DNA from: Squalus acanthias
Lineage: Eukaryota
Direction: 5' to 3'
NCBI GenBank assembly: GCA_030390025.1
Contig: CM059431.1
Location: forward strand, 99,202,001 to 99,266,000
Length of the DNA: 64,000 nucleotides
The stretch's first letter is position 1, and each line of letters begins with the position of its first letter. Of the stretch, positions 1 through 64,000 are shown in pieces. The position numbers and the translations under genes were made by a program. The notes under the pieces were generated by a model. It did not search any database. It worked only from the letters and a program-made list of their open reading frames with translations, and had not been told where the DNA came from.

Positions 1-905
1 GTTACCCAACAAAAATCTATCGATCTCAGTCTTAAAAGCTCCAATTGACCCCCAGCCTCAACAGCCTTTTGGGGAAGCAAGTTCTGGATTTCCGCTACCC
101 TTTGTGTGAAGAAGTACTTCCTGTCATCACCCCTGAACGGCCTGGCTCTAATTTTAAGGTGATGCCACCTCGTTCTGGATCCCCCCCCCCCCCCCAACAG
201 AGGAAATAGTTTCTCTCTCTACCTCATCAACTTCTTTAATCATCTTAAACACCTCAACTAGATCACCCTTTAATCTTCTATACACAAGGGAGTATAAGCC
301 TGTCTGTGCAACCTATCCTCGTAATTTAATCCTTTTAGCCCCGGTATCATTCTGATGAATCTGCGCTGCCCCCCCTCCAAGGCCAATATATCCTTCCTGA
401 GTTGTGGTGCCCAGAACTGAACGCGTATATTGGCCTTGGAGGGGATGCAGCACAGATTCACCAGAATGATACCGGGGCTAAAAGGGTTAAATTATTAGGA
501 CAGGTTGCATAGACTAGGCTTGTATTCCCTTGGGTATAGAAGATTGAGGGGTGATCTGATCGAGGTGTTTAAAATGTTAAGGGAATTCGACAGGGTAGAT
601 AGAGAGAAACTATTTCCTGTGATGGGGGAATCAAGAACAAGGCAACATAATCTTAAAATTAGAGCTAGGTCATTTAGGAGGGAGATCAGGAAGCACTTCT
701 TCACACAAAGGGTAGTAGAAATCTGGAACTCTCTTCCCCCAAAAGGCTGTGGAACAATTAGAGCTTTCAAGTCTGAATTAGATAGATTTTTGTTGGGTAA
801 GGGTATCAAGGGATGTGGAGCAAAGGCAGGTAAATGGAGTTGAGGTACAGATCAACCATGACCTAATTGCTCGAGGGGCTGAATGGCCTCCTCCTGTTCC
901 TATGA
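1..905. mobile_element. Two CR1 3' fragments in inverted orientation (1-421 minus, 425-905 plus)
   Basis: LYSLGYRRLRGDLIEVFK... on the plus strand; the reverse complement of the same region lies to the left. Confidence 0.8.
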
Positions 906-1954
906 GTCCTGAAGAGGAAAATGTCCTTCCATATGGCCCAATTGTGTTAGATTCAATTATGAAGAGTGTCCTGAGGATCAAGCTGCACATTTTAGATGCA
1001 GTATTTATGACAGACTTTCTATCTGTAAATAGTAGCATCAAACTATTGTGAAACTTTCAATGAACAGAACCTGCATCTTTGATTGCTTTTCTGAAATAAA
1101 AAGGGCAGCTTAATAAAGAAATATCAAGAGTACAATAATATTTACTTCATACAAGCTGACTGAGTTGGTAGCTCGCCACTAATAACTTGTAAACAAAACA
1201 ATATTTATATTCAAGCACGGGACAAGTAAAGATCAGGGGTCAAATACAAAGATAAAAAACTGCAAATGATCGAAACTTGAAACAGAAAATGCTGGAAATA
1301 CACGGCAGGGTAGTCAGTACCCTGAAAGTGAAAGGAGAAGTTAATGTTTCCAATTAACTCTTTTTCAAAACTGAAAGATAAGAAAGCACTTTGATAGGAA
1401 CTGGAGGGGGAAAAAAAACCATCGTAAGGGGAGAATACAGCAGTCCGAAAGGCAATGGGGCGAATAATTAGGTTAGGATTGCTGGTAGGTAGGGAGTTAT
1501 GGGTAGGGTGAGGGTTTACGGGGAGGGATATGATTATGCGTAGGGATAGGGTTCGTTTTACTATGAATGGCCACATTTATTCCAGAAAGAGTCTAATTTG
1601 ATTGCATTGAGTGAAATATATAAGGGGTGAAATTCATCTTTGGCCTCGGTTAGACTCTTTACCCCCCCCCCACTTGATTTTCCTTTCCATCAACTTCCAT
1701 GAAAAGGAAATCGACCGAGGGGGGGGGGGGGAGGAGATGGAGTCTGCCACCACTAGTTCTGTGCCCCCGCCAGTTAATTTTCACTCCCATAGTCTCCTCC
1801 TCTTAATTCAGGGGATCCAAATGATTTAGCACAACATTCTCCCTTTGTTGCATTATTTACATTGCTTAATTAAAATGATTGTACTGGGTTGGTCAGATAT
1901 GAAAAGCCTGCATTCAGTGGACTTCAGGGCCAAAAATACAGACATGGGTAATTT

Positions 1955-2550
1955 TACCTCAGCTGGAGTATTGTGTCCAATTCTGGGCACCGCACTTTAG
2001 GAAGGATGTCAAGGCCTTGGAGAGGGTGCGGAGGAGATTTACCGGAATGGTTCCAGGGATGAGGGACTTCAGTGATGTGGAGAGACTGGAGAGGCTAGGA
2101 TTGTTCTCCTTAGAGCAGAGAAGGTTAAGAGGAGATTCAATAGAGGTGTTCAAAATTATGAGGGGTTTTAATAGATTAGATAGGGAGACACTGTTTCTAC
2201 TGGCAGGAGGGTCGGTAACCAGAGGACACAGATTTAAGATAATTGACAAAAAAGCCAGGGGAGATGAGAATATTTTTTACGCAGCGAGTTGTTGTGATCT
2301 GGAATGCGCTGCCTGAAAGGGCGGTGGAAACAGATTCAATAGTAACTTTCAAAAGGGAATTGAAACTCTACTTAAAAGGGAATTGAATCTCTACTGTATA
2401 TAGCACTTTTAATGTAGTAAAACATCCCAAGGCGCTTCACAGGAGTGTTATGGGGAGAGAGCAGGGGGGAGTGGGACTAATTGGAGAGCTCTTTCAAAGA
2501 GCCGGCACAGGCACGATGGGCCGAATGGCTTCCTTCTGTGCTGTGTAATT
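1955..2550 (+). mobile_element. CR1 3' fragment (similar fragments at about 16700-17125, 17895-18460, 22510-23040, 25838-26480, 27265-27730, 41300-41845, 43270-43700, 44995-45370, 53565-53975)
   Basis: RT C-terminal LEQRRLRGD motifs and CR1-type 3' stem-loop tails. Confidence 0.8.
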
Positions 2551-3932
2551 ATATTAGAAATTTTGCTCAAATAAATCGCAGATCCCATGTCCCTGTGCAA
2601 CACAACACCAGCAACTATGGGGATAACCTTGAGAAATTCATGGCACACTTACAGCAAAATATGGCATCAACTAAAATAAAAACAAAGTGCTGGAAATGCA
2701 CAGCAGATCCAACGGAATCTGTAAAGAGAAAAGACAAGTTAATGTTTCAGGTGTTGACTAGATCGGATGAGTGGTCCACACCCAAGAGTCTTCTCCCTTT
2801 ACAGAGACGTTTGGACCGGTCGAGCATTTCTAGTATTTCTGTGTTTTCATTTCAAATTTTCAGTTTCCTTTTTTATACTTTGTTTCCTACATCAGTTAAG
2901 TGAAATCGATAAACAGGATGCGCCTCTGATTACAGACATGCCCTTGAGTAACAGGTATGGGCACATTTGACTTTGTAGCAGTTCCCAAGACTTAACAGCT
3001 CAGGTGTTCCGCAAAAGTTATGAAGGGCTTTTATCTTTTGAATCAAGGAGCTCACTTCAAATTCATTTTTATTCAATCGTCAAGGTTAGAGCAACCTTTG
3101 GTACACCATAATTCATGTGTAGCTTTGTGTATCTATATGTGTGTGTATGTATGTGTATCCGAGTGTGTATGTATGTGAGTGCGTTTGTGTGTGTGTGTGT
3201 GAGAGAGCGTGTGCGTATTAAGTTGAGACAATAGAGATGATTAATTAACATGGATCACAGTTTATTATCTACTGTATAAAAATATTCTAGCCACATTCTT
3301 TTTTGGGGGCGACACGGACCAACCTCCTCATCCTGCAATAAACACTGTTAGATGTTCAACCCTAAAATGTCTGCCTGTATACTTCATTTGGTAATTTAAT
3401 ACATAGAATGCAAGATTATACAATACAGTTGGGACACACACACACATACAAAATAGGGCACAAGGTTGAGATTGAAAACAAAATCTGGGAGATGGGCAGT
3501 TAACAGTGAGTGCAGCCAGAAACCAGTCAAGTTGGGAGTGTAAAGAAAGTTGAGCTCAATAAAAGGATACAACCTGTTCATTCAGAATATTAAAGCTTTG
3601 CCATCACACTTTGTTGTTGAATTTAATGTCTGCTAAAGCTCTGATTAAAAGTTCATGATTTCTACACGCGAGTTTTGCAGAAAAAATATTTAAATTGGAC
3701 CCTTTCAGTTTTTTCAAAAAATACAGAACTACCATCATAAAAGTCAGAGTAATAAAGAACTTGGGGATACCAGACACTAGAAAACTGGGCCCTTTTAGAT
3801 CTTGCAAAGAATCCAGACCCACCTGAGGTGGACACAGGTGGCATACAATGCAGGTACAGTCGATGTTTCCATTTAGTGCAGACGATGCTTTTGTGAAAAC
3901 AATCTGGAGATCATAATTGACACAGAACTTCA

Positions 3933-3938
3933 TTTATT
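3933..3938 (-). terminator. Candidate polyadenylation signal AATAAA for GPR89 (alternative at 3068-3073)
   Basis: AATAAA on the minus strand about 750 nt downstream of the stop; no transcript data. Confidence 0.35.
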
Positions 3939-4688
3939 GAAACAATTCGAGACATACACTGGATGATACACTCCACGTATCAGAAGCCTGAATCGAGGGA
4001 GGCTGCCTACAGAAGTCGATAGCGCAACAATCTTGCTGGCATCACCACTTCAACAAGAAACTAAACTTCAACGGCTCTGGAAACTACAGGTGCAAGATCA
4101 GTGGTGGCGAGCTGGGTCTCATTAAAATTCACCATTCCGTCCGTCCCAGTGAAAAGATCTCTCAGAAATTTTACAAAGTGGGAAATTCCTACGCAAAATT
4201 ACTAAGGCTTTGAGGTTATCTGCTGATGGGAATCGAGGGTAAATTTTATAGACGCACACTCCCAGTCTGGAGACTTACTCACTGGGAGCACACATTGGAA
4301 AATTGCAGGCATACTTCATGTATTTTATCCTCCATTAAAATGAACGGAAAATTTATCCCTTAAAGTTTTTTTTAAACAGTACTTACTAAACAAAAACCTT
4401 CTAACATCGATGGCAGCTTTCAAAAAAACCGAGTTGTTCTGTGATTTTAATTCAGAAATAATTGTAAACTTTAGCGGTGATTCTGTTTCTGGTATGAATC
4501 CAAACTAAACGCTGTAGAAGTGAAATCTTTCATATCCCTTACATCAAATCCCCAAGCAGGCTTCTGTATATTGTCTTTTCTCGCGTCTTCTCAACAGACG
4601 AACGCTCGATTTTGACGGACGTTTAAGGTCCAGTGGTTTATAAAGTGGATGTGAACACAAAAGCAGAGTGCCCGGGTCGGCAGTGGTT

Positions 4689-4895
4689 TTAAAAACTCAT
4701 GTGCTTTTCCGGGGCTTGTTTGTGCGCCAGGTAGAGGAAGACGATGCTGGACAGCGCGCTGACTAGGAAGATGACGTCAAACCAGCGGTGGTAGAAATTG
4801 AACTGCAGTTCTCCCAGGACCTCAGTGACAATGGTGCGATATTCAAGGGGCATGCTCATTCTCATCAGCAACACCGATGACACAAAATACATACC
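4689..4895 (-). CDS. GPR89: GPR89 exon 14, coding part ([20 protein letters not shown]...[11 protein letters not shown])
   Basis: CAG acceptor, TAA stop; all 14 exons total 1368 nt = 455 aa plus stop. Confidence 0.97.
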
Positions 4896-5985
4896 CTGTG
4901 CCAAGAGACAGCATGAGAGGGTAAAAATATGAACATCGGGACATTCTGCACATCAGAATAAATTTTAGTAAATAGATGTTAAAATATATAATGCTACTGT
5001 TCATTCTCTGTGGTGTTGTGTGTGTTTGGAGTCAAGACCGAGGTTCGAAGCCACGGGGTATTTGGATCAGATGTAATTCGGTCCCCATTTTAAAGTCATA
5101 TCTTCTGCCCTTATCTTTATTCTCCATTATAAGTTACTCTGCTAAATGTTAAAATGTAAACTGCCTCAACGTGTCACTCTACAATTACACACTCCCACCA
5201 CTTGAGTGCAGTGCCTCCACTGGGTGAGGCTGTAATTACAGCGTGACAAGTTTACATAGACAATTCCCAATATAAATGTTGACTTAAGAATTTATAATGG
5301 GAACAGTTTGCAAAAAGTGCACACAGATGTTTCAATTGCTAAAACTTTATAGATAAGCGTGATTTCTGTATCTGAACATTAACTAGAACAGCAGCCATTC
5401 ATGCAACAGACATATGATACACTCAACGATCGCAAGATGTTCCCCTCCCTTAAAAAACATTCATGTTAGAATTCAGACATCAGGTAAAAGTACCTATGAT
5501 ACAACATTAGAATAGGTTTCAGTGAAATTGGTCATGGGGTTCTCTGCAATGTTTAACATCTCATCCGAAAGTCGTCTCATTCGAAAGACGGCACCTCCGA
5601 CAGTGCAGCACTCCCTCAGTACTGCACTAGGAGGATCAGCCTAGATTATGTGCTCATGTCTCTGGAGTGGGTCTTGAACCTGTGAGAGACTCAGAGATGA
5701 GAGTGCTACCCACTGAGCTACGGCTGACACCCAATATTAGGTTAGCTACAATGATTCCTATATTCTGCCCCAGCACCAGAAGATCTGCCTGACTTTTAAA
5801 TTTCCCAAACCAGCCCATGTTCCGCACTGAATTGAGTGTAATTCCGTTCTGGGAACTGCGTTGCAATCGCCCAAACTCATTTCACATAGGACTCTTACAG
5901 CAGCAGACGGAAGAGACTTTTGCCCCCTCAGCTCGGGCTGGCTGTAAACCACTGCACCAACAAGCCCACCACCATAATTACTTAC

Positions 5986-6051
5986 CATAATCTGTGCGAG
6001 GACCAGTACTATAACATTGGAAGATTTATTGCTGGAGATTGCATAAAAGAA
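5986..6051 (-). CDS. GPR89: GPR89 exon 13 (FFYAISSNKSSNVIVLVLAQIM)
   Basis: TAG acceptor, GTAAGT donor, 66 nt. Confidence 0.96.
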
Positions 6052-6185
6052 CTAGGAGAGAAAGAAAACAAATGTTAAATTAAAACTGACCAAAGGCGTG
6101 GAGAGAAGATTTACCGGAACGGTACCAGGGATGAGGCTGTGGTACAGAGACTGGAGAAGCTGGGATTGGTCACCTTTGAGCAGAG

Positions 6186-7393
6186 AACATAAGAAATAGG
6201 AGCAGGAGTAGGCCAATCGGCCCTTCGAGCCTGCTCCGCCATTCAATAAGATCATGGCTGATCTGATCCTCACCTCAAATCTAAAGAACACAAGAAGTAG
6301 GAGCAGGACCTGGCCACTCAGCCCCTGGGCCCGCTACGCCACCCACAGGGCCTCGACCGATCCGAACTCAGCCTCATGTCCAATTTCCTGCCCGCTCCCC
6401 GTAACCCCTAATTCCCTTTACTTCTAGGAAACTGTCTATTTTTGTTTTAAATTTATTTAATGATGTAGCTTCCACAGCTTCCTGGGGCAGCAAATTCCAC
6501 AGACCTACTACCCTCTGAGTGAAGAAGTTTCTCCTCATCTCAGTTTTGAAAGAGCAGCCCCTTATTCTAAGATTATGCCCCCTAGTTCTAGTTTCACCCA
6601 TCCTTGGGAACATCCTTACCGCATCCACCCGATCCAGCCCCTTCACAATCTTATATGTTTCAATAAGATCGCCTCTCACTCTTCTGAACTCCAATGAGTC
6701 CCAATCTACTCAATCTCTCCTCATATGTCCACCCCCTCATCCCCGGGATTAACCGAGTGAACCTTCTTTGTACTGCCTCGAGAGCAAGTATGTCTTTTCT
6801 TAAGTATGGACACCAAAACTGTATGCAGTATTCCAGGTGCGGTCTCACCAATACCTTATATAACTGCAGCAATACCTCCCTGTTTTTATAATCTATCCCC
6901 CTAGCAATAAAAGCCAACATTCCGTTGGCCTTCTTGATCACCTGCTGCACCTGCATACTAACTTTTTCATTTTCTTGCACTAGGACCCCCAGATCCCTTT
7001 GTACTGCAGTACTTTCCAGTTTCTCGCCATTAAGATAATAACTTGCTCTCTGATTTTTCTTGCCAAAGTGCATAACCTCACATTTTCCAATATTGTATTG
7101 CATCTGCCAAATCTCCGCCCACTCACCCAGCCTGTCTATATCCCCTTGCAGGTTTTTTATGTCCTCCTCACTTTCTACTTTCCCTCCCATCTTTGTATCA
7201 TCTGCAAACTTTGATATGTTACACTCGGTCCCCTCCTCCAAATCGTTAATATAGATTGTAAAGAGTTGGGGACCCAGCACCGACCCTTGCGGAACACCAC
7301 TGGCTACTGGTTGCCAGTCCGAGAATGAACCATTTATCCCAACTCTCTGCTTCCTGTTAGGTAACCAATCCGCCACCCATGCCAGAATATTCC
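6186..7393 (-). mobile_element. 5'-truncated CR1 LINE related to 11880-13820, frameshifted near 6695, inserted in an older CR1 fragment
   Basis: GVPQGSVLGP/KFADD ORF pieces 6660-7376 and 6374-6694; same doubled 3' UTR. Confidence 0.9.
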
Positions 7394-7619
7394 CAGAAGG
7401 TCAAGATTCAATAGAGGTGATCAACATTACCGTTCAAATGATCCATCACCACCTTCTCAGGGGCAACTAGGGATGGGCAATAACTGCAGCCTTGCCAGTG
7501 ATGCCCACATCCCAAGAATGAGTTAATAAAAACAGCTGTACTATATTAACTCTGAGGCAATGTACAGTTACGCAGAAACAAAATGCCTGAAGGCCACAGT
7601 GTTCAGAGAGAGACCGAGA

Positions 7620-7772
<153 letters not shown>

Positions 7773-8464
7773 CGCGCATGCGTCTTTCTCTTTCACTGCT
7801 CTCCCCTTTTTGGTTTTCTGTCTCTGTGCTGTTCTGGTTCCGTATCTTGCTTATATTTTTGCCTCTTTCTCTCCTCCTGCTTCTATCTCGGACTTCTTCT
7901 GGTTCTCTCCTCTTTTCTTCTCTCACTCGCTCATGTTCTGATTCTCTCCTCTTTGTCTTCTCTCACTCTCTCATGTTCTGGTTCTCTCCCCTTCTCCCTG
8001 TTTCTTTTTGTCCATTTCTTTTCTCTTCCTCTGTGCGTGCGTTCAGGTGGGTTGGCAGGCGATGGAGGTGGGATCCAGCAAAGGTGCAGGTGGGTTCTGG
8101 GGGTGACGGGGAGAGGGATCTGGCCAGGGGCGTAGGCTGGCATCGAGGAAGGGGATCAGGTTCCATCCAAAAAAAACAAAAGTCCAGCTCCTGGCGCTAT
8201 GGTGCAGGGTGCCACCCCTACCTTAGAGACACAAATTGGGAGCTGGAAGGACTGAAAGTTAAGGATGTAGTAAGTATATTGTGAACTCTGCTATATTTCA
8301 AAGCTGACCACCAGCTGTGACAGCTAAGCATGACAGAAATAGCATGAATTGTGCACTATAAGCAAGGCATTTAATAGATTAATAGAAATTATATAATAAA
8401 TGCAGCTTTTCCTTACATTGAATAAAAACATGTGGTAAAAGCTAAATTTAACTCTTGTACATAC

Positions 8465-8554
8465 CTTGGTGAGCGTTATTAACAAGCCCCGAATGGAGGT
8501 GACGATAATAATTCCAACAAGTATAAAGGAGATATGTTGAGACCAAAACTTCAC
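8465..8554 (-). CDS. GPR89: GPR89 exon 12 (VKFWSQHISFILVGIIIVTSIRGLLITLTK)
   Basis: CAG acceptor, GTATGT donor, 90 nt. Confidence 0.97.
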
Positions 8555-8727
8555 CTGCATTCAAAGGAAACCGACATGTAAATACTTACTTGAAATCAGA
8601 ACATTACCCCATTCCACTCAGAAACGAAGAGCCGTGAGAGAATGTACAATATGTTAAACAGAGATAATGTTATGTCAGTGAAAATGAGCTGATGCCTGGA
8701 TTATTTTTCATATAATGTATTTATAGA

Positions 8728-9493
8728 ACTCCCTCAGTACTGCCCCTCCGACAGTGCGGCGCTCCCTCAGTACTGCCCCTCCAACAGTGCGGCACTCCCT
8801 CAGTACTACCCCTCCGACAATGCGGCACTCCCTCAGTACTGCCCCTCTGACAGTGCAGCGCTCCCTCAGTACCGCCCCTCCGACAATGCGGCGCTCCCTC
8901 AGTACTGCCCCTCCGACAGTGTAGTGCTCCCTCAGTACCGCCCCTCCGACAGTGCGGCACTCCCTCAGTACCGCCCCTCCGACAGTGCGGCACTCCCTCA
9001 GTACTACCCCTCCGATAATGCGGCGCTCCCTCAGTACTGCCCCTCCGACAGTGCGGCGCTCCCTCAGTACTGCCCCTCCGACACTCCCTCAGTACTGCCC
9101 CTCCGACAGTGCGGCACTCCCTCAGTACTGCTCCTCCGACACTCCCTCAGTACTGCCCCTCCGACAGTGCGGCGCTCCCTCAGTACTGCCCCTCCGACAG
9201 TGCGGCGCTCCCTCAGTACTGCCCCTCCGACAGTGCGGCACTCCCTCAGTACTACCCCTCTGACAGTGCGGCACTCCCTCAGTACTGCCCCTCCGACAGT
9301 GCAGTGCTCCATCAGTACTGCCCCTCCGACAGTGCGGCACTCCCTCAGTACCGTCCTTCCGACAGTGCAGCTCTCCCTCAGTACTGCACTGGGAGAGTGA
9401 GCCTGGATTATGCGCTCAAGTCCCTGGATTGGGGCTTTGAACCCACGACCTTCTGAGTCAAAGGCGAGAGTGCCACCCACTGAGCCACGGCTG
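8728..9493 (-). repeat. SINE head plus 30-bp minisatellite array
   Basis: Same unit in reverse orientation at 8728-9385; tRNA-like head at 9390-9493. Confidence 0.9.
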
Positions 9494-10114
9494 GGTTATT
9501 AAGGGGCCAATGGTTGTGCAACTTTCAATGCCAGGGCAATGTGGTGAAGTAATTCAAAAAAGGATAATAAAATATTCGCACAGCCAGAATATAGCTTTTG
9601 TGAATTAGATGAAGCATGAAGCTTTGAACAATGCATCATAAATTCAGGCGTGTACATTAATATTGGTGAATGAAAAATCTTATGGGCCCCACGGACTCCC
9701 ACACCAAAATTCCCAGCGTGTTCCCAGCACGTGATGCTCCGTGCCAGAAGCACAAATTCGTATTATAGACATTAAGCTTAGACTTTAAGATGGGCTGGCC
9801 AGTCTAAACTTAAAATACCATATTCCGTCACGCAACAGCAGCGAGTCCTCGTGTAAGGGGATGAGCTATGAGCAAAGATTAGAAACGCTTAAACATTGCA
9901 ATCGAAAAGGGAGATGCTTGAGTGGTACTGGTAAGGCAAACCCAGAGTATTTCAAAGTACGCCCAGTAACTAGGACCTAAAGGACATAGCTGAACATCAA
10001 CGCATAGCAAATTTAGAAGAGGTATTAGAGAAAAAAAAAAATATTTGGAACAACCTATGAAATGTGCTAACAGGATTACTCAAAGTACATTTAGATGACA
10101 TGATTTAAAAAAAA

Positions 10115-10540
10115 TTTGTTCCTGGGATGTGGGCGTCGCTGGCAACGCTGGCATTTATTGCCCATCTCTAATTGCCCTTGATAAGGTGGTGGCGAGCTGC
10201 TGCAGTCCGTGTGGTGAGTTTCAGGATTCTGACCCAGCGACGATGAAGGAACGGCCAATATATTTCCAAGTCAGGATGGTGTGCGACTTGGAGGGGACCA
10301 TGGAGGTGGTGGTGTTCCCATGCGTCTGCTGCCCTTGTCCTTCTAGGTGGTAGAGGTCACGGGTTTGGGAGGTGCTGCCGAAGAAACCTTGGCGAATTGC
10401 TGCAGTGCATCTTGTAGATGGTACACACTGCAGCCACGGTACGCCGGTGGTGGAGGGAGTGAAAGTTTAAGGTGGTGGATGGGGTGCCAATCAAGCGGGC
10501 TGCTGTGTCTTGGATGGTGTCGAGCTTCTTGAGCGTTGTA
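10115..10540 (-). mobile_element. 3' fragment of another LINE family (tail also seen at about 7435-7520 and 57635-57680)
   Basis: LDTIQDTAARLI...HSLHHRRTVAAVC RT C-terminal-like peptide; recurring GGGCAATAAATGC...CCCACATCCC tail. Confidence 0.65.
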
Positions 10541-11751
10541 CTAGAAAATTTCATGGACTAGAAGGTTAACCTTTGTTTCTTATTCCTGACTTTTCTTATG
10601 TTGTCAGGCATGGAAAGTGAAAGAACAGTGTCCTCACGTACTGGGCCACCCACACTCAATGTGAGGGTTTATGTGGCATTGACGCAGCATAATTAAATTG
10701 CCATGTTATACACTGTTAATTTGCTTCTGAGAATTGTCTTTGCCCTCCTAAATGTCAAGCAGGTTACTTCGATTGCAGGTCAATGCTGTATGAAGGACAT
10801 TGCTGAGACAACTATCTGTTTTGAGATGAGGCGCAATACAAGGTCGATTGCAGAGGGAATTGAAATGTTGCAGAATTATATTTTTCTCTCGAAACTGAGC
10901 TCAGTTCCTTAAAAGAAATGCAACAAATAAAGAAGCGAAAACTACCAACTTCTTTTATGAAATGTTAACGCATGCAGTTATGACACTCCCTCCTCTTCAG
11001 TCAGTTTGTTTGGATTCTGTGAGCCTGGAGGTTTTCAAAGGGCCGTTGCCTCACTGGGGGAGACATCTCTGGCAAAAGAACCAGGGGGGAGATGAGGAGA
11101 CAATTTACGCAGCGAGTTGTGGTGATCTGGAATGCGCTGCCTGAAAGGGCGGTGAAAGCAGATTCAATAGTAACTTTCAAAAGGGAATTGGATAAATGCT
11201 TGGAAGGGGAGAAAATGTACAGGGCTATAGGGAAAGAGCAGGGGGACTAATGGGAGCAGGGACAGGCATGATGGGTCGAATGGCCTCTTTTTGTGCTGTA
11301 AGATTCTGTTCCACATCAGAATCTCAAGATCTGTCAGCACCAATAGCTTGAGATGTGGGTAACTTAATGAAGACATGATTAAAATTTTGTATGCGGCCCC
11401 CATGATATGCACCCATGCAGCCTACAAATACAAAACTTCAGTGCTCATGTACTGGAGTGACTTTCACAGCCAAATGGCTTTTCCCTCATTCCTGAACTCA
11501 CAGGAACAGGAGGAGGCCATTTAGCCCCTTGAGCCTGTTCCGCCAACGCAATGAGATCATGGCTGATCTGCGACCTAACTCCATCTACCTGCCTTTGCCC
11601 CGTATCCCTTAATACCCTTGGTTAACAGAAAGCTATCAATCTGCGAGTTAAAATTAACAATTGACCCAGCATCAATTGCTGTTTGCAGAAGAGTTCCAAA
11701 CTTCTACCACCCTTTGCACGTAGAAATATATCCTAACCTCACTCCTGAAAG

Positions 11752-13924
11752 AAAAACAGAAAATGCTGGAAATGCTCAGCAGGTCAGGCAGCATCTGCGG
11801 AGAGAGAAACAGTTTCAGGTCGATGACATTTCGTCAGACCTTTCGTCATCGACCCGAAACGTTGACTCTGTTTCTCTCTGTTGGTCCCTTAGAGGATGAG
11901 ACCGGGAAATTAATGGTGGGAAATATGGAGATGGCAAAAACACTGAATGAATATTTTGTATCAGTCTTTACAGTAGAGGACACTAAGAATATCCCAACAC
12001 TGGACAAACAGGGGGCTATAGGGGGAGAGGAGCTAAACACGATCAAAATCACTAAGGAAGTGGTACTCGGTAAAATAATGGGACTCAAGGCGGATAAATC
12101 ACCTGGACCTGATGGCTTACATCCTAGAGTCTTGAAGGAAGTGGCGGTAGGGATTGTAGATGCATTGGTAATAATTTTTCAAAACTCCCTGGATTCCGCT
12201 AAGGTCCCGGCAGACTGGAAAACTGCTAATGTAACACCCTTATTTAAAAAGGGCAGTAGACAGAAGGCTGGTAACTATAGACCGGTTAGCCTAACATCTG
12301 TGGTAGGTAAAATTTTGGAGTCCATTATTAAGGAAACAGTAACAGGACATTTGGATAATCATAATTTAATAGGACAAAGTCAGCATGGTTTTACGAAGGG
12401 GAAGTCATGTTTGACAAATTTGCTGGAGTTCTTTGAGGAAGTAACATATAGAGTGGATAAAGGGGAACCAGTGGACGTAGTGTATTTAGACTTCCAAAAG
12501 GCATTTGACAAGGTGCCACACAAAAGATTATTGCTTAAGGTAAAAAATCACGGAATTGGGGGTAATATTCTGGCATGGATAGAGGATTGGCTATCTAACA
12601 GAAAGCAAAGAGTTGGGATAAATGGTTCATTCTCAGACTGGCAATCAGTAACTAGTGGTGTTCCACAGGGGTCAGTGCTGGGTCCCCAACTCTTCACAAT
12701 CTATATTAACGATTTGGAGGAAGGGACCAAGTGTAACATATCAAAATTTGCAGATGATACAAAGATGGGAGGGAAAGTAGTGAATGAGGAGGACATAAAA
12801 AACCTGCAAGGGGACATAGACAGGCTAAGTAAGTGGGCAGAGATTTGGCAGATGGAATACAACACTGGAAAGTGTGAGGTGATGCACTTTGGCAGGAAAA
12901 ATCCTAGAGCAATTTATTATCTTAATGGCAAGAAACTGGAGAGTACTGAAGTGCAAAGGGATCTGGGGGTCCTGGTGCACGAAACTCAAAAGGTTAGTAT
13001 GCAGGTGCAGCAAGTGATTAAGAAGGCAAATGGAATGTTGGCTTTCATTGCTAGGGGGATAGAATATAAAAATAGGGAGGTATTGCTTCAGTTGTACAAG
13101 GTATTGGTGAGACCGCACCTGGAATACTGCATACAGTTTTGGTGTCCTTACTTAAGGAAAGACATCCTTGCTCTCGAGGCAGTGCAAAAAAGGTTCATTC
13201 GGTTAATCCCGGGGATGAGGGGGTGGTCATATGAGGAGAGGTTGGGTAGATTGGGACTCTACTCATTGGAGTTCAGAAGAATGAGAGGCGATCTTATTGA
13301 AACATATAAGATTGTGAAGGGGTTGGATCGGGTGGATGCGGGGAGGATGTTCCCGATGACGGGTGAGACGAGAACTAGGGGACATAGTCTTAGAATAAGG
13401 GGCTGCTCTTTCAAAACTGAGATGAGGAGGAACTACTTCACTCAGAGGGTGGTAGGTCCATGGAATATGCTGCCACAAAAAGCTGTAGAAGCTACAACAT
13501 TAATTAAATTTAAAACAGAAATAGACAGTTTCCTAGAAGTAAAGGGCATTAAGGGTTACGGGGAGCGGGCAGGAATTTGGACATGAGTCTAGGTTCGGAT
13601 CGGTCATGGCCCTGTGGGTAGTGGAGCGGGCCCAGGGACTGTGTAGCCTGATTCTGCTCCTATTTCGTGTGTGCAATTCTGTTAGATGCAGGAGATGGTT
13701 CTGTGATAGATAGTAGATTGGCGGTTAGGATCAGATCAGCCATGATCTTATTGAATGGCGGAGCAGGCTCGAGGGGCCGATTGGCCTACTCCTGCTCCTA
13801 TTTCTTATGTTCTTATGTTCTCTCCACAGATGCTGCCTGACCTGCTGAGTGTTTCCAGCATTTTCTGTTTTTATTTCAGATTTCCAGCATCCTCAGTACA
13901 TTGCTTTAGTATTAGTGTTTTTTT
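11752..13924. mobile_element. Family B hairpin element split by a younger CR1 insertion
   Basis: Left part 11752-11879 and right part 13821-13924 rejoin as CTCTGTTTCTCT|CCACAGATGCTGCC; TSD TCACTCCTGAAAG at 11739-11751 and 13925-13937. Confidence 0.8.
11880..13820 (+). mobile_element. Young 5'-truncated CR1-clade LINE with intact RT reading frame (stop at 13586) and 3' UTR ending in (TTCTTATG)n
   Basis: KSPGPDG, NYRPVSLTS, QHGF, YLDFQKAFDKV, GVPQGSVLGP, KFADD motifs. Confidence 0.93.
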
Positions 13925-14215
13925 TCACTCCTGAAAGGTCTGGCTCTAATTCTTCGATTTGCCCCCTAGTCCGAGACTCCCCAACCCGCGGAAACAGTTT
14001 CACTCTATTCATGCTCGTATCTCTACTATGGACAACTCGATGAAAAGTGGCAGGCGTGAGACAGTAGATGTTAAGCGACAGCTGATCATGTTTAAGAATC
14101 AGAACAGTAGGGATTCAACCAGTGTTATTTACTGTCATCACAACAAGACCATCCTTAAAAGAACGATTCCAAGAGCCAGAAATCGGGTGCCACATTGGGC
14201 AATACTTTTACTTAC

Positions 14216-14311
14216 ATCAAACTGAATGCCCAAATAGTTCACTGTGATCTCGATACCTCGAGTGACTGGGTCTGTTTTACCAACTCGATCGAAGACGATA
14301 TTTATTGTTGC
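14216..14311 (-). CDS. GPR89: GPR89 exon 11 (ATINIVFDRVGKTDPVTRGIEITVNYLGIQFD)
   Basis: CAG acceptor, GTAAGT donor, 96 nt. Confidence 0.97.
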
Positions 14312-17300
14312 CTGCAGTTCGATTGGGGGGGGGGGGGGGAAATACAAATCAAATATCCAACAAGACCACGTTTATCTACAATGTTTTAAATTTCAGTTAC
14401 ATCAGAGCTTGTCCGCATTAACACAGTTTAATAAAACCAAGAGATTGCTCCCGAACTGCTTAAACTGGCAGAATGAAAACAACAGGATGCGATTCGAAAA
14501 CTGGATGAATGCTAGGTTTGCAGCATCAAATTCAATGTGGACATAAAAAAAATGCATTTGGGCGTTTAAAAGTTGAAGAACTAACTCACTGAGCTCTTTA
14601 TAGTTGGTCTGTGTGTTACATAGGAACAGGAGGAGGCCACTCAGCCCCTCGAGCCTGTTCCGCCATTCAATTAGATCATGGCTGATCTGTATCTCAACTC
14701 CAGCTACCCACCTTAGTTCCATATCCCTTAATACCCTTGTCTAATAACAATCTATCCATCTCAGTTTTGAAATTTTCATTTGACCTCCAGCTTTTTGGGG
14801 GGGGAGAGTTCCAGATTTCCACTACCCTTTGTGTGAAGAAGTGCTTCCTGACATCACCCCTGAACAGCCTGGCTCTAATTTTAAGGTTATACCCCCCTTG
14901 TTCTGGACTCCCCCCACCAGAGGAAATAGTTTCTCTCTATCGACCCTATCAACTCCTTTAATCATCTTAAACACCAAAGCAAAATCTATCGCTTTCGGTC
15001 TTGAAATTGACCCCCAGCATCCAGTCTTTGGGGGAGGGAGTTCCAGATCTCTACTACCCTGTGCGTGTAAAAGTATAGTAGAAATTTACATTCTACAGAT
15101 CAAATACTGATTGAAACACAGACTCCAAACCACTGATTCAATAATAAATTAGTTGCAGCACTAGCTTTCGAATCCGGTCTTTGAAACAGCAGCGAACCGC
15201 TGTATGCAAATAGGTGCCTTAGCAAATGTTTCCACTGACAGACACCTATTGTAAGACTGGAGCAGATAAGCAAGGTGCTTATAACCAGGGTAGATGCATC
15301 AACCTGTCCCACATCTGGAATAAGATGGAACCCGTGCTTTCAATTATATGATCAATACAGAGCTACAATAATACATACATCAGCGCACAGTAACAAGACA
15401 CGAAGCTTGGCTTTCAGTTTTATAATAGAATCCCGAGGGGGAAAAAAATTACATCATATTTTGTGAATTTTTTCAAACATGTGAAGTTGCTGAAGCGATA
15501 GATGGTAGCGGGATTGGTGGATGTAACACAGATTATCTCCATTTCCAATGATGGAGTTGGATTGGACCGGTTCTTGGCTGGGGCAGAGATTGCTTCTTAT
15601 AAAAGGCAAGTGTGATCTCCTGGGCAGGTGTCGATCGCCTGAGGGAGTCAGTGAGGAATTCTCCAGAATTATTTCATCTATTTGACCCCGAGTTTCTTTT
15701 TCTGTTTTTTTTGGCTCTCCCAGGAGATTACTTGGCTGGGGGAGGTGGGGGTGATGGGGGGATGGAGGAAGTATCTGGCCACGATCCTCAGGAGTGTGGG
15801 GGCAGGTTTGATGGACCAGCTGGTGTTTTCGTATGTTCGAATGAAGTGGTAGGATACAGGGGGCTACATATTCTGCTATTGCAGCATTGGAGAGCAGGTA
15901 TGCTGTGGTGGGACATCCATTCACCACACAGAGGGATCCCTAGACCCTGGCTGAACTTCTGGCCGTGGGCTATTTTGACGGCTTCTGGTCTTTGTCGGGG
16001 GGGGGGGGTCTGCTCGGGGGGAAGGGACGGAGACTGCCTGGGAGTGAGACCCGTCACTGTGTAGTGTGGCCACAGACCCCAGTGTGCCGTCAGTTAAAGG
16101 TTTGAAAAGAAAAACTAACCTTTTTAAGAAATGTCTCTAAACGTGTGCAACTGATCACTCGATGGTGGATTGCACAGGCCTCATGGGCGTCACATTTTAA
16201 ACTGCTTCCCCTTGCCACTACACCAAACGCTGGATGCCAGGAGTGAACAGGTGCCCCTTGTGCAGTGTTGGATGACATATTTCCATCATTTGCATATTGC
16301 AAGGCTATGGGGAAAGGGCAGGGGAGTGGGTCTGATTGCATAGCTCTTTCAAAGAGCCGGTACAGACAGGATGGGCCGAATGGCCTCCTTCTGTGCTGTA
16401 TCATTTTATGATTATGAAATACACAGCCAAATACGGTTGGACATATATATTGTATATCAATCATCACATCCAGGGGACAATCGGAGGGTCATAAAAGTGA
16501 GTGGGTCCCCAATCCACATTCCACACAAAAAGTAAATCTGCAATGGGAGCCGGAAGATCGTAGCCAGGGTTTTGCCTGCGATTCTCCATTTGGTGAGTTA
16601 TCAATCTCCATTACTTTGGTGACCTGGAGGGAGGCAGGTGATTCTTGCAAAAGAGAAGGAAAGAAAATCAGAGGGAGAGTTTCCCCGGGCTGCTCGTAAT
16701 GCACCAGAATGATACTGGGGCTAAAAGGGTTAAATTACGAGGACACAGACTAGGCTTGTATTCGCTCGAGTATAGAGGATTAAGGGGTGATCTAATCGAG
16801 GTGTTTAAGATAATTAGAGGATTAGATAGGGTAGAGAGAGAGAAACTATTTCCTCTGGTGGGGGGGAGTCCAGAACAAGGGGGCATAGCCTTAAAACTAG
16901 AGCCAGGCCGTTCAGGGGTGATGTCAGGAAGCACTTCTTCACACAAAGGGTGGTGGAAATCTGGAACTCTCTCCCCCAAAAAACTGAGATGGATAGATTT
17001 TTGTTGGGTAAGGGTATTAAGGGATATGGAACCAAGGTGGGTAAATGGAGTCAAGATACAGATCAGCCATGATCGAACTGAATGGTGGAACAGGCTCGAG
17101 GTGAATGGCCTCCTCCTGTTCTTATGTAACACAACAGCCCCACTGGGCCAGTAGGTCGGAGTGGTACTGGTCTACCTGTATTCTCAGCCAGTGATGGTGT
17201 TGAGTGCAGGTGAGAGGGAGGGAAGGGCAAGTTTACTAACTACTCAACTTAAATAACTGAAGCATTCAGTTCTGAAAATATCTGGGCTGGAAATTCAGCG

Positions 17301-17499
17301 GTTTACACTCATCGGACGACAAAATTCGAACAGGACAAACTGCTGGGTAAGAATTATAAAAACAAACAGAAGTGAGTTGCCTTGGTTTTGTGGGGCTGGG
17401 GCCTGTGGTCTAGAAATGGCTGCTTAATGCTGAAAGTACTTCCATCAACATCATTCCGCCCCTTTAAGCGTGCAGCAGTGCCATGCAGCATATACTCAC

Positions 17500-17592
17500 C
17501 ATAAAGATTTTCCAGACACAGTAGATAGAGAAAAAATACCCCAAGAAATTAAAATATTTTCCTTGAAATGTTTTCGAGTATTCAATTCTTTC
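17500..17592 (-). CDS. GPR89: GPR89 exon 10 (ERIEYSKTFQGKYFNFLGYFFSIYCVWKIFM)
   Basis: CAG acceptor, GTGAGT donor, 93 nt. Confidence 0.97.
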
Positions 17593-19253
17593 CTGTAAAA
17601 GATAAAAAGGACACATGCTTTTAGCACCAGGTTTCTGCAACCCTAGGACGTTTCTGTTGTGGTGAGCAAGGGCAGAGGGTCAATTCCATTAAACCTTCCG
17701 GGAAGATTTGGAATTCTCAATCCAGTTATTTTCCATTCACATGCAAATGTGGTGTTCATGATCTATTTGTTGTGCTTGACTGCCTCAAAGCTATTCAATT
17801 TCCTCAGATCACAGTGGGCCAAAGGCAAGAAAACAATATTGAGATATGATAAACAAGACCTTGCTTTGAAACACTTCCCAAGGAGGTTCTGCTAAACCTT
17901 TATAAAATCACCGGTTAGGCCTCAGCTGGAGTATTGTGTCCAATTCTGGGCACCACACTTTAGAAAGGATGTCAAGGGGTGCAGAGGAGATTTACCAGAA
18001 TGGTACCAGGGATGAGGGACTTCAGTTACGTGGAGAGACCAGAGAAGCTGGGGTTGTTCTCCTTAGAGCAGAGAAGATTAAGGGAAATTTAATAGAAATG
18101 TTCAAAATTATGTCGGGTTTCAATCAGAGTAACTAAGAAGAAACTGTTTCCAGTGGCAGAAGGGTCGGTAACCAGAGGACACAGATTTAAATTCAATGTC
18201 TAAAGAACCAGAGGGGAGATGATGAGAAATTTTTTAAGCAGCGAGTTGTTGTGATCTGGAATGCGCTGCCTGAAAGGGCGGTGGAAGCAGATTCAATAGT
18301 AACTTTCAAAAGGGAATTGGATAAATACTGGAAGGGGAGAAAATTACAGGGTCACAGGGAAAGAGCAGGGGGGGGGGAGTGGGACTAATTGAAGAGCTCT
18401 TTCAAAGAGCCGGCACAGGCACGATGGGCCAAATGGCCTCCCTCTGTGCTGTCTCATTCTATCTCACATCAGAATCCCAAGATCTGTCAGCACCAGTAAC
18501 TTGAGATATCTGTAAATTAATGAAGGCATATTTAGAACGTTGTATGTAGCTCCCCTGATATGCAGGCATGCAGCCTACAAATAGAAATGCTCCTGTACTG
18601 GAGTGATTCTATGATTTGATTCAAGAAACGATTTATCTCCTACACCGTGCATTTTCTTGAGGGAATTATCCTGATTTGTTTTTACCGTGACACTGTCACA
18701 TCCTAAACTGATTTCCATCATGCCTTTATTTCCACAGATAGAAGATACAGGGAAAAATGTGTTGACGTTACTTAAAAAAAGAAGCTGCTTCCCCACTGCA
18801 CTCAAACCAGCAAATGACTACACTCATGACAAGTCTTCTTTCCTAAGCACATCAGCCAACTCTTCAGGTAACAGTAGGAAGTACAATAAATAAGAGAATT
18901 TGGGATGTAGTGCACAGGCTCCCAAGGTTTGCTTCAAATATTTTTGTTTTCTTGTATTTAAACTTTACAAGGATCAGATTTTATTTACAGCACTAGCAGA
19001 TCTCCCGTGACAATGCTCGCACGAGCCAGACGGTAATCTGTTTCAGAGAAAGCCCATATAATGTTATAACATGTAATGCAGAATATACCATTGGAGCCGT
19101 GTCCTTTTAACGCCACAAGAGCCGGACTGGTAAACAAAGACTCAGGTTATTCAGAATTCATTTGGTGATTTGGTGAGGAAACTTTCCAAGCTGAAATGCA
19201 ACTGCCAGTTTAAGGCTGCAGACATAAGCCCAATAATCCAGGCTGACACTCCA

Positions 19254-20730
19254 GTGCAGTACTGAGGGAGCACCGCACTGTCGGAGGGGCGGTACTGAGG
19301 GAGGGCCGCACTGTCGGAGGGACAGTACTGAGGGAGCGCCGCACTGTCGGAGGGGCAGTACTGAGGGAGCGCCGCACTGTCGGAGGGACAGTACTGAGGG
19401 AGCGCCGCACTGTCGGAGGGGCAGTACTGAGGGAGCGCCGCACTGTCGGAGGGGCAGTACTGAGGGAGCGCTGCACTGTCGGAGGGGCAGTACTGAGGGA
19501 GCGCCGCACTGTCGGAGGGGCAGTACTGAGGGAGCGCCGCACTGTCGGAGGGGCAGTACTGAGGGAGCGCCGCACTGTCGGAGGGGCAGTACTGAGGGAG
19601 CGCCGCACTGTCGGAGGGGCAGTACTGAGGGAGCGCTGCACTGTCGGAGGGGCAGTACTGAGGGAGTGCTGCACTGTCGGAGGGGCAGTACTGAGGGAGC
19701 GCTGCACTGTCGGAGGGGCAGTACTGAGGGAGCGCTGCACTGTCGGAGGGGCAGTACTGAGGGAGCGCTGCACTGACGGAGGGGCAGTACTGAGGGAGCG
19801 CTGCACTGTCGGGGGGCAGTACTGAGGGAGCGCTGCACTGTCGGAGGGGCAGTACTGAGGGAGCGCTGCACTGTCGGAGGGGCAGTACTGAGGGAGCGCT
19901 GCACTGTCGGAGGGGCAGTACTGAGGGAGTGCTGCACTGTCGGAGGGGCAGTACTGAGGGAGCGCTGCACTGTCGGAGGGGCAGTACTGAGGGAGCGCTG
20001 CACTGTCGGAGGGGCAGTACTGAGGGAGCGCTGCACTGTCGGGGGGCAGTACTGAGGGAGCGCTGCACTGTCGGAGGGGCAGTACTGAGGGAGCGCTGCA
20101 CTGTCGGAGGGGCAGTACTGAGGGAGCGCTGCACTGTCGGAGGGGCAGTACTGAGGGAGTGCTGCACTGTCGGAGGGGCAGTACTGAGGGAGCGCTGCAC
20201 TGTCGGAGGGGCAGTACTGAGGGAGTGCTGCACTGTCGGAGGGGCAGTACTGAGGGAGCGCTGCACTGTCGGAGGGGCAGTACTGAGGGAGCGCTGCACT
20301 GTCGGGGGGGGGGGGGCAGTACCGAGGGAGCGCTGCACTGTCGGAGGGGCAGTACTGAGGGAGCGTTGCACTGTGGGAGGGGCAGTACTGAGGGAGTGCC
20401 GCACTGTCAGAGGGGCAGTACTGAGGGAGCGCTGCACTGTGGGAGGGGCAGTACTGAGGGAGCGCCGCACTGTCAGAGGGGCAGTACTGAGGGAGCACTG
20501 CACTGTCAGAGGGGCAGTACTGAGGGAGCGCCACACTGTCGGAGGGGCAGTACTGAGGGAGCGCCGCAGTGTTGGAGGGGCAGTACTGAGGGAGCGTTGC
20601 ACTGTCGGAGGGGCAGTACTGAGGGAGCGCCGCAGTGTTGGAGGGGCAGTACTGAGGGAGCGTTGCACTGTCAGAGGGGTAGTACTGAGGGAGCGTTGCA
20701 CTGTCGGAGGGGCAGTACTGAGGGAGTGCG
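19254..20730 (+). repeat. 30-bp minisatellite (GCAGTACTGAGGGAGCGCTGCACTGTCGGAGGG-type, about 49 units) expanded inside a Deu-SINE
   Basis: Tandem units with no spacers; SINE sequence on both sides. Confidence 0.93.
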
Positions 20731-21324
20731 GCACATCACTAAAAGCAGATTATCTGGTTATTATCACTTTGTTGTTTGTGGGACCTTGCTGTGCGCAAAT
20801 TGGCTGCTGTGTTTCCTACATTACAACAGTGACTACACTTAAAAAAAAAGTACTTCATTGCCTGTAAAGCACTTTGGGATGTCCCGAGGTCATGAAAGGC
20901 GCCACAGAAATGCAAGTTCATTATTTCTTTTTGCAGCTCAGAAGTGCCAGCATTGTTTTGCACCTGCAATAAAAAGTAATATCTGCATACACAGATGTTC
21001 CGTTCTTAATATATTAGTCAATCGCCCATGGTGCTGCACACAGGGAGTCAAGACCATAGTCTTCAGATGACGGAGGGTTGCAAGGTGGGGAATAATTCAA
21101 TCGGGGCACGCAGACATAATTCAGTCTCCATATTAAAGTCACGCATTCTGTCCTTACTTTTATATAATACTTTGATTTTATATTATTTATGGTTAAATGG
21201 CTAAACATAGTGAGAAGTAGAGTTGGTTGGAGGACAGCAGTTTATCTTCAGTAGAGGAGACAAAACTGAGGCTGCAGCACCATCACTGGCAAGAAGGTAT
21301 AACTACAGCACGGCAAGTTTATAT

Positions 21325-21790
21325 AACAACTTGTATTTAACGTAGTAAAACGTCCCCAGGCGCTTCACAGGAGCGTTATAAAACAAAATTTGACACCGAG
21401 CCACAAAAGGAGATATTAGGGCAGATGACAAAAAGCTTGGTCAAAGAGGTTGGCTTTAAGGAGCGTCTTAAAGAAGGAGAGAGAGGTAGAGCTTAGGGCC
21501 CAGGCAACTGAAGGCACGGCCACCAACGGTGGAATGATTAAAATCAGGGATGCACAACAGGCCAGAATTGGAGGAGCGCAGAGATCTCGGCGGGTTGTAG
21601 GGCTGGAGAGATTACAGAGATAGGGAGGGGTGAGGCCATGGAGGGATTTGAAAACAAAGAAGAGAATTTTAAAATTGAGACATTGCTTAACCGGGAGCCA
21701 ATGTAGGTTAGCGAGCACAGGGGCGATGGGCGAAAGGGACTTGGCGTGAGTTATGACACGGGCAGCCGAGTTTTGGATGACCTCAAGTTT
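21325..21790 (-). mobile_element. L2-clade LINE 3' fragment (others at about 26600-26772, 27765-28235, 47010-47450, 58815-59110, 59215-59635)
   Basis: IQNSAARV...LHWLPV...FKIL motifs typical of the L2 C-terminus; tail AAAGGCGCTATATAAATACAAGTTG. Confidence 0.8.
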
Positions 21791-22235
21791 TTGGAGAGTT
21801 TCCATTATAAATGTGCACACAGGAATTTATCATGAAAAAGTTGACATAAAAACGTGACCAGAAGTTGTGATTAAAGCAAACCTGAAAGGGCGGTGGAAGC
21901 AGATTCAACAGTAACTTTTAAAAGGGAATTGGATAAACACTTGAAAAAGAAAAGTGCAGGGCAAGGGGAAGCGTGACTAATTGGAGAGCTCTTTCAAAGA
22001 GCTGGCACAGGCACGATGGGCTGAATGGCCTCCTCCTGTGCTGTATCATTCTATGAATAGAAGAAGTCAGGTTTTATAGAAAGGGAGTGCGCAAGATTTT
22101 TAAAATATCAAAAAAAAAAATTACTTTCTATCTATTTCAGCAGAACAAATTCTTGCAGATGCACAATGACTGAAGACACGCCTGCACTGTGCGCTACGCT
22201 GCAAAGGGTGGACAATGGGTCGACTGAATCAGTAC

Positions 22236-22324
22236 CTTAGTCGCGTGAAGATCAACTGTTTCGAGAAACAACTGTCGGCTCAGTTCCTCCAGTGCATCCA
22301 CTTCCTGCTGAATAAGTGAGAGGT
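22236..22324 (-). CDS. GPR89: GPR89 exon 9 (NLSLIQQEVDALEELSRQLFLETVDLHATK)
   Basis: CAG acceptor preceded by a U12-type branch site; GTACTG donor; 89 nt restores the frame. Confidence 0.94.
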
Positions 22325-23151
22325 CTGAAGAGAAATGTTAAAGAAAGCTCCAAATGAACTGAACCCAGCGTGGCACTCGTGAGCCGTATCTTTACCTGGT
22401 GGGGTGAAAGAGCCATGTGCAGTTTGAACAAGTGACAGAAGGAAACGTCTGCAATTCTGAAAAAGTATTTACAAGAGATGATGTGTGTGCACATTTAATG
22501 TACTTAAAGAGTTACTGCGTTCAGTTCTGCTCTCCACAGTATAAAAAGGATATAGAGGCATTAGAGAAAGCGCAAAAAAGATTCACCAGAACTGCAAGGT
22601 TATAACTATCAGAAAAATTTGAACAGGCTGGGGCTCTTTTCTCTAGAAAAGAGAAAGCTGAGAGGTGACCTGATAGAAGTCTTTAAAATTATGAAAGGGT
22701 TCGATAGAGAAGATGTTTCCACTTGTGGGGGAATCCAAAACTAGGGGTTCATGAATATAAGATAGTCACTAATAAATCCAATAGGGAATTCAGGAGAAAC
22801 TTCTTTACCAAGAGAGTGATGAGAATGTGGAACTCGCTCCCCCACAGGGAGTGGTTGAGGCGAATAGTTTAGATGATTTAAGGGGAAGCTGGATAAACAC
22901 ATGAGGGAGAAAGGAATAGAAGGTTATGCTGATAGGGTGAGATGAAGAGGGGTGGGAGGAGGCTGGTGTGGAGCAGAAATACCGGCACGGACCAGTTGGG
23001 CCGAATGGCCTGTTTCTGTGCTGTACATTCTATGTAATTCAGGGTATATCAGATAGCTTTGAAATCCATTGTGTAAAATAACAAGGCCTTCCCCCCCCCC
23101 CATTTCAAGTTACAGAATGTGGCATCCCATTTACTCATCGTAAAAGGATAT
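22325..23151 (-). other. U12-type (minor spliceosome) intron 8 of GPR89, AT-AG termini
   Basis: 5' end ATATCCTTTT; branch motif TTTCTTTAAC at 22346-22337; 3' end TTCAG; reading frame requires these boundaries. Confidence 0.9.
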
Positions 23152-23261
23152 TTTCACTGTTGGAAGATGATGATGTCACACTTTTGATCATTCCCCAAAA
23201 TCCTGCAGGCTTATTCAGCACTTCCCCACGCTGGTACATCATCCTCCTGGTCATAGCAATT
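23152..23261 (-). CDS. GPR89: GPR89 exon 8 (IAMTRRMMYQRGEVLNKPAGFWGMIKSVTSSSSNSE)
   Basis: TAG acceptor, 110 nt; followed by the non-canonical donor ATATCCTT. Confidence 0.93.
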
Positions 23262-23807
23262 CTATCGGGGAACCAAACAAGAATTAAAACAGGTTGGATC
23301 TCTTTCATGGGACAGGCACATTACCCAGCAAAACACAATACCACCAAACAACAAGAAGGTTATCCACAACTCAACAGGACAAACAATAAGGGAAAGCATC
23401 GAGACAGAAACCCAGGTCAGAACAAAACCTCATCAGAGTTCCAATATGAGTCAATATATTCAGTGCGTTAGGCACCAGTGCTCTAGGTTAGCGGCAGAGG
23501 GCAGGATATGGGGAAGGAAAACGGATGGGGCGGGGTAGAAGTTGAGAACCTCGGTGCTATACAATTATAAATTTAGAAACTTGTTATTCTAACGACTGCA
23601 TGTTCCTGGCAGAGTCATTGGGCACAGCTGCAACTGATGGGTCCACTGCAGTCATCCTCATTACCCACTGCTTGATACTGCTCAACAATGCAAACAGGTC
23701 ATAGACAACCTAACCATCATAGGGCTCTGCTGGACATCCTGGAGAGTTAAGGGTTAATAGCTGAACTTGCTTGAATCTTGGGACAACAGGCTTCCCAAGA
23801 TAAACAG

Positions 23808-23900
23808 TGGCCATGATGCGGAGATGCCGGTGTTGGACTTGTGATTTCAAATAAAACTGTTGGACTATAACCTGGTGTTGTGCGACTTCTCACTTTTGTT
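23808..23900. mobile_element. Tiny PLE family A remnant (inverted tail plus partial arm)
   Basis: CATGATGCGGAGATGCCGGTGTTGGAC tail and GTTGGACTATAACCTGGTGTTGTGCGACTTCTC arm; TSD CAAGATAAACAG at 23796-23807 and 23901-23912. Confidence 0.8.
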
Positions 23901-24397
23901 CAAGATAAACAGGATGGCTTTGAATTGTCATGAGGAAAGCATGGATTGTCTCCTGCTTTTAGCGCCCGAGGGTTCTACATGAGAAGTGCTCGTGCAAGGA
24001 AATAAGTGGCAGTAATGACCTCAACCATGGATGATTAGAGTGTAACTTTGGTACCTAGTGTAATAAATTAGGTAGAGGAATCCATTTACTATAGTGTGGA
24101 AAGATAATGGTTAATAAAGCCTGTTCTTCAAAGGATTCGAGAACAGTTGCATCAGGGAGTCTTGTTTGAGAGAAGCAGCTTTGGATTAAACAACAACTGT
24201 TCACGCAAATAGACTGTCGTCAAGGGATTCAGATACGCCATGAGGTTTTATCTGTGACATGTACCTTTGCAAAATAAGGTGTATAAAGGAGCATGGTTTT
24301 CAACAGGTCTTCGGAGGGCTCGAAAGATAGAACCTGGAACCGAAAACCACTCTCTGTGTACAGAGTAGATCGATCACCTATACTGGATATCAATAAA

Positions 24398-24701
24398 AAT
24401 GAGAAGTCGCACACCACCAGGTTATAGTCCAACAGTTTTATTTAAAATTACGAGCTTTCGGAGCTGTTGCCCCTTCGTCAGGTAGAGGTACATTGAGGGA
24501 ATCTATTACACAATATAAATATTACACAATATTACACAATATAATCTATTACACAATAGATTCCCTCAATGTACCTTTACCTGACGAAGGAGCAGCGCTC
24601 TGAAAGCTCGTAATTTAAAATAAAACTGTTGGACTATAACCTGGTGTTGTGCGACTTCTCATTTTTGTCCACCCCAGTCCAACACCGGCATCTCCGCATC
24701 A
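24398..24701. mobile_element. Non-coding hairpin PLE insertion (family A), two inverted hammerhead-containing arms
   Basis: Arms homologous to the pseudo-LTR ends of 30243-32179; TSD TGGATATCAATAAA at 24384-24397 and 24702-24715. Confidence 0.88.
24577..24613 (+). ncRNA. Minimal hammerhead ribozyme motif (inverted partner at 24448-24485 on the minus strand)
   Basis: TTAC-CTGACGA-A-GGAGC-agc-GCTCT-GAAA-GC-TC-GTAA; the partner has stem II GGGGC/GCTCC. Confidence 0.75.
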
Positions 24702-24845
24702 TGGATATCAATAAAGTCTGTTACGTATACTCCACCATCGAGTGTCTCGTGCTTACTGGAAGCGTGTTGTTGTAAACCAGAGAATGGAGGAGGTTGACTG
24801 ACGGTTGAATGTTAACAGGCTTTTCTGGGAAATTGAGCGGTAGGT

Positions 24846-25835
24846 GCCAGCCGTGGCTCAGTGGGTAGCACTCTCACCTCTGAGTCAGAAGGTTGTGGGT
24901 TCAAGTCTCACTCCAGAGACTCGAGCACATAATCTGGGCTGACACTTCAGTGCAGTACTGAGGGAGCGCTGCACTGTCGGAGGGGCAGTACTGAGGGAGT
25001 GCCGCACTATCGGAAGGGCAGTACTGAGGGAGTGCTGCACTGTCGGAGGGGCAGTGCTGAGGGAGTGCTGCACTGTTGGAGGAGCAGTGCTGAGGGAGTG
25101 CTGCACTGTTGGAGGGGCAGTACTGAGCGAGTGTTGCACTGTTGGAGGGGCAGTACTGAGCGAGTGCTGCACTGTCGGAGGGGCAGTACTGAGGGAGAGC
25201 TGCACTGTTGGAGGGGTAGTACTGAGCGAGTGCTGCACTGTTGGAGGGGCAGTGCTGAGGGAGTGCTGCACTGTTGGAGGGGCAGTACTGAGCGAGTGTT
25301 GCACTGTTGGAGGGGCAGTGCTGAGGGAGCGCTGCACTGTTGGAGGGGCAGTACTGAGCGAGTGTTGCACTGTTGGAGGGGCAGTACTGAGGGAGCTCCG
25401 CACTGTCGGAGGGGCAGTGCTGAGGGAGCGCTGCACTGTTGGAGGGGCAGTACTGAGCGAGTGTTGCACTGTCGGAGGGGCAGTGCTGAGGGAGCGCTGC
25501 ACTGTTGGAGGGGCAGTACTGAGCGAGTGTTGCACTGTTGGAGGGGCAGTACTGAGGGAGCTCCGCACTGTCGGAGGGGCAGTGCTGAGGGAGCGCAGCA
25601 CTGTCGGAGGGGCAGTACTGAATGAGCGCAGCACTGTCGGAGGTGCTGTCTTATGGGTGAGACGTTAAACCGAGGCCCAGTCTGCCCTTCTCAGGTGGAC
25701 GTAAAAGAAGAGCAGGGGAGTTCACCCTGGTGTCCTGGCCAATATTTATCCCTCAAACAACATAATTAAAAAACAGATTTTCTGGTCGTTTTTTCATTGC
25801 TGTTTGTGGGACCTTGCTGTGCACAAATTCCTACA
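24846..25835 (+). repeat. Deu-SINE with 30-bp array (about 24951-25645); SINE 3' end resumes at about 26480-26580 after a CR1 insertion
   Basis: Head, array and Deu domain are colinear. Confidence 0.9.
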
Positions 25836-28800
25836 TAGGAACATAGAAGGCCATTCAGCCCTTTGAGCCTGTTCCGCCATTCAATGAGATCATGGCTGAT
25901 CTGCGACCTAACTCCATATACCCGCCTTCGGCCCATATCCCTTAATACCTTTGGTTAACAAAAAGCTATCAATCTCAGATTTAAAATTAACAATTGATCT
26001 AGCATCAATTGCCGTTTGCGGAAGAGAGTTCCAAACTTCTACCAGCCTTTCGCGTTTCCTAATTTCACTCCTGAAAGGTCTGGCTCTAATTTTTAGACGA
26101 TGTCCCCTAGTCCTAGAATCCCCAACCAGCAGAAATAGTTTCTCTCTATCGACCCTATCTGTTCCCCTTAATATCTTGAAAACTTCGATCAGATCACCCC
26201 TTAACCTTCTAAATTCTAGGGAGTACAACACTAATTTGTGTAATCTCTCCTCGTAACTTAACCCTTGGAGTCCGGGTATTATTCTGGTAAACCTCCAAGG
26301 CCAATATATCCTTCCTAAGGTGTGGTGCCCAGAACTGCTCACAGTGCTCCAGGTGTGGTCTAACCAGGGTTTTGTATAGCTGCAGCATAACTTCTACCCC
26401 CTTGGATTCTAGTCCTCTAGATATAAAGGCCAGCATTCCATTAGCCTTCTTGATTATTTTCTGTACCTGTTCATGATATTAAAACAGTGACTATACCTCA
26501 AAAGTACTTCATTGGCTATAACACGCTTTGGGACTGAGGCCGTGAAAGGCGCTATATAAATGAAAGCTCTTTCCTTTTCTTTTACATCTTTGATTCACAA
26601 CCTTTTCCTCCGCCTCTCTCTCCTCCTTTAAGATGCTCCTTGAAACCTACCTCTTTCATCAAGCCCTAATATCTTGTGTGGCTCGGTGTCAAATTTTGCT
26701 TGATAATCGCTCCTGTGAATCACCTTGAGATGTTTACTACGTTAAAGGCGCTGTATAAATACAAGTTGTTGTTATAGTTCTGGGGACAAAAGATTATTCG
26801 TACTCATATAAAGTCACAAAGATCCATGCTCTAGTGATTTTTAAAGACTGCAGTACTAACAACTTGTCTTCTCCTCGGAATTGGAATTCTCTTCCTTTTG
26901 ACTTGGAAATGATCCCAGAGTTTGGATGGTTATGGGAGTTGGGGACCAAGCCCCTACCATGCGATATCTGACGTCTATAATGGTGTCAGTCTAAGTTGCC
27001 ACTTTGCTGTCCTACACTTAGTTTCACAATTGTTGAGCACCAGTTACACTGCCCTGAATGGGTCCTGAGACTGACAGACTCGGACTACACCTACTTTGGA
27101 TGGTTTGCCAGGCTTGATGAGTAGGTAGCTCAATTGACTACTCATGTGAAAAGCGTATTTCTACCCCCAATTCTTGCTCAGCTTCGCCCACTAGACTGAT
27201 CTCGTCAGGGCCCATTCTCACTCCGGAGGGATTTTAAACTTTATTTATTCAGTGAATCATTGAATCTTACAGCACAGAAGGAAGCCATTCGGCTCGTCAT
27301 GCCTGTGCCGGCTCTTTGAAAGAGTTATCCAATTTTATCCGTCCCACACCTCAGCCTTTTCCCCATAACCTGGCATTAGTCCTCTTCAAGTACATGACCA
27401 ACTGCCTTTTGAAAGTTCCTGTGGAATCTGATTCAACCACCCTTTCAGGCAATGTGTTCCAGATCATAACAACCCTCTGTGTGAAGACATTTCTCCTCAT
27501 TTCCCCTTTAGTTCATTTGCCAATTATTTTAAATCTATAATCTCTGGCTACTGACCCACTTGCCAGAGGAATCAGTTTCTCCATCAAAACCCTTCATAAT
27601 TTTGAACACCTCTATTAAATCTCCCCTTAACTTTTTCTGCTCTAAGGAGAACAATCCCAGCTTCTCTAATCTCTCCACATAACTAAAGCCCCTCATCCCT
27701 GGTATCATCCTGGCAAACCTCCTCTGTACCCTGGTTCTTGTACAACTATGGGCATAGATTCAACAACAACAACTTGCATTTATATAGCACCTTTAACGGA
27801 GGAAAAGGTCCCAAGGCGCTTCACAGGAGTGTTATCAGACAAAAAACTGAAGTGAGTCAAAGAAAGTGATAATAGGAGGGGTGACTAAAAGCTCAATTTA
27901 AGAAGTAGGTTATTAGGTGGGTCTTAAAGGGGGAGAGGTTTAGGGAGACCTTAGGGCCCAGGCAACTGATCGCACGACCGCCAATGGTAGAGCGATGAAT
28001 CAGGGATGTATAAGAGGCCAGAATTGGAGGAGCGCAGAGATCTTGGAGGGTTGTAGGACTGGAGGAGGTGACAGAGATAGGGAGGGGGCGAGGCCATAGA
28101 GGGATTTGAACACAAGGATGAGAATTTTATATTCGAGGCGTTGCCGGACCGGGAGCTAAATTAGGTCAGCGAGCACAGGGATGATGGGCGAACGGGACTT
28201 GGTGCGGGTTAGGATATGGACAGCAGAGTTTAGGATGTTTATCTGGAGCGTTATCTGAAGAAGAATGAAGAGGAAAACTAGAAGAATATTTTTCGCACGG
28301 TTATTAGTACATGGCATGCTTTACCAGAAGTGGATAGGGAGATAGACATTGGAAGATCATTTAAAAGGAAATTGGACAACTTTGCAAAGAAAATAGAAAG
28401 ATTTGCATTTATATCGCGCCTTTCATGGCCACCGGACATCCCAAAGCGTTTCACAGCCAATGAAGTACCTTTTGAAGTGTAGTCACTGTTGTAATGTAGG
28501 AAACACGGCAGCCAGATTGCGCACAGCAAGCTCCCACAAACAGCAATGTGATAAGGACCGGATAATCTGCTTTTTAGTGATGTTGATTAAAATGTACGAG
28601 GATATAGAGATCGACCAGGGAACTGGGAATTACGAGCTGCAGTATGGCAGTAGAACGCAGTGATTCTACAACTTAAACTAGCAAAAGCTAAAGACAGCTG
28701 TAGGAAGTACAACATTTATTCAAATCTCTTTTTCTCTTGGGCATTAAAGAAAAATCCCTATCACTTCAATCTGCATGCTGGTTTCACCAAATGCACATAA

Positions 28801-29438
28801 CACAGACACTGTAGGCACATGGAAAGTACTGAGGAGTTTACCAGAAACAATATACAGCAATAAAAACGAGCAGATTAACTCAACGGGTAATGTGCTCCAA
28901 CCTCTGGATGAGAGTGGGAGAAAAAGGAGATGAAATAGAAGGCCGTTAGACATTTCAAAACTAGGGGCCATAAATATAAGATAGTCACTAATAAATCCAA
29001 TAAGCAATTCAGGAGAAACTTCTTTACTCAGCGAGTGGTGAGAATGTGGAACTCGCTACCACATGGTGTGGTGGGCTGGTATGGGAAAGAGGGGTTCCTT
29101 TTCATGGGATACTGGCACCAGTTCTGGGACAGGAAGGAGCTGTACCGATGGGACATGCTCCACCTGAACCGGGATGGGACCCGTGTCCTAGCGGAAAGGG
29201 TAAATAGAAGGGTGGCAAAGGCTTTAAACTAGTAAGCGGGGAGGGATCTACAAGAAACGCAAGCAGCCTAAATATAAACATTACAGGAAAAGTGAGCATA
29301 GGAAAGAATAAAGGGAGGACATTGACGGCAAGGGAGCAAATAGAGTTATAGAACAGGAGTCTAAAAAGATGGTTAAAGATAAAGTGAGAGGAAATCCTAT
29401 TAAAAATGAGTTAAACTGTCTGTATAGCAATGCACACA

Positions 29439-30104
29439 GGGGTAAAAATTGGGTAGCGCCCTGAAAAAGTTAGCGCCCCCGCGTCCGATTTTCCCAGGTA
29501 GCGCCCCGAGGGGGAGGCGGGGCGCTACTGGAAGCGCCCTCCGTCCCTCTTGGGGCGCTGCGAGCCAAAATCGCGGCGTTACTTGCTGCAGCGCCATGCG
29601 CTGTGGTATGTCGCGCCGCGGTACTGCAGGCCTTCCTCCCCTTCCTAAAGGGGAGGGGCCTGGCGCAGTGCGTCCCGGCGCCCAGCTGGGCCACCAGGGA
29701 TCGGGAGTGCCGGGCTCACAGAGAGCAGCCGGCACCCCGCGGGGGGGCTTCACGGGGGCGAGGGACAGCAACGGGGGCAGGTGCTAGCAGGCGGCCAGCA
29801 ACAAAAATGGCCACCTGCCACCTCCCCTTTAACTAGCGCCGCCCCGGCCGCAAGTAGGCCCCCCTGACCCCGGCGGACATAGCGTCCGGCGGTGAGTTGG
29901 GGGGCGCCACCCAATATTACAGCTGGGGTGCTGCACACGCGATGATGTCATCGCCAGCAACGCAGCGCCGCTAACGGTTAACTGCTGCCGCTAACCTCCC
30001 GCTGAATTTCGCGGGAGGCGTTGCGGCGCTGCGCCCAGTCGCTAGTTGATTTGCACCCCATTAGCGCGCTAACGGGAGGCGCAAATCAACCTAATTTAGC
30101 CCCC
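29439..30104. mobile_element. GC-rich non-autonomous DNA transposon (PIF/Harbinger-like MITE)
   Basis: Termini GGGGTAAAAATTGG and CCTAATTTAGCCCCC; 3-bp TSD ACA; interrupts the start of CR1 ORF2. Confidence 0.75.
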
Positions 30105-30564
30105 ACAGCTTCCAAAATAAAACGGGAGCTGGAGGCAATCATGCGTTGGGAGGAACCTGACATAGTACGGATTACTGAGACATGGCTACAGAAAAATCAG
30201 GACTGGGAATTAAACATTGCAGGGTATAACATATTTAGAAAAAAATGAGAAGTCGCACAACACCAGGTTATAGTCCAACAGATTTATTTAAAATTACAAG
30301 CTTTCGGAGCTATCGATCGCCCCTTCTTCAGGTAAAGTTACTATGAGTGAATCTACAAAAATTCACAGAATATAAACACAGAGAAAATGCAGAGATACAA
30401 TCTTTCCTTACATCAAAGACACACCAAGAGCACAGCCAAGACAATGAGATGTGTCCCAGGGGGTCCAACGTGTCAAAACCTGCTGTCTGCATATCCTCTC
30501 CATTTAGGTTTGTTTTTTGTGTTTGTTTTTTTTAAAAACTGGAAAGACAGACAACGATGTCAAG

Positions 30565-31800
30565 TCACGTTCTGTAGCGTGACATGAACCCGATATCCCT
30601 ATTGAGGCCGTCCTCATGAGTGCGGAACTTGGCTATCAGTTTCTGCTCGATGATTTTGCGTTGTCGTGTATCTCGAAGGCCGCCTTGGAGAACGCTAACC
30701 CGCAGATCCGAGGCTGAATGCCCTTGACTGCTGAAGTGTTCCCCGACTGGGAGGCAACCATCCTGCCTGGCGATTGTTGCGCGGTGTCCGTTCATACGTT
30801 GTCTCAGTGTCTGCATGGTCTCGCCGATGTACCATGCTCTGGGGCATCCTTTACTGCAACGTATCAGGTAGACAATGTTGGCCGAGTCACATGAGTATGT
30901 ACCATGTACCTGGTGGGTAGTGTCCTCACGTGTGATGACGGTATCTGTGTTCATGATTTGGCATGTCTTGCAGAGGTTGCCGTGGCAGGGTTTTGTGGTG
31001 TCGTGGTCGCTGTTCTCCTGACAGCTGGGTAATTTGCTGCGAACGATGGTACTTTTGAGGTTAGGCGGCTGCTTGAAGGCGAGTAGTGGAGGCGTGGGGA
31101 TGGCCTTAGCAAGGTGTTCGTTGTCATCGATGACATGTTGAAGGCTGTGAAGAACATGGCGTAGTTTCTCCGCTCTGGGGAAGTACTGGACGACGTAGGG
31201 TACTCTGTTGGTTGTGTCCCATGTTCGTCTTCTGAGGAGGTCTATGCGGTTTTTCGCTGTGGCCCGTCGGAACTGTCGATCGACGAGTCGAGCGTCATAA
31301 CCCGTTCTTACGAGGGCGTCTTTCAGTGTCCGTAGGTGTCCATCGCGTTCCTCCTCGTCTGAGCAGATCCTGTGTATTCGCAGGGCTTGTCCATAGGGGA
31401 TGGCTTCTTTAACGTGGTTAGGGTGGAAGCTGGAGAAGTGGAGCATCGTGAGGTTGTCCGTGGGCTTGCGATAGAGTGAGGTGCTGAGGCGTCCGTCTTT
31501 GATGGAGATTCGTGTGTCCAAGAATGAAACCGATTCTGAGGAGTAGTCCATGGTGAGTTTGATGGTGGGATGGAACCTGTTGATGCTATCGTGTAGTCCT
31601 TTCAGTGATCCTTCGCCGTGGGTCCAAAGGAAGAAGATGTCGTCGATGTATCTGGTGTACAGCGTTGGTTGGAGGTCCTGTGCAGCGAAGAAGTCTTGCT
31701 CGAACTTGTGCATGAAGATGTTGGCGTATTGGGGTGCGAATTTGGTCCCCATGGCTGTTCCGTGTGTTTGGGTAAAAAACTGGTTGTCGAAGGTGAAGAC
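30565..31800 (-). CDS. Partial PLE polyprotein: RT C-terminal part, Cys-rich linker and GIY-YIG endonuclease (about 411 codons, uninterrupted)
   Basis: GTAMGTKFAPQYANIFM, RYIDDIF, LYRKPT, CHGNLCKTC, NIVYLIRC...WYIGET, KIIEQKLI, GLN motifs. Confidence 0.9.
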   Translation of the reverse strand, partial: VFTFDNQFFTQTHGTAMGTKFAPQYANIFMHKFEQDFFAAQDLQPTLYTRYIDDIFFLWTHGEGSLKGLHDSINRFHPTIKLTMDYSSESVSFLDTRISIKDGRLSTSLYRKPTDNLTMLHFSSFHPNHVKEAIPYGQALRIHRICSDEEERDGHLRTLKDALVRTGYDARLVDRQFRRATAKNRIDLLRRRTWDTTNRVPYVVQYFPRAEKLRHVLHSLQHVIDDNEHLAKAIPTPPLLAFKQPPNLKSTIVRSKLPSCQENSDHDTTKPCHGNLCKTCQIMNTDTVITREDTTHQVHGTYSCDSANIVYLIRCSKGCPRAWYIGETMQTLRQRMNGHRATIARQDGCLPVGEHFSSQGHSASDLRVSVLQGGLRDTRQRKIIEQKLIAKFRTHEDGLNRDIGFMSRYRT

Positions 31801-32051
31801 ATAGAACGTGACTTGACATCGTTGTGTCTTTCCAGTTTTTAAAAAAAACAAGGACAAAAAACAAACACAAAAAACAAACCTAAATGGAGAGGATATGCAG
31901 ACAGCAGGTTTTGACACGTTGGACCCCCTGGGACACATCTCATTGTCTTGGCTGTGCTCTTGGTGTGTCTTTGATGTAAGGAAAGATTGTATCTCTGCAT
32001 TTTCTCTGTGTTTATATTCTGTGAATTTTTGTAGATTCACTCATAGTAACT

Positions 32052-32093
32052 TTACCTGAAGAAGGGGCGATCGATAGCTCCGAAAGCTTGTAA
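32052..32093 (+). ncRNA. Minimal type I hammerhead ribozyme motif in the PLE pseudo-LTR (second copy at about 30294-30335 on the minus strand)
   Basis: TTAC-CTGAAGA-A-GGGGC-gatcgata-GCTCC-GAAA-GC-TT-GTAA: stem I TTAC/GTAA, stem II, palindromic AGCT stem III. Confidence 0.75.
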
Positions 32094-35064
32094 TTTTAAA
32101 TAAATCTGTTGGACTATAACCTGGTGTTGTGCGACTTCTCATTTTTGTCCACCCCAGTCCAACGCCGGCATCTCCGCATCATATTTAGAAAAGATAGAGA
32201 AGGAAAAGGGGGAGGTGGAGTAGGTGTACTTATTAAGGATAACATAATGGCAGTGGAAAAAAGGGACGTAGATATCAGCAAGACAAAAATAGAATCCATA
32301 TGGATAGAAATAAAAGATAATAAAGGATCAGTCACACGAATAGGCGCAGTCTATAGACCACCTAATAGTGGAAGGGAGGTGGAGAAGAACTGCACAGACA
32401 AATTAGAGAAATTAGTAAAAAACAGAATAATAATCATGGGGGATTTCAACTACCCCGATATTAATTGGACAGAAGAGGTAGGTAAAGGGGATAAGGGAAT
32501 GGAGTTCCTACAATTGTACAGGACTCCTTTCTAACCCAATATGTAAAAAGCACAAGAAGGGAAGATTCACTATTGGATCTAGTTATGGGGAATGAGCCAG
32601 AGCAGATAAGAGAAGTAAAAGTAGGGAAACATAGAGGGAATAGTGACCATAATATAATATGCTTTAAGATGACAATAGAGAAGGACATAAGAATGATAAA
32701 AACCAAGTTAATAGATTGGAGAAAATCTGATTTTGAGGGGTTGATAATAGAATTTGGGAAGATAAAATGGGCAACAATATTGGCAAACAATGATGTAGAA
32801 TGACAATGGGAAACATTTAAAACGGTGTTCAACAGAGTGCAGGAAAAATATATTCCGCTAAAAGGAAAGAACAAACTAAACACTAATGAGACTCCATGGA
32901 TGAATAAAGACATAAGGAAACAATTGGGGTAAGGAAAGAGGCATACATTAAGTACATAGACAGCAGAGGAGTGCATGATGAGAGAGAATACGAAAGGATT
33001 AGGAGAGAAGTCAAAAAACAATTAGGAAGGAAAAAAGGAACTATGAAATTAAATTATCAAGGAACATAAAACAAAATAGTAAAATATTTTACAGGCACAT
33101 CAATAAAAAAAGGAAGGTTGGGATGGGAATAGGGCCATTAAGGGATAGTCAGGATAATACCACAGGTAACGATAGAGAGATGGCAGAGATATTAAATAAT
33201 TATTTTGCTTCAGTATTTACCAGGGAGATAGAACAGGTGGACATGAGATGAGTAATGAGATAAGTGCATTTAAAATAAAAAAGGGGATATATTAAATAAA
33301 CTAATCAAACTCAAAGAGGATAAACCCCCGGTCCGGATGGATTGCATCAACGCATTTTAAAAGAATCTAGGGAAGAGATAGCAGAGGCATTACTACACAT
33401 ATTTAATAATTCGTTAGAAAAAGGTGCAGTGCCAGAGGACTGGCGGACAGCTAACGCAATACCTATATTTAAGAAAGGGGATAGAACATGTTCAAGGAAT
33501 TATAGACCAGTCAGCTTAACATCAGTGGTAAGAAAAATAATGGAATCTCCATCAAAGGAGAGAATAGAAGAACATCTAGAAATGAAAAGTATAATAATGA
33601 ATAGTCAGCATGTATTTCAAGAGATTCCATTATTTTTCTTACCACTGATGTTAAGCTGACTGGTCTATAATTCCCTGAACATGTTCTATCCCCTTTCTTA
33701 AATATAGGTATTGTGTTAGCTATCCGCCAGTCCTCTGGCACTACACCACTACACCTTTTTCTAACTAATTATTAAATATGTGTATTTCAAGAGGGAAAAT
33801 CCTGCTTGACCAACCTAATTTGAATTTTTTGAAGAGGTAACAGAGAGAGTAGACAATGGTAATGCAAAAGATGTAATTTATCTAGATTTTCAAAAGGCCT
33901 TCAATAAGGTACCCCATAATAGACTAATGAATAAGGTCAGAGAATACGGAGTCAGGGGACAAGTAGCAGAATGGATTGCTGGTTGGCTTCAAGACAGAAA
34001 GCAGAGAGTGGGAGTAAAGGGCAGCTATTCACAGTGGCAGAAGGTGGTGTTCCACAAGGATCAGCTGGGACCACTGCTGTTCACAATTTACATTAACGAT
34101 TTAGACTTTGGAATCAAAAACACAATTTCTAAATTTGCGGATGACACCAAATTGGTGGGAATAGTCAATACTGAGGAGGACTGCAACAAATTACAGGAGG
34201 ACATTAATAAACTTGCAGAATGGGCAAATAATTGGCAAATGAAGTTCAACACAGACAAATGTGAGGTATTACATTTTGGTAGGAAGAATAGGGAGGTCAC
34301 TTATTACTTGGAGGGTGCGAGTCTAGGTGGGGTAGAGGAACAAAGGGATCTCGGAGTACAAATACACAAAATCACAAAGTTGCGCCACAGGTTAGCAAGG
34401 CCATTAAAAATGCAAACCAAGCACTAGGGTTTATTTCTAGAGGGATAGAATTGAAAAGTAGGGAAGTTATGCTAAACCTGTATCGAACCTTGGTTAGACC
34501 ACACTTGGAGTACTGCGTACAGTTCTGGTTCCCATATTATAAAAAGGATATAGAGGCATTGGAGAGGGTGCAGAGAAGATTTACAAGGTTGATACCAGAA
34601 ATGCGAGGGTATACCTATCAGGAAAGGATAGACAGGCTGGGTCTCTTTTCTCTTGAAAAAAGGCTGAGGGGTGACCTAATAGAGGTCTATAAAATTATGA
34701 AAGGTTTTGATAGAGTGGATACAGAGAGTTTCCACTTGTGGGGAAGAGCATAACTAGAGGCCATCAATATAAGATAGTCACCAAGAAATCCAATAGGGAA
34801 TTCAGAAGAAACTTCTTTACCCAAAGAGTGGTGAGAATGTGGAACTCGCTACCACAGGGAGTGGTTGAAGTGAATAGTATAGATGCATTTAAGGGGAGGC
34901 TGGACAAACATATGAGGGAGAAGGGAATAGAGGGCTGTGCTGATAGATTTAGATGAGGAAAGACGGGAGGAGGCTCGAGTGGAGCATAAACGCCGGCATG
35001 GACTGGTTGGGCCGAATGGCTTGTTTCTGTGCCGTATATCCTATGTAATTTTGAACGTTTACAG

Positions 35065-36925
35065 CATAAGAAATAGGAGCAGGAGTCGGCAATTTGGCCC
35101 CTCGAGCCTGCGCCGCCATTCTAGAAGATCATGGCTGATCTTCTATCTCAATTCCACTTTCCTGCACTATTCCCATATCCCTTGATATCAAAAAATCTAT
35201 CAATCTCTGTCTTGAATATACTCAACGACTGAGCCTCCACAGCCCTCTGGGGTAGAGAATTCCAAAGATTCACCACCCTCTGAGTGAAGAAATTTCTCCT
35301 CATCTCAGTCCTAAATGGCCGACCCCTTATTCTGAGACTGTGATCCCTGGTTCTAGACTCCCCAGCCAGGGGAAACATCCTCCCTGCATCTACCCTGTCA
35401 AGCCCTGTAAGAATTTTGTATGTTTCAATGAGATCACCTCTCATTCTTCTAAACTCGAGAGAATATAGGCCTCGTCTACTCAATCTCTCCTCATAAGACA
35501 ATCCCCCCAATCCCAGGAATCAGTCTGGTGAACCTTTGTTGCACTCCCTCTATGGCAAGTATATCCTTCTTAAGTAAGGAGACCAAAACTGTACACAATA
35601 CTCCAGGTGTGGTCTCACCAGGGCCCTATATAATTGCAGTAAGACATCTTTACTCTTATACTCAAATCCTCTTGTAATAAAGGCCAACGTGCCATTTGCT
35701 TTCCTAATTGCTTGCTGTACCTGCATGTTAACTTTCTGTGATTCGTGTACAAGGACACCCAGGTCCCTCTGAACACCAACATTTCCCAATCTCTCACCAT
35801 TTAAAAAATACTCTGCTTTTCTATTTTTCCTACCAAAGTTGATAACTTCACATTTCTCCACATTATATTCCATTTGCCAAGTTCTTGCCCACTCACTTAG
35901 CTTCTCTGTATCTCCTTGAAGCCTCCTTGCATCCTCCTCACAACTTACATTCCCACCCAGCTTTGTATCATCAGCAAACTTGGATATATTACATTGGTCC
36001 CCTCATCCAAATCATTGATATAGATTGTGAATAGCTGAGGCCCAAGCACTGATCCTTGTGGTACCCCCACTAGTTACAGCCTGCCAACTCGAAAATGACC
36101 CGTTTATTCCTACTCTCTGTTTTCTGTCCGTTAACCAATCCTCAATCCATGCTAGTATATTAACCGCAATCCCATGAGCCCTAATTTTGTTTAATAACCT
36201 CTTGTGTGGCACCTTACCGAATGCCTTCTGAAAATCCAAATACACCACATCCACTGGTTCCCCCTCATCTATTCTGCTAGTTACAACCTCAAAAAACTCT
36301 AACAGATTTGTCAAACACGATTTCCCTTTCATAAATCCGTGTTGACTCTGCCCAATCCTATTATTATTTTCTAAGTGCCCTGTTATCACGTCCTTAATAA
36401 AAGATTCTAGCATTTTTCCTACTACTGTCAGGCTAACTGGTCTGTAGTTCCCCGTTTTTTCTCTCCCTCCTTTCTTAAATAGTGGGATTACATTTTCTAC
36501 CTTCCAATCCGCGGGAACCGTTCAAGAATCTATGGAATTTTGAAAGATGACAACCAATGCATTCACTATCTCTATTGCCACCTCTTTCAAAACCTTAGGA
36601 TGTAGGCATTCAGGTCTAGGGGATTTATTGGCTTTCAGTCCCATTAATTTCTCCAGTACTATTTTTTTTTACTAATATTAATTTCTTTCAGTTCCTCATT
36701 CTCGCTAGATCCTTGGTTCTCCACTATTTCCGGGAATTTTTTTGCGTCTTCTTCCATGAAGACAGACACAAAGTATTTGTTTAATTTCTCTGCCATTTCC
36801 TTATTCCCCATTATAATTTCTCCTGTCTCAGCCTGTAAGGGACCCACATTTACTTGCGCTAATCTTTTCCTTTTTACATACCTATAGAAGTTTTTACAGT
36901 CTGTTTTTACTAGTTTACCCTCATA
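35065..36925 (-). mobile_element. Decayed 5'-truncated CR1 LINE
   Basis: RT fragments QHGFMKGKSCLTNL, YLDFQKAF, VRPHLEYC; CR1 3' tail. Confidence 0.88.
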
Positions 36926-38609
36926 ATCTATGGCCCATCATCTCTGTCCTGGCTCTTCGCTCGAGCAATCCAAATTAATTGTACAGCCCTGCTTTGTCCT
37001 CATAACACTACCTTCCTCTCCTTCAAATATTTAATCCCTTTTCCCCTAAAAAGATGCAATGGTCTCTTCTTCAACCAGTCTGTGCGCTGAAGCTTCCCAT
37101 GCTCCAACACATTTCTCTCCACTTCTCCTCTCTCACTCTCAGTGAGAATTTTAAACTGATGATCCGTCATTAATGACGCCGCAATGAAGGAAGTAGTCTT
37201 TCCCTATTCACCCAACCAAAACCCATCATACTTTTAAAAATCTATGAAATCTACTCTCCTCCAGTGGCAAAACTTTAAAAAAAAGTATTTGACAGCTTTT
37301 AAATTATTCCTTCGCTGCAAGTTTCTAAACAAAAATTGGGCAATGGCACAGTGACTGAATAGTGCTGCAGTAAAGTGACATTTTAAAACGAGCTTTAACA
37401 TTACATGGCATAACAAACATACGAAATTGAGGGGCAGGAAACAGACACTTCACACAGCTCCACATTCTTTGAGAAAGCCGCTGCGTCACAGCCGTTGTAC
37501 CTGTAGCCCAGTCTTTGTCTGGGGTTGTTAGCATGCCTGAGGACCAGGGTATACAGAACAGGCTGTTCCAGGGACTCAGTGACCCTCAACGCTCCCAAAA
37601 GATGGCAATGGTGCATCTTTAAACGACATGCTTGGTCAGGTTCACGAGAACTTTAATTGGTCACAAACAAGTGCTTTGAAGGTGATTTTAAAGCGTTTGG
37701 CAAATCGTTTCCTTTTGTTTACAAGTGCACAGTGTAGATCCTTGCACCATTGGCGTGATGTCAGAATAAAAACAGGCGACTTTCCTGCCTTTCTAAACAC
37801 TTTTGAATGAAGACAAGCCCTAGCACAACGGTTCACTTGCGAAAGCCCGGCCATGTGGCAGCCATGTCTCAGTGGGCAGCACCCTCGCCTCCAAGTCAGA
37901 AGGTTGTGGGTTCAGGTCCCACTCCAGGGACTTGAGCACAAAAATCTAGGCTGACACTCCCAGTGCAGTACTGAGGGAGTGCTGCACTGTTGGAGGTGCC
38001 GTCTTTCAGATGAGACGTTAAACCGAGGCCCCGAATTCTCTCTCAGGTGGACATAAAAGATCCCACAGCACTATTTCGAAGAAGAGCAGGGGAGTTCTCC
38101 CCGGTGTCCTGGGGCCAATATTTATCCCTCAACCAACATTACTAAAACAGATCATCAGGTCATTATCACAATGCTGTTTGTGGGAGCTTGCTGTGCTCAA
38201 ATTGGCTGCTGTGTTTCCTACATTACAACAGTAACTGCACTCCAAAAGTACTTCATTGGTTGTAAAGTGCTTTGGGACGTCCTGAGGTCGCGAAAGGCGC
38301 TGTAGAAATGCAATTATTTCTTATTTTTGATACGGAATAGATGGTCCAAGGATCCAATTCACAGTATGTGTGGAGTTAGTTAATCTTGGTTGGGGCAACT
38401 ATTGGGAAAATCAGCTAATGTCCCTGCTACTGACACCTGTCCTGTTGGAAGATCCCCATGTGTGGAAGTCGTGCGTGGGTAGGAGAAGGTGTGCCCTCAT
38501 AGTTGAAGGGTCTGTCGACACTCACTTTCGAGCCTCACTTAAGAATGGCCACTTGGATGAAGTGTTAAAGTTAAAACCTACAACAGTGGAATTGTACAGA
38601 ATTGATATA

Positions 38610-40090
38610 TATTAATGACCTGGACTTGGGTATACAGGGCATCATTACAAAGTTTGCAGATGATACGAAACACAGAAATGTAGTAAAGTGAGGGGGTTAG
38701 TAAGAGACTTCAGAAAAACAGACTGGTGAAATGGGCAGACACATGGCAGATGAAATTTAATGCAGTGAAGTGCGAAGTGATACATTTTGGTAGGAAGAAT
38801 GAGGCGAAAAATATGAACTAAATGGTACAATCTTAAAGAGGGTGCAGGAACGGAGAGACCTGGGGGTGTATGTGCACAAATCTTTGAAGGTGGCAGGACA
38901 AATTGAGAAGGTTGCTAAAAAAAATATGGGATCCTTGCTTTATAAACAGAGGCATAGAGTACAAAAGCAAGGAAGTTATGCTAAACCTTTATAAAACACT
39001 GGTTAGGCTTCAGCTGGAGTATTGTGTTCAATTCGGGGTACCACACTTTAGGAAGGTTGTCAAGGCCTTAGAGAGGGTTGCAGAGATTTATTGGAATGGT
39101 TCCAGGGATGAGAGACTTCAGTTATGTGGAGAGACTGGAGAAACTGGGGTTGTTCTCCTTAGAGCAGTGAAGGTTGGAATACTGTGTGCAGTTCTGGTCA
39201 CCACACTATAGGAGGGATGTGATTGCATTGGAGAGGGTGCAGAGGAGATTCACCAGGATGTTACCTGGGCTGGAGCGCTTCAGCTATGAAGAGAGACTGG
39301 ACAGGCTGGGGTTGTTTTCCTTAGAGCAGAGAAGGCTGAGGGGGGACCTGATGGAGGTGTACAAAATTATGAGGGGCATAGATCGGGTAGATAGAAAGGA
39401 ACTTTTCCCCTTAGTAGAGGGGTCAATAACCAGGGGGCATAGTTTCAAGGTAAGGGGCAGGAGGTTTAGAGGGGATTTGAGAAAAACTTTTTCACCCAGA
39501 GGGTGGTTGGAATCTGGAACTCACTGCCTGAAAGGGTGGTAGAGGCAGGAACCCTCACAACATTCAAGAAGCATTTAGATGAGTACTTGAAACGCCATAG
39601 CATACAAGGCGAGGGACCAAGTGCTGGAAAATGGGATTAGAATAGACAGAGCTTGATGGCCGGCGCGGACACGATGGGCCGAAGGGCCTCTTTCTGTGCT
39701 GTATAACTCTATGACTCTAAGGTTAAGGGGAGATTTGATGAGGTGTTAAAAATTATGAAGGGTTTTGATAGAGTAAATAAGGAGAAACTGTTTCCACTGG
39801 CAAGGAGGATGGGAAACCAGAGGACATTTGGTAATTGGCAAAAAGCGGCGACATGAGGAAAAAAATGTTATGCAGCGCGTTGTTGTGATCTGGAACGCGC
39901 TGCCTGAAAGGGCGGTGGAAGCAGATTCAATAGCAACGTTTGAAAGGGAATTGGATAAATACTTGAAAAGGAAAAAATTGCTAGCTTATGGGGAAAGAGC
40001 AGGGGGAGTGAGAGTAATTGGAGAGCTCTTTCAAAGAGCTGGCACAGACACGATGGGCTGAATGGCCTCCTGCTGTGCTGTGTGATTCTA
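38610..40090 (+). mobile_element. CR1 LINE fragment with a second CR1 3' fragment nested at about 39175-39720
   Basis: Host sequence resumes (GGTTAAGGGGAGATTT) after the inner tail (CTATGACT). Confidence 0.8.
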
Positions 40091-40132
40091 TGAATCGCGA
40101 TAGGAGGGAGGAAACTGGCAGTTAAAGACAAT

Positions 40133-40847
40133 GGGAGAAAAATTCGGTTGCTTTGCGCCTCCCGTTAGTGCCCCGAGGGGGTGCTAATGGGGAGCAAAGC
40201 CCCTAGCGCCCGGGCGCGGCGCCGCTAACGCCTCCCGCGAAATTCAGCGGGAGGTTAGCGGCGGCGGTAGCGCCCCACGGCACTACGCCTCTGGCGATCA
40301 CGTCATGGCCGTGCGCAGCGCCCCGGCCGCAAACTTGGCTCGCGCCCCCTGACCTACCGCCGAACGCCATGTCCGGCAGGGTCAGGGTGGCGTTTTTGCG
40401 GCCGGGGTGGCGCAAATTAAAGGGCAGGTGCCAGGTGGCCATTTTTTTTGGGCTGTCTGCCAGCACCTGCCTCCTCTCGCCTCCTCCTACGGGGTGCCGG
40501 CCGCGATCTCTCCTCGAGTGCCGGGCTCTTTTGCCGGCACCCGGCTCCCCGGTGGTCCAGCAGGGCCCCGGTGTGCGCAGCGCTAGGCCCCTCCCCTTTA
40601 ATCAGGGGAGGGAGGCCTGCAGTTCCCCGGTGCTACGTGCCGACGTGCGTGGCGCTGCTACACGTAGCGCCACGATATTGAATGGGAGCGCCCCAAAGGG
40701 GAGGGAGAGCGCTTCCAGAAGCGCTCCGCCTCCTGCTTGGGGCGCTACCAATCAATTTCGGGCGCGGGGGGGGGCGCAAACTTTAACTAAAAGTAGCGCC
40801 CGGGCGAAGTTATCGCCCCAAAGGGGGTGCGAGCCAATTTTTGCCCC
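40133..40847. mobile_element. Harbinger-like MITE of the same family as 29439-30104, in opposite orientation
   Basis: Termini GGGAGAAAAATTCGG and CCAATTTTTGCCCC; 3-bp TSD AAT; internal homology. Confidence 0.75.
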
Positions 40848-41949
40848 AATGTCTTTTTAAAACCGTAATCATCCACGACTCACAAGTTAAAGTCCTACCT
40901 CTCTCCACAGATGCTACCTGACCTGCTGAGTACTTCCATCATTTTCTGTTTTTATTTCAAGTCCCAGGATTGTTACACTAAGTTCAGCTGCCAAATTCGT
41001 TTGCGTGACAGTATCAGCAAAGCTCGCACTGAGTGCACCTTCGGATTGATAAGATTTTTGTCAGCCAAGGGTATTAAGCGATATGGAGCCAAGGCGGGTG
41101 AATGGAGTTAGGATACAGATCAGTTAACCATACTATGTGGATTATTCAGTGTGTGAGAAAACTGTGTGGGGTTTGAGGGGGGTTGGGGGGAAATTCCTGT
41201 GGCGTATTATGAAAATATGTTAAAAGGAACAGGAGTACTTTGGGATTTCCCCTGCCTATTACACTAGCTAATTAACCAATGATGCTTGAAGTATAATGTG
41301 ACAGTTTTGGTCGCCTTATCTGAGGAAGGATGTTCTTGCCATGGAAGGAGTTCAGCGAAGATTCACAAGGCTGATACCTGTGATGGCAGGAATGACATAT
41401 GAGGAGAGATTGGGTTGATTGGGCTTATACTCGCTGGAGTATAGAAGAATGAGAGGGGATCTCATCGAAACATATAAAATTCTGACAGGTCTGGACAAAC
41501 TAGATGCAGGAAGAATGTTCCCGATGGCGGGGGAGTCCAGAACCAGGGGTCATAATCTAAGGATAACGGGTAAGACATTTAGGACAGAAATGAGGAAGAA
41601 TTTCTTCACCCAGAGAGTGGTGAACCTGTGGAATGCTCTACCACAGAAGGTAGTTGAGGCCAAGTCATTAAATATATTCAAGAATGAGTTAGATATATTT
41701 CTTAAAGCTAAAGGTATCAAGGGATATGGGGAGAAGGCAGGTACAGGGTACTGAGTTTGGATGATCAGCCATGATCTCATCGAATGGCGGAGCAGGCTCG
41801 AGGGGCCGAATGGCCTACTCCTGCTCCTATCTTCTATGTTTCTATGACTTGGTTGAGTTTAAAACGTAGCATATAATAATCCTCTGAATTCAAATGATTC
41901 GATTTGTTTTGGCATTAAATTCCCACATGGCTGTGATATTTACAAGAAC

Positions 41950-42563
41950 TTGCATTTATATAGAACTTTTCACCACCTCAGGACGTCCCAAATGATTCAC
42001 TGCAATGAAATACTGTTGTAATGTGAGAAACGCAGCAGCCAATTTGCGCACAGCAAGCTCCCACAAACAGCATTGTGATAATGACCAGATAATCTGTTTT
42101 AGTGATGTTGATTGGAGGGATAAATATTGGCCCAGAACACCGGGGAGAACTCCCCTGCTCTTCTTTGAAATAGTTCCAATGGAATTTTCCAAATCGACCC
42201 GAGGAGGCAGATGGTTTAACGTCTAATCCGAAAGACAGTGCGGTGCTCCCTCAGTGTTGACCCTCCGACAGTGCGGCGCTCCCTCAGTGTTGACCCTCCG
42301 ACAGTGCGGCGCTCTCTCAGTGTTGACCCTCCGACAGTTTGGCGCTCCCTCAGTGTTGACCCTCCGACAGTGCGGCGCTCTCTCAGTACTGCCCCTCCGA
42401 CAGTGCGGTGCTCCCTCAGTACTGCCCCTCCGACAGTGCGGCACTCCCTCAGTACTACACGGAGTGTCAGCCTGGATTTTGTGCTCAAGTCTCTGAAGTG
42501 GGTCTTGAACCCACAACCTTCTGACTCAGAGGTGAGAGTGCTGCCCACTGAGCCAAGACTGGC
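41950..42563 (-). repeat. Deu-SINE with a short 30-bp array (about 42235-42460)
   Basis: About 7 units; four adjacent units share a GTTGACCCTCC variant. Confidence 0.88.
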
Positions 42564-43019
42564 ACCTATGTTGCTTAATTCAAATTAATGAGTAATTCCA
42601 TTTTTTTTTAAACTGCAAAGAAATGAATCAGTAGACTGCAATTAACGTAGATGTGTAAAAAGTCCACTGGTGTCAGAAATTTCTGCTTTTAAATAAATTG
42701 GGCTCAGTGTCCAAATCCAATCAACTGAAAGTCAGCTACCGATTCTTCAGCATTAGTTCGGGTGGTCCTCTGCTCACCTGGTTTTTGAAGCATTTGAACA
42801 CTGACCTTTCAACAACATCTTCAGCTACTCGAACCCATTACTCTCCTCACCTCCCAAGGCTGGAAGATTTCACTGGCTAGTTAGCCAGAAGCAAATTACT
42901 GTTCAGCTTTGGTGAGCTGAAAAAGAGCAGCCCGCTTTGATCCCTCCAGTGCTATCTGTAAACGGAATACTGCAGGGTGATCTCCTACAAACGGCAGTAT
43001 CCTTCCCAAGAGGTAAAAC

Positions 43020-43175
43020 CAATCTTCCCTCTAATTTCTTTTTTGGGTGCACAGCCCCTTTAATGGGCTGCGCGGCCCGTTCAAATTTTCGCACATCACG
43101 CGGTTATTTACATTGAAAAGTCCGCGCGTGACCTGCGTGGGACCTCCAGACTGCTGCGTGGCCACGGGAACACTG
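43020..43175. mobile_element. Decayed hAT-like MITE
   Basis: Termini CAATCTTCCC and GGGAACACTG; imperfect 8-bp TSD GGTAAAAC/GGTAAACT. Confidence 0.5.
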
Positions 43176-45958
43176 GGTAAACTCCCTCTTCTATATTAAA
43201 TATTACATATATTTATTAAAAAAGAATGCATTTTACCGTCATTATTTCTTTGAAAAATTAAATAATTATTTGGAGAGACTGGAGAAGCCGAGATTGTTCT
43301 CCTTACAGCAGACAAGGTTAAGGGGAGATTTAATAGAGGCGTTCAAAATTATGAGGGGTTTCAATACAAGTAAATAAGGAGAAACTGTTTCCAGTGATGG
43401 GAGGGTCGGTAACCAGAGGACACAGATTGAAGGTAATTGCCAAAAGAACCAGAGGGGAGATGAGAAATATATTTACGCAGCGAGTTGTTGTGATCTGGAA
43501 TGCGCTGCCTAAAAGGGCGGTGGAAGCTGATTCAATAATAACTTTCAAAAGGGAATTGGATAAATACTTGAAAAGGAAAAATGTGCAGGGCTATGGGGAA
43601 AGAGCAGGGGGAGTGGGACTAATTGGAGAGCTCTTTCAAAGAGCCGGCACAGGCACGATGGGCCGAATGGCCTCCTTCTGTGCTATATCATTCTATGATT
43701 AGTCCCCTATTGATTTATTCCATTCAGTCGATTTGATTTATTTTAATTGGGGCATTCTGAGGTGGTGAAAGGCATGATTTAAATGTCTGATCTTTCTTGA
43801 TATAAATGTAAATTTGTTCCTTCTTAACTAATCAATATGCAGTGCAGTACTAAAAAATACATCTACATATTTTATACTTTCACACTTGGTGTAAAAGGCA
43901 AAATGTGAAATGTTCTGCAAATCATACTCTGAAAAGCCACAGTACTTTCGATAGTCTTGTCTCTTCAATTATGAAACTGAAAATTTCAGCTTGTAGCAAA
44001 TGTCACAACCTTGGGTTAAAACATTGCTGCACTAATTCTTCCCATTGTTTGTCATTTCCAATCTTCACTTGAATTTCAACAGTTTGTTTTTCCCCCTTTC
44101 TGATTCCAGGGTTCTGCAATGTTAGTCTGATTAGAATAGTTACTGTAGCTCACAAGTTCTTTGTGCAACTAATCTACATGAAACAGTAATGTAGGTCAGA
44201 CCTACGTTACAAGGTAAGCACCTTAAAACCGCAATGATCGGAGAACGAGCACTTCCTGTGAAGCTTTAAATTGCACAGTAAAGAGGTGAAAAACTTTCAG
44301 ACTCTAGTTGCAATGCAGATAAACCACATCCCGTCAAAAATTGTGTACTATCCTATAGCAATATTACGCACATTATTGAGAATATCAGTCGAGAAATGAG
44401 CAATTAAACCATATGTTACAGAAAGCAATCACCAATGCGTTTGTGACCCATGTGCACAAGAAGTCCCAAAAAGACAATGGCAGAAAGGTTTATAGATCAT
44501 TAACACGAACAGACAATGCACGCACAGGCATGACATTTTTGAAGAAGTGCAGGGGAGTTCTCCCCAGTGTCCTGGCCAATATTTATCCTTCAATCAACAG
44601 ATTATCTCGATATTATCACATTGCTGTGCGCAAATTGCGTGCCGCGTTTCCTAAATTACGACCGTGCCTGCACCTATCTGCCTTCCCGATGACCTTGTGA
44701 GATTTCTTGTGACTTTTGGCTGCTTTGGGACGTGCTGAGGTCGTGAAAGTCGCTGTACAAATGCAAGTCATTCATTCTATTCATCTACTTTGCTAAGCAT
44801 GTTCGGTGCCATGGATTAGTACGCGCATCAGGTTGGGACTGACAGCTTCGCACAGTACTGGATTGGCTATACGTCAAGTCAGTAAAACTGGCTTTTGTTC
44901 ACACTCTAAAAACACGTTCCCCTCAGGAATGAGATTGTCCGACGACAATGCACACACACATTAGTTATGAAAATTAAGATTAGAATTAGGAAGGACTAGA
45001 AGCTTGGCTTGTGCTCCCTTGCGCTTAGAAGGTTGAGTGGTGATCTAATTGAGGCACTTAAAATGATAAAAGGATTCGATAGGGCAGATACAGAGAAACT
45101 ATTTCCTCTGGTGGGGGAATTCAGAACAAGAGGACACAATCTTAAAATCAGGAAGCAGCTTTTCCACACAAAGGGTAGTGGAAATATGGAACTCGCCCCC
45201 AAATATGCTGGAGATCAATTGAAATCAAGACTGAGATTGACATTTTTATCAGGTAAAGGTATCAAGGGATATCAAAGGTGGGTAAATGGGGTTGAGGTAC
45301 AGATCAGCCATGTTCTAACTGAATGGCAGCACGGGCTCGATGGCTGAATGGCCTCCTCCTATTCCCGTAAGTGGTATCGAGTAGTTGCTTCTAATAGCTC
45401 GATAGCGCCACCGACAGGAGGTTAGTAGTATAGCAGCACCTTAAAATTCAGAAACACTTAACACGGTGAAAATAAATGCTCATTAAAATTAAGGTGGAAT
45501 CACCAGTATCTGCAAAGTACATCAGAGTTAGATTCAAAATCAGTACCTTTAAGGATCGATCACTGAATGCACTTGGGCCAACACAAATACACAGCAAGGT
45601 TCTCGCACTGTACAGGCCTACCAAATGTGCTTAAAGAAAGACTTGCATTTCTACAGCGCCTTTCACTGTCCCAAAGTGCTTTACAGCCAATGAAGTACTT
45701 TTGAAGTGTAGTCACTGTTGTAATAGTCGATATAGTCAGTCTTGAATACTTCTGCCAAAATTCCATACGTGATTACCTCCTTTGATGGGGAAGGACGGTT
45801 TTGTACAATAGCGTTGAGTAAAATACAAATTGAACTGTGAAGTTATTTGAAATACCAGTGGATCTGCTCATGGGAAGTTGCAGGATATTAATTTCTTGTA
45901 AGACAGTGCAGTCCAAATAGAATCGCTGACGAGCCCTGGGTGTGGCTACGGCGACACC

Positions 45959-46687
45959 GGGCCAGAAATTCGGGTGAGTACGCGCTGTGTACTCACCCGT
46001 AGACCCAACGAAGTGCCGGTTTCGCGCATGCACTGCGCATGCGCTGGAAACCGGAACTTCCGTTCCCCTGAAGGAAGGGGTTCAGAGGTCGAACGCGTGC
46101 GCCGGAGAGGCAGCGCGCACACAGCGAACTTCGTTTTTTTTTCAGGTTTCTCCGTGAGGGTAAGTACGGAGAAGCTGCGTGGGGAAAAAGGAGGCGCAAG
46201 GCCTGTTTTTAACAAGGTAAGTGGTGAATTAAGTACAATTTAAACATTTTTTCAACAGGTTTATCTTTTTTACATACTTTAAAGAAAGGTAAGTTTATTT
46301 TTAGCACCGTTAAAAAGTATAATTAATTTTTTCAAAAATTAAAATTTTTGTTTAAAGTAGTTAATTTATAGTTATTTTAAAAATGTGATTTTTTAAAAAT
46401 TTATTTGAAGTTTTAGTGAGGTTTTGGGGCCGATCTCTATTCATAGATTTGACAGGTCTTCCTGTCAAAATCTATGAATGGAGATTCCCTGCTCCGATTG
46501 GCTCTCCATGGCCCACGTGATCCCAGGGAACGCTTCGAACTAACTGCGCCCCTGGGATACGCGAGCAGCTGCAGGAGGCCCAGGAGCTGAATTCCACGCG
46601 GGCCCAAAGCACAACGGCAGGCGCGCTAGGTAAGTACGAGTGCGATCCTTGCACCTGCGGGAAGCCGGAGAGCCGAATTTCTGGCCC
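45959..46687. mobile_element. MITE with perfect 15-bp TIR GGGCCAGAAATTCGG
   Basis: TIRs at 45959-45973 and 46673-46687; CpG-rich subterminal regions and an AT-rich core; no TSD evident. Confidence 0.7.
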
Positions 46688-47551
46688 AAGGTTTTAGTCA
46701 CATGCACTAATTTTAGTCGAAAACACTTACACCTAATACAGGTAAATGTGCTTCACACGCGTACATTTACTTAAACATCTCCCACCAAGAGAGTAAACCA
46801 CTTACAACAATCAAAAAACACTCACACACTCTGCTTTTCGTCTTACCATTTTACCAACAAATGCACAAAAAGGTTTAAAGTTCTCATGCACCGTGCGAAT
46901 ACAAGTATTGAGATTAAATGACCTAACGATGGTGACTATTACTCATTGGTTTATTTACTAATCAGAAATGCAATTTAGCCACATCTGGCTCTGTTGCCTG
47001 TATCCTAAGTCGCTCCGAGTCCCTTTCACCCATCGCCCCCTGTGCTCGCTGACCTACATTGGCTCCTGGTCCGGCAACGCCTCGATTTTAAAATTCTCAT
47101 CCTGGTGTTCAAATCCCTCCAATGGCTTTGCCCCTCCCTATCTCTGTAACCTCCTCCAGCCCCACAACCTTCAGAGATCTCTGTACTCCTCCAATTCTGG
47201 CCTCTTGCACATCGCTCCACCATTGCCGGCCGTGCCTTCGGCTGCCTGGGCCCTAAGCTCTGGAATTCCCTCCCTAAACCTCTCCGCCTCTCTCTCCTCC
47301 TTTAAGACTCTCCTTAAAACCTACCTCTTTGACCAAGTTCCTATCCTAATATCGCCTTATGTGGCTCGGTGTCAAACTTTGATAGCACTCCTTTGAAGTG
47401 CCCTTGGGATGTTTTACTACATTAAAGGTGGTGTATAATTGTTGCTGTTGTACTGTTCAAAGGCGTGCATTTTTCAAACAGAGTCTGGGCCCTTCTCTCG
47501 AAGTTCTGCTCTAAAGAAAAGCTGCTGGTGTTCTTCTCTGACAGTTCCTAC

Positions 47552-47632
47552 CTCTTCTTCTTGCTAACGATCATGTCCATGGTCTGCAGCAATCGTCTCT
47601 CCAGAGCAAGGATATCACTGTCGGTCACATTC
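47552..47632 (-). CDS. GPR89: GPR89 exon 7 (NVTDSDILALERRLLQTMDMIVSKKK)
   Basis: Polypyrimidine tract plus AAG acceptor, GTAGGA donor, 81 nt. Confidence 0.95.
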
Positions 47633-48527
47633 CTTGGGAGGGGGGGGAAAAAAAGAGCGAAAGGCACATTACAAAAATCAGATAAAAGTCAAAGTGGGGT
47701 CTAATTTGCCCCTGTCAACATGCTTCATCAGATATGGTACAAGAACCCATGGTTGTAAAAGATAGCTCAAAATATGGTACATGGGTTTAAGATGCAAGTT
47801 TTGAAATTACACAGGTGCGTAGGATCTTCAAGTATGGCTCATTTAGCAATATTTAAAAATATTTATAATCATAGAATCCTACAGCACGGAGGAAGGCCAT
47901 TCGGTCCATCGTGCCTGTGCCGGCTCTGTGAAAGAGCTCTCCAATTAGTCCCACTCCCCCCTGCTCTTTCCCCAGAGCCCTGCAAATATTTCCTTTTCAA
48001 GTATTTATCCTTTTGAAAGTCACTATTGAACCTGCTTCCACCGCCCTGCATTCCCGATCACAACAACTCGCTGCGTAAAAACAAACTTCTCCTCATCTCC
48101 CCCCTGGTTCTTTTGGCAATTACCTTGAATCTGTGTCCTCTGGTTATTGACCCTCAAAATATACAGATTGTTATATTAAAAAAAAGTTGATAGCAAATTT
48201 AATTTAAAAAAAACCAGCTGATCTTCTGTTGCATTGCGGAGGTAAAAATAAAATCTCTCTATAGGTGCAACGCCCTCGCTACTCAACTCCCACTCATTGT
48301 CTTTAACCCTTCATCTCATTTCCGCGTATGCTTCTTTTGTCTGTTTGTCTCAGACTCTTTTCCCTCTTTCTGTAAGTCTCTGTCTCTCCGTGCCCTCTGT
48401 ATAAGTATTTCTCCCTTATGTCCCCCACCGATTTACTCAAACTTCACGCATTGCTGTGTTAGAAAATACCAGCCACACCCAGAACTGTTGTAATATTTTT
48501 CATTCTTTCACTGAAGTTAGACTCTAT

Positions 48528-49350
48528 GGGGGAAAAATTCAGTTGGTTGCGCCTCCCGTTAGCACCTTAAGAGGGCGCTAATGGGGCGCAAAGCAACTAG
48601 CGCCTGGGCGCGGCGATGTTTGCGCCGCTCGCGAAATTAACTAGACATTTTGCGGCGGCGCTAAACACTATCGCCACGATCTCCTGCGCCGGCAGATTGT
48701 GACGTCAGTCGAGTGCGCAACGCCCCGGAGCGGATATTGAGTGGCGCCCCCTGCCTTACCGCCTGCCGCTAGCAACGACAGGTTGAGGGGAGCGTTTTGC
48801 AGTCGGGAAGGGACTGGGGGAGCGCTATTTAAAGGTCACCGCTTCCTGCCTTTTATTGTTGGTGACATTTTTGCACCACGCATTCTGAGAGAGACTTCTG
48901 GAGAGATTCAACGCTGTGTGAAGGAGTTTTGGGTACTGAGCAGCACTTTGCAGGTTCATTTTGATTTGCCCTTCCTTGTATCGATTTAGAAGAGACTGTG
49001 GGGGCTGCACTCTGAGCTCTTTCCCTGGGTCTCTCCATTGTTCTTTCCAGCAGATTTGATGTACAGGTCTCTCCAGGCCGAGATTCAAGGCTGCAATGAG
49101 CAGGATGTGGATGGAAATCAAGATCAACCCTCCCCTTTAAGAACTGGCCGGCGCCAGTGTGTCTCGGCTCCATTGCTGACTGACATCACGAGCTTCGCCA
49201 GCGCTCTGAGGTAGCGCCTCGTTCCTCAGCCTTTGCGCCTTAAGACAAGTGTGTAGCGCCTGATTTAGCGCTCCAATCACCTCCAGGGGCGATAAAAGTC
49301 AAGTTTGCAGTCGGAGGCGATAATTAGTGCCAGGCGCTAATCTTTGAATA
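48528..49350. mobile_element. Related Harbinger-like element; right end uncertain
   Basis: Left end GGGGGAAAAATTCAGTTGGTTGCGCCTCCCGTTAGC homologous to 40133. Confidence 0.6.
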
Positions 49351-50007
49351 TTCCATCACGCTCCTGACTCGAGCCTCCTCTGCCCTGCACACTGACCCTT
49401 CCCTTCCCCATGGTTCAATTTTCTTCACAGGGTGGGGGCACGATGGTCTACCTTTCTGGAGTTCAGGGAGCTTTTTGGTCTCAGTGGGAGATGGGGGGGG
49501 GGGGGGGGGGGTGGGCTCAGAATTCCAGGGTGGTTGGTGTCTCGGTCAGAGATTGGGGGGGTGGGCTCAGAATTCCAGGGTGGTTGGTGTCTCGGTCAGA
49601 TTGGCAGGGTGGGCTCAGAATTCTACGGGTGCTTCTGTCTCGGTGGGGGCCGGTTTGCTACCATCAGACATAGACGCGCGCCATCGTGATTGCCGGCACT
49701 TGTCGGTTAATTGAACATTGTGCAAATCCACTGATTCAGGTTAGGACGAACCCACAGGCACCGTACCCAGGGAGGGAACCCATCACTATGAACGTAGTCT
49801 GTTCCACTGATTGGTGGGTGGAGAGGGGAGCTTTTATTGTCAAATGGGAAAAGAACGCAGACAGCCCGAAATTGAAGGTGGAGCAATGGACGTCAAAATG
49901 AAGTGGTAATTTAAATGGGTACACCCAACAAATGATTCCTGAAGTAACGATGGGGGCGTTTGAGGGTACAATGGGGCTTTACAATAAACAATCACCCACA
50001 ATCTCAC

Positions 50008-50128
50008 CTCAGAAAGTATGACATATATGTGTATGGGCAATTCACCGCACCAAAGCCTGACAACAGTGCCATTAGCGTGACACCAATGACCCCAACTCTG
50101 CTGATCAATTGCTCGATTGATAGAATAC
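50008..50128 (-). CDS. GPR89: GPR89 exon 6 ([39 protein letters not shown])
   Basis: CAG acceptor, GTGAGA donor, 121 nt; conserved [11 protein letters not shown] motif. Confidence 0.97.
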
Positions 50129-50261
50129 CTGACGGAGAGAAAGAAAACAAATCAGACACAAATGGATTCCCACGTTAAAGACGCAAGATTTTTTAAAATT
50201 TATACTGTGAAATCGCAAAACCTCACCTGTACAGATTTTACAACAAGTCCAGATAAGCAAA

Positions 50262-50502
50262 ATAAAAAAAAGCAAAATACCGCGGATGCTGGAAATCTGA
50301 AATAAAAACAGAAAATGCTGGAGATACTCAGCCGGTCAGGCAGCATCTGTGGAGAGAGAAACAGAGTTAACGTTTCAGGTCGATGACCTTTCATCAGAAC
50401 TTCTGTGAAGGGTCATCCACCTGAAACGTTAACTCTGTCTCTCTCTCCACAGATGCTGCCTGACCTGCTGAGTATTTCCAGAATTTTTTGTTTTTATATT
50501 AT
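50262..50502. mobile_element. Hairpin PLE-type insertion, family B, carrying a hammerhead motif
   Basis: Inverted arms, one-sided tail, TSD ATAAGCAAA at 50253-50261 and 50503-50511. Confidence 0.78.
50365..50401 (-). ncRNA. Minimal hammerhead ribozyme motif (family B)
   Basis: AGTT-CTGATGA-A-AGGTC-atc-GACCT-GAAA-CG-TT-AACT; stem I AGTT/AACT, palindromic ACGT stem III. Confidence 0.75.
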
Positions 50503-50652
50503 ATAAGCAAAGTAAAACCCAGATTTAAGATAAAGCCTCTAGAAGACGTCAGAATGGTTTTAAAAACATATGCCTAAGACCATTCGAATTAGAAATAAAA
50601 TGTCACAGTGCTTTAATATTACTATTGATAGAACACTGTGATGTATGGAGAG

Positions 50653-50766
50653 CATGATGCGGAGATGCCGGTGTTGGACTGGGGTGGACAAAATTGAGAG
50701 GTCGCACAACACCAGGTTATAGTCCAACAGTTGGACTATAACCTGGTGTTGTGCGACCTCTCAATT
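50653..50766. mobile_element. Tiny PLE family A hairpin insertion with a perfect 37-bp inverted repeat
   Basis: Arms 50692-50728 and 50730-50766 with a 1-nt spacer; TSD ATGTATGGAGAG at 50641-50652 and 50767-50778. Confidence 0.88.
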
Positions 50767-53433
50767 ATGTATGGAGAGGACAGACATTTAGCATCGGCTA
50801 ATCTTATTTGCTTAAGTTACCCAATCTCAGCTGTATCACCGAGGGGAAGCAGCAGTGGATCAGACCCAGGAGCAAGGTCACGTGCCTGCTCTCTCAGCTG
50901 TGTGCAAACCAAAGAGGGAGTAAATCGCAGTTGTTGCCGTGGCTCTCTGGAATCCCGTAGCACAAGCAACCTCTGCCTATTCCACACCAGCTTCAAAGAG
51001 AAGCAATTCGGAGAGTGCATTGAGTGCGTGCGGCGGGGGAGGTTGTGCTTCTGGCTTTACCAAGGGGTAAAAATCCCAGCGGGTCTCACTTATCTTGGTG
51101 TAATAATGTGACTCATTTGGATGTACGACCCTCTTAAAAAAAAAAATAAAGACAGCTCCAATTTGTTTCAACGGGTCTCCAATCTGCCTCTCGACCATGA
51201 TTCTCAGTAACTTCCCCCCCGGTGTTGACAGCTCTCTACAAGAATATGCACACAATTGTAAAATAACACATCGCATCATAACTGCACCTCCTAACTGCAG
51301 CACGCAATGTTTTTTCCATTTGCTACACCAGCCACTCTGTGGCTTGAGTGAGATTTGCCAGCTTGCGGCTAGTTAGCAACAGTGGGCGGCGCCCAGTCGA
51401 GGCTGCTCAATCTTCGTTTCCCTTTACAGAGACTTTCCTTCCACTATAGGCTGGCCTGGGTTTTGGACCCAGGTCCCAGAGGTTTCAAGCCCACGTCCCA
51501 TCCAATCTCCCCGCCAGTAGATTTACAAAAAGCGACGAAATCACAAGATTTCGAGGGGCATTGTCACGTATTTCTGGGCGTGGTAGTGAAGTGGTAACAG
51601 TCCTGGCCTAGCAATGCAGGGGTTCAAATCCCACCATCTCTAGTTGTGAAGATCGAATTCGATAAATCTGGTAAATGAATGACTGGTTAGTACCAGAGAA
51701 GTGACTGTGAAAGCTGCTACATTGGAGTAAAAACCCAACTGCTTAGAATCAAAGAATCTTATAGAACAGAAGCAGGCCATTCGGCCCATCGTGCCTGCGC
51801 TGGCTCTTTGAAAGAGCTGTCCAATTAGTCCCCACTCTCCAGCCTTTTCCCCATAACCCTGCAAAATAGTCTTCTTCAAGTAAAGAAAGAACTTGCTTTT
51901 ATATAGCGCCTTTCACGACCTCAGGACATCCCAAAGCGCTTTACAGCCAATGAAACACTTTTCTGAAGGGCAGTCACTGTTGCAATGTAGGAAAAGCGAC
52001 AGCCAATTTGCGCACAGCAAGCTCCCACAAACAGCAATGTGATAATGACCAAATAATCTGGGTTTTTTTTTTAAGTAGTGTTGGTTAAGGGATGACTATT
52101 GGCCAGGACACCGGGGAGAACTCCCCTGCTCTTCTTTGAAATAGTGCCGCGGGATCTTTTACAGCCACCAAGAAGGGAGACGGGGGCCTTGGTTTAAGGT
52201 CTCATCCGAAAAACGGCACCTCCGACAGTGCAGCACTCTCTCAGCACTGCACTGGAGTGTCAATCTAGACATAAGTGCATGTCCAGCTGCCTTTTGAAAG
52301 TTCCTATGGAATCTGATTTCACTGCCCTTTCAGGCATTGTGTTCCAGATCATAACAACCCTGTGTGTGGAAAAAAATTCTCATTTCCCCTCTAGGATTTT
52401 TGCCAATTATTTTATATCTATGGCCTCTGGATACCGACTCACTTGGTTCATCAACTTCCTTCAGGGAAGGGAACCTGCCACCCTCTCACCAGTCCGGCCT
52501 ACAAGTGACTCCAGTCCCATGCAACATGCTTGATGGTTAAAACCTTTGCAGTGGCCTAGTAAGCCACTCAGTTGTAACACAATTGGTTCAAGAAGATAGC
52601 ACAGTGCCACCTTCACTGCCCAACAAATGCTGTCTTCATAGAATCATAGAAACTTACAGCACAGAAGGAGGCCATTTGGCCCATCGTGTCTGGGATGGCT
52701 CTTTGAAAGAGCAGTCATGCTTAGTCCCACATCCCCGCTTTTTGTCCGTAACCCTGTCAGTTCCTCCTCCTCGAGTACCTGTCCAACTCCCTTTTAAAGT
52801 TATTGATGGAATCAGCTTCCACCAGCTATTCAGGGAGAGCGTTCCAGATCCCCACAACTGAGGGTGAAAACATTTCTCTTCATCTCTCCTCTAGATCTTT
52901 TGCCAATGATTTTAAATCGATGACTCTGGTTATTGACCCACTCGCCAGAGGGAATAGTTTTTCTCCATCTACTCTATCAAAATCTATCTCGATAACTTTA
53001 AAAAAAATGTCTGTTGTTAAATCACACATTTCCGCACAATTTTCTCGAGTTATGAACCAGATTGAAGATTTAATTATGGTAAGACCACTGACTGTGGCAG
53101 TTTCACAAGTCACGGGTGTCCCAAGCAGGTTTGGGATGTAACCCATGGACTACAAATTACTCTGTACTTGTGCAATGGCAGCCTGAACACCATGACAAAT
53201 CTATATCCAGGTGTAGTGTTTATTGCAAAGACTGGGCTTGGAGTTGGGAGTCAATGGATGAGATTCAAATAGATTGGTCCCACAGCATCTTCATTACCCC
53301 AAAATGCAGTTCAGGTGTTTTTGTAAAAACTACGCAACTGACTTTCAATGGTAAGATAAACCTTGCATCGGTATATTATCTGTGAAAATATACGCAGTAA
53401 ATCATCCTTCCCAGCAAGTTAGAATGCACTCAC

Positions 53434-53535
53434 CATGTTTTGGGCTTAGGATAGGAAAAGGATCTCCAAGTTTCCAGAAAAAGTACATGAATGTCAGCCA
53501 AACGACACAGGCAAATAGGAATCTCTTTCGCTGCA
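53434..53535 (-). CDS. GPR89: GPR89 exon 5 (QRKRFLFACVVWLTFMYFFWKLGDPFPILSPKH)
   Basis: TAG acceptor, GTGAGT donor, 102 nt; WKLGDPFP motif. Confidence 0.96.
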
Positions 53536-54608
53536 CTAAAGAAAATACACAGGTTAACACCATAGAATCATCGAATGATACAGCACAGAAGGAGGCCATT
53601 TGGCCCATCGTGCCTGTGCCGGCTCTTTGAAAGAGCTCTCCAATTAGTCCTCCCCAGAGCCCTGCAAATTTTTCCTCTTCAAGTATTTATCCAATTCCCT
53701 TTTGAAAGTTACTATTGAATCTGCTTCCACCACCCTTTCAGGTAATGCATTCCAGATCATCATAACTCGCTGCGTAAAACTTTTTTCTCCTCATCTTGCC
53801 TCTGGTTCTTTTGCCAATCTGTGTCCTCTGGTTACCGACCCTCCTGCCACTAGAAACATTTTCGCCTTATTTAGTCAATCAAAACCCCTCATGATTTTGA
53901 ACCTCTTTATTAAATCTCCCCTTAACCTTCTCTGCTCCAAGGAGAGCAACCCCAGCTTCTCCAGTCTCTCCATGTAGCTGTCAATAGGGTCTACAAACAT
54001 GGCCAATATGGATTGCCACTCTACTATAGATTCGGATTTGCTAATGAAACACCTTCATTACTAATTTGAACAAAATAGTCCCAAAACCTTTACTAGCAAG
54101 AACCTTACAAAATAGCCCAACGCAAGCAAGCAAGATCATGATTTTATAGAGGGATAAATACCACGCCTTCTCTGATTTTGCTAGGGGCTGGTTCTAAATT
54201 TTATTCTATGGACAATTCAACTAATTGACCATAATATAAAACTAACAAAACACAAGCTATAGATATCATTTATTACCACACACAACACAGGGTAACTATC
54301 AACTGTTGGCTAGCAGCCAAGAATGAGTAGCAAAAGAATCAAACATGTAAAATGGAAAGTTACCAAACCAAATGTCCAGGCCTCTTGATAGATCCAAATG
54401 GACAAGTGATTGGAATATTAATTTTGAATTCAGGATTTGACTGACTTACACTTTGGCACCTTTACTGATCAGAGTTTGAGAGATTTATTTCAGCACCTTC
54501 TGAAACAAAATTATAGCTTAACTCATTTCAGAACATACAAATTAAATACTTTTTAATATATGCATTGTAGTATTATCTCAGGTACATGATATGGTTGCAA
54601 TTACTTAC

Positions 54609-54715
54609 ACAGTCGAATGTTGCTGACCACGAAATAGCCAATGTAGAAAGGGACAATAAAAATAAGTGACACAAGGGTGACGTATAGATTCAACTTCCAA
54701 TGGAAATATCTGGAA
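54609..54715 (-). CDS. GPR89: GPR89 exon 4 (SRYFHWKLNLYVTLVSLIFIVPFYIGYFVVSNIRL)
   Basis: CAG acceptor, GTAAGT donor, 107 nt, phase consistent with neighbours. Confidence 0.96.
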
Positions 54716-54896
54716 CTGGAACAAGACAAAAATTAGATGCCATTAAAATTCCTGTATGTCCAAAGCGCTGGCCGTAAGTAGACTTATTCATGAATGTTAA
54801 GTATCACACTGCTTATGCTCGTGTTTTTACGCTAAATATCCTCCTCAGTTTCTGCATAAATAACCACCCCCAGAAGTGACATTTGGGCTCCTTATT

Positions 54897-55260
54897 CACC
54901 AGAGTGCATTTCTATCTGCCCAATATGACCCAGAGAGTGTGTCTCTATCTGCCCAATATGACCCAGAGTGTGTCTCTATCTGCCCAATATGACCCAGAGT
55001 GTGTCTCTATATCCCAATATGACCCAGAGTGCGTCTCTATATCCCAATATGACCCAGAGTGCGTCTCTATATCCCAATATGACCCAGAGTGTGTCTCTAT
55101 ATCCCAATATGACCCAGAGTGTGTCTCTATATCCCAATATGACCCAGAGTGTGTCTCTATATCCCAATGTGACCCAGAGTGTGTCTCTATGTCCCAGTAT
55201 GACCCAGATTGTTCTTTTATATCCCAATATGACCCAGATTGTGTCTTTATCTGCCCAATA
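54897..55260. repeat. 30-31-bp minisatellite (GACCCAGAGTGTGTCTCTATATCCCAATAT)n, about 12 units
   Basis: Direct tandem units visible in the sequence. Confidence 0.92.
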
Positions 55261-56566
55261 TCTAGGCTAATGTAGCGAGACCCAGGGATCGAACAGGGAA
55301 CCCTTGCCACTGTACACCGGTTTACTGGATCACGTGCAGTCATGTGATCGCATCCTCTTCAGTAGAAATTGTGAGGCTCAGATGAGAAACCAACAGACCT
55401 GGGTTCAAGTCCCTGAAATCCAGCCCAGACTGCTGGGAGGAACGTCTCTTCTGTTTGTTGTAAGGGTCATAAACAGAATGGTTTTGGGCAATCCCAATCC
55501 TAGCACAAAGCTGCCCCAAATTCAGAAATCTCACTCAAAGGGTTCACAAGATGACTGAAATTCAATATATGCAACATCACCACATTCCCTTTATCTATAC
55601 ACTCCTCAAAACGGCTTCCTCAAAATACCAGTCAAGTGTGACCTGTGTAATCCATGCTGACTAACCCCGACTAATATCTTTCCAAATAACTTGAAGTTAA
55701 CCGCAACTGAAACAAGGTCAACTGGCTTTGTTTTGTACCTTATCTGTTCCTCATTTCTGGAGTGTAACATTTGCCACCTTCATGTCCTAATAATATTAAA
55801 ACTAGAGCTGTGCCTTTCAGGAGTAAAATCAAGACCTATTCACAGAAAGGGTAGTGGAAATCTGGGACTCGCTCCCCCAAAAAACAATTACAATTTTAAA
55901 GACTGCGATCGATAGATTTTTGTTGGGTAAGAGCATCAAGGGATATGGCGCAAAGGCGGGTAAAATGGAGTTGAGATACAGATCAGCCATGATTTAATTG
56001 AATGGCGGACAGGCTCTAGGGGCTGAATGGCCTCCTCCGGTTCCTATGTTTGGCACAGCTCCTGGTTAGTGGCTTTGCTATCTCTTCTCCCAACTTCCTT
56101 TAGTATTCCATGATGCAAACCATCTGGGATTGCTAACTTTTCTACTTGTCCCTCTTCTACCTTCTAGTTTCCTTTATCTTCAGATCTATTAAAAGGGAGT
56201 CGTTTTTACTCCCGCTCTCTAAAGTATTTTAACATAACCACTAGGGATTCGTCTCACCTGTTTAAAAAAGGAGCATTTAAATCCCCATGCCTCAGAACTA
56301 CAACTGAAATCAAACTGAATGACTATAAATGGCAATTAAAACCACAATAGAAAACAAAATAACCAGTGGCAATGTGCGGACTGGAGTTTCATTGAAATCT
56401 CTGTCCAGGTTATTGTGAAAATGAACACTCATTAAAAATGTAAATAAGTACACCATAAAAGTGATAGATTTAAGACCGCGCTGTTAGAAAAGGACAAGTA
56501 CAAGCTCTGCAATACCATTAGTTTAAGATCACTTGGGCCAAAATGATAGCATACTGTTGGTTTAAT

Positions 56567-57030
56567 GTGTCAGCTGTGGCTCAGTGGGTCGCACTCTCGC
56601 CTCGGAATCAGAAGGTTGTGGGTTCAAGTTCCACTCCAGAGACTTGAGCACATAATCTAGGCTGACACTCCCAGTGCAGTACTGAGGGAGTGCTGCACTG
56701 TCGGAGGTGCCAACTTTCAGATGAGACGTTAAACCGAGGCCCCACCTGCTCTCTCAGGTGGATGTTATAGATCCCATGGCACTATTCGAAGAAGAGCAAG
56801 GGAGTTATCCCCAGTGTCCTGGCCAATATTTATCCCTCAATCAACATCTAAAATAGATGATCTGGTCATTATCACATTGCTTTATGGGACCTTGCTGTAT
56901 GCAAATTGGCTGCTGCGTTTCCCTACATTACAACAGTGACTACACTTCAAAAGAACTTGACTGGCTGTAAAGCGCTTTGAGATGTCCAGAGGTCATAAAA
57001 TCCACTATCTAAATGCCAATTCATTGTTTT
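56567..57030 (+). mobile_element. Full-length tRNA-derived Deu-domain SINE (SacSINE1/AmnSINE1-like); other copies at about 37860-38325 (+), 59915-60337 (-), partial at 5575-5730, 28395-28590, 44540-44770, 51885-52270
   Basis: A box TGGCTCAGTGG, B box GGTTCAAGT, central domain recognised from memory as Deu domain, L2-like 3' tail. Confidence 0.8.
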
Positions 57031-57237
57031 TCTATAAATAAGAGTTAGGTAAGGAATTTATTTTGGAAATGCTGTACTGATGAAGTAACAACAATACAAT
57101 TAATTCCAATTAACTCAAGAAAAACCCGACGACCTTCATGTACAATTGCAAAAGCATAGAAAGGATGTTCTTGGGCTGACCGACAGGAGGTGCGTCCCTA
57201 CACAATCCTCAAATGTTGATAAGGAATACACACTCAC

Positions 57238-57341
57238 CTGCTGTTTAAAAGACCCAGAATCTCAAAGATGATGAGTTCAAACATAGTGCAGGAGAAAGCA
57301 AACATCACGGAGAAAACCATTTGGACAACATACTGTCGGAC
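57238..57341 (-). CDS. GPR89: GPR89 exon 3 (VRQYVVQMVFSVMFAFSCTMFELIIFEILGLLNSS)
   Basis: CAG acceptor, GTGAGT donor, 104 nt. Confidence 0.96.
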
Positions 57342-58132
57342 CTGCATCAAAGAAGAAAAACAGCGTCTCGCACAGTGTAGGACAATTGGCTCCAGCTGCC
57401 AGCAGTATAGACATGAGCGAAGCTGCTATTCTCGGGAGGAGAGTATTAAAAAGCAAGTCATGCAGTGTAAAGCCGATAATTGTTGCTGGTAGCAGGAAGA
57501 GAAGGCAATGTGCTCCATCACAAATGCATTTACATAGAATTTACAGCACAGAAACGAACCATTTGGCCCAACAGCATTTATGCTCCACACGAGCCTCCTC
57601 CTACCTTACTTCACCCTATCATCATAACATCCATTCTTGGGATGTGGGTGTCGCTGGCAAGGCCGGCTTTTATTGCCCATCCCAAGTTGACCTTAGCCAA
57701 GTGACTTGCTGGGCCAATTCAGAAGGTAGTTAAGAGTCAACCACATTGGTGTAGGACTGGAGTCACATATCGGCCAGACCAGGTAAGGAGAGCAGGTTTC
57801 CTTCCCTGAAGGACATTAGTGAACATTTGTTTAATGGATTGCTGGCAGTATTACAATGAGAAAACCTAGGCCTGCATGACAAAGATTTCTCTCGCACAGT
57901 ATGATCTGCATGTGTAATCTGATGAAGAAAACGTTTACACTGGGATTATTTACTTTTTTGGGGGGGGCGAAGAGGGAGAAAGACAGGGTACTATATTTAT
58001 TAAATATTAATTTAGTTTCTGAACAGCCCCAGCCTGTTCAATCTTCCCTGATAGTTATAACCTCTCAGTTCTGGTATAATCCTTGTAAATCGTTTTTGCA
58101 CCTTCTCTAGTGCCTCTATATCCTTTATGTAA

Positions 58133-58290
58133 TATGGAGACCAGAACTGTGCACAGTGTTACAAGTGTGGTCTAACCAAGGTATATGGCGACCAGAACTG
58201 TGCACAGTGTTACAAGTGTGGTCTAACCAAGGTATATGGAGACCAGAACTGTGCACAGTACTTGTAGTGTGGTCTAACCAAGGTTCTATA
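58133..58290. repeat. Triplication of an about 51-bp unit within a CR1 fragment
   Basis: GACCAGAACTGTGCACAGT...GTGTGGTCTAACCAAGG repeated three times. Confidence 0.8.
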
Positions 58291-58646
58291 TGTTCAACAT
58301 ATCTTCCCTGCTTTTCCCACATTACAACATTCCAAAAGTACTCCATTGGCTGTAAAGCGCTTTGAGACGTCCGGTGGTCGTGAAAGGCACTATATAAATG
58401 CAAGTCTTTCTTTTTTTTCAATTCTATCACTCTAGAGTACAAAGAAAAGAGAATTAAAAAACCTGAATGTCTACACTCAAAATCGCAAAGAAATTCAAAC
58501 AAGGTACAACTAACTTAAAAAAGATTATTTTAAGGAGCATATTGTATCCAATAACAACCCAAGCCATAATGAACCTTGTTTTGGATACTTGTCCCACGGA
58601 CAATAGCAATCCCATCGAGTTGACTTTGTAGTAATTAGAAATTTAC

Positions 58647-58706
58647 CTCATAATCCTTGAATAACTGACGCATAAAGAAAAGCCACCCGAATCCAAAAAA
58701 CAGGAC
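58647..58706 (-). CDS. GPR89: GPR89 exon 2 (VLFFGFGWLFFMRQLFKDYE)
   Basis: CAG acceptor, GTAAAT donor, 60 nt, in frame. Confidence 0.96.
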
Positions 58707-61019
58707 CTGCAAAAGACAAAAAACGTCAATATCCCAAACAAATTGGAGTTGCAGCATTCATATACGTAGGACTGGAATTGTCCAATGATTTGAAGTCTCA
58801 GACTAGCACAATACAACAACCTGCATTTATACAGCGCCTTTAACATAGTAAAATGTCCCAAGGCGCTTCACAGGAGCGTTATAAAACAAAATCTGACACT
58901 GAGTCACAAAGGAGATATTAGGACAGGCGACCAAAAGCTTGGTCAAAGAGGTAGGTGTTAAAGGAGAGTCTTAAAGGAGGAGAGGTAGAGGGGTTTAGGA
59001 GGGAATTCCAGAGTTTGGAACAGGACTTGGTGTGAGTTAGGATACGGGCAGCAGAGTTTTGGATGAGTTTAGGGAGGGTGAAAGGTGGGGAGGTCAGCCA
59101 GGAGGGCATTGGACTACTACAAAACCAAAGGATAATTAAGTCAACACGACCCCCGTAGCAGTTATATACTCTATAACCTGACAGTAAGTCTCTTTTAAAC
59201 CACTCAAAAATAATTTACATTTATATAGCACCTTTAACATAGTAAAATATCCCAAGGTGCTTCACAGGAGCGTTATCAAACAAAATTTGACACCAAGCCA
59301 CATAAAGAAATATTAGGACAGGTGTGGAGGTAGGTTTTAAGCAGCATTTTAAAGGAGGAGAGAGAGGTAGAGAGGCGACGAGGTTTAGGGAGCGAATTCC
59401 AGCACTTAGAGCCCAGGCAGCTGAAGGCACGGCCGCCAATGGTGGAGCGATTAAAATCAGCGATGCACAAGAGGCCAGAATTAGAGCACAGATATCTTGG
59501 AGGGTTGTAGGAGTTTACAGAGGTAGGGAGGGGTGAGGCCATGGAGGTATTTGAACACAAGGATGAGAATTTTAAAATCGATTCGTTGGTGGACCGGGTG
59601 CCAACGTAGATCAGCGAGCACAGGGGTGATGGGCGAGCTCCAACTTTACACTCAAAACTTAGATGAACGGGACATCCCAGTAATGTAACGAATTTTTAAA
59701 AAATACACCACTTGGGGGTTTTGTTAAATGTGTTATTGTACAACACATTGGGACTACATCTAGGGCAGTAGAGAAATTAAATCCACCTCCCCAAAATATT
59801 GCTCCAATCAGTAATCCCGTTTGTTTGACCATCCTGGCATGGTAAGACATTACTCTGTCTGAGCTCGGGGTTTTAAAATCCTGTCAATTATAGGTGGCAG
59901 GGAAAAAATAAAAGACGCATTTCTATAGCATCTTTCACAACCACAGTAAAGTACTTTTGAAGTGCAGTCACTTCAAAATGACTTTGTAATGTAGGAAACA
60001 CAGCGAACAATTTTCACACAGCAAGCCCCCACAAACAGCAATGTGATAATGACCAGATAATCTGTTTTAGTGATGTTGGTTGAGGGATAAATATTGGCTC
60101 AGGACACCGGGGAGAACTTCCCTGCTCTTCTTCAAAATAGTGCATGGGATCTTTTACGTCCACCTGAGAGAGCAGACGGGGCTTCGGTTTAAGGTCTCAT
60201 CTGAAAGACGGCACCTCCGACAGTGCAGCGCTCCTTCAGTACTGCACTGGGAGTGTCAGCGTGGATTATGGGCTCAAGTCTCTGGCGTGGGACTTCTGAC
60301 TCAGAGGTGAGAATGCAACCACTGAGCCATGGCTGACACACACGCTGTTATTTTGGGTGACCGCCTTTGATCAGAGAGACACGTTCTCACTATTTCAGCG
60401 GTTCTCTCAAACACCCTGGCCGCTATGGTGCCGACAGAATCGCAGACACACACTTGCATGGCTTTAGAATCCATCATTGGATTGATTGCCCCCCTGCCTT
60501 TGCCTGTTAAAGACAAGGGGTTAGGTTGCGTGTGTTATCACAAGCTAAACACAAAGACACACAAGCCCAGCGCTGCGTCACTTTCCAGATCTACTCTCCT
60601 GAATCCTGGATTGAATGCTTTCACACTGGCACCTGACAGCTATGAATCCCGCTACTAGACAAGGCACTCTGGGCACTACGAGGGGACATTAAATGTGGAA
60701 CTCGCTACCACAGAGTGGTTGAGACAAATAGCATTGATGCATTTAAGGAGACGCTAGATAAGCACGAGGGAGAAAGGAATAGGTTATGCTAATAGGGTGA
60801 GATGAAGCTCACATGGACCCCATAAACACCTATTGGGCCGAATGGCCTGTTTCTGAGCTGAACATTCTGTATAATGTGCAAGTTCATTCTAATGGACAGA
60901 AAATCCTGCACGGCCAAATTACAAACATTCCAAGCCAAGAACCTCTTCAGCAAGAAATGCAAATTCGTAAAGTTCCCCTTGGGGTGGGGGCGAAGGTGAT
61001 GGGAGAGGGTTGAAGGGGG

Positions 61020-63075
61020 CGCGAGAGAGGTGATGGTGATGGGGGAGTGATGAGGGCAAGAGGTAGGGGGAGGAGGTGTAGGGGGGGGAGGAGGTGTAGG
61101 GGGGAGAAGAGTGGGGTGTGATGAGGGGAGGGGGTGGAGTGAGGGTGGAGGGGAGGGGTGGAGTGAGGGTGGAGGGGAGGGGTGGAGTGAGGGGTGGAGG
61201 GGAGGGGAGGGGTGGAGTGAGGGTGGAGGGGAGGGGTGGAGTGAGGGTGGAGGGGAGGGGTGGAGTGAGGGTGGAGGGGAGGGGTGGAGTGAGGGTGGAG
61301 GGGAGGGGTGGAGGGGAGGGGTGGGGGGAGGGGAGGGGTGGAGTGAGGGTGGAGGGGGGGGTGGAGTGAGGGTGGAGGGGAGGGGTGGAGTGAGGGTGGA
61401 GGGGAGGGGTGGAGTGAGGGTGGAGGGGAGGGGTGGAGTGAGGGTGGAGGGGAGGGGTGGAGTGAGGGTGGAGGGGAGGGGTGGAGTGAGGGTGGAGGGG
61501 AGGGGTGGAGTGAGGGTGGAGGGGAGGGGTGGAGTGAGGGTGGAGGGGAGGGGTGGAGTGAGGGTGGAGGGGAGGGGTGGAGTGGGTGGAGGGGAGGGGG
61601 GGGGGGTGGAGTGAGGGTGGAGGGGAGGGGTGGAGTGAGGGTGGAGGGGAGGGGTGGAGTGAGGGTGGAGGGGGAGGGGTGGAGTGAGGGTGGAGGGGCG
61701 GGGTGGAGTGAGGGTGGAGGGGAGGGGTGGAGTGAGGGTGGAGGGGAGGGTGGATAGTGAGGGTGGAGGGGAGGGGTGGAGTGAGGGTGGAGGGGAGGGG
61801 TGGAGTGAGGGGTGGAGGGGAGGGGTGGAGGGAGGGTGGTTGAGGGTGGAGGGAGGGGTGGAGGAGGGTGGAGGGGAGGGGTGGAGTGAGGGTGGAGGGG
61901 AGGGGTGGAGTGAGGGTGGAGGGGAGGGGTGGAGTGAGGGTGGAGGGGAGGGGTGGAGTGAGGGTGGAGGGGAGGGGTGGAGTGAGGGTGGAGGGGAGGG
62001 TGGAGGGGAGGGGTGGAGTGAGGGTGGAGGGGAGGGGTGGAGTGAGGGTGGAGGGGAGGGGTGGAAGTGAGGGTGGAGGGGTGGAGTGAGGGTGGAGGGG
62101 AGGGGTGGAGTGAGGGTGGAGGGGAGGGGTGGAGTGAGGGTGGAGGGGAGGGGTGGAGTGAGGGTGGAGGGGAGGGGTGGAGTGAGGGTGGAGGGGTGGA
62201 GTGAGGGTGGAGGGGTGGAGTGAGGGTGGAGGGGTGGAGTGAGGGTGGAGGGGTGGAGTGAGGGTGGAGGGGTGGAGTGAGGGTGGAGGGGTGGAGTGAG
62301 GGTGGAGGGGTGGAGGGGTGGAGTGAGGGTGGAGGGGTGGAGTGAGGGTGGAGGGGTGGAGTGGGGGTGGAGGTGGAGGGGTGGAGTGGGGGTGGAGGGG
62401 TGGGGAGGGAGGGGAGGGGTGGAGGGGAGGGGTGGAGGGGAGGGGGGGAGGGGAGGAGGGGAGGGGAGGGGGGGAGGAGGGGAGGGGAGGGGGGGAGGAG
62501 GGGAGGGGAGGGGGGGGAGGAGGGGAGGGGAGGGGGGGAGGAGGGGAGGGGAGGGGAGGGGGGGAGGGGAGGGGAGGGGAGGGGAGGGGGGGGGAGGGGA
62601 GGGGGGGGGGGAGGGGGGGGAGGGGAGGGGAGGGGAGGGGAGGGGGGGGGAGGGGAGGGGAGGGGAGGGGAGGGGAGGGAGGGGAGGGGAGGGGAGGGGG
62701 GGGAGGGATGGGGAGGGGAGGGGAGGGGAGGGGGGGGGGAGGGGAGGGGGGGGGGAGGGAGGGGAGGGGGGGGAGGGGAGGGGGGGGAGGGGGGGGGAGG
62801 GGAGGGGAGGGGGGGGGTGGAGTGAGGGTGGAGTGAGGGTGGAGGGGAGGGGGTGGAGTGAGGGTGGAGGGGAGGGGGTGGAGTGAGGGTGGAGGGGAGG
62901 AGGTGGAGGGGAGGGGGTGGAGGGGAGGGGGTGGGGAGGGGGTGGAGTGAGGGTGGAGGGGAGGGGGTGGAGTGAGGGTGGAGGGGAGGGGGTGGAGTGA
63001 GGGTGGAGGGGGTGGAGTGAGGGTGGAGGGGAGGGGGTGGAGTGGGGGCGGAGGGGGGGATTGGAGGGAGGGGGA
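61020..63075 (+). repeat. About 2-kb G-rich low-complexity array, mainly (GGAGTGAGGGTGGAGGGGAGGGGT)n and (GGGGA)n
   Basis: Directly visible; lies in GPR89 intron 1. Confidence 0.95.
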
Positions 63076-63134
63076 TGTATTGATGTGGGCTGAGGTTAGG
63101 GTGCGATGTGAGGGTGAGGACTGAGCTGAGCCGA

Positions 63135-63370
63135 GGTGACGATGCGGACTCTGGCCTTGAACTCTGAGGCTCCCGCCCGGCCCGGCCCGGCCCGACAGGC
63201 GGAGAGGACAGGCCCGGCCCGGGGGGTCCCGGGGTCCGCTCTCCGGCCTCACTGACCTGCGACGAGAACATGATGACCGAATCCACAAGGAACGACATGG
63301 CGCCGTCAACGTCATCAGCCCGCGACACACTGACCTCACAGCGCGACAGAACAGCACAAAACCATGGCAA
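63135..63370 (-). promoter_or_regulatory. Small CpG-rich region spanning GPR89 exon 1 and the probable transcription start
   Basis: Local CpG/GC enrichment around the start codon, between two low-complexity tracts. Confidence 0.5.
63257..63298 (-). CDS. GPR89: GPR89 coding exon 1 ([14 protein letters not shown])
   Basis: ATG in GCC-ATG context; translation matches the N-terminus of vertebrate GPR89 as I recall it; donor GTCAGT; 42 nt. Confidence 0.95.
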
Positions 63371-63372
63371 CC

Positions 63373-63890
63373 AGAGAGAGAGAGAGTGAGAGTGAGACAG
63401 ACAGTGATAGAGAGAGAGAGATAGACAGTGATAGAGGGAGAGAGAGAGAGAGAGAGAGAAGGAGTGATAGAGGGAGAGAGAGAGATAGAGAGAAGGAGTG
63501 ATAGAGAGAGAGAGTGATAGACAGACAGTGAGAGAGAGAGATAGAGAGTGATAGAGGAGAGAGAGAGAGAGGGAGAGAGAGAAGGAGTGATAGAGAGAGA
63601 GTGATAGAGAGAGAGAGAGACAGACAGTGATAGAGAGAGAGAGTGATAGAGAGGGAGACAGTGATAGAGAGAGAGAGGAGTGATAGATCAAGAGAGAGAG
63701 TGATGGGGAGAGAGAGAGTGATAGAGGGAGAGAGAGAGAGAGAGAGTGATAGAGAGAGAGTGAGAGTGATAGAGAGATAGAGGGAGAGTGATAGAGGGAA
63801 AATGAGAGAGAGAGAGTGATAGAGAAAGAGAGAGTGATAGAGGGAGACAGAAAGAGAATGAGTGATAGAGTGAGTGATAGAGGGAGAGTA
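63373..63890 (+). repeat. GA-rich microsatellite with GTGATA interruptions, upstream of exon 1
   Basis: Directly visible; followed by a CR1 3' end (minus strand) at about 63895-64000. Confidence 0.92.
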
Positions 63891-64000
63891 ATAGAAACAT
63901 AGAAGATAGGAGCAGTAGTAGGCCATTCGGCCCCTCGAGCCTGCTCTGCCATTCAATGCGATCATGGCTGATCATCCAAATTCAGTACCCTGTCCCTGCT

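Follow-up and report, generated by a model that had tools for sequence, protein, structure and literature searches.

Four inverted insertions and their target sites

The window, that is, the whole stretch of 64,000 nucleotides of Squalus acanthias DNA analysed here, contains four insertions of a single Penelope-like element (PLE) family, referred to as copies A (at 23808), B (24398), C (30243) and D (50653). A blastn comparison of copy C with the whole window returned the loci of copies A–D and no others. All four consist of two arms placed head to head, with a tail at one end alone, and all four combine an inverted pseudo-LTR (pLTR), a one-sided tail of 30–40 bp and a target site duplication (TSD).

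Copy A is enclosed by an exact 12-bp TSD (23796–23807 and 23901–23912). Its tail arm on the minus strand (23808–23839) is confined to the outermost ~31 nt of the tail, reaching 4 nt beyond the ATG, and stops 5–8 nt short of the point on the template at which the other arm begins. This tail-less arm on the plus strand (23838–23900) comprises 62 nt plus one extra base, overlaps the tail arm by 2 nt, and starts 1–3 nt 5′ of the site at which the hammerhead is predicted to cut. Copy B lies within an exact 14-bp TSD (24384–24397 and 24702–24715). Its tail-less arm (24398–24519, minus strand) contains a minimal hammerhead with its core at 24481–24456, and its tail arm (24555–24701, plus strand) contains the tail and another minimal hammerhead (core 24581–24605), in which the G10.1–C11.1 pair has decayed to G–U. 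The two arms are joined through a junction (24505–24556) made of four copies of a 10–12-nt word with which the left arm ends, a templated reiteration.

Copy C interrupts a host LINE within its endonuclease ORF, where it is flanked by an exact 13-bp TSD (30230–30242 and 32180–32192); the reading frame of the endonuclease is recovered when the insert and one TSD are excised. Its tail-less arm includes a non-coding part (30243–30564, minus strand) formed by the 3′ UTR/pLTR with a minimal hammerhead (core 30331–30302), and a 5′-truncated, stop-free PLE ORF of 411 aa (30565–31800, minus strand). The tail arm (31803–32179, plus strand) holds the UTR, a minimal hammerhead (core 32056–32085) and the tail, with a 13-nt insertion and a 2-nt deletion near its inner end; at the junction, mid-ORF sequence meets the beginning of the UTR, and the two show no clear overlap. 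Copy D, with an exact 12-bp TSD (50641–50652 and 50767–50778), has a tail arm of ~79 nt ending on the ATG (50653–50732, minus strand) and a tail-less arm of 37 nt (50730–50766, plus strand), which overlap by 3 nt and leave a loop of 1 nt. The junctions of the four copies thus all differ.

Since an exact direct repeat of at least 12 bp occurred in only 16 of 600 random pairs of positions examined over a similar search range, exact TSDs at all four copies are not due to chance. The duplicated sites are 58–85% AT, compared with 54% for the window. The first-pass annotation of this DNA had described four insertions with these coordinates, TSDs, tails, inversions and hammerheads, and both the blastn comparison and the TSD control agree with it. 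Copies without TSDs or without the shared tail, or with the termini of a DNA transposon, would have pointed elsewhere; a TSD and a one-sided tail were found in all four. The term hairpin, which the annotation applied to every copy, needs to be narrowed: the inversion is present in each, but the arms of copy A cover non-overlapping parts of the element and do not form a hairpin.

Protein, ribozymes and subfamilies

The ORF of copy C encodes the C-terminal half of a reverse transcriptase (RT) with the YIDD motif, a CX4CxxC linker and a GIY-YIG nuclease. The RT portion matches RVT_1 with E=9.7e-5, which is under the Pfam cut-off, the fragment being truncated. A local Pfam scan of the C-terminal 145 aa did not call GIY-YIG, and the nuclease was assigned by alignment and by its homologues: the VYLIRC...WYIGET stretch and the conserved R, H, E and N residues align with related proteins, some of which have a precomputed PF01541 assignment. 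A search of longer proteins yielded 279 relatives among 2715 candidates. Identity to full-length RT+GIY-YIG proteins ranges from 40 to 64%, the best full-length match standing at 64%, and the closest named relatives of the N-terminus are shark proteins. In the alignment, the linker residues C272, C277 and C280 are invariant. The same is true of C315, H355 and H361, which, together with a second cysteine four residues after C315, make up a CCHH motif.

In the sections of PMC8557442 devoted to these motifs, the CCHH motif of endonuclease-bearing (EN+) PLEs is described as having two cysteines between GIY and YIG, and a CX2-5CxxC linker is treated as diagnostic of the Neptune/Nematis group. By its domain order, RT followed by a C-terminal GIY-YIG nuclease, the family of copy C can be classed as a canonical EN+ PLE. 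It is further assignable to the Neptune/Nematis type by the linker between RT and nuclease, used here in place of an RT tree, because the linker is present in copy C and is described in the same source as absent from Penelope and Poseidon.

A scan of the window for the hammerhead core gave six hits: four in copies B and C (one per arm), one in a second family described below, and one at 18867, which looks unrelated. Rfam at the gathering score gave no matches. Each arm of copies B and C carries a type I minimal motif with a stem I of 3–4 bp, one extra base and a 5-bp stem II; a four-base palindrome takes the place of helix III, and the base at the cut is C or U. By motif and by stems I and II these are candidate minimal PLE hammerheads with predicted cleavage, and the earlier claim that the two larger copies carry hammerheads holds for each of their arms. 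As outlined in PMC4209133, minimal PLE hammerheads have a type I core, an extra base between positions 9 and 10.1, and a G10.1–C11.1 pair, as well as a palindromic remnant of helix III and a variable stem II and loop (PMC4209133; Cervera and de la Pena 2014). The shark motifs share the core, the extra base, the G10.1–C11.1 pair, the palindrome and the variable stem II and loop with that description; they differ from it in lying on opposite strands of the insert, so that no tandem dimer arises in one transcript.

In copy B, either strand contains one sense motif, which is transcribed after its antisense arm, and in the folded transcript of either strand the closing pair of stem II has a probability of 0.0. 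The hammerheads would be passengers brought along by the pLTR. Run-off at the hammerhead cut was also considered as the origin of arm starts and is not adopted: one of eight arms, that of copy A, begins within 3 nt of the cut, and it still contains the base that precedes the cleavage site.

Copy B is 88% identical to copy C over 151 nt and is homologous to it inside the hammerhead up to the junction. Its inner part aligns with the copy C UTR at a score reached by 1 of 5000 shuffles, and its centre is a reiterated 12-nt word rather than new sequence. On these alignments, copy B is a truncated copy of a sister subfamily. The suggestion that it represents a diverged subfamily is consequently retained, but not the observation that it departs from the large element further inside.

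Outer ends, templates and a second family

Read in frame, the tail translates as HRHLRIM. This matches HRHLHI-MTTID(TT) in a gene model from a shark that reads through, and another shark protein has MTTIN(AA) at its start; the tail is therefore taken to end at the start codon of the ORF. The annotation had assumed a fixed terminus shared by all copies. The tail is indeed shared, but its outer end varies, lying anywhere between ~3 nt ahead of the ATG and 4 nt past it. The tail-less arms end 31–41 nt upstream of the tail end, i.e., of the ORF ATG. Contigs from 4 of the 23 listed sequencing runs were mapped to positions 31803–32192. In run X5 (10,723 contigs mapped, with ~55% of the run covered), the best-supported mixed-flank 3′ loose ends among those listed are at 32182 (112 contigs), 32141 (53) and 32151 (27), and run X10 has 21 contigs with a loose end at 32182–32183 among those listed. 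Run X16 contributed 61 contigs, and the raw-read RNA run X21 contributed 23 reads, all of them on a low-complexity A-rich stretch.

The eight outer ends share 3, 2, 2, 3, 0, 0, 1 and 0 nt with the continuation of the template, a sum of 11. The corresponding P value lies between 0.001 and 0.03, depending on the match rate assumed, with the continuation past the ATG deduced from other copies, and the microhomology is suggestive only. The two classes of ends match the pair of RT start sites that delimit the tail of PAc, a Poseidon element of Anolis carolinensis. In the in vitro experiments presented in PMC11167929, PAc nicks and extends both target strands from these two sites, requires the first 172 nt of the ORF start in its template, and shows no strand bias in the choice of start site.

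Whether the arms of a copy derive from one template or two can be approached through their differences. The arms of copy C are identical over 294 nt (100%), while those of copy D share two rare variants absent from the listed 1% variants of the contig mapping; both observations point to one donor or to later arm-to-arm conversion. In copy B, the 14 nt of hammerhead stem II and its loop contain four of the seven differences between the arms (P 0.004 for this interval, 0.11 for any interval), and one of the arm differences is a CpG decay. In run X5, the stem variant of the right arm occurs in 12 of the contigs listed, and a loop 4 nt shorter than that of copy C, equal in length to that of the copy B left arm, likewise in 12 of those listed. 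Both loop types of copy B thus seem to exist in the population, and its arms could possibly have come from two templates; a local cluster of mutations or gene conversion may also account for the differences.

Two further two-armed copies belong to a second family, which by its layout and hammerhead motif appears to be of PLE type. One (50268–50502) has its tail on the left, a hammerhead core at 50397–50373, a loop of 1 nt and a 15-bp TSD with one mismatch at 50253/50503. The other (11752–13925) has its tail on the right and an exact 12-bp TSD at 11740/13926, and was later interrupted by a LINE of ~1.9 kb; quasi-palindromes and reiterated words occupy its centre, likewise that of copy B. The tail is one-sided in both TSD-bounded copies, and the window contains no coding copy of this family. 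Together with copies A–D they give six two-armed copies. Three more fragments of the second family (1280–1317, 2671–2753 and 40899–40959) have no convincing TSD or second arm and are excluded from this count. Short palindromes at 29486, 40667 and 46433 resemble neither family, and the two of these three that were examined for a TSD have no convincing one. In addition, a LINE carries an inverted duplication at 33394–33784 that is unrelated to the PLE copies; local fold-backs therefore do occur in the window.

Origin of the head-to-head arms

Copies A–D are probably dead, 5′-truncated insertions of one endonuclease-bearing PLE family, each produced by twin priming. Under this reading the small copies would be stumps rather than members of an amplifying family. 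The GIY-YIG domain would nick the two target strands 12–14 nt apart, giving rise to the TSD, and each nick would prime reverse transcription on a sense RNA extending from the 3′ UTR into the first part of an ORF downstream. The observed ends suggest that the tail-arm cDNA starts at the ORF ATG and the tail-less one 31–41 nt upstream of it, with a primer–template match of 0–3 nt. Both cDNAs would stop early, the tail-less one usually further along, and their ends would be joined through microhomology of 0–4 nt or reiterated copying into a head-to-head insert, the size of which would be set afresh at each event.

The same annotation had explained the inserts by PLE retrotransposition with a strand switch. 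Their origin by PLE retrotransposition, as opposed to MITEs, is upheld by the coding arms, the one-sided tail and the varied TSDs. Two separately primed cDNAs, however, fit the copies better than a strand switch, because in copies A and C copying of one arm cannot have produced the other. An alternative in the literature is fold-back, or self-priming on an antisense template, proposed for PLEs by Arkhipova et al. (2013, PMC3846280) in their Discussion: one nucleic acid strand would double back at a short inverted repeat, and its copying would generate the mirror arm. Besides this published model, fold-back is favoured by the near-symmetric junctions of copies B and D and of both second-family copies, and by the central quasi-palindromes and word reiterations of copy B and the 11.7-kb copy. 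In four of the six two-armed copies the arms stop within ~20 nt of each other, which is unexpected for fully independent cDNAs and natural for fold-back; these near-symmetric junctions are the main evidence against twin priming. The two could be reconciled if the tail cDNA follows the leading cDNA and stops where that one stopped.

Arm lengths nevertheless weigh against fold-back, in the sample of six two-armed copies from two families. In four of them it is the tail-less arm that extends further 5′, by about 1230, 69, 20 and 12 nt, and in the other two both arms stop within 4 nt. Simple fold-back cannot yield the four copies with a longer tail-less arm: when the tail arm is made first, the opposite inequality is predicted, and a cDNA begun without the tail cannot supply it, which is why twin priming is favoured. 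In particular, the tail-less arm of copy C holds 1230 nt missing from its tail arm, and the non-overlapping arms of copy A could not be copied from one another without a jump. A loop of 1 nt is too tight for snap-back, and those of copy D and the 50.3-kb copy fit the annealing of two cDNA ends. We therefore regard fold-back as an unlikely source of these inserts, while two cDNAs from two nicks, joined in the middle of the insert, explain all six copies. The PAc experiments on a Poseidon element, given the lack of strand bias, do not themselves predict one tail per insert, and the greater length of the tail-less arm may not be general, because Craig et al., in their description of PLE ends, find the tail at either end.

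It has also been suggested that the short hairpins, above all copy B, are a self-standing, ribozyme-bearing mobile unit, a non-autonomous retrozyme- or SINE-like element amplified by PLE proteins. Copy B differs from copy C by ~12%, with private variants on the upstream side of the hammerhead; the two copies of the second family end within ~16 nt of the hammerhead 5′ edge; and the summed contig depth in run X5, which is not a copy number, reaches 8.7 million at 32115–32127 against 17–38 thousand near the ORF. Hammerhead retrozymes, though, carry tandem motifs on the same strand, whereas those of copy B occupy opposite strands, and the hairpin masks them. Its ribozymes being masked in the folded transcript, copy B is unlikely to be a self-standing unit, and the lost G10.1–C11.1 pair and four differing junctions in four copies tell against the suggestion as well. 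Copy B also lacks the ORF-start sequence beyond the ATG that PAc needs in its template. No opposite-strand joint of high depth appears among those listed, in a mapping that is insensitive to such joints: the single one listed (run X10, 32077/32147, 34 nt on its shorter side) would suit a tail-only arm of the copy A kind if its orientation agrees, and the joints of the window's own short hairpins are absent from the listing. Amplification of such a unit is quite improbable.

Least credible of all, to the point of being nearly negligible, is that the inserts represent DNA-transposon MITEs, arose through later local rearrangement or are artefacts of the assembly. Their hairpin shape and the presence of the unrelated LINE duplication nearby speak for it. 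Symmetric terminal inverted repeats and a TSD of fixed length would then be expected, but the termini are asymmetric with a tail on one side, and the TSDs measure 12, 14, 13 and 12 bp, each insert having its own. Moreover, the arms constitute the 3′ end of an RT+GIY-YIG element, independent sequencing runs show the same ends again, and the coding copy C with its restored empty site contradicts it. A 24-nt pattern from the arm had no matches in metagenome and viral contigs.

The layout of the inserts is already known for PLEs. A typical PLE insertion is presented in PMC3846280 and PMC8557442, as far as their accounts of insert structure go, as a truncated copy in inverted orientation with a one-sided tail of 30–40 bp and a TSD; PMC8969392 gives a general PLE description. 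The shark copies agree with these canonical EN+ inserts (e.g., Pen2a_Av) in having a 5′-truncated copy beside an inverted 5′-truncated copy, a tail of 30–40 bp at one end, located at the ORF start, a short TSD and a pLTR hammerhead. They differ from the examples given there in the TSD (12–15 bp versus 8–10 bp in the rotifer examples), in a tail that ends at the ATG and not ~22 codons in, and in sizes down to 90 bp, one copy having non-overlapping arms.

With PAc, as characterized in the main experiments of PMC11167929, the shark family shares two RT start sites bounding the tail, nicking (presumed in the shark) and extension of both strands, and AT-rich targets. It belongs to another clade, in which the CX4CxxC linker is present, and it starts at or upstream of the ATG rather than 111–118 nt into the ORF; its hammerhead lies ~90 nt upstream of the ATG and not across it, and the ATT nick motif preferred by PAc is not evident at the targets of the shark copies. 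In the same experimental account, two-strand priming is not linked to inverted inserts. L1 twin priming (Ostertag and Kazazian 2001, as described in PMC2246262), in which cDNA synthesis on the RNA is primed from both ends of the target and yields a 5′ inversion inside the TSD, resembles the scheme proposed here, at least in the outline given there. Copy A comes closest, as its tail arm halts just before the second start site. In contrast to L1, the second shark start is fixed 31–41 nt from the first, poly(A) is absent, and the arms usually overlap and so form long inverted repeats.

A more specific and tentative version, which we consider possible but doubtful, is that priming is ordered by a dimeric RT: one nick would serve the start at the ATG and the other the start ~35 nt upstream, with the upstream cDNA leading, the tail cDNA trailing or halting behind it, and two RNA templates sometimes used, as may have happened in copy B. 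If true, ordered priming by a dimeric RT would replace the antisense self-priming model. In the main texts of the part of the literature covered, which included few subscription papers, we found neither a proposal of twin priming for PLE inversions nor a description of these shark copies. The short copies offer numerous clean insertion events in which both ends, the TSD and the junction are preserved, and bear on how PLEs come to insert as inverted, one-tailed structures; they could extend the rule of two start sites from Poseidon to a linker-bearing clade. PLE stumps of this kind resemble MITEs and are easily misannotated as such, and the hairpins, if transcribed, would be double-stranded RNA.

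Nick sites and arm junctions of the four Penelope-like copies

In the flanks of the target-site duplications of the four copies of the Penelope-like element (PLE) family, a G was found immediately 3' of the inferred nick in six of eight cases, and a G also occupied the fifth base at 6/8 nicks. The excess corresponds to P values of 0.002-0.011 per position, with the positions picked post hoc, and a nick preference is a possible reading of this bias.

In copy A (23808-23900), the start of the tail-less arm (23838-23840) lies 1-3 nt upstream of the predicted hammerhead cut, an arrangement seen in only one of the eight arms. Near the inner end of its tail arm (31803-31870), the large coding copy C (30243-32179) has 13 nt inserted and 2 nt deleted; the rest of this tail arm is identical to the other arm of the copy, and the errors cluster close to the junction. 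At least four 'go-back' joints were observed in sequencing runs X5 and X10 at reference positions 32111-32175, which suggests that the arm end forms very short tandem repeats in direct orientation at other loci.

A second hammerhead-bearing family

The second family (50268-50502 and 11752-13925) also contains a hammerhead and shares the two-armed, one-tailed, TSD-bounded layout of the four copies described above. Both of its copies terminate a short distance from the hammerhead's 5' edge, and the copy at 11752-13925 is interrupted by a LINE of ~1.9 kb carrying a 569-aa RT fragment.

Other inverted structures and a hammerhead-like match

Local LINE sequence of ~165 nt is duplicated in inverted orientation at 33394-33784, with a direct repeat of 13 bp on its flanks (near 33612 and 33782); it has the appearance of an insertion from templated repair that has no connection with the PLE. 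The LINE 3' ends at 2-800 and 14602-17144, which are arranged head-to-head with 78-83% identity, are separate insertions or old inversions. Short imperfect palindromes of GC-rich or mixed composition (29486-29573, 30045-30090, 40667-40765, and 46433-46485) have no kinship with either PLE family. A lone hammerhead-core-like match with a 4-bp stem, located on the minus strand at 18867-18839, is probably due to chance.
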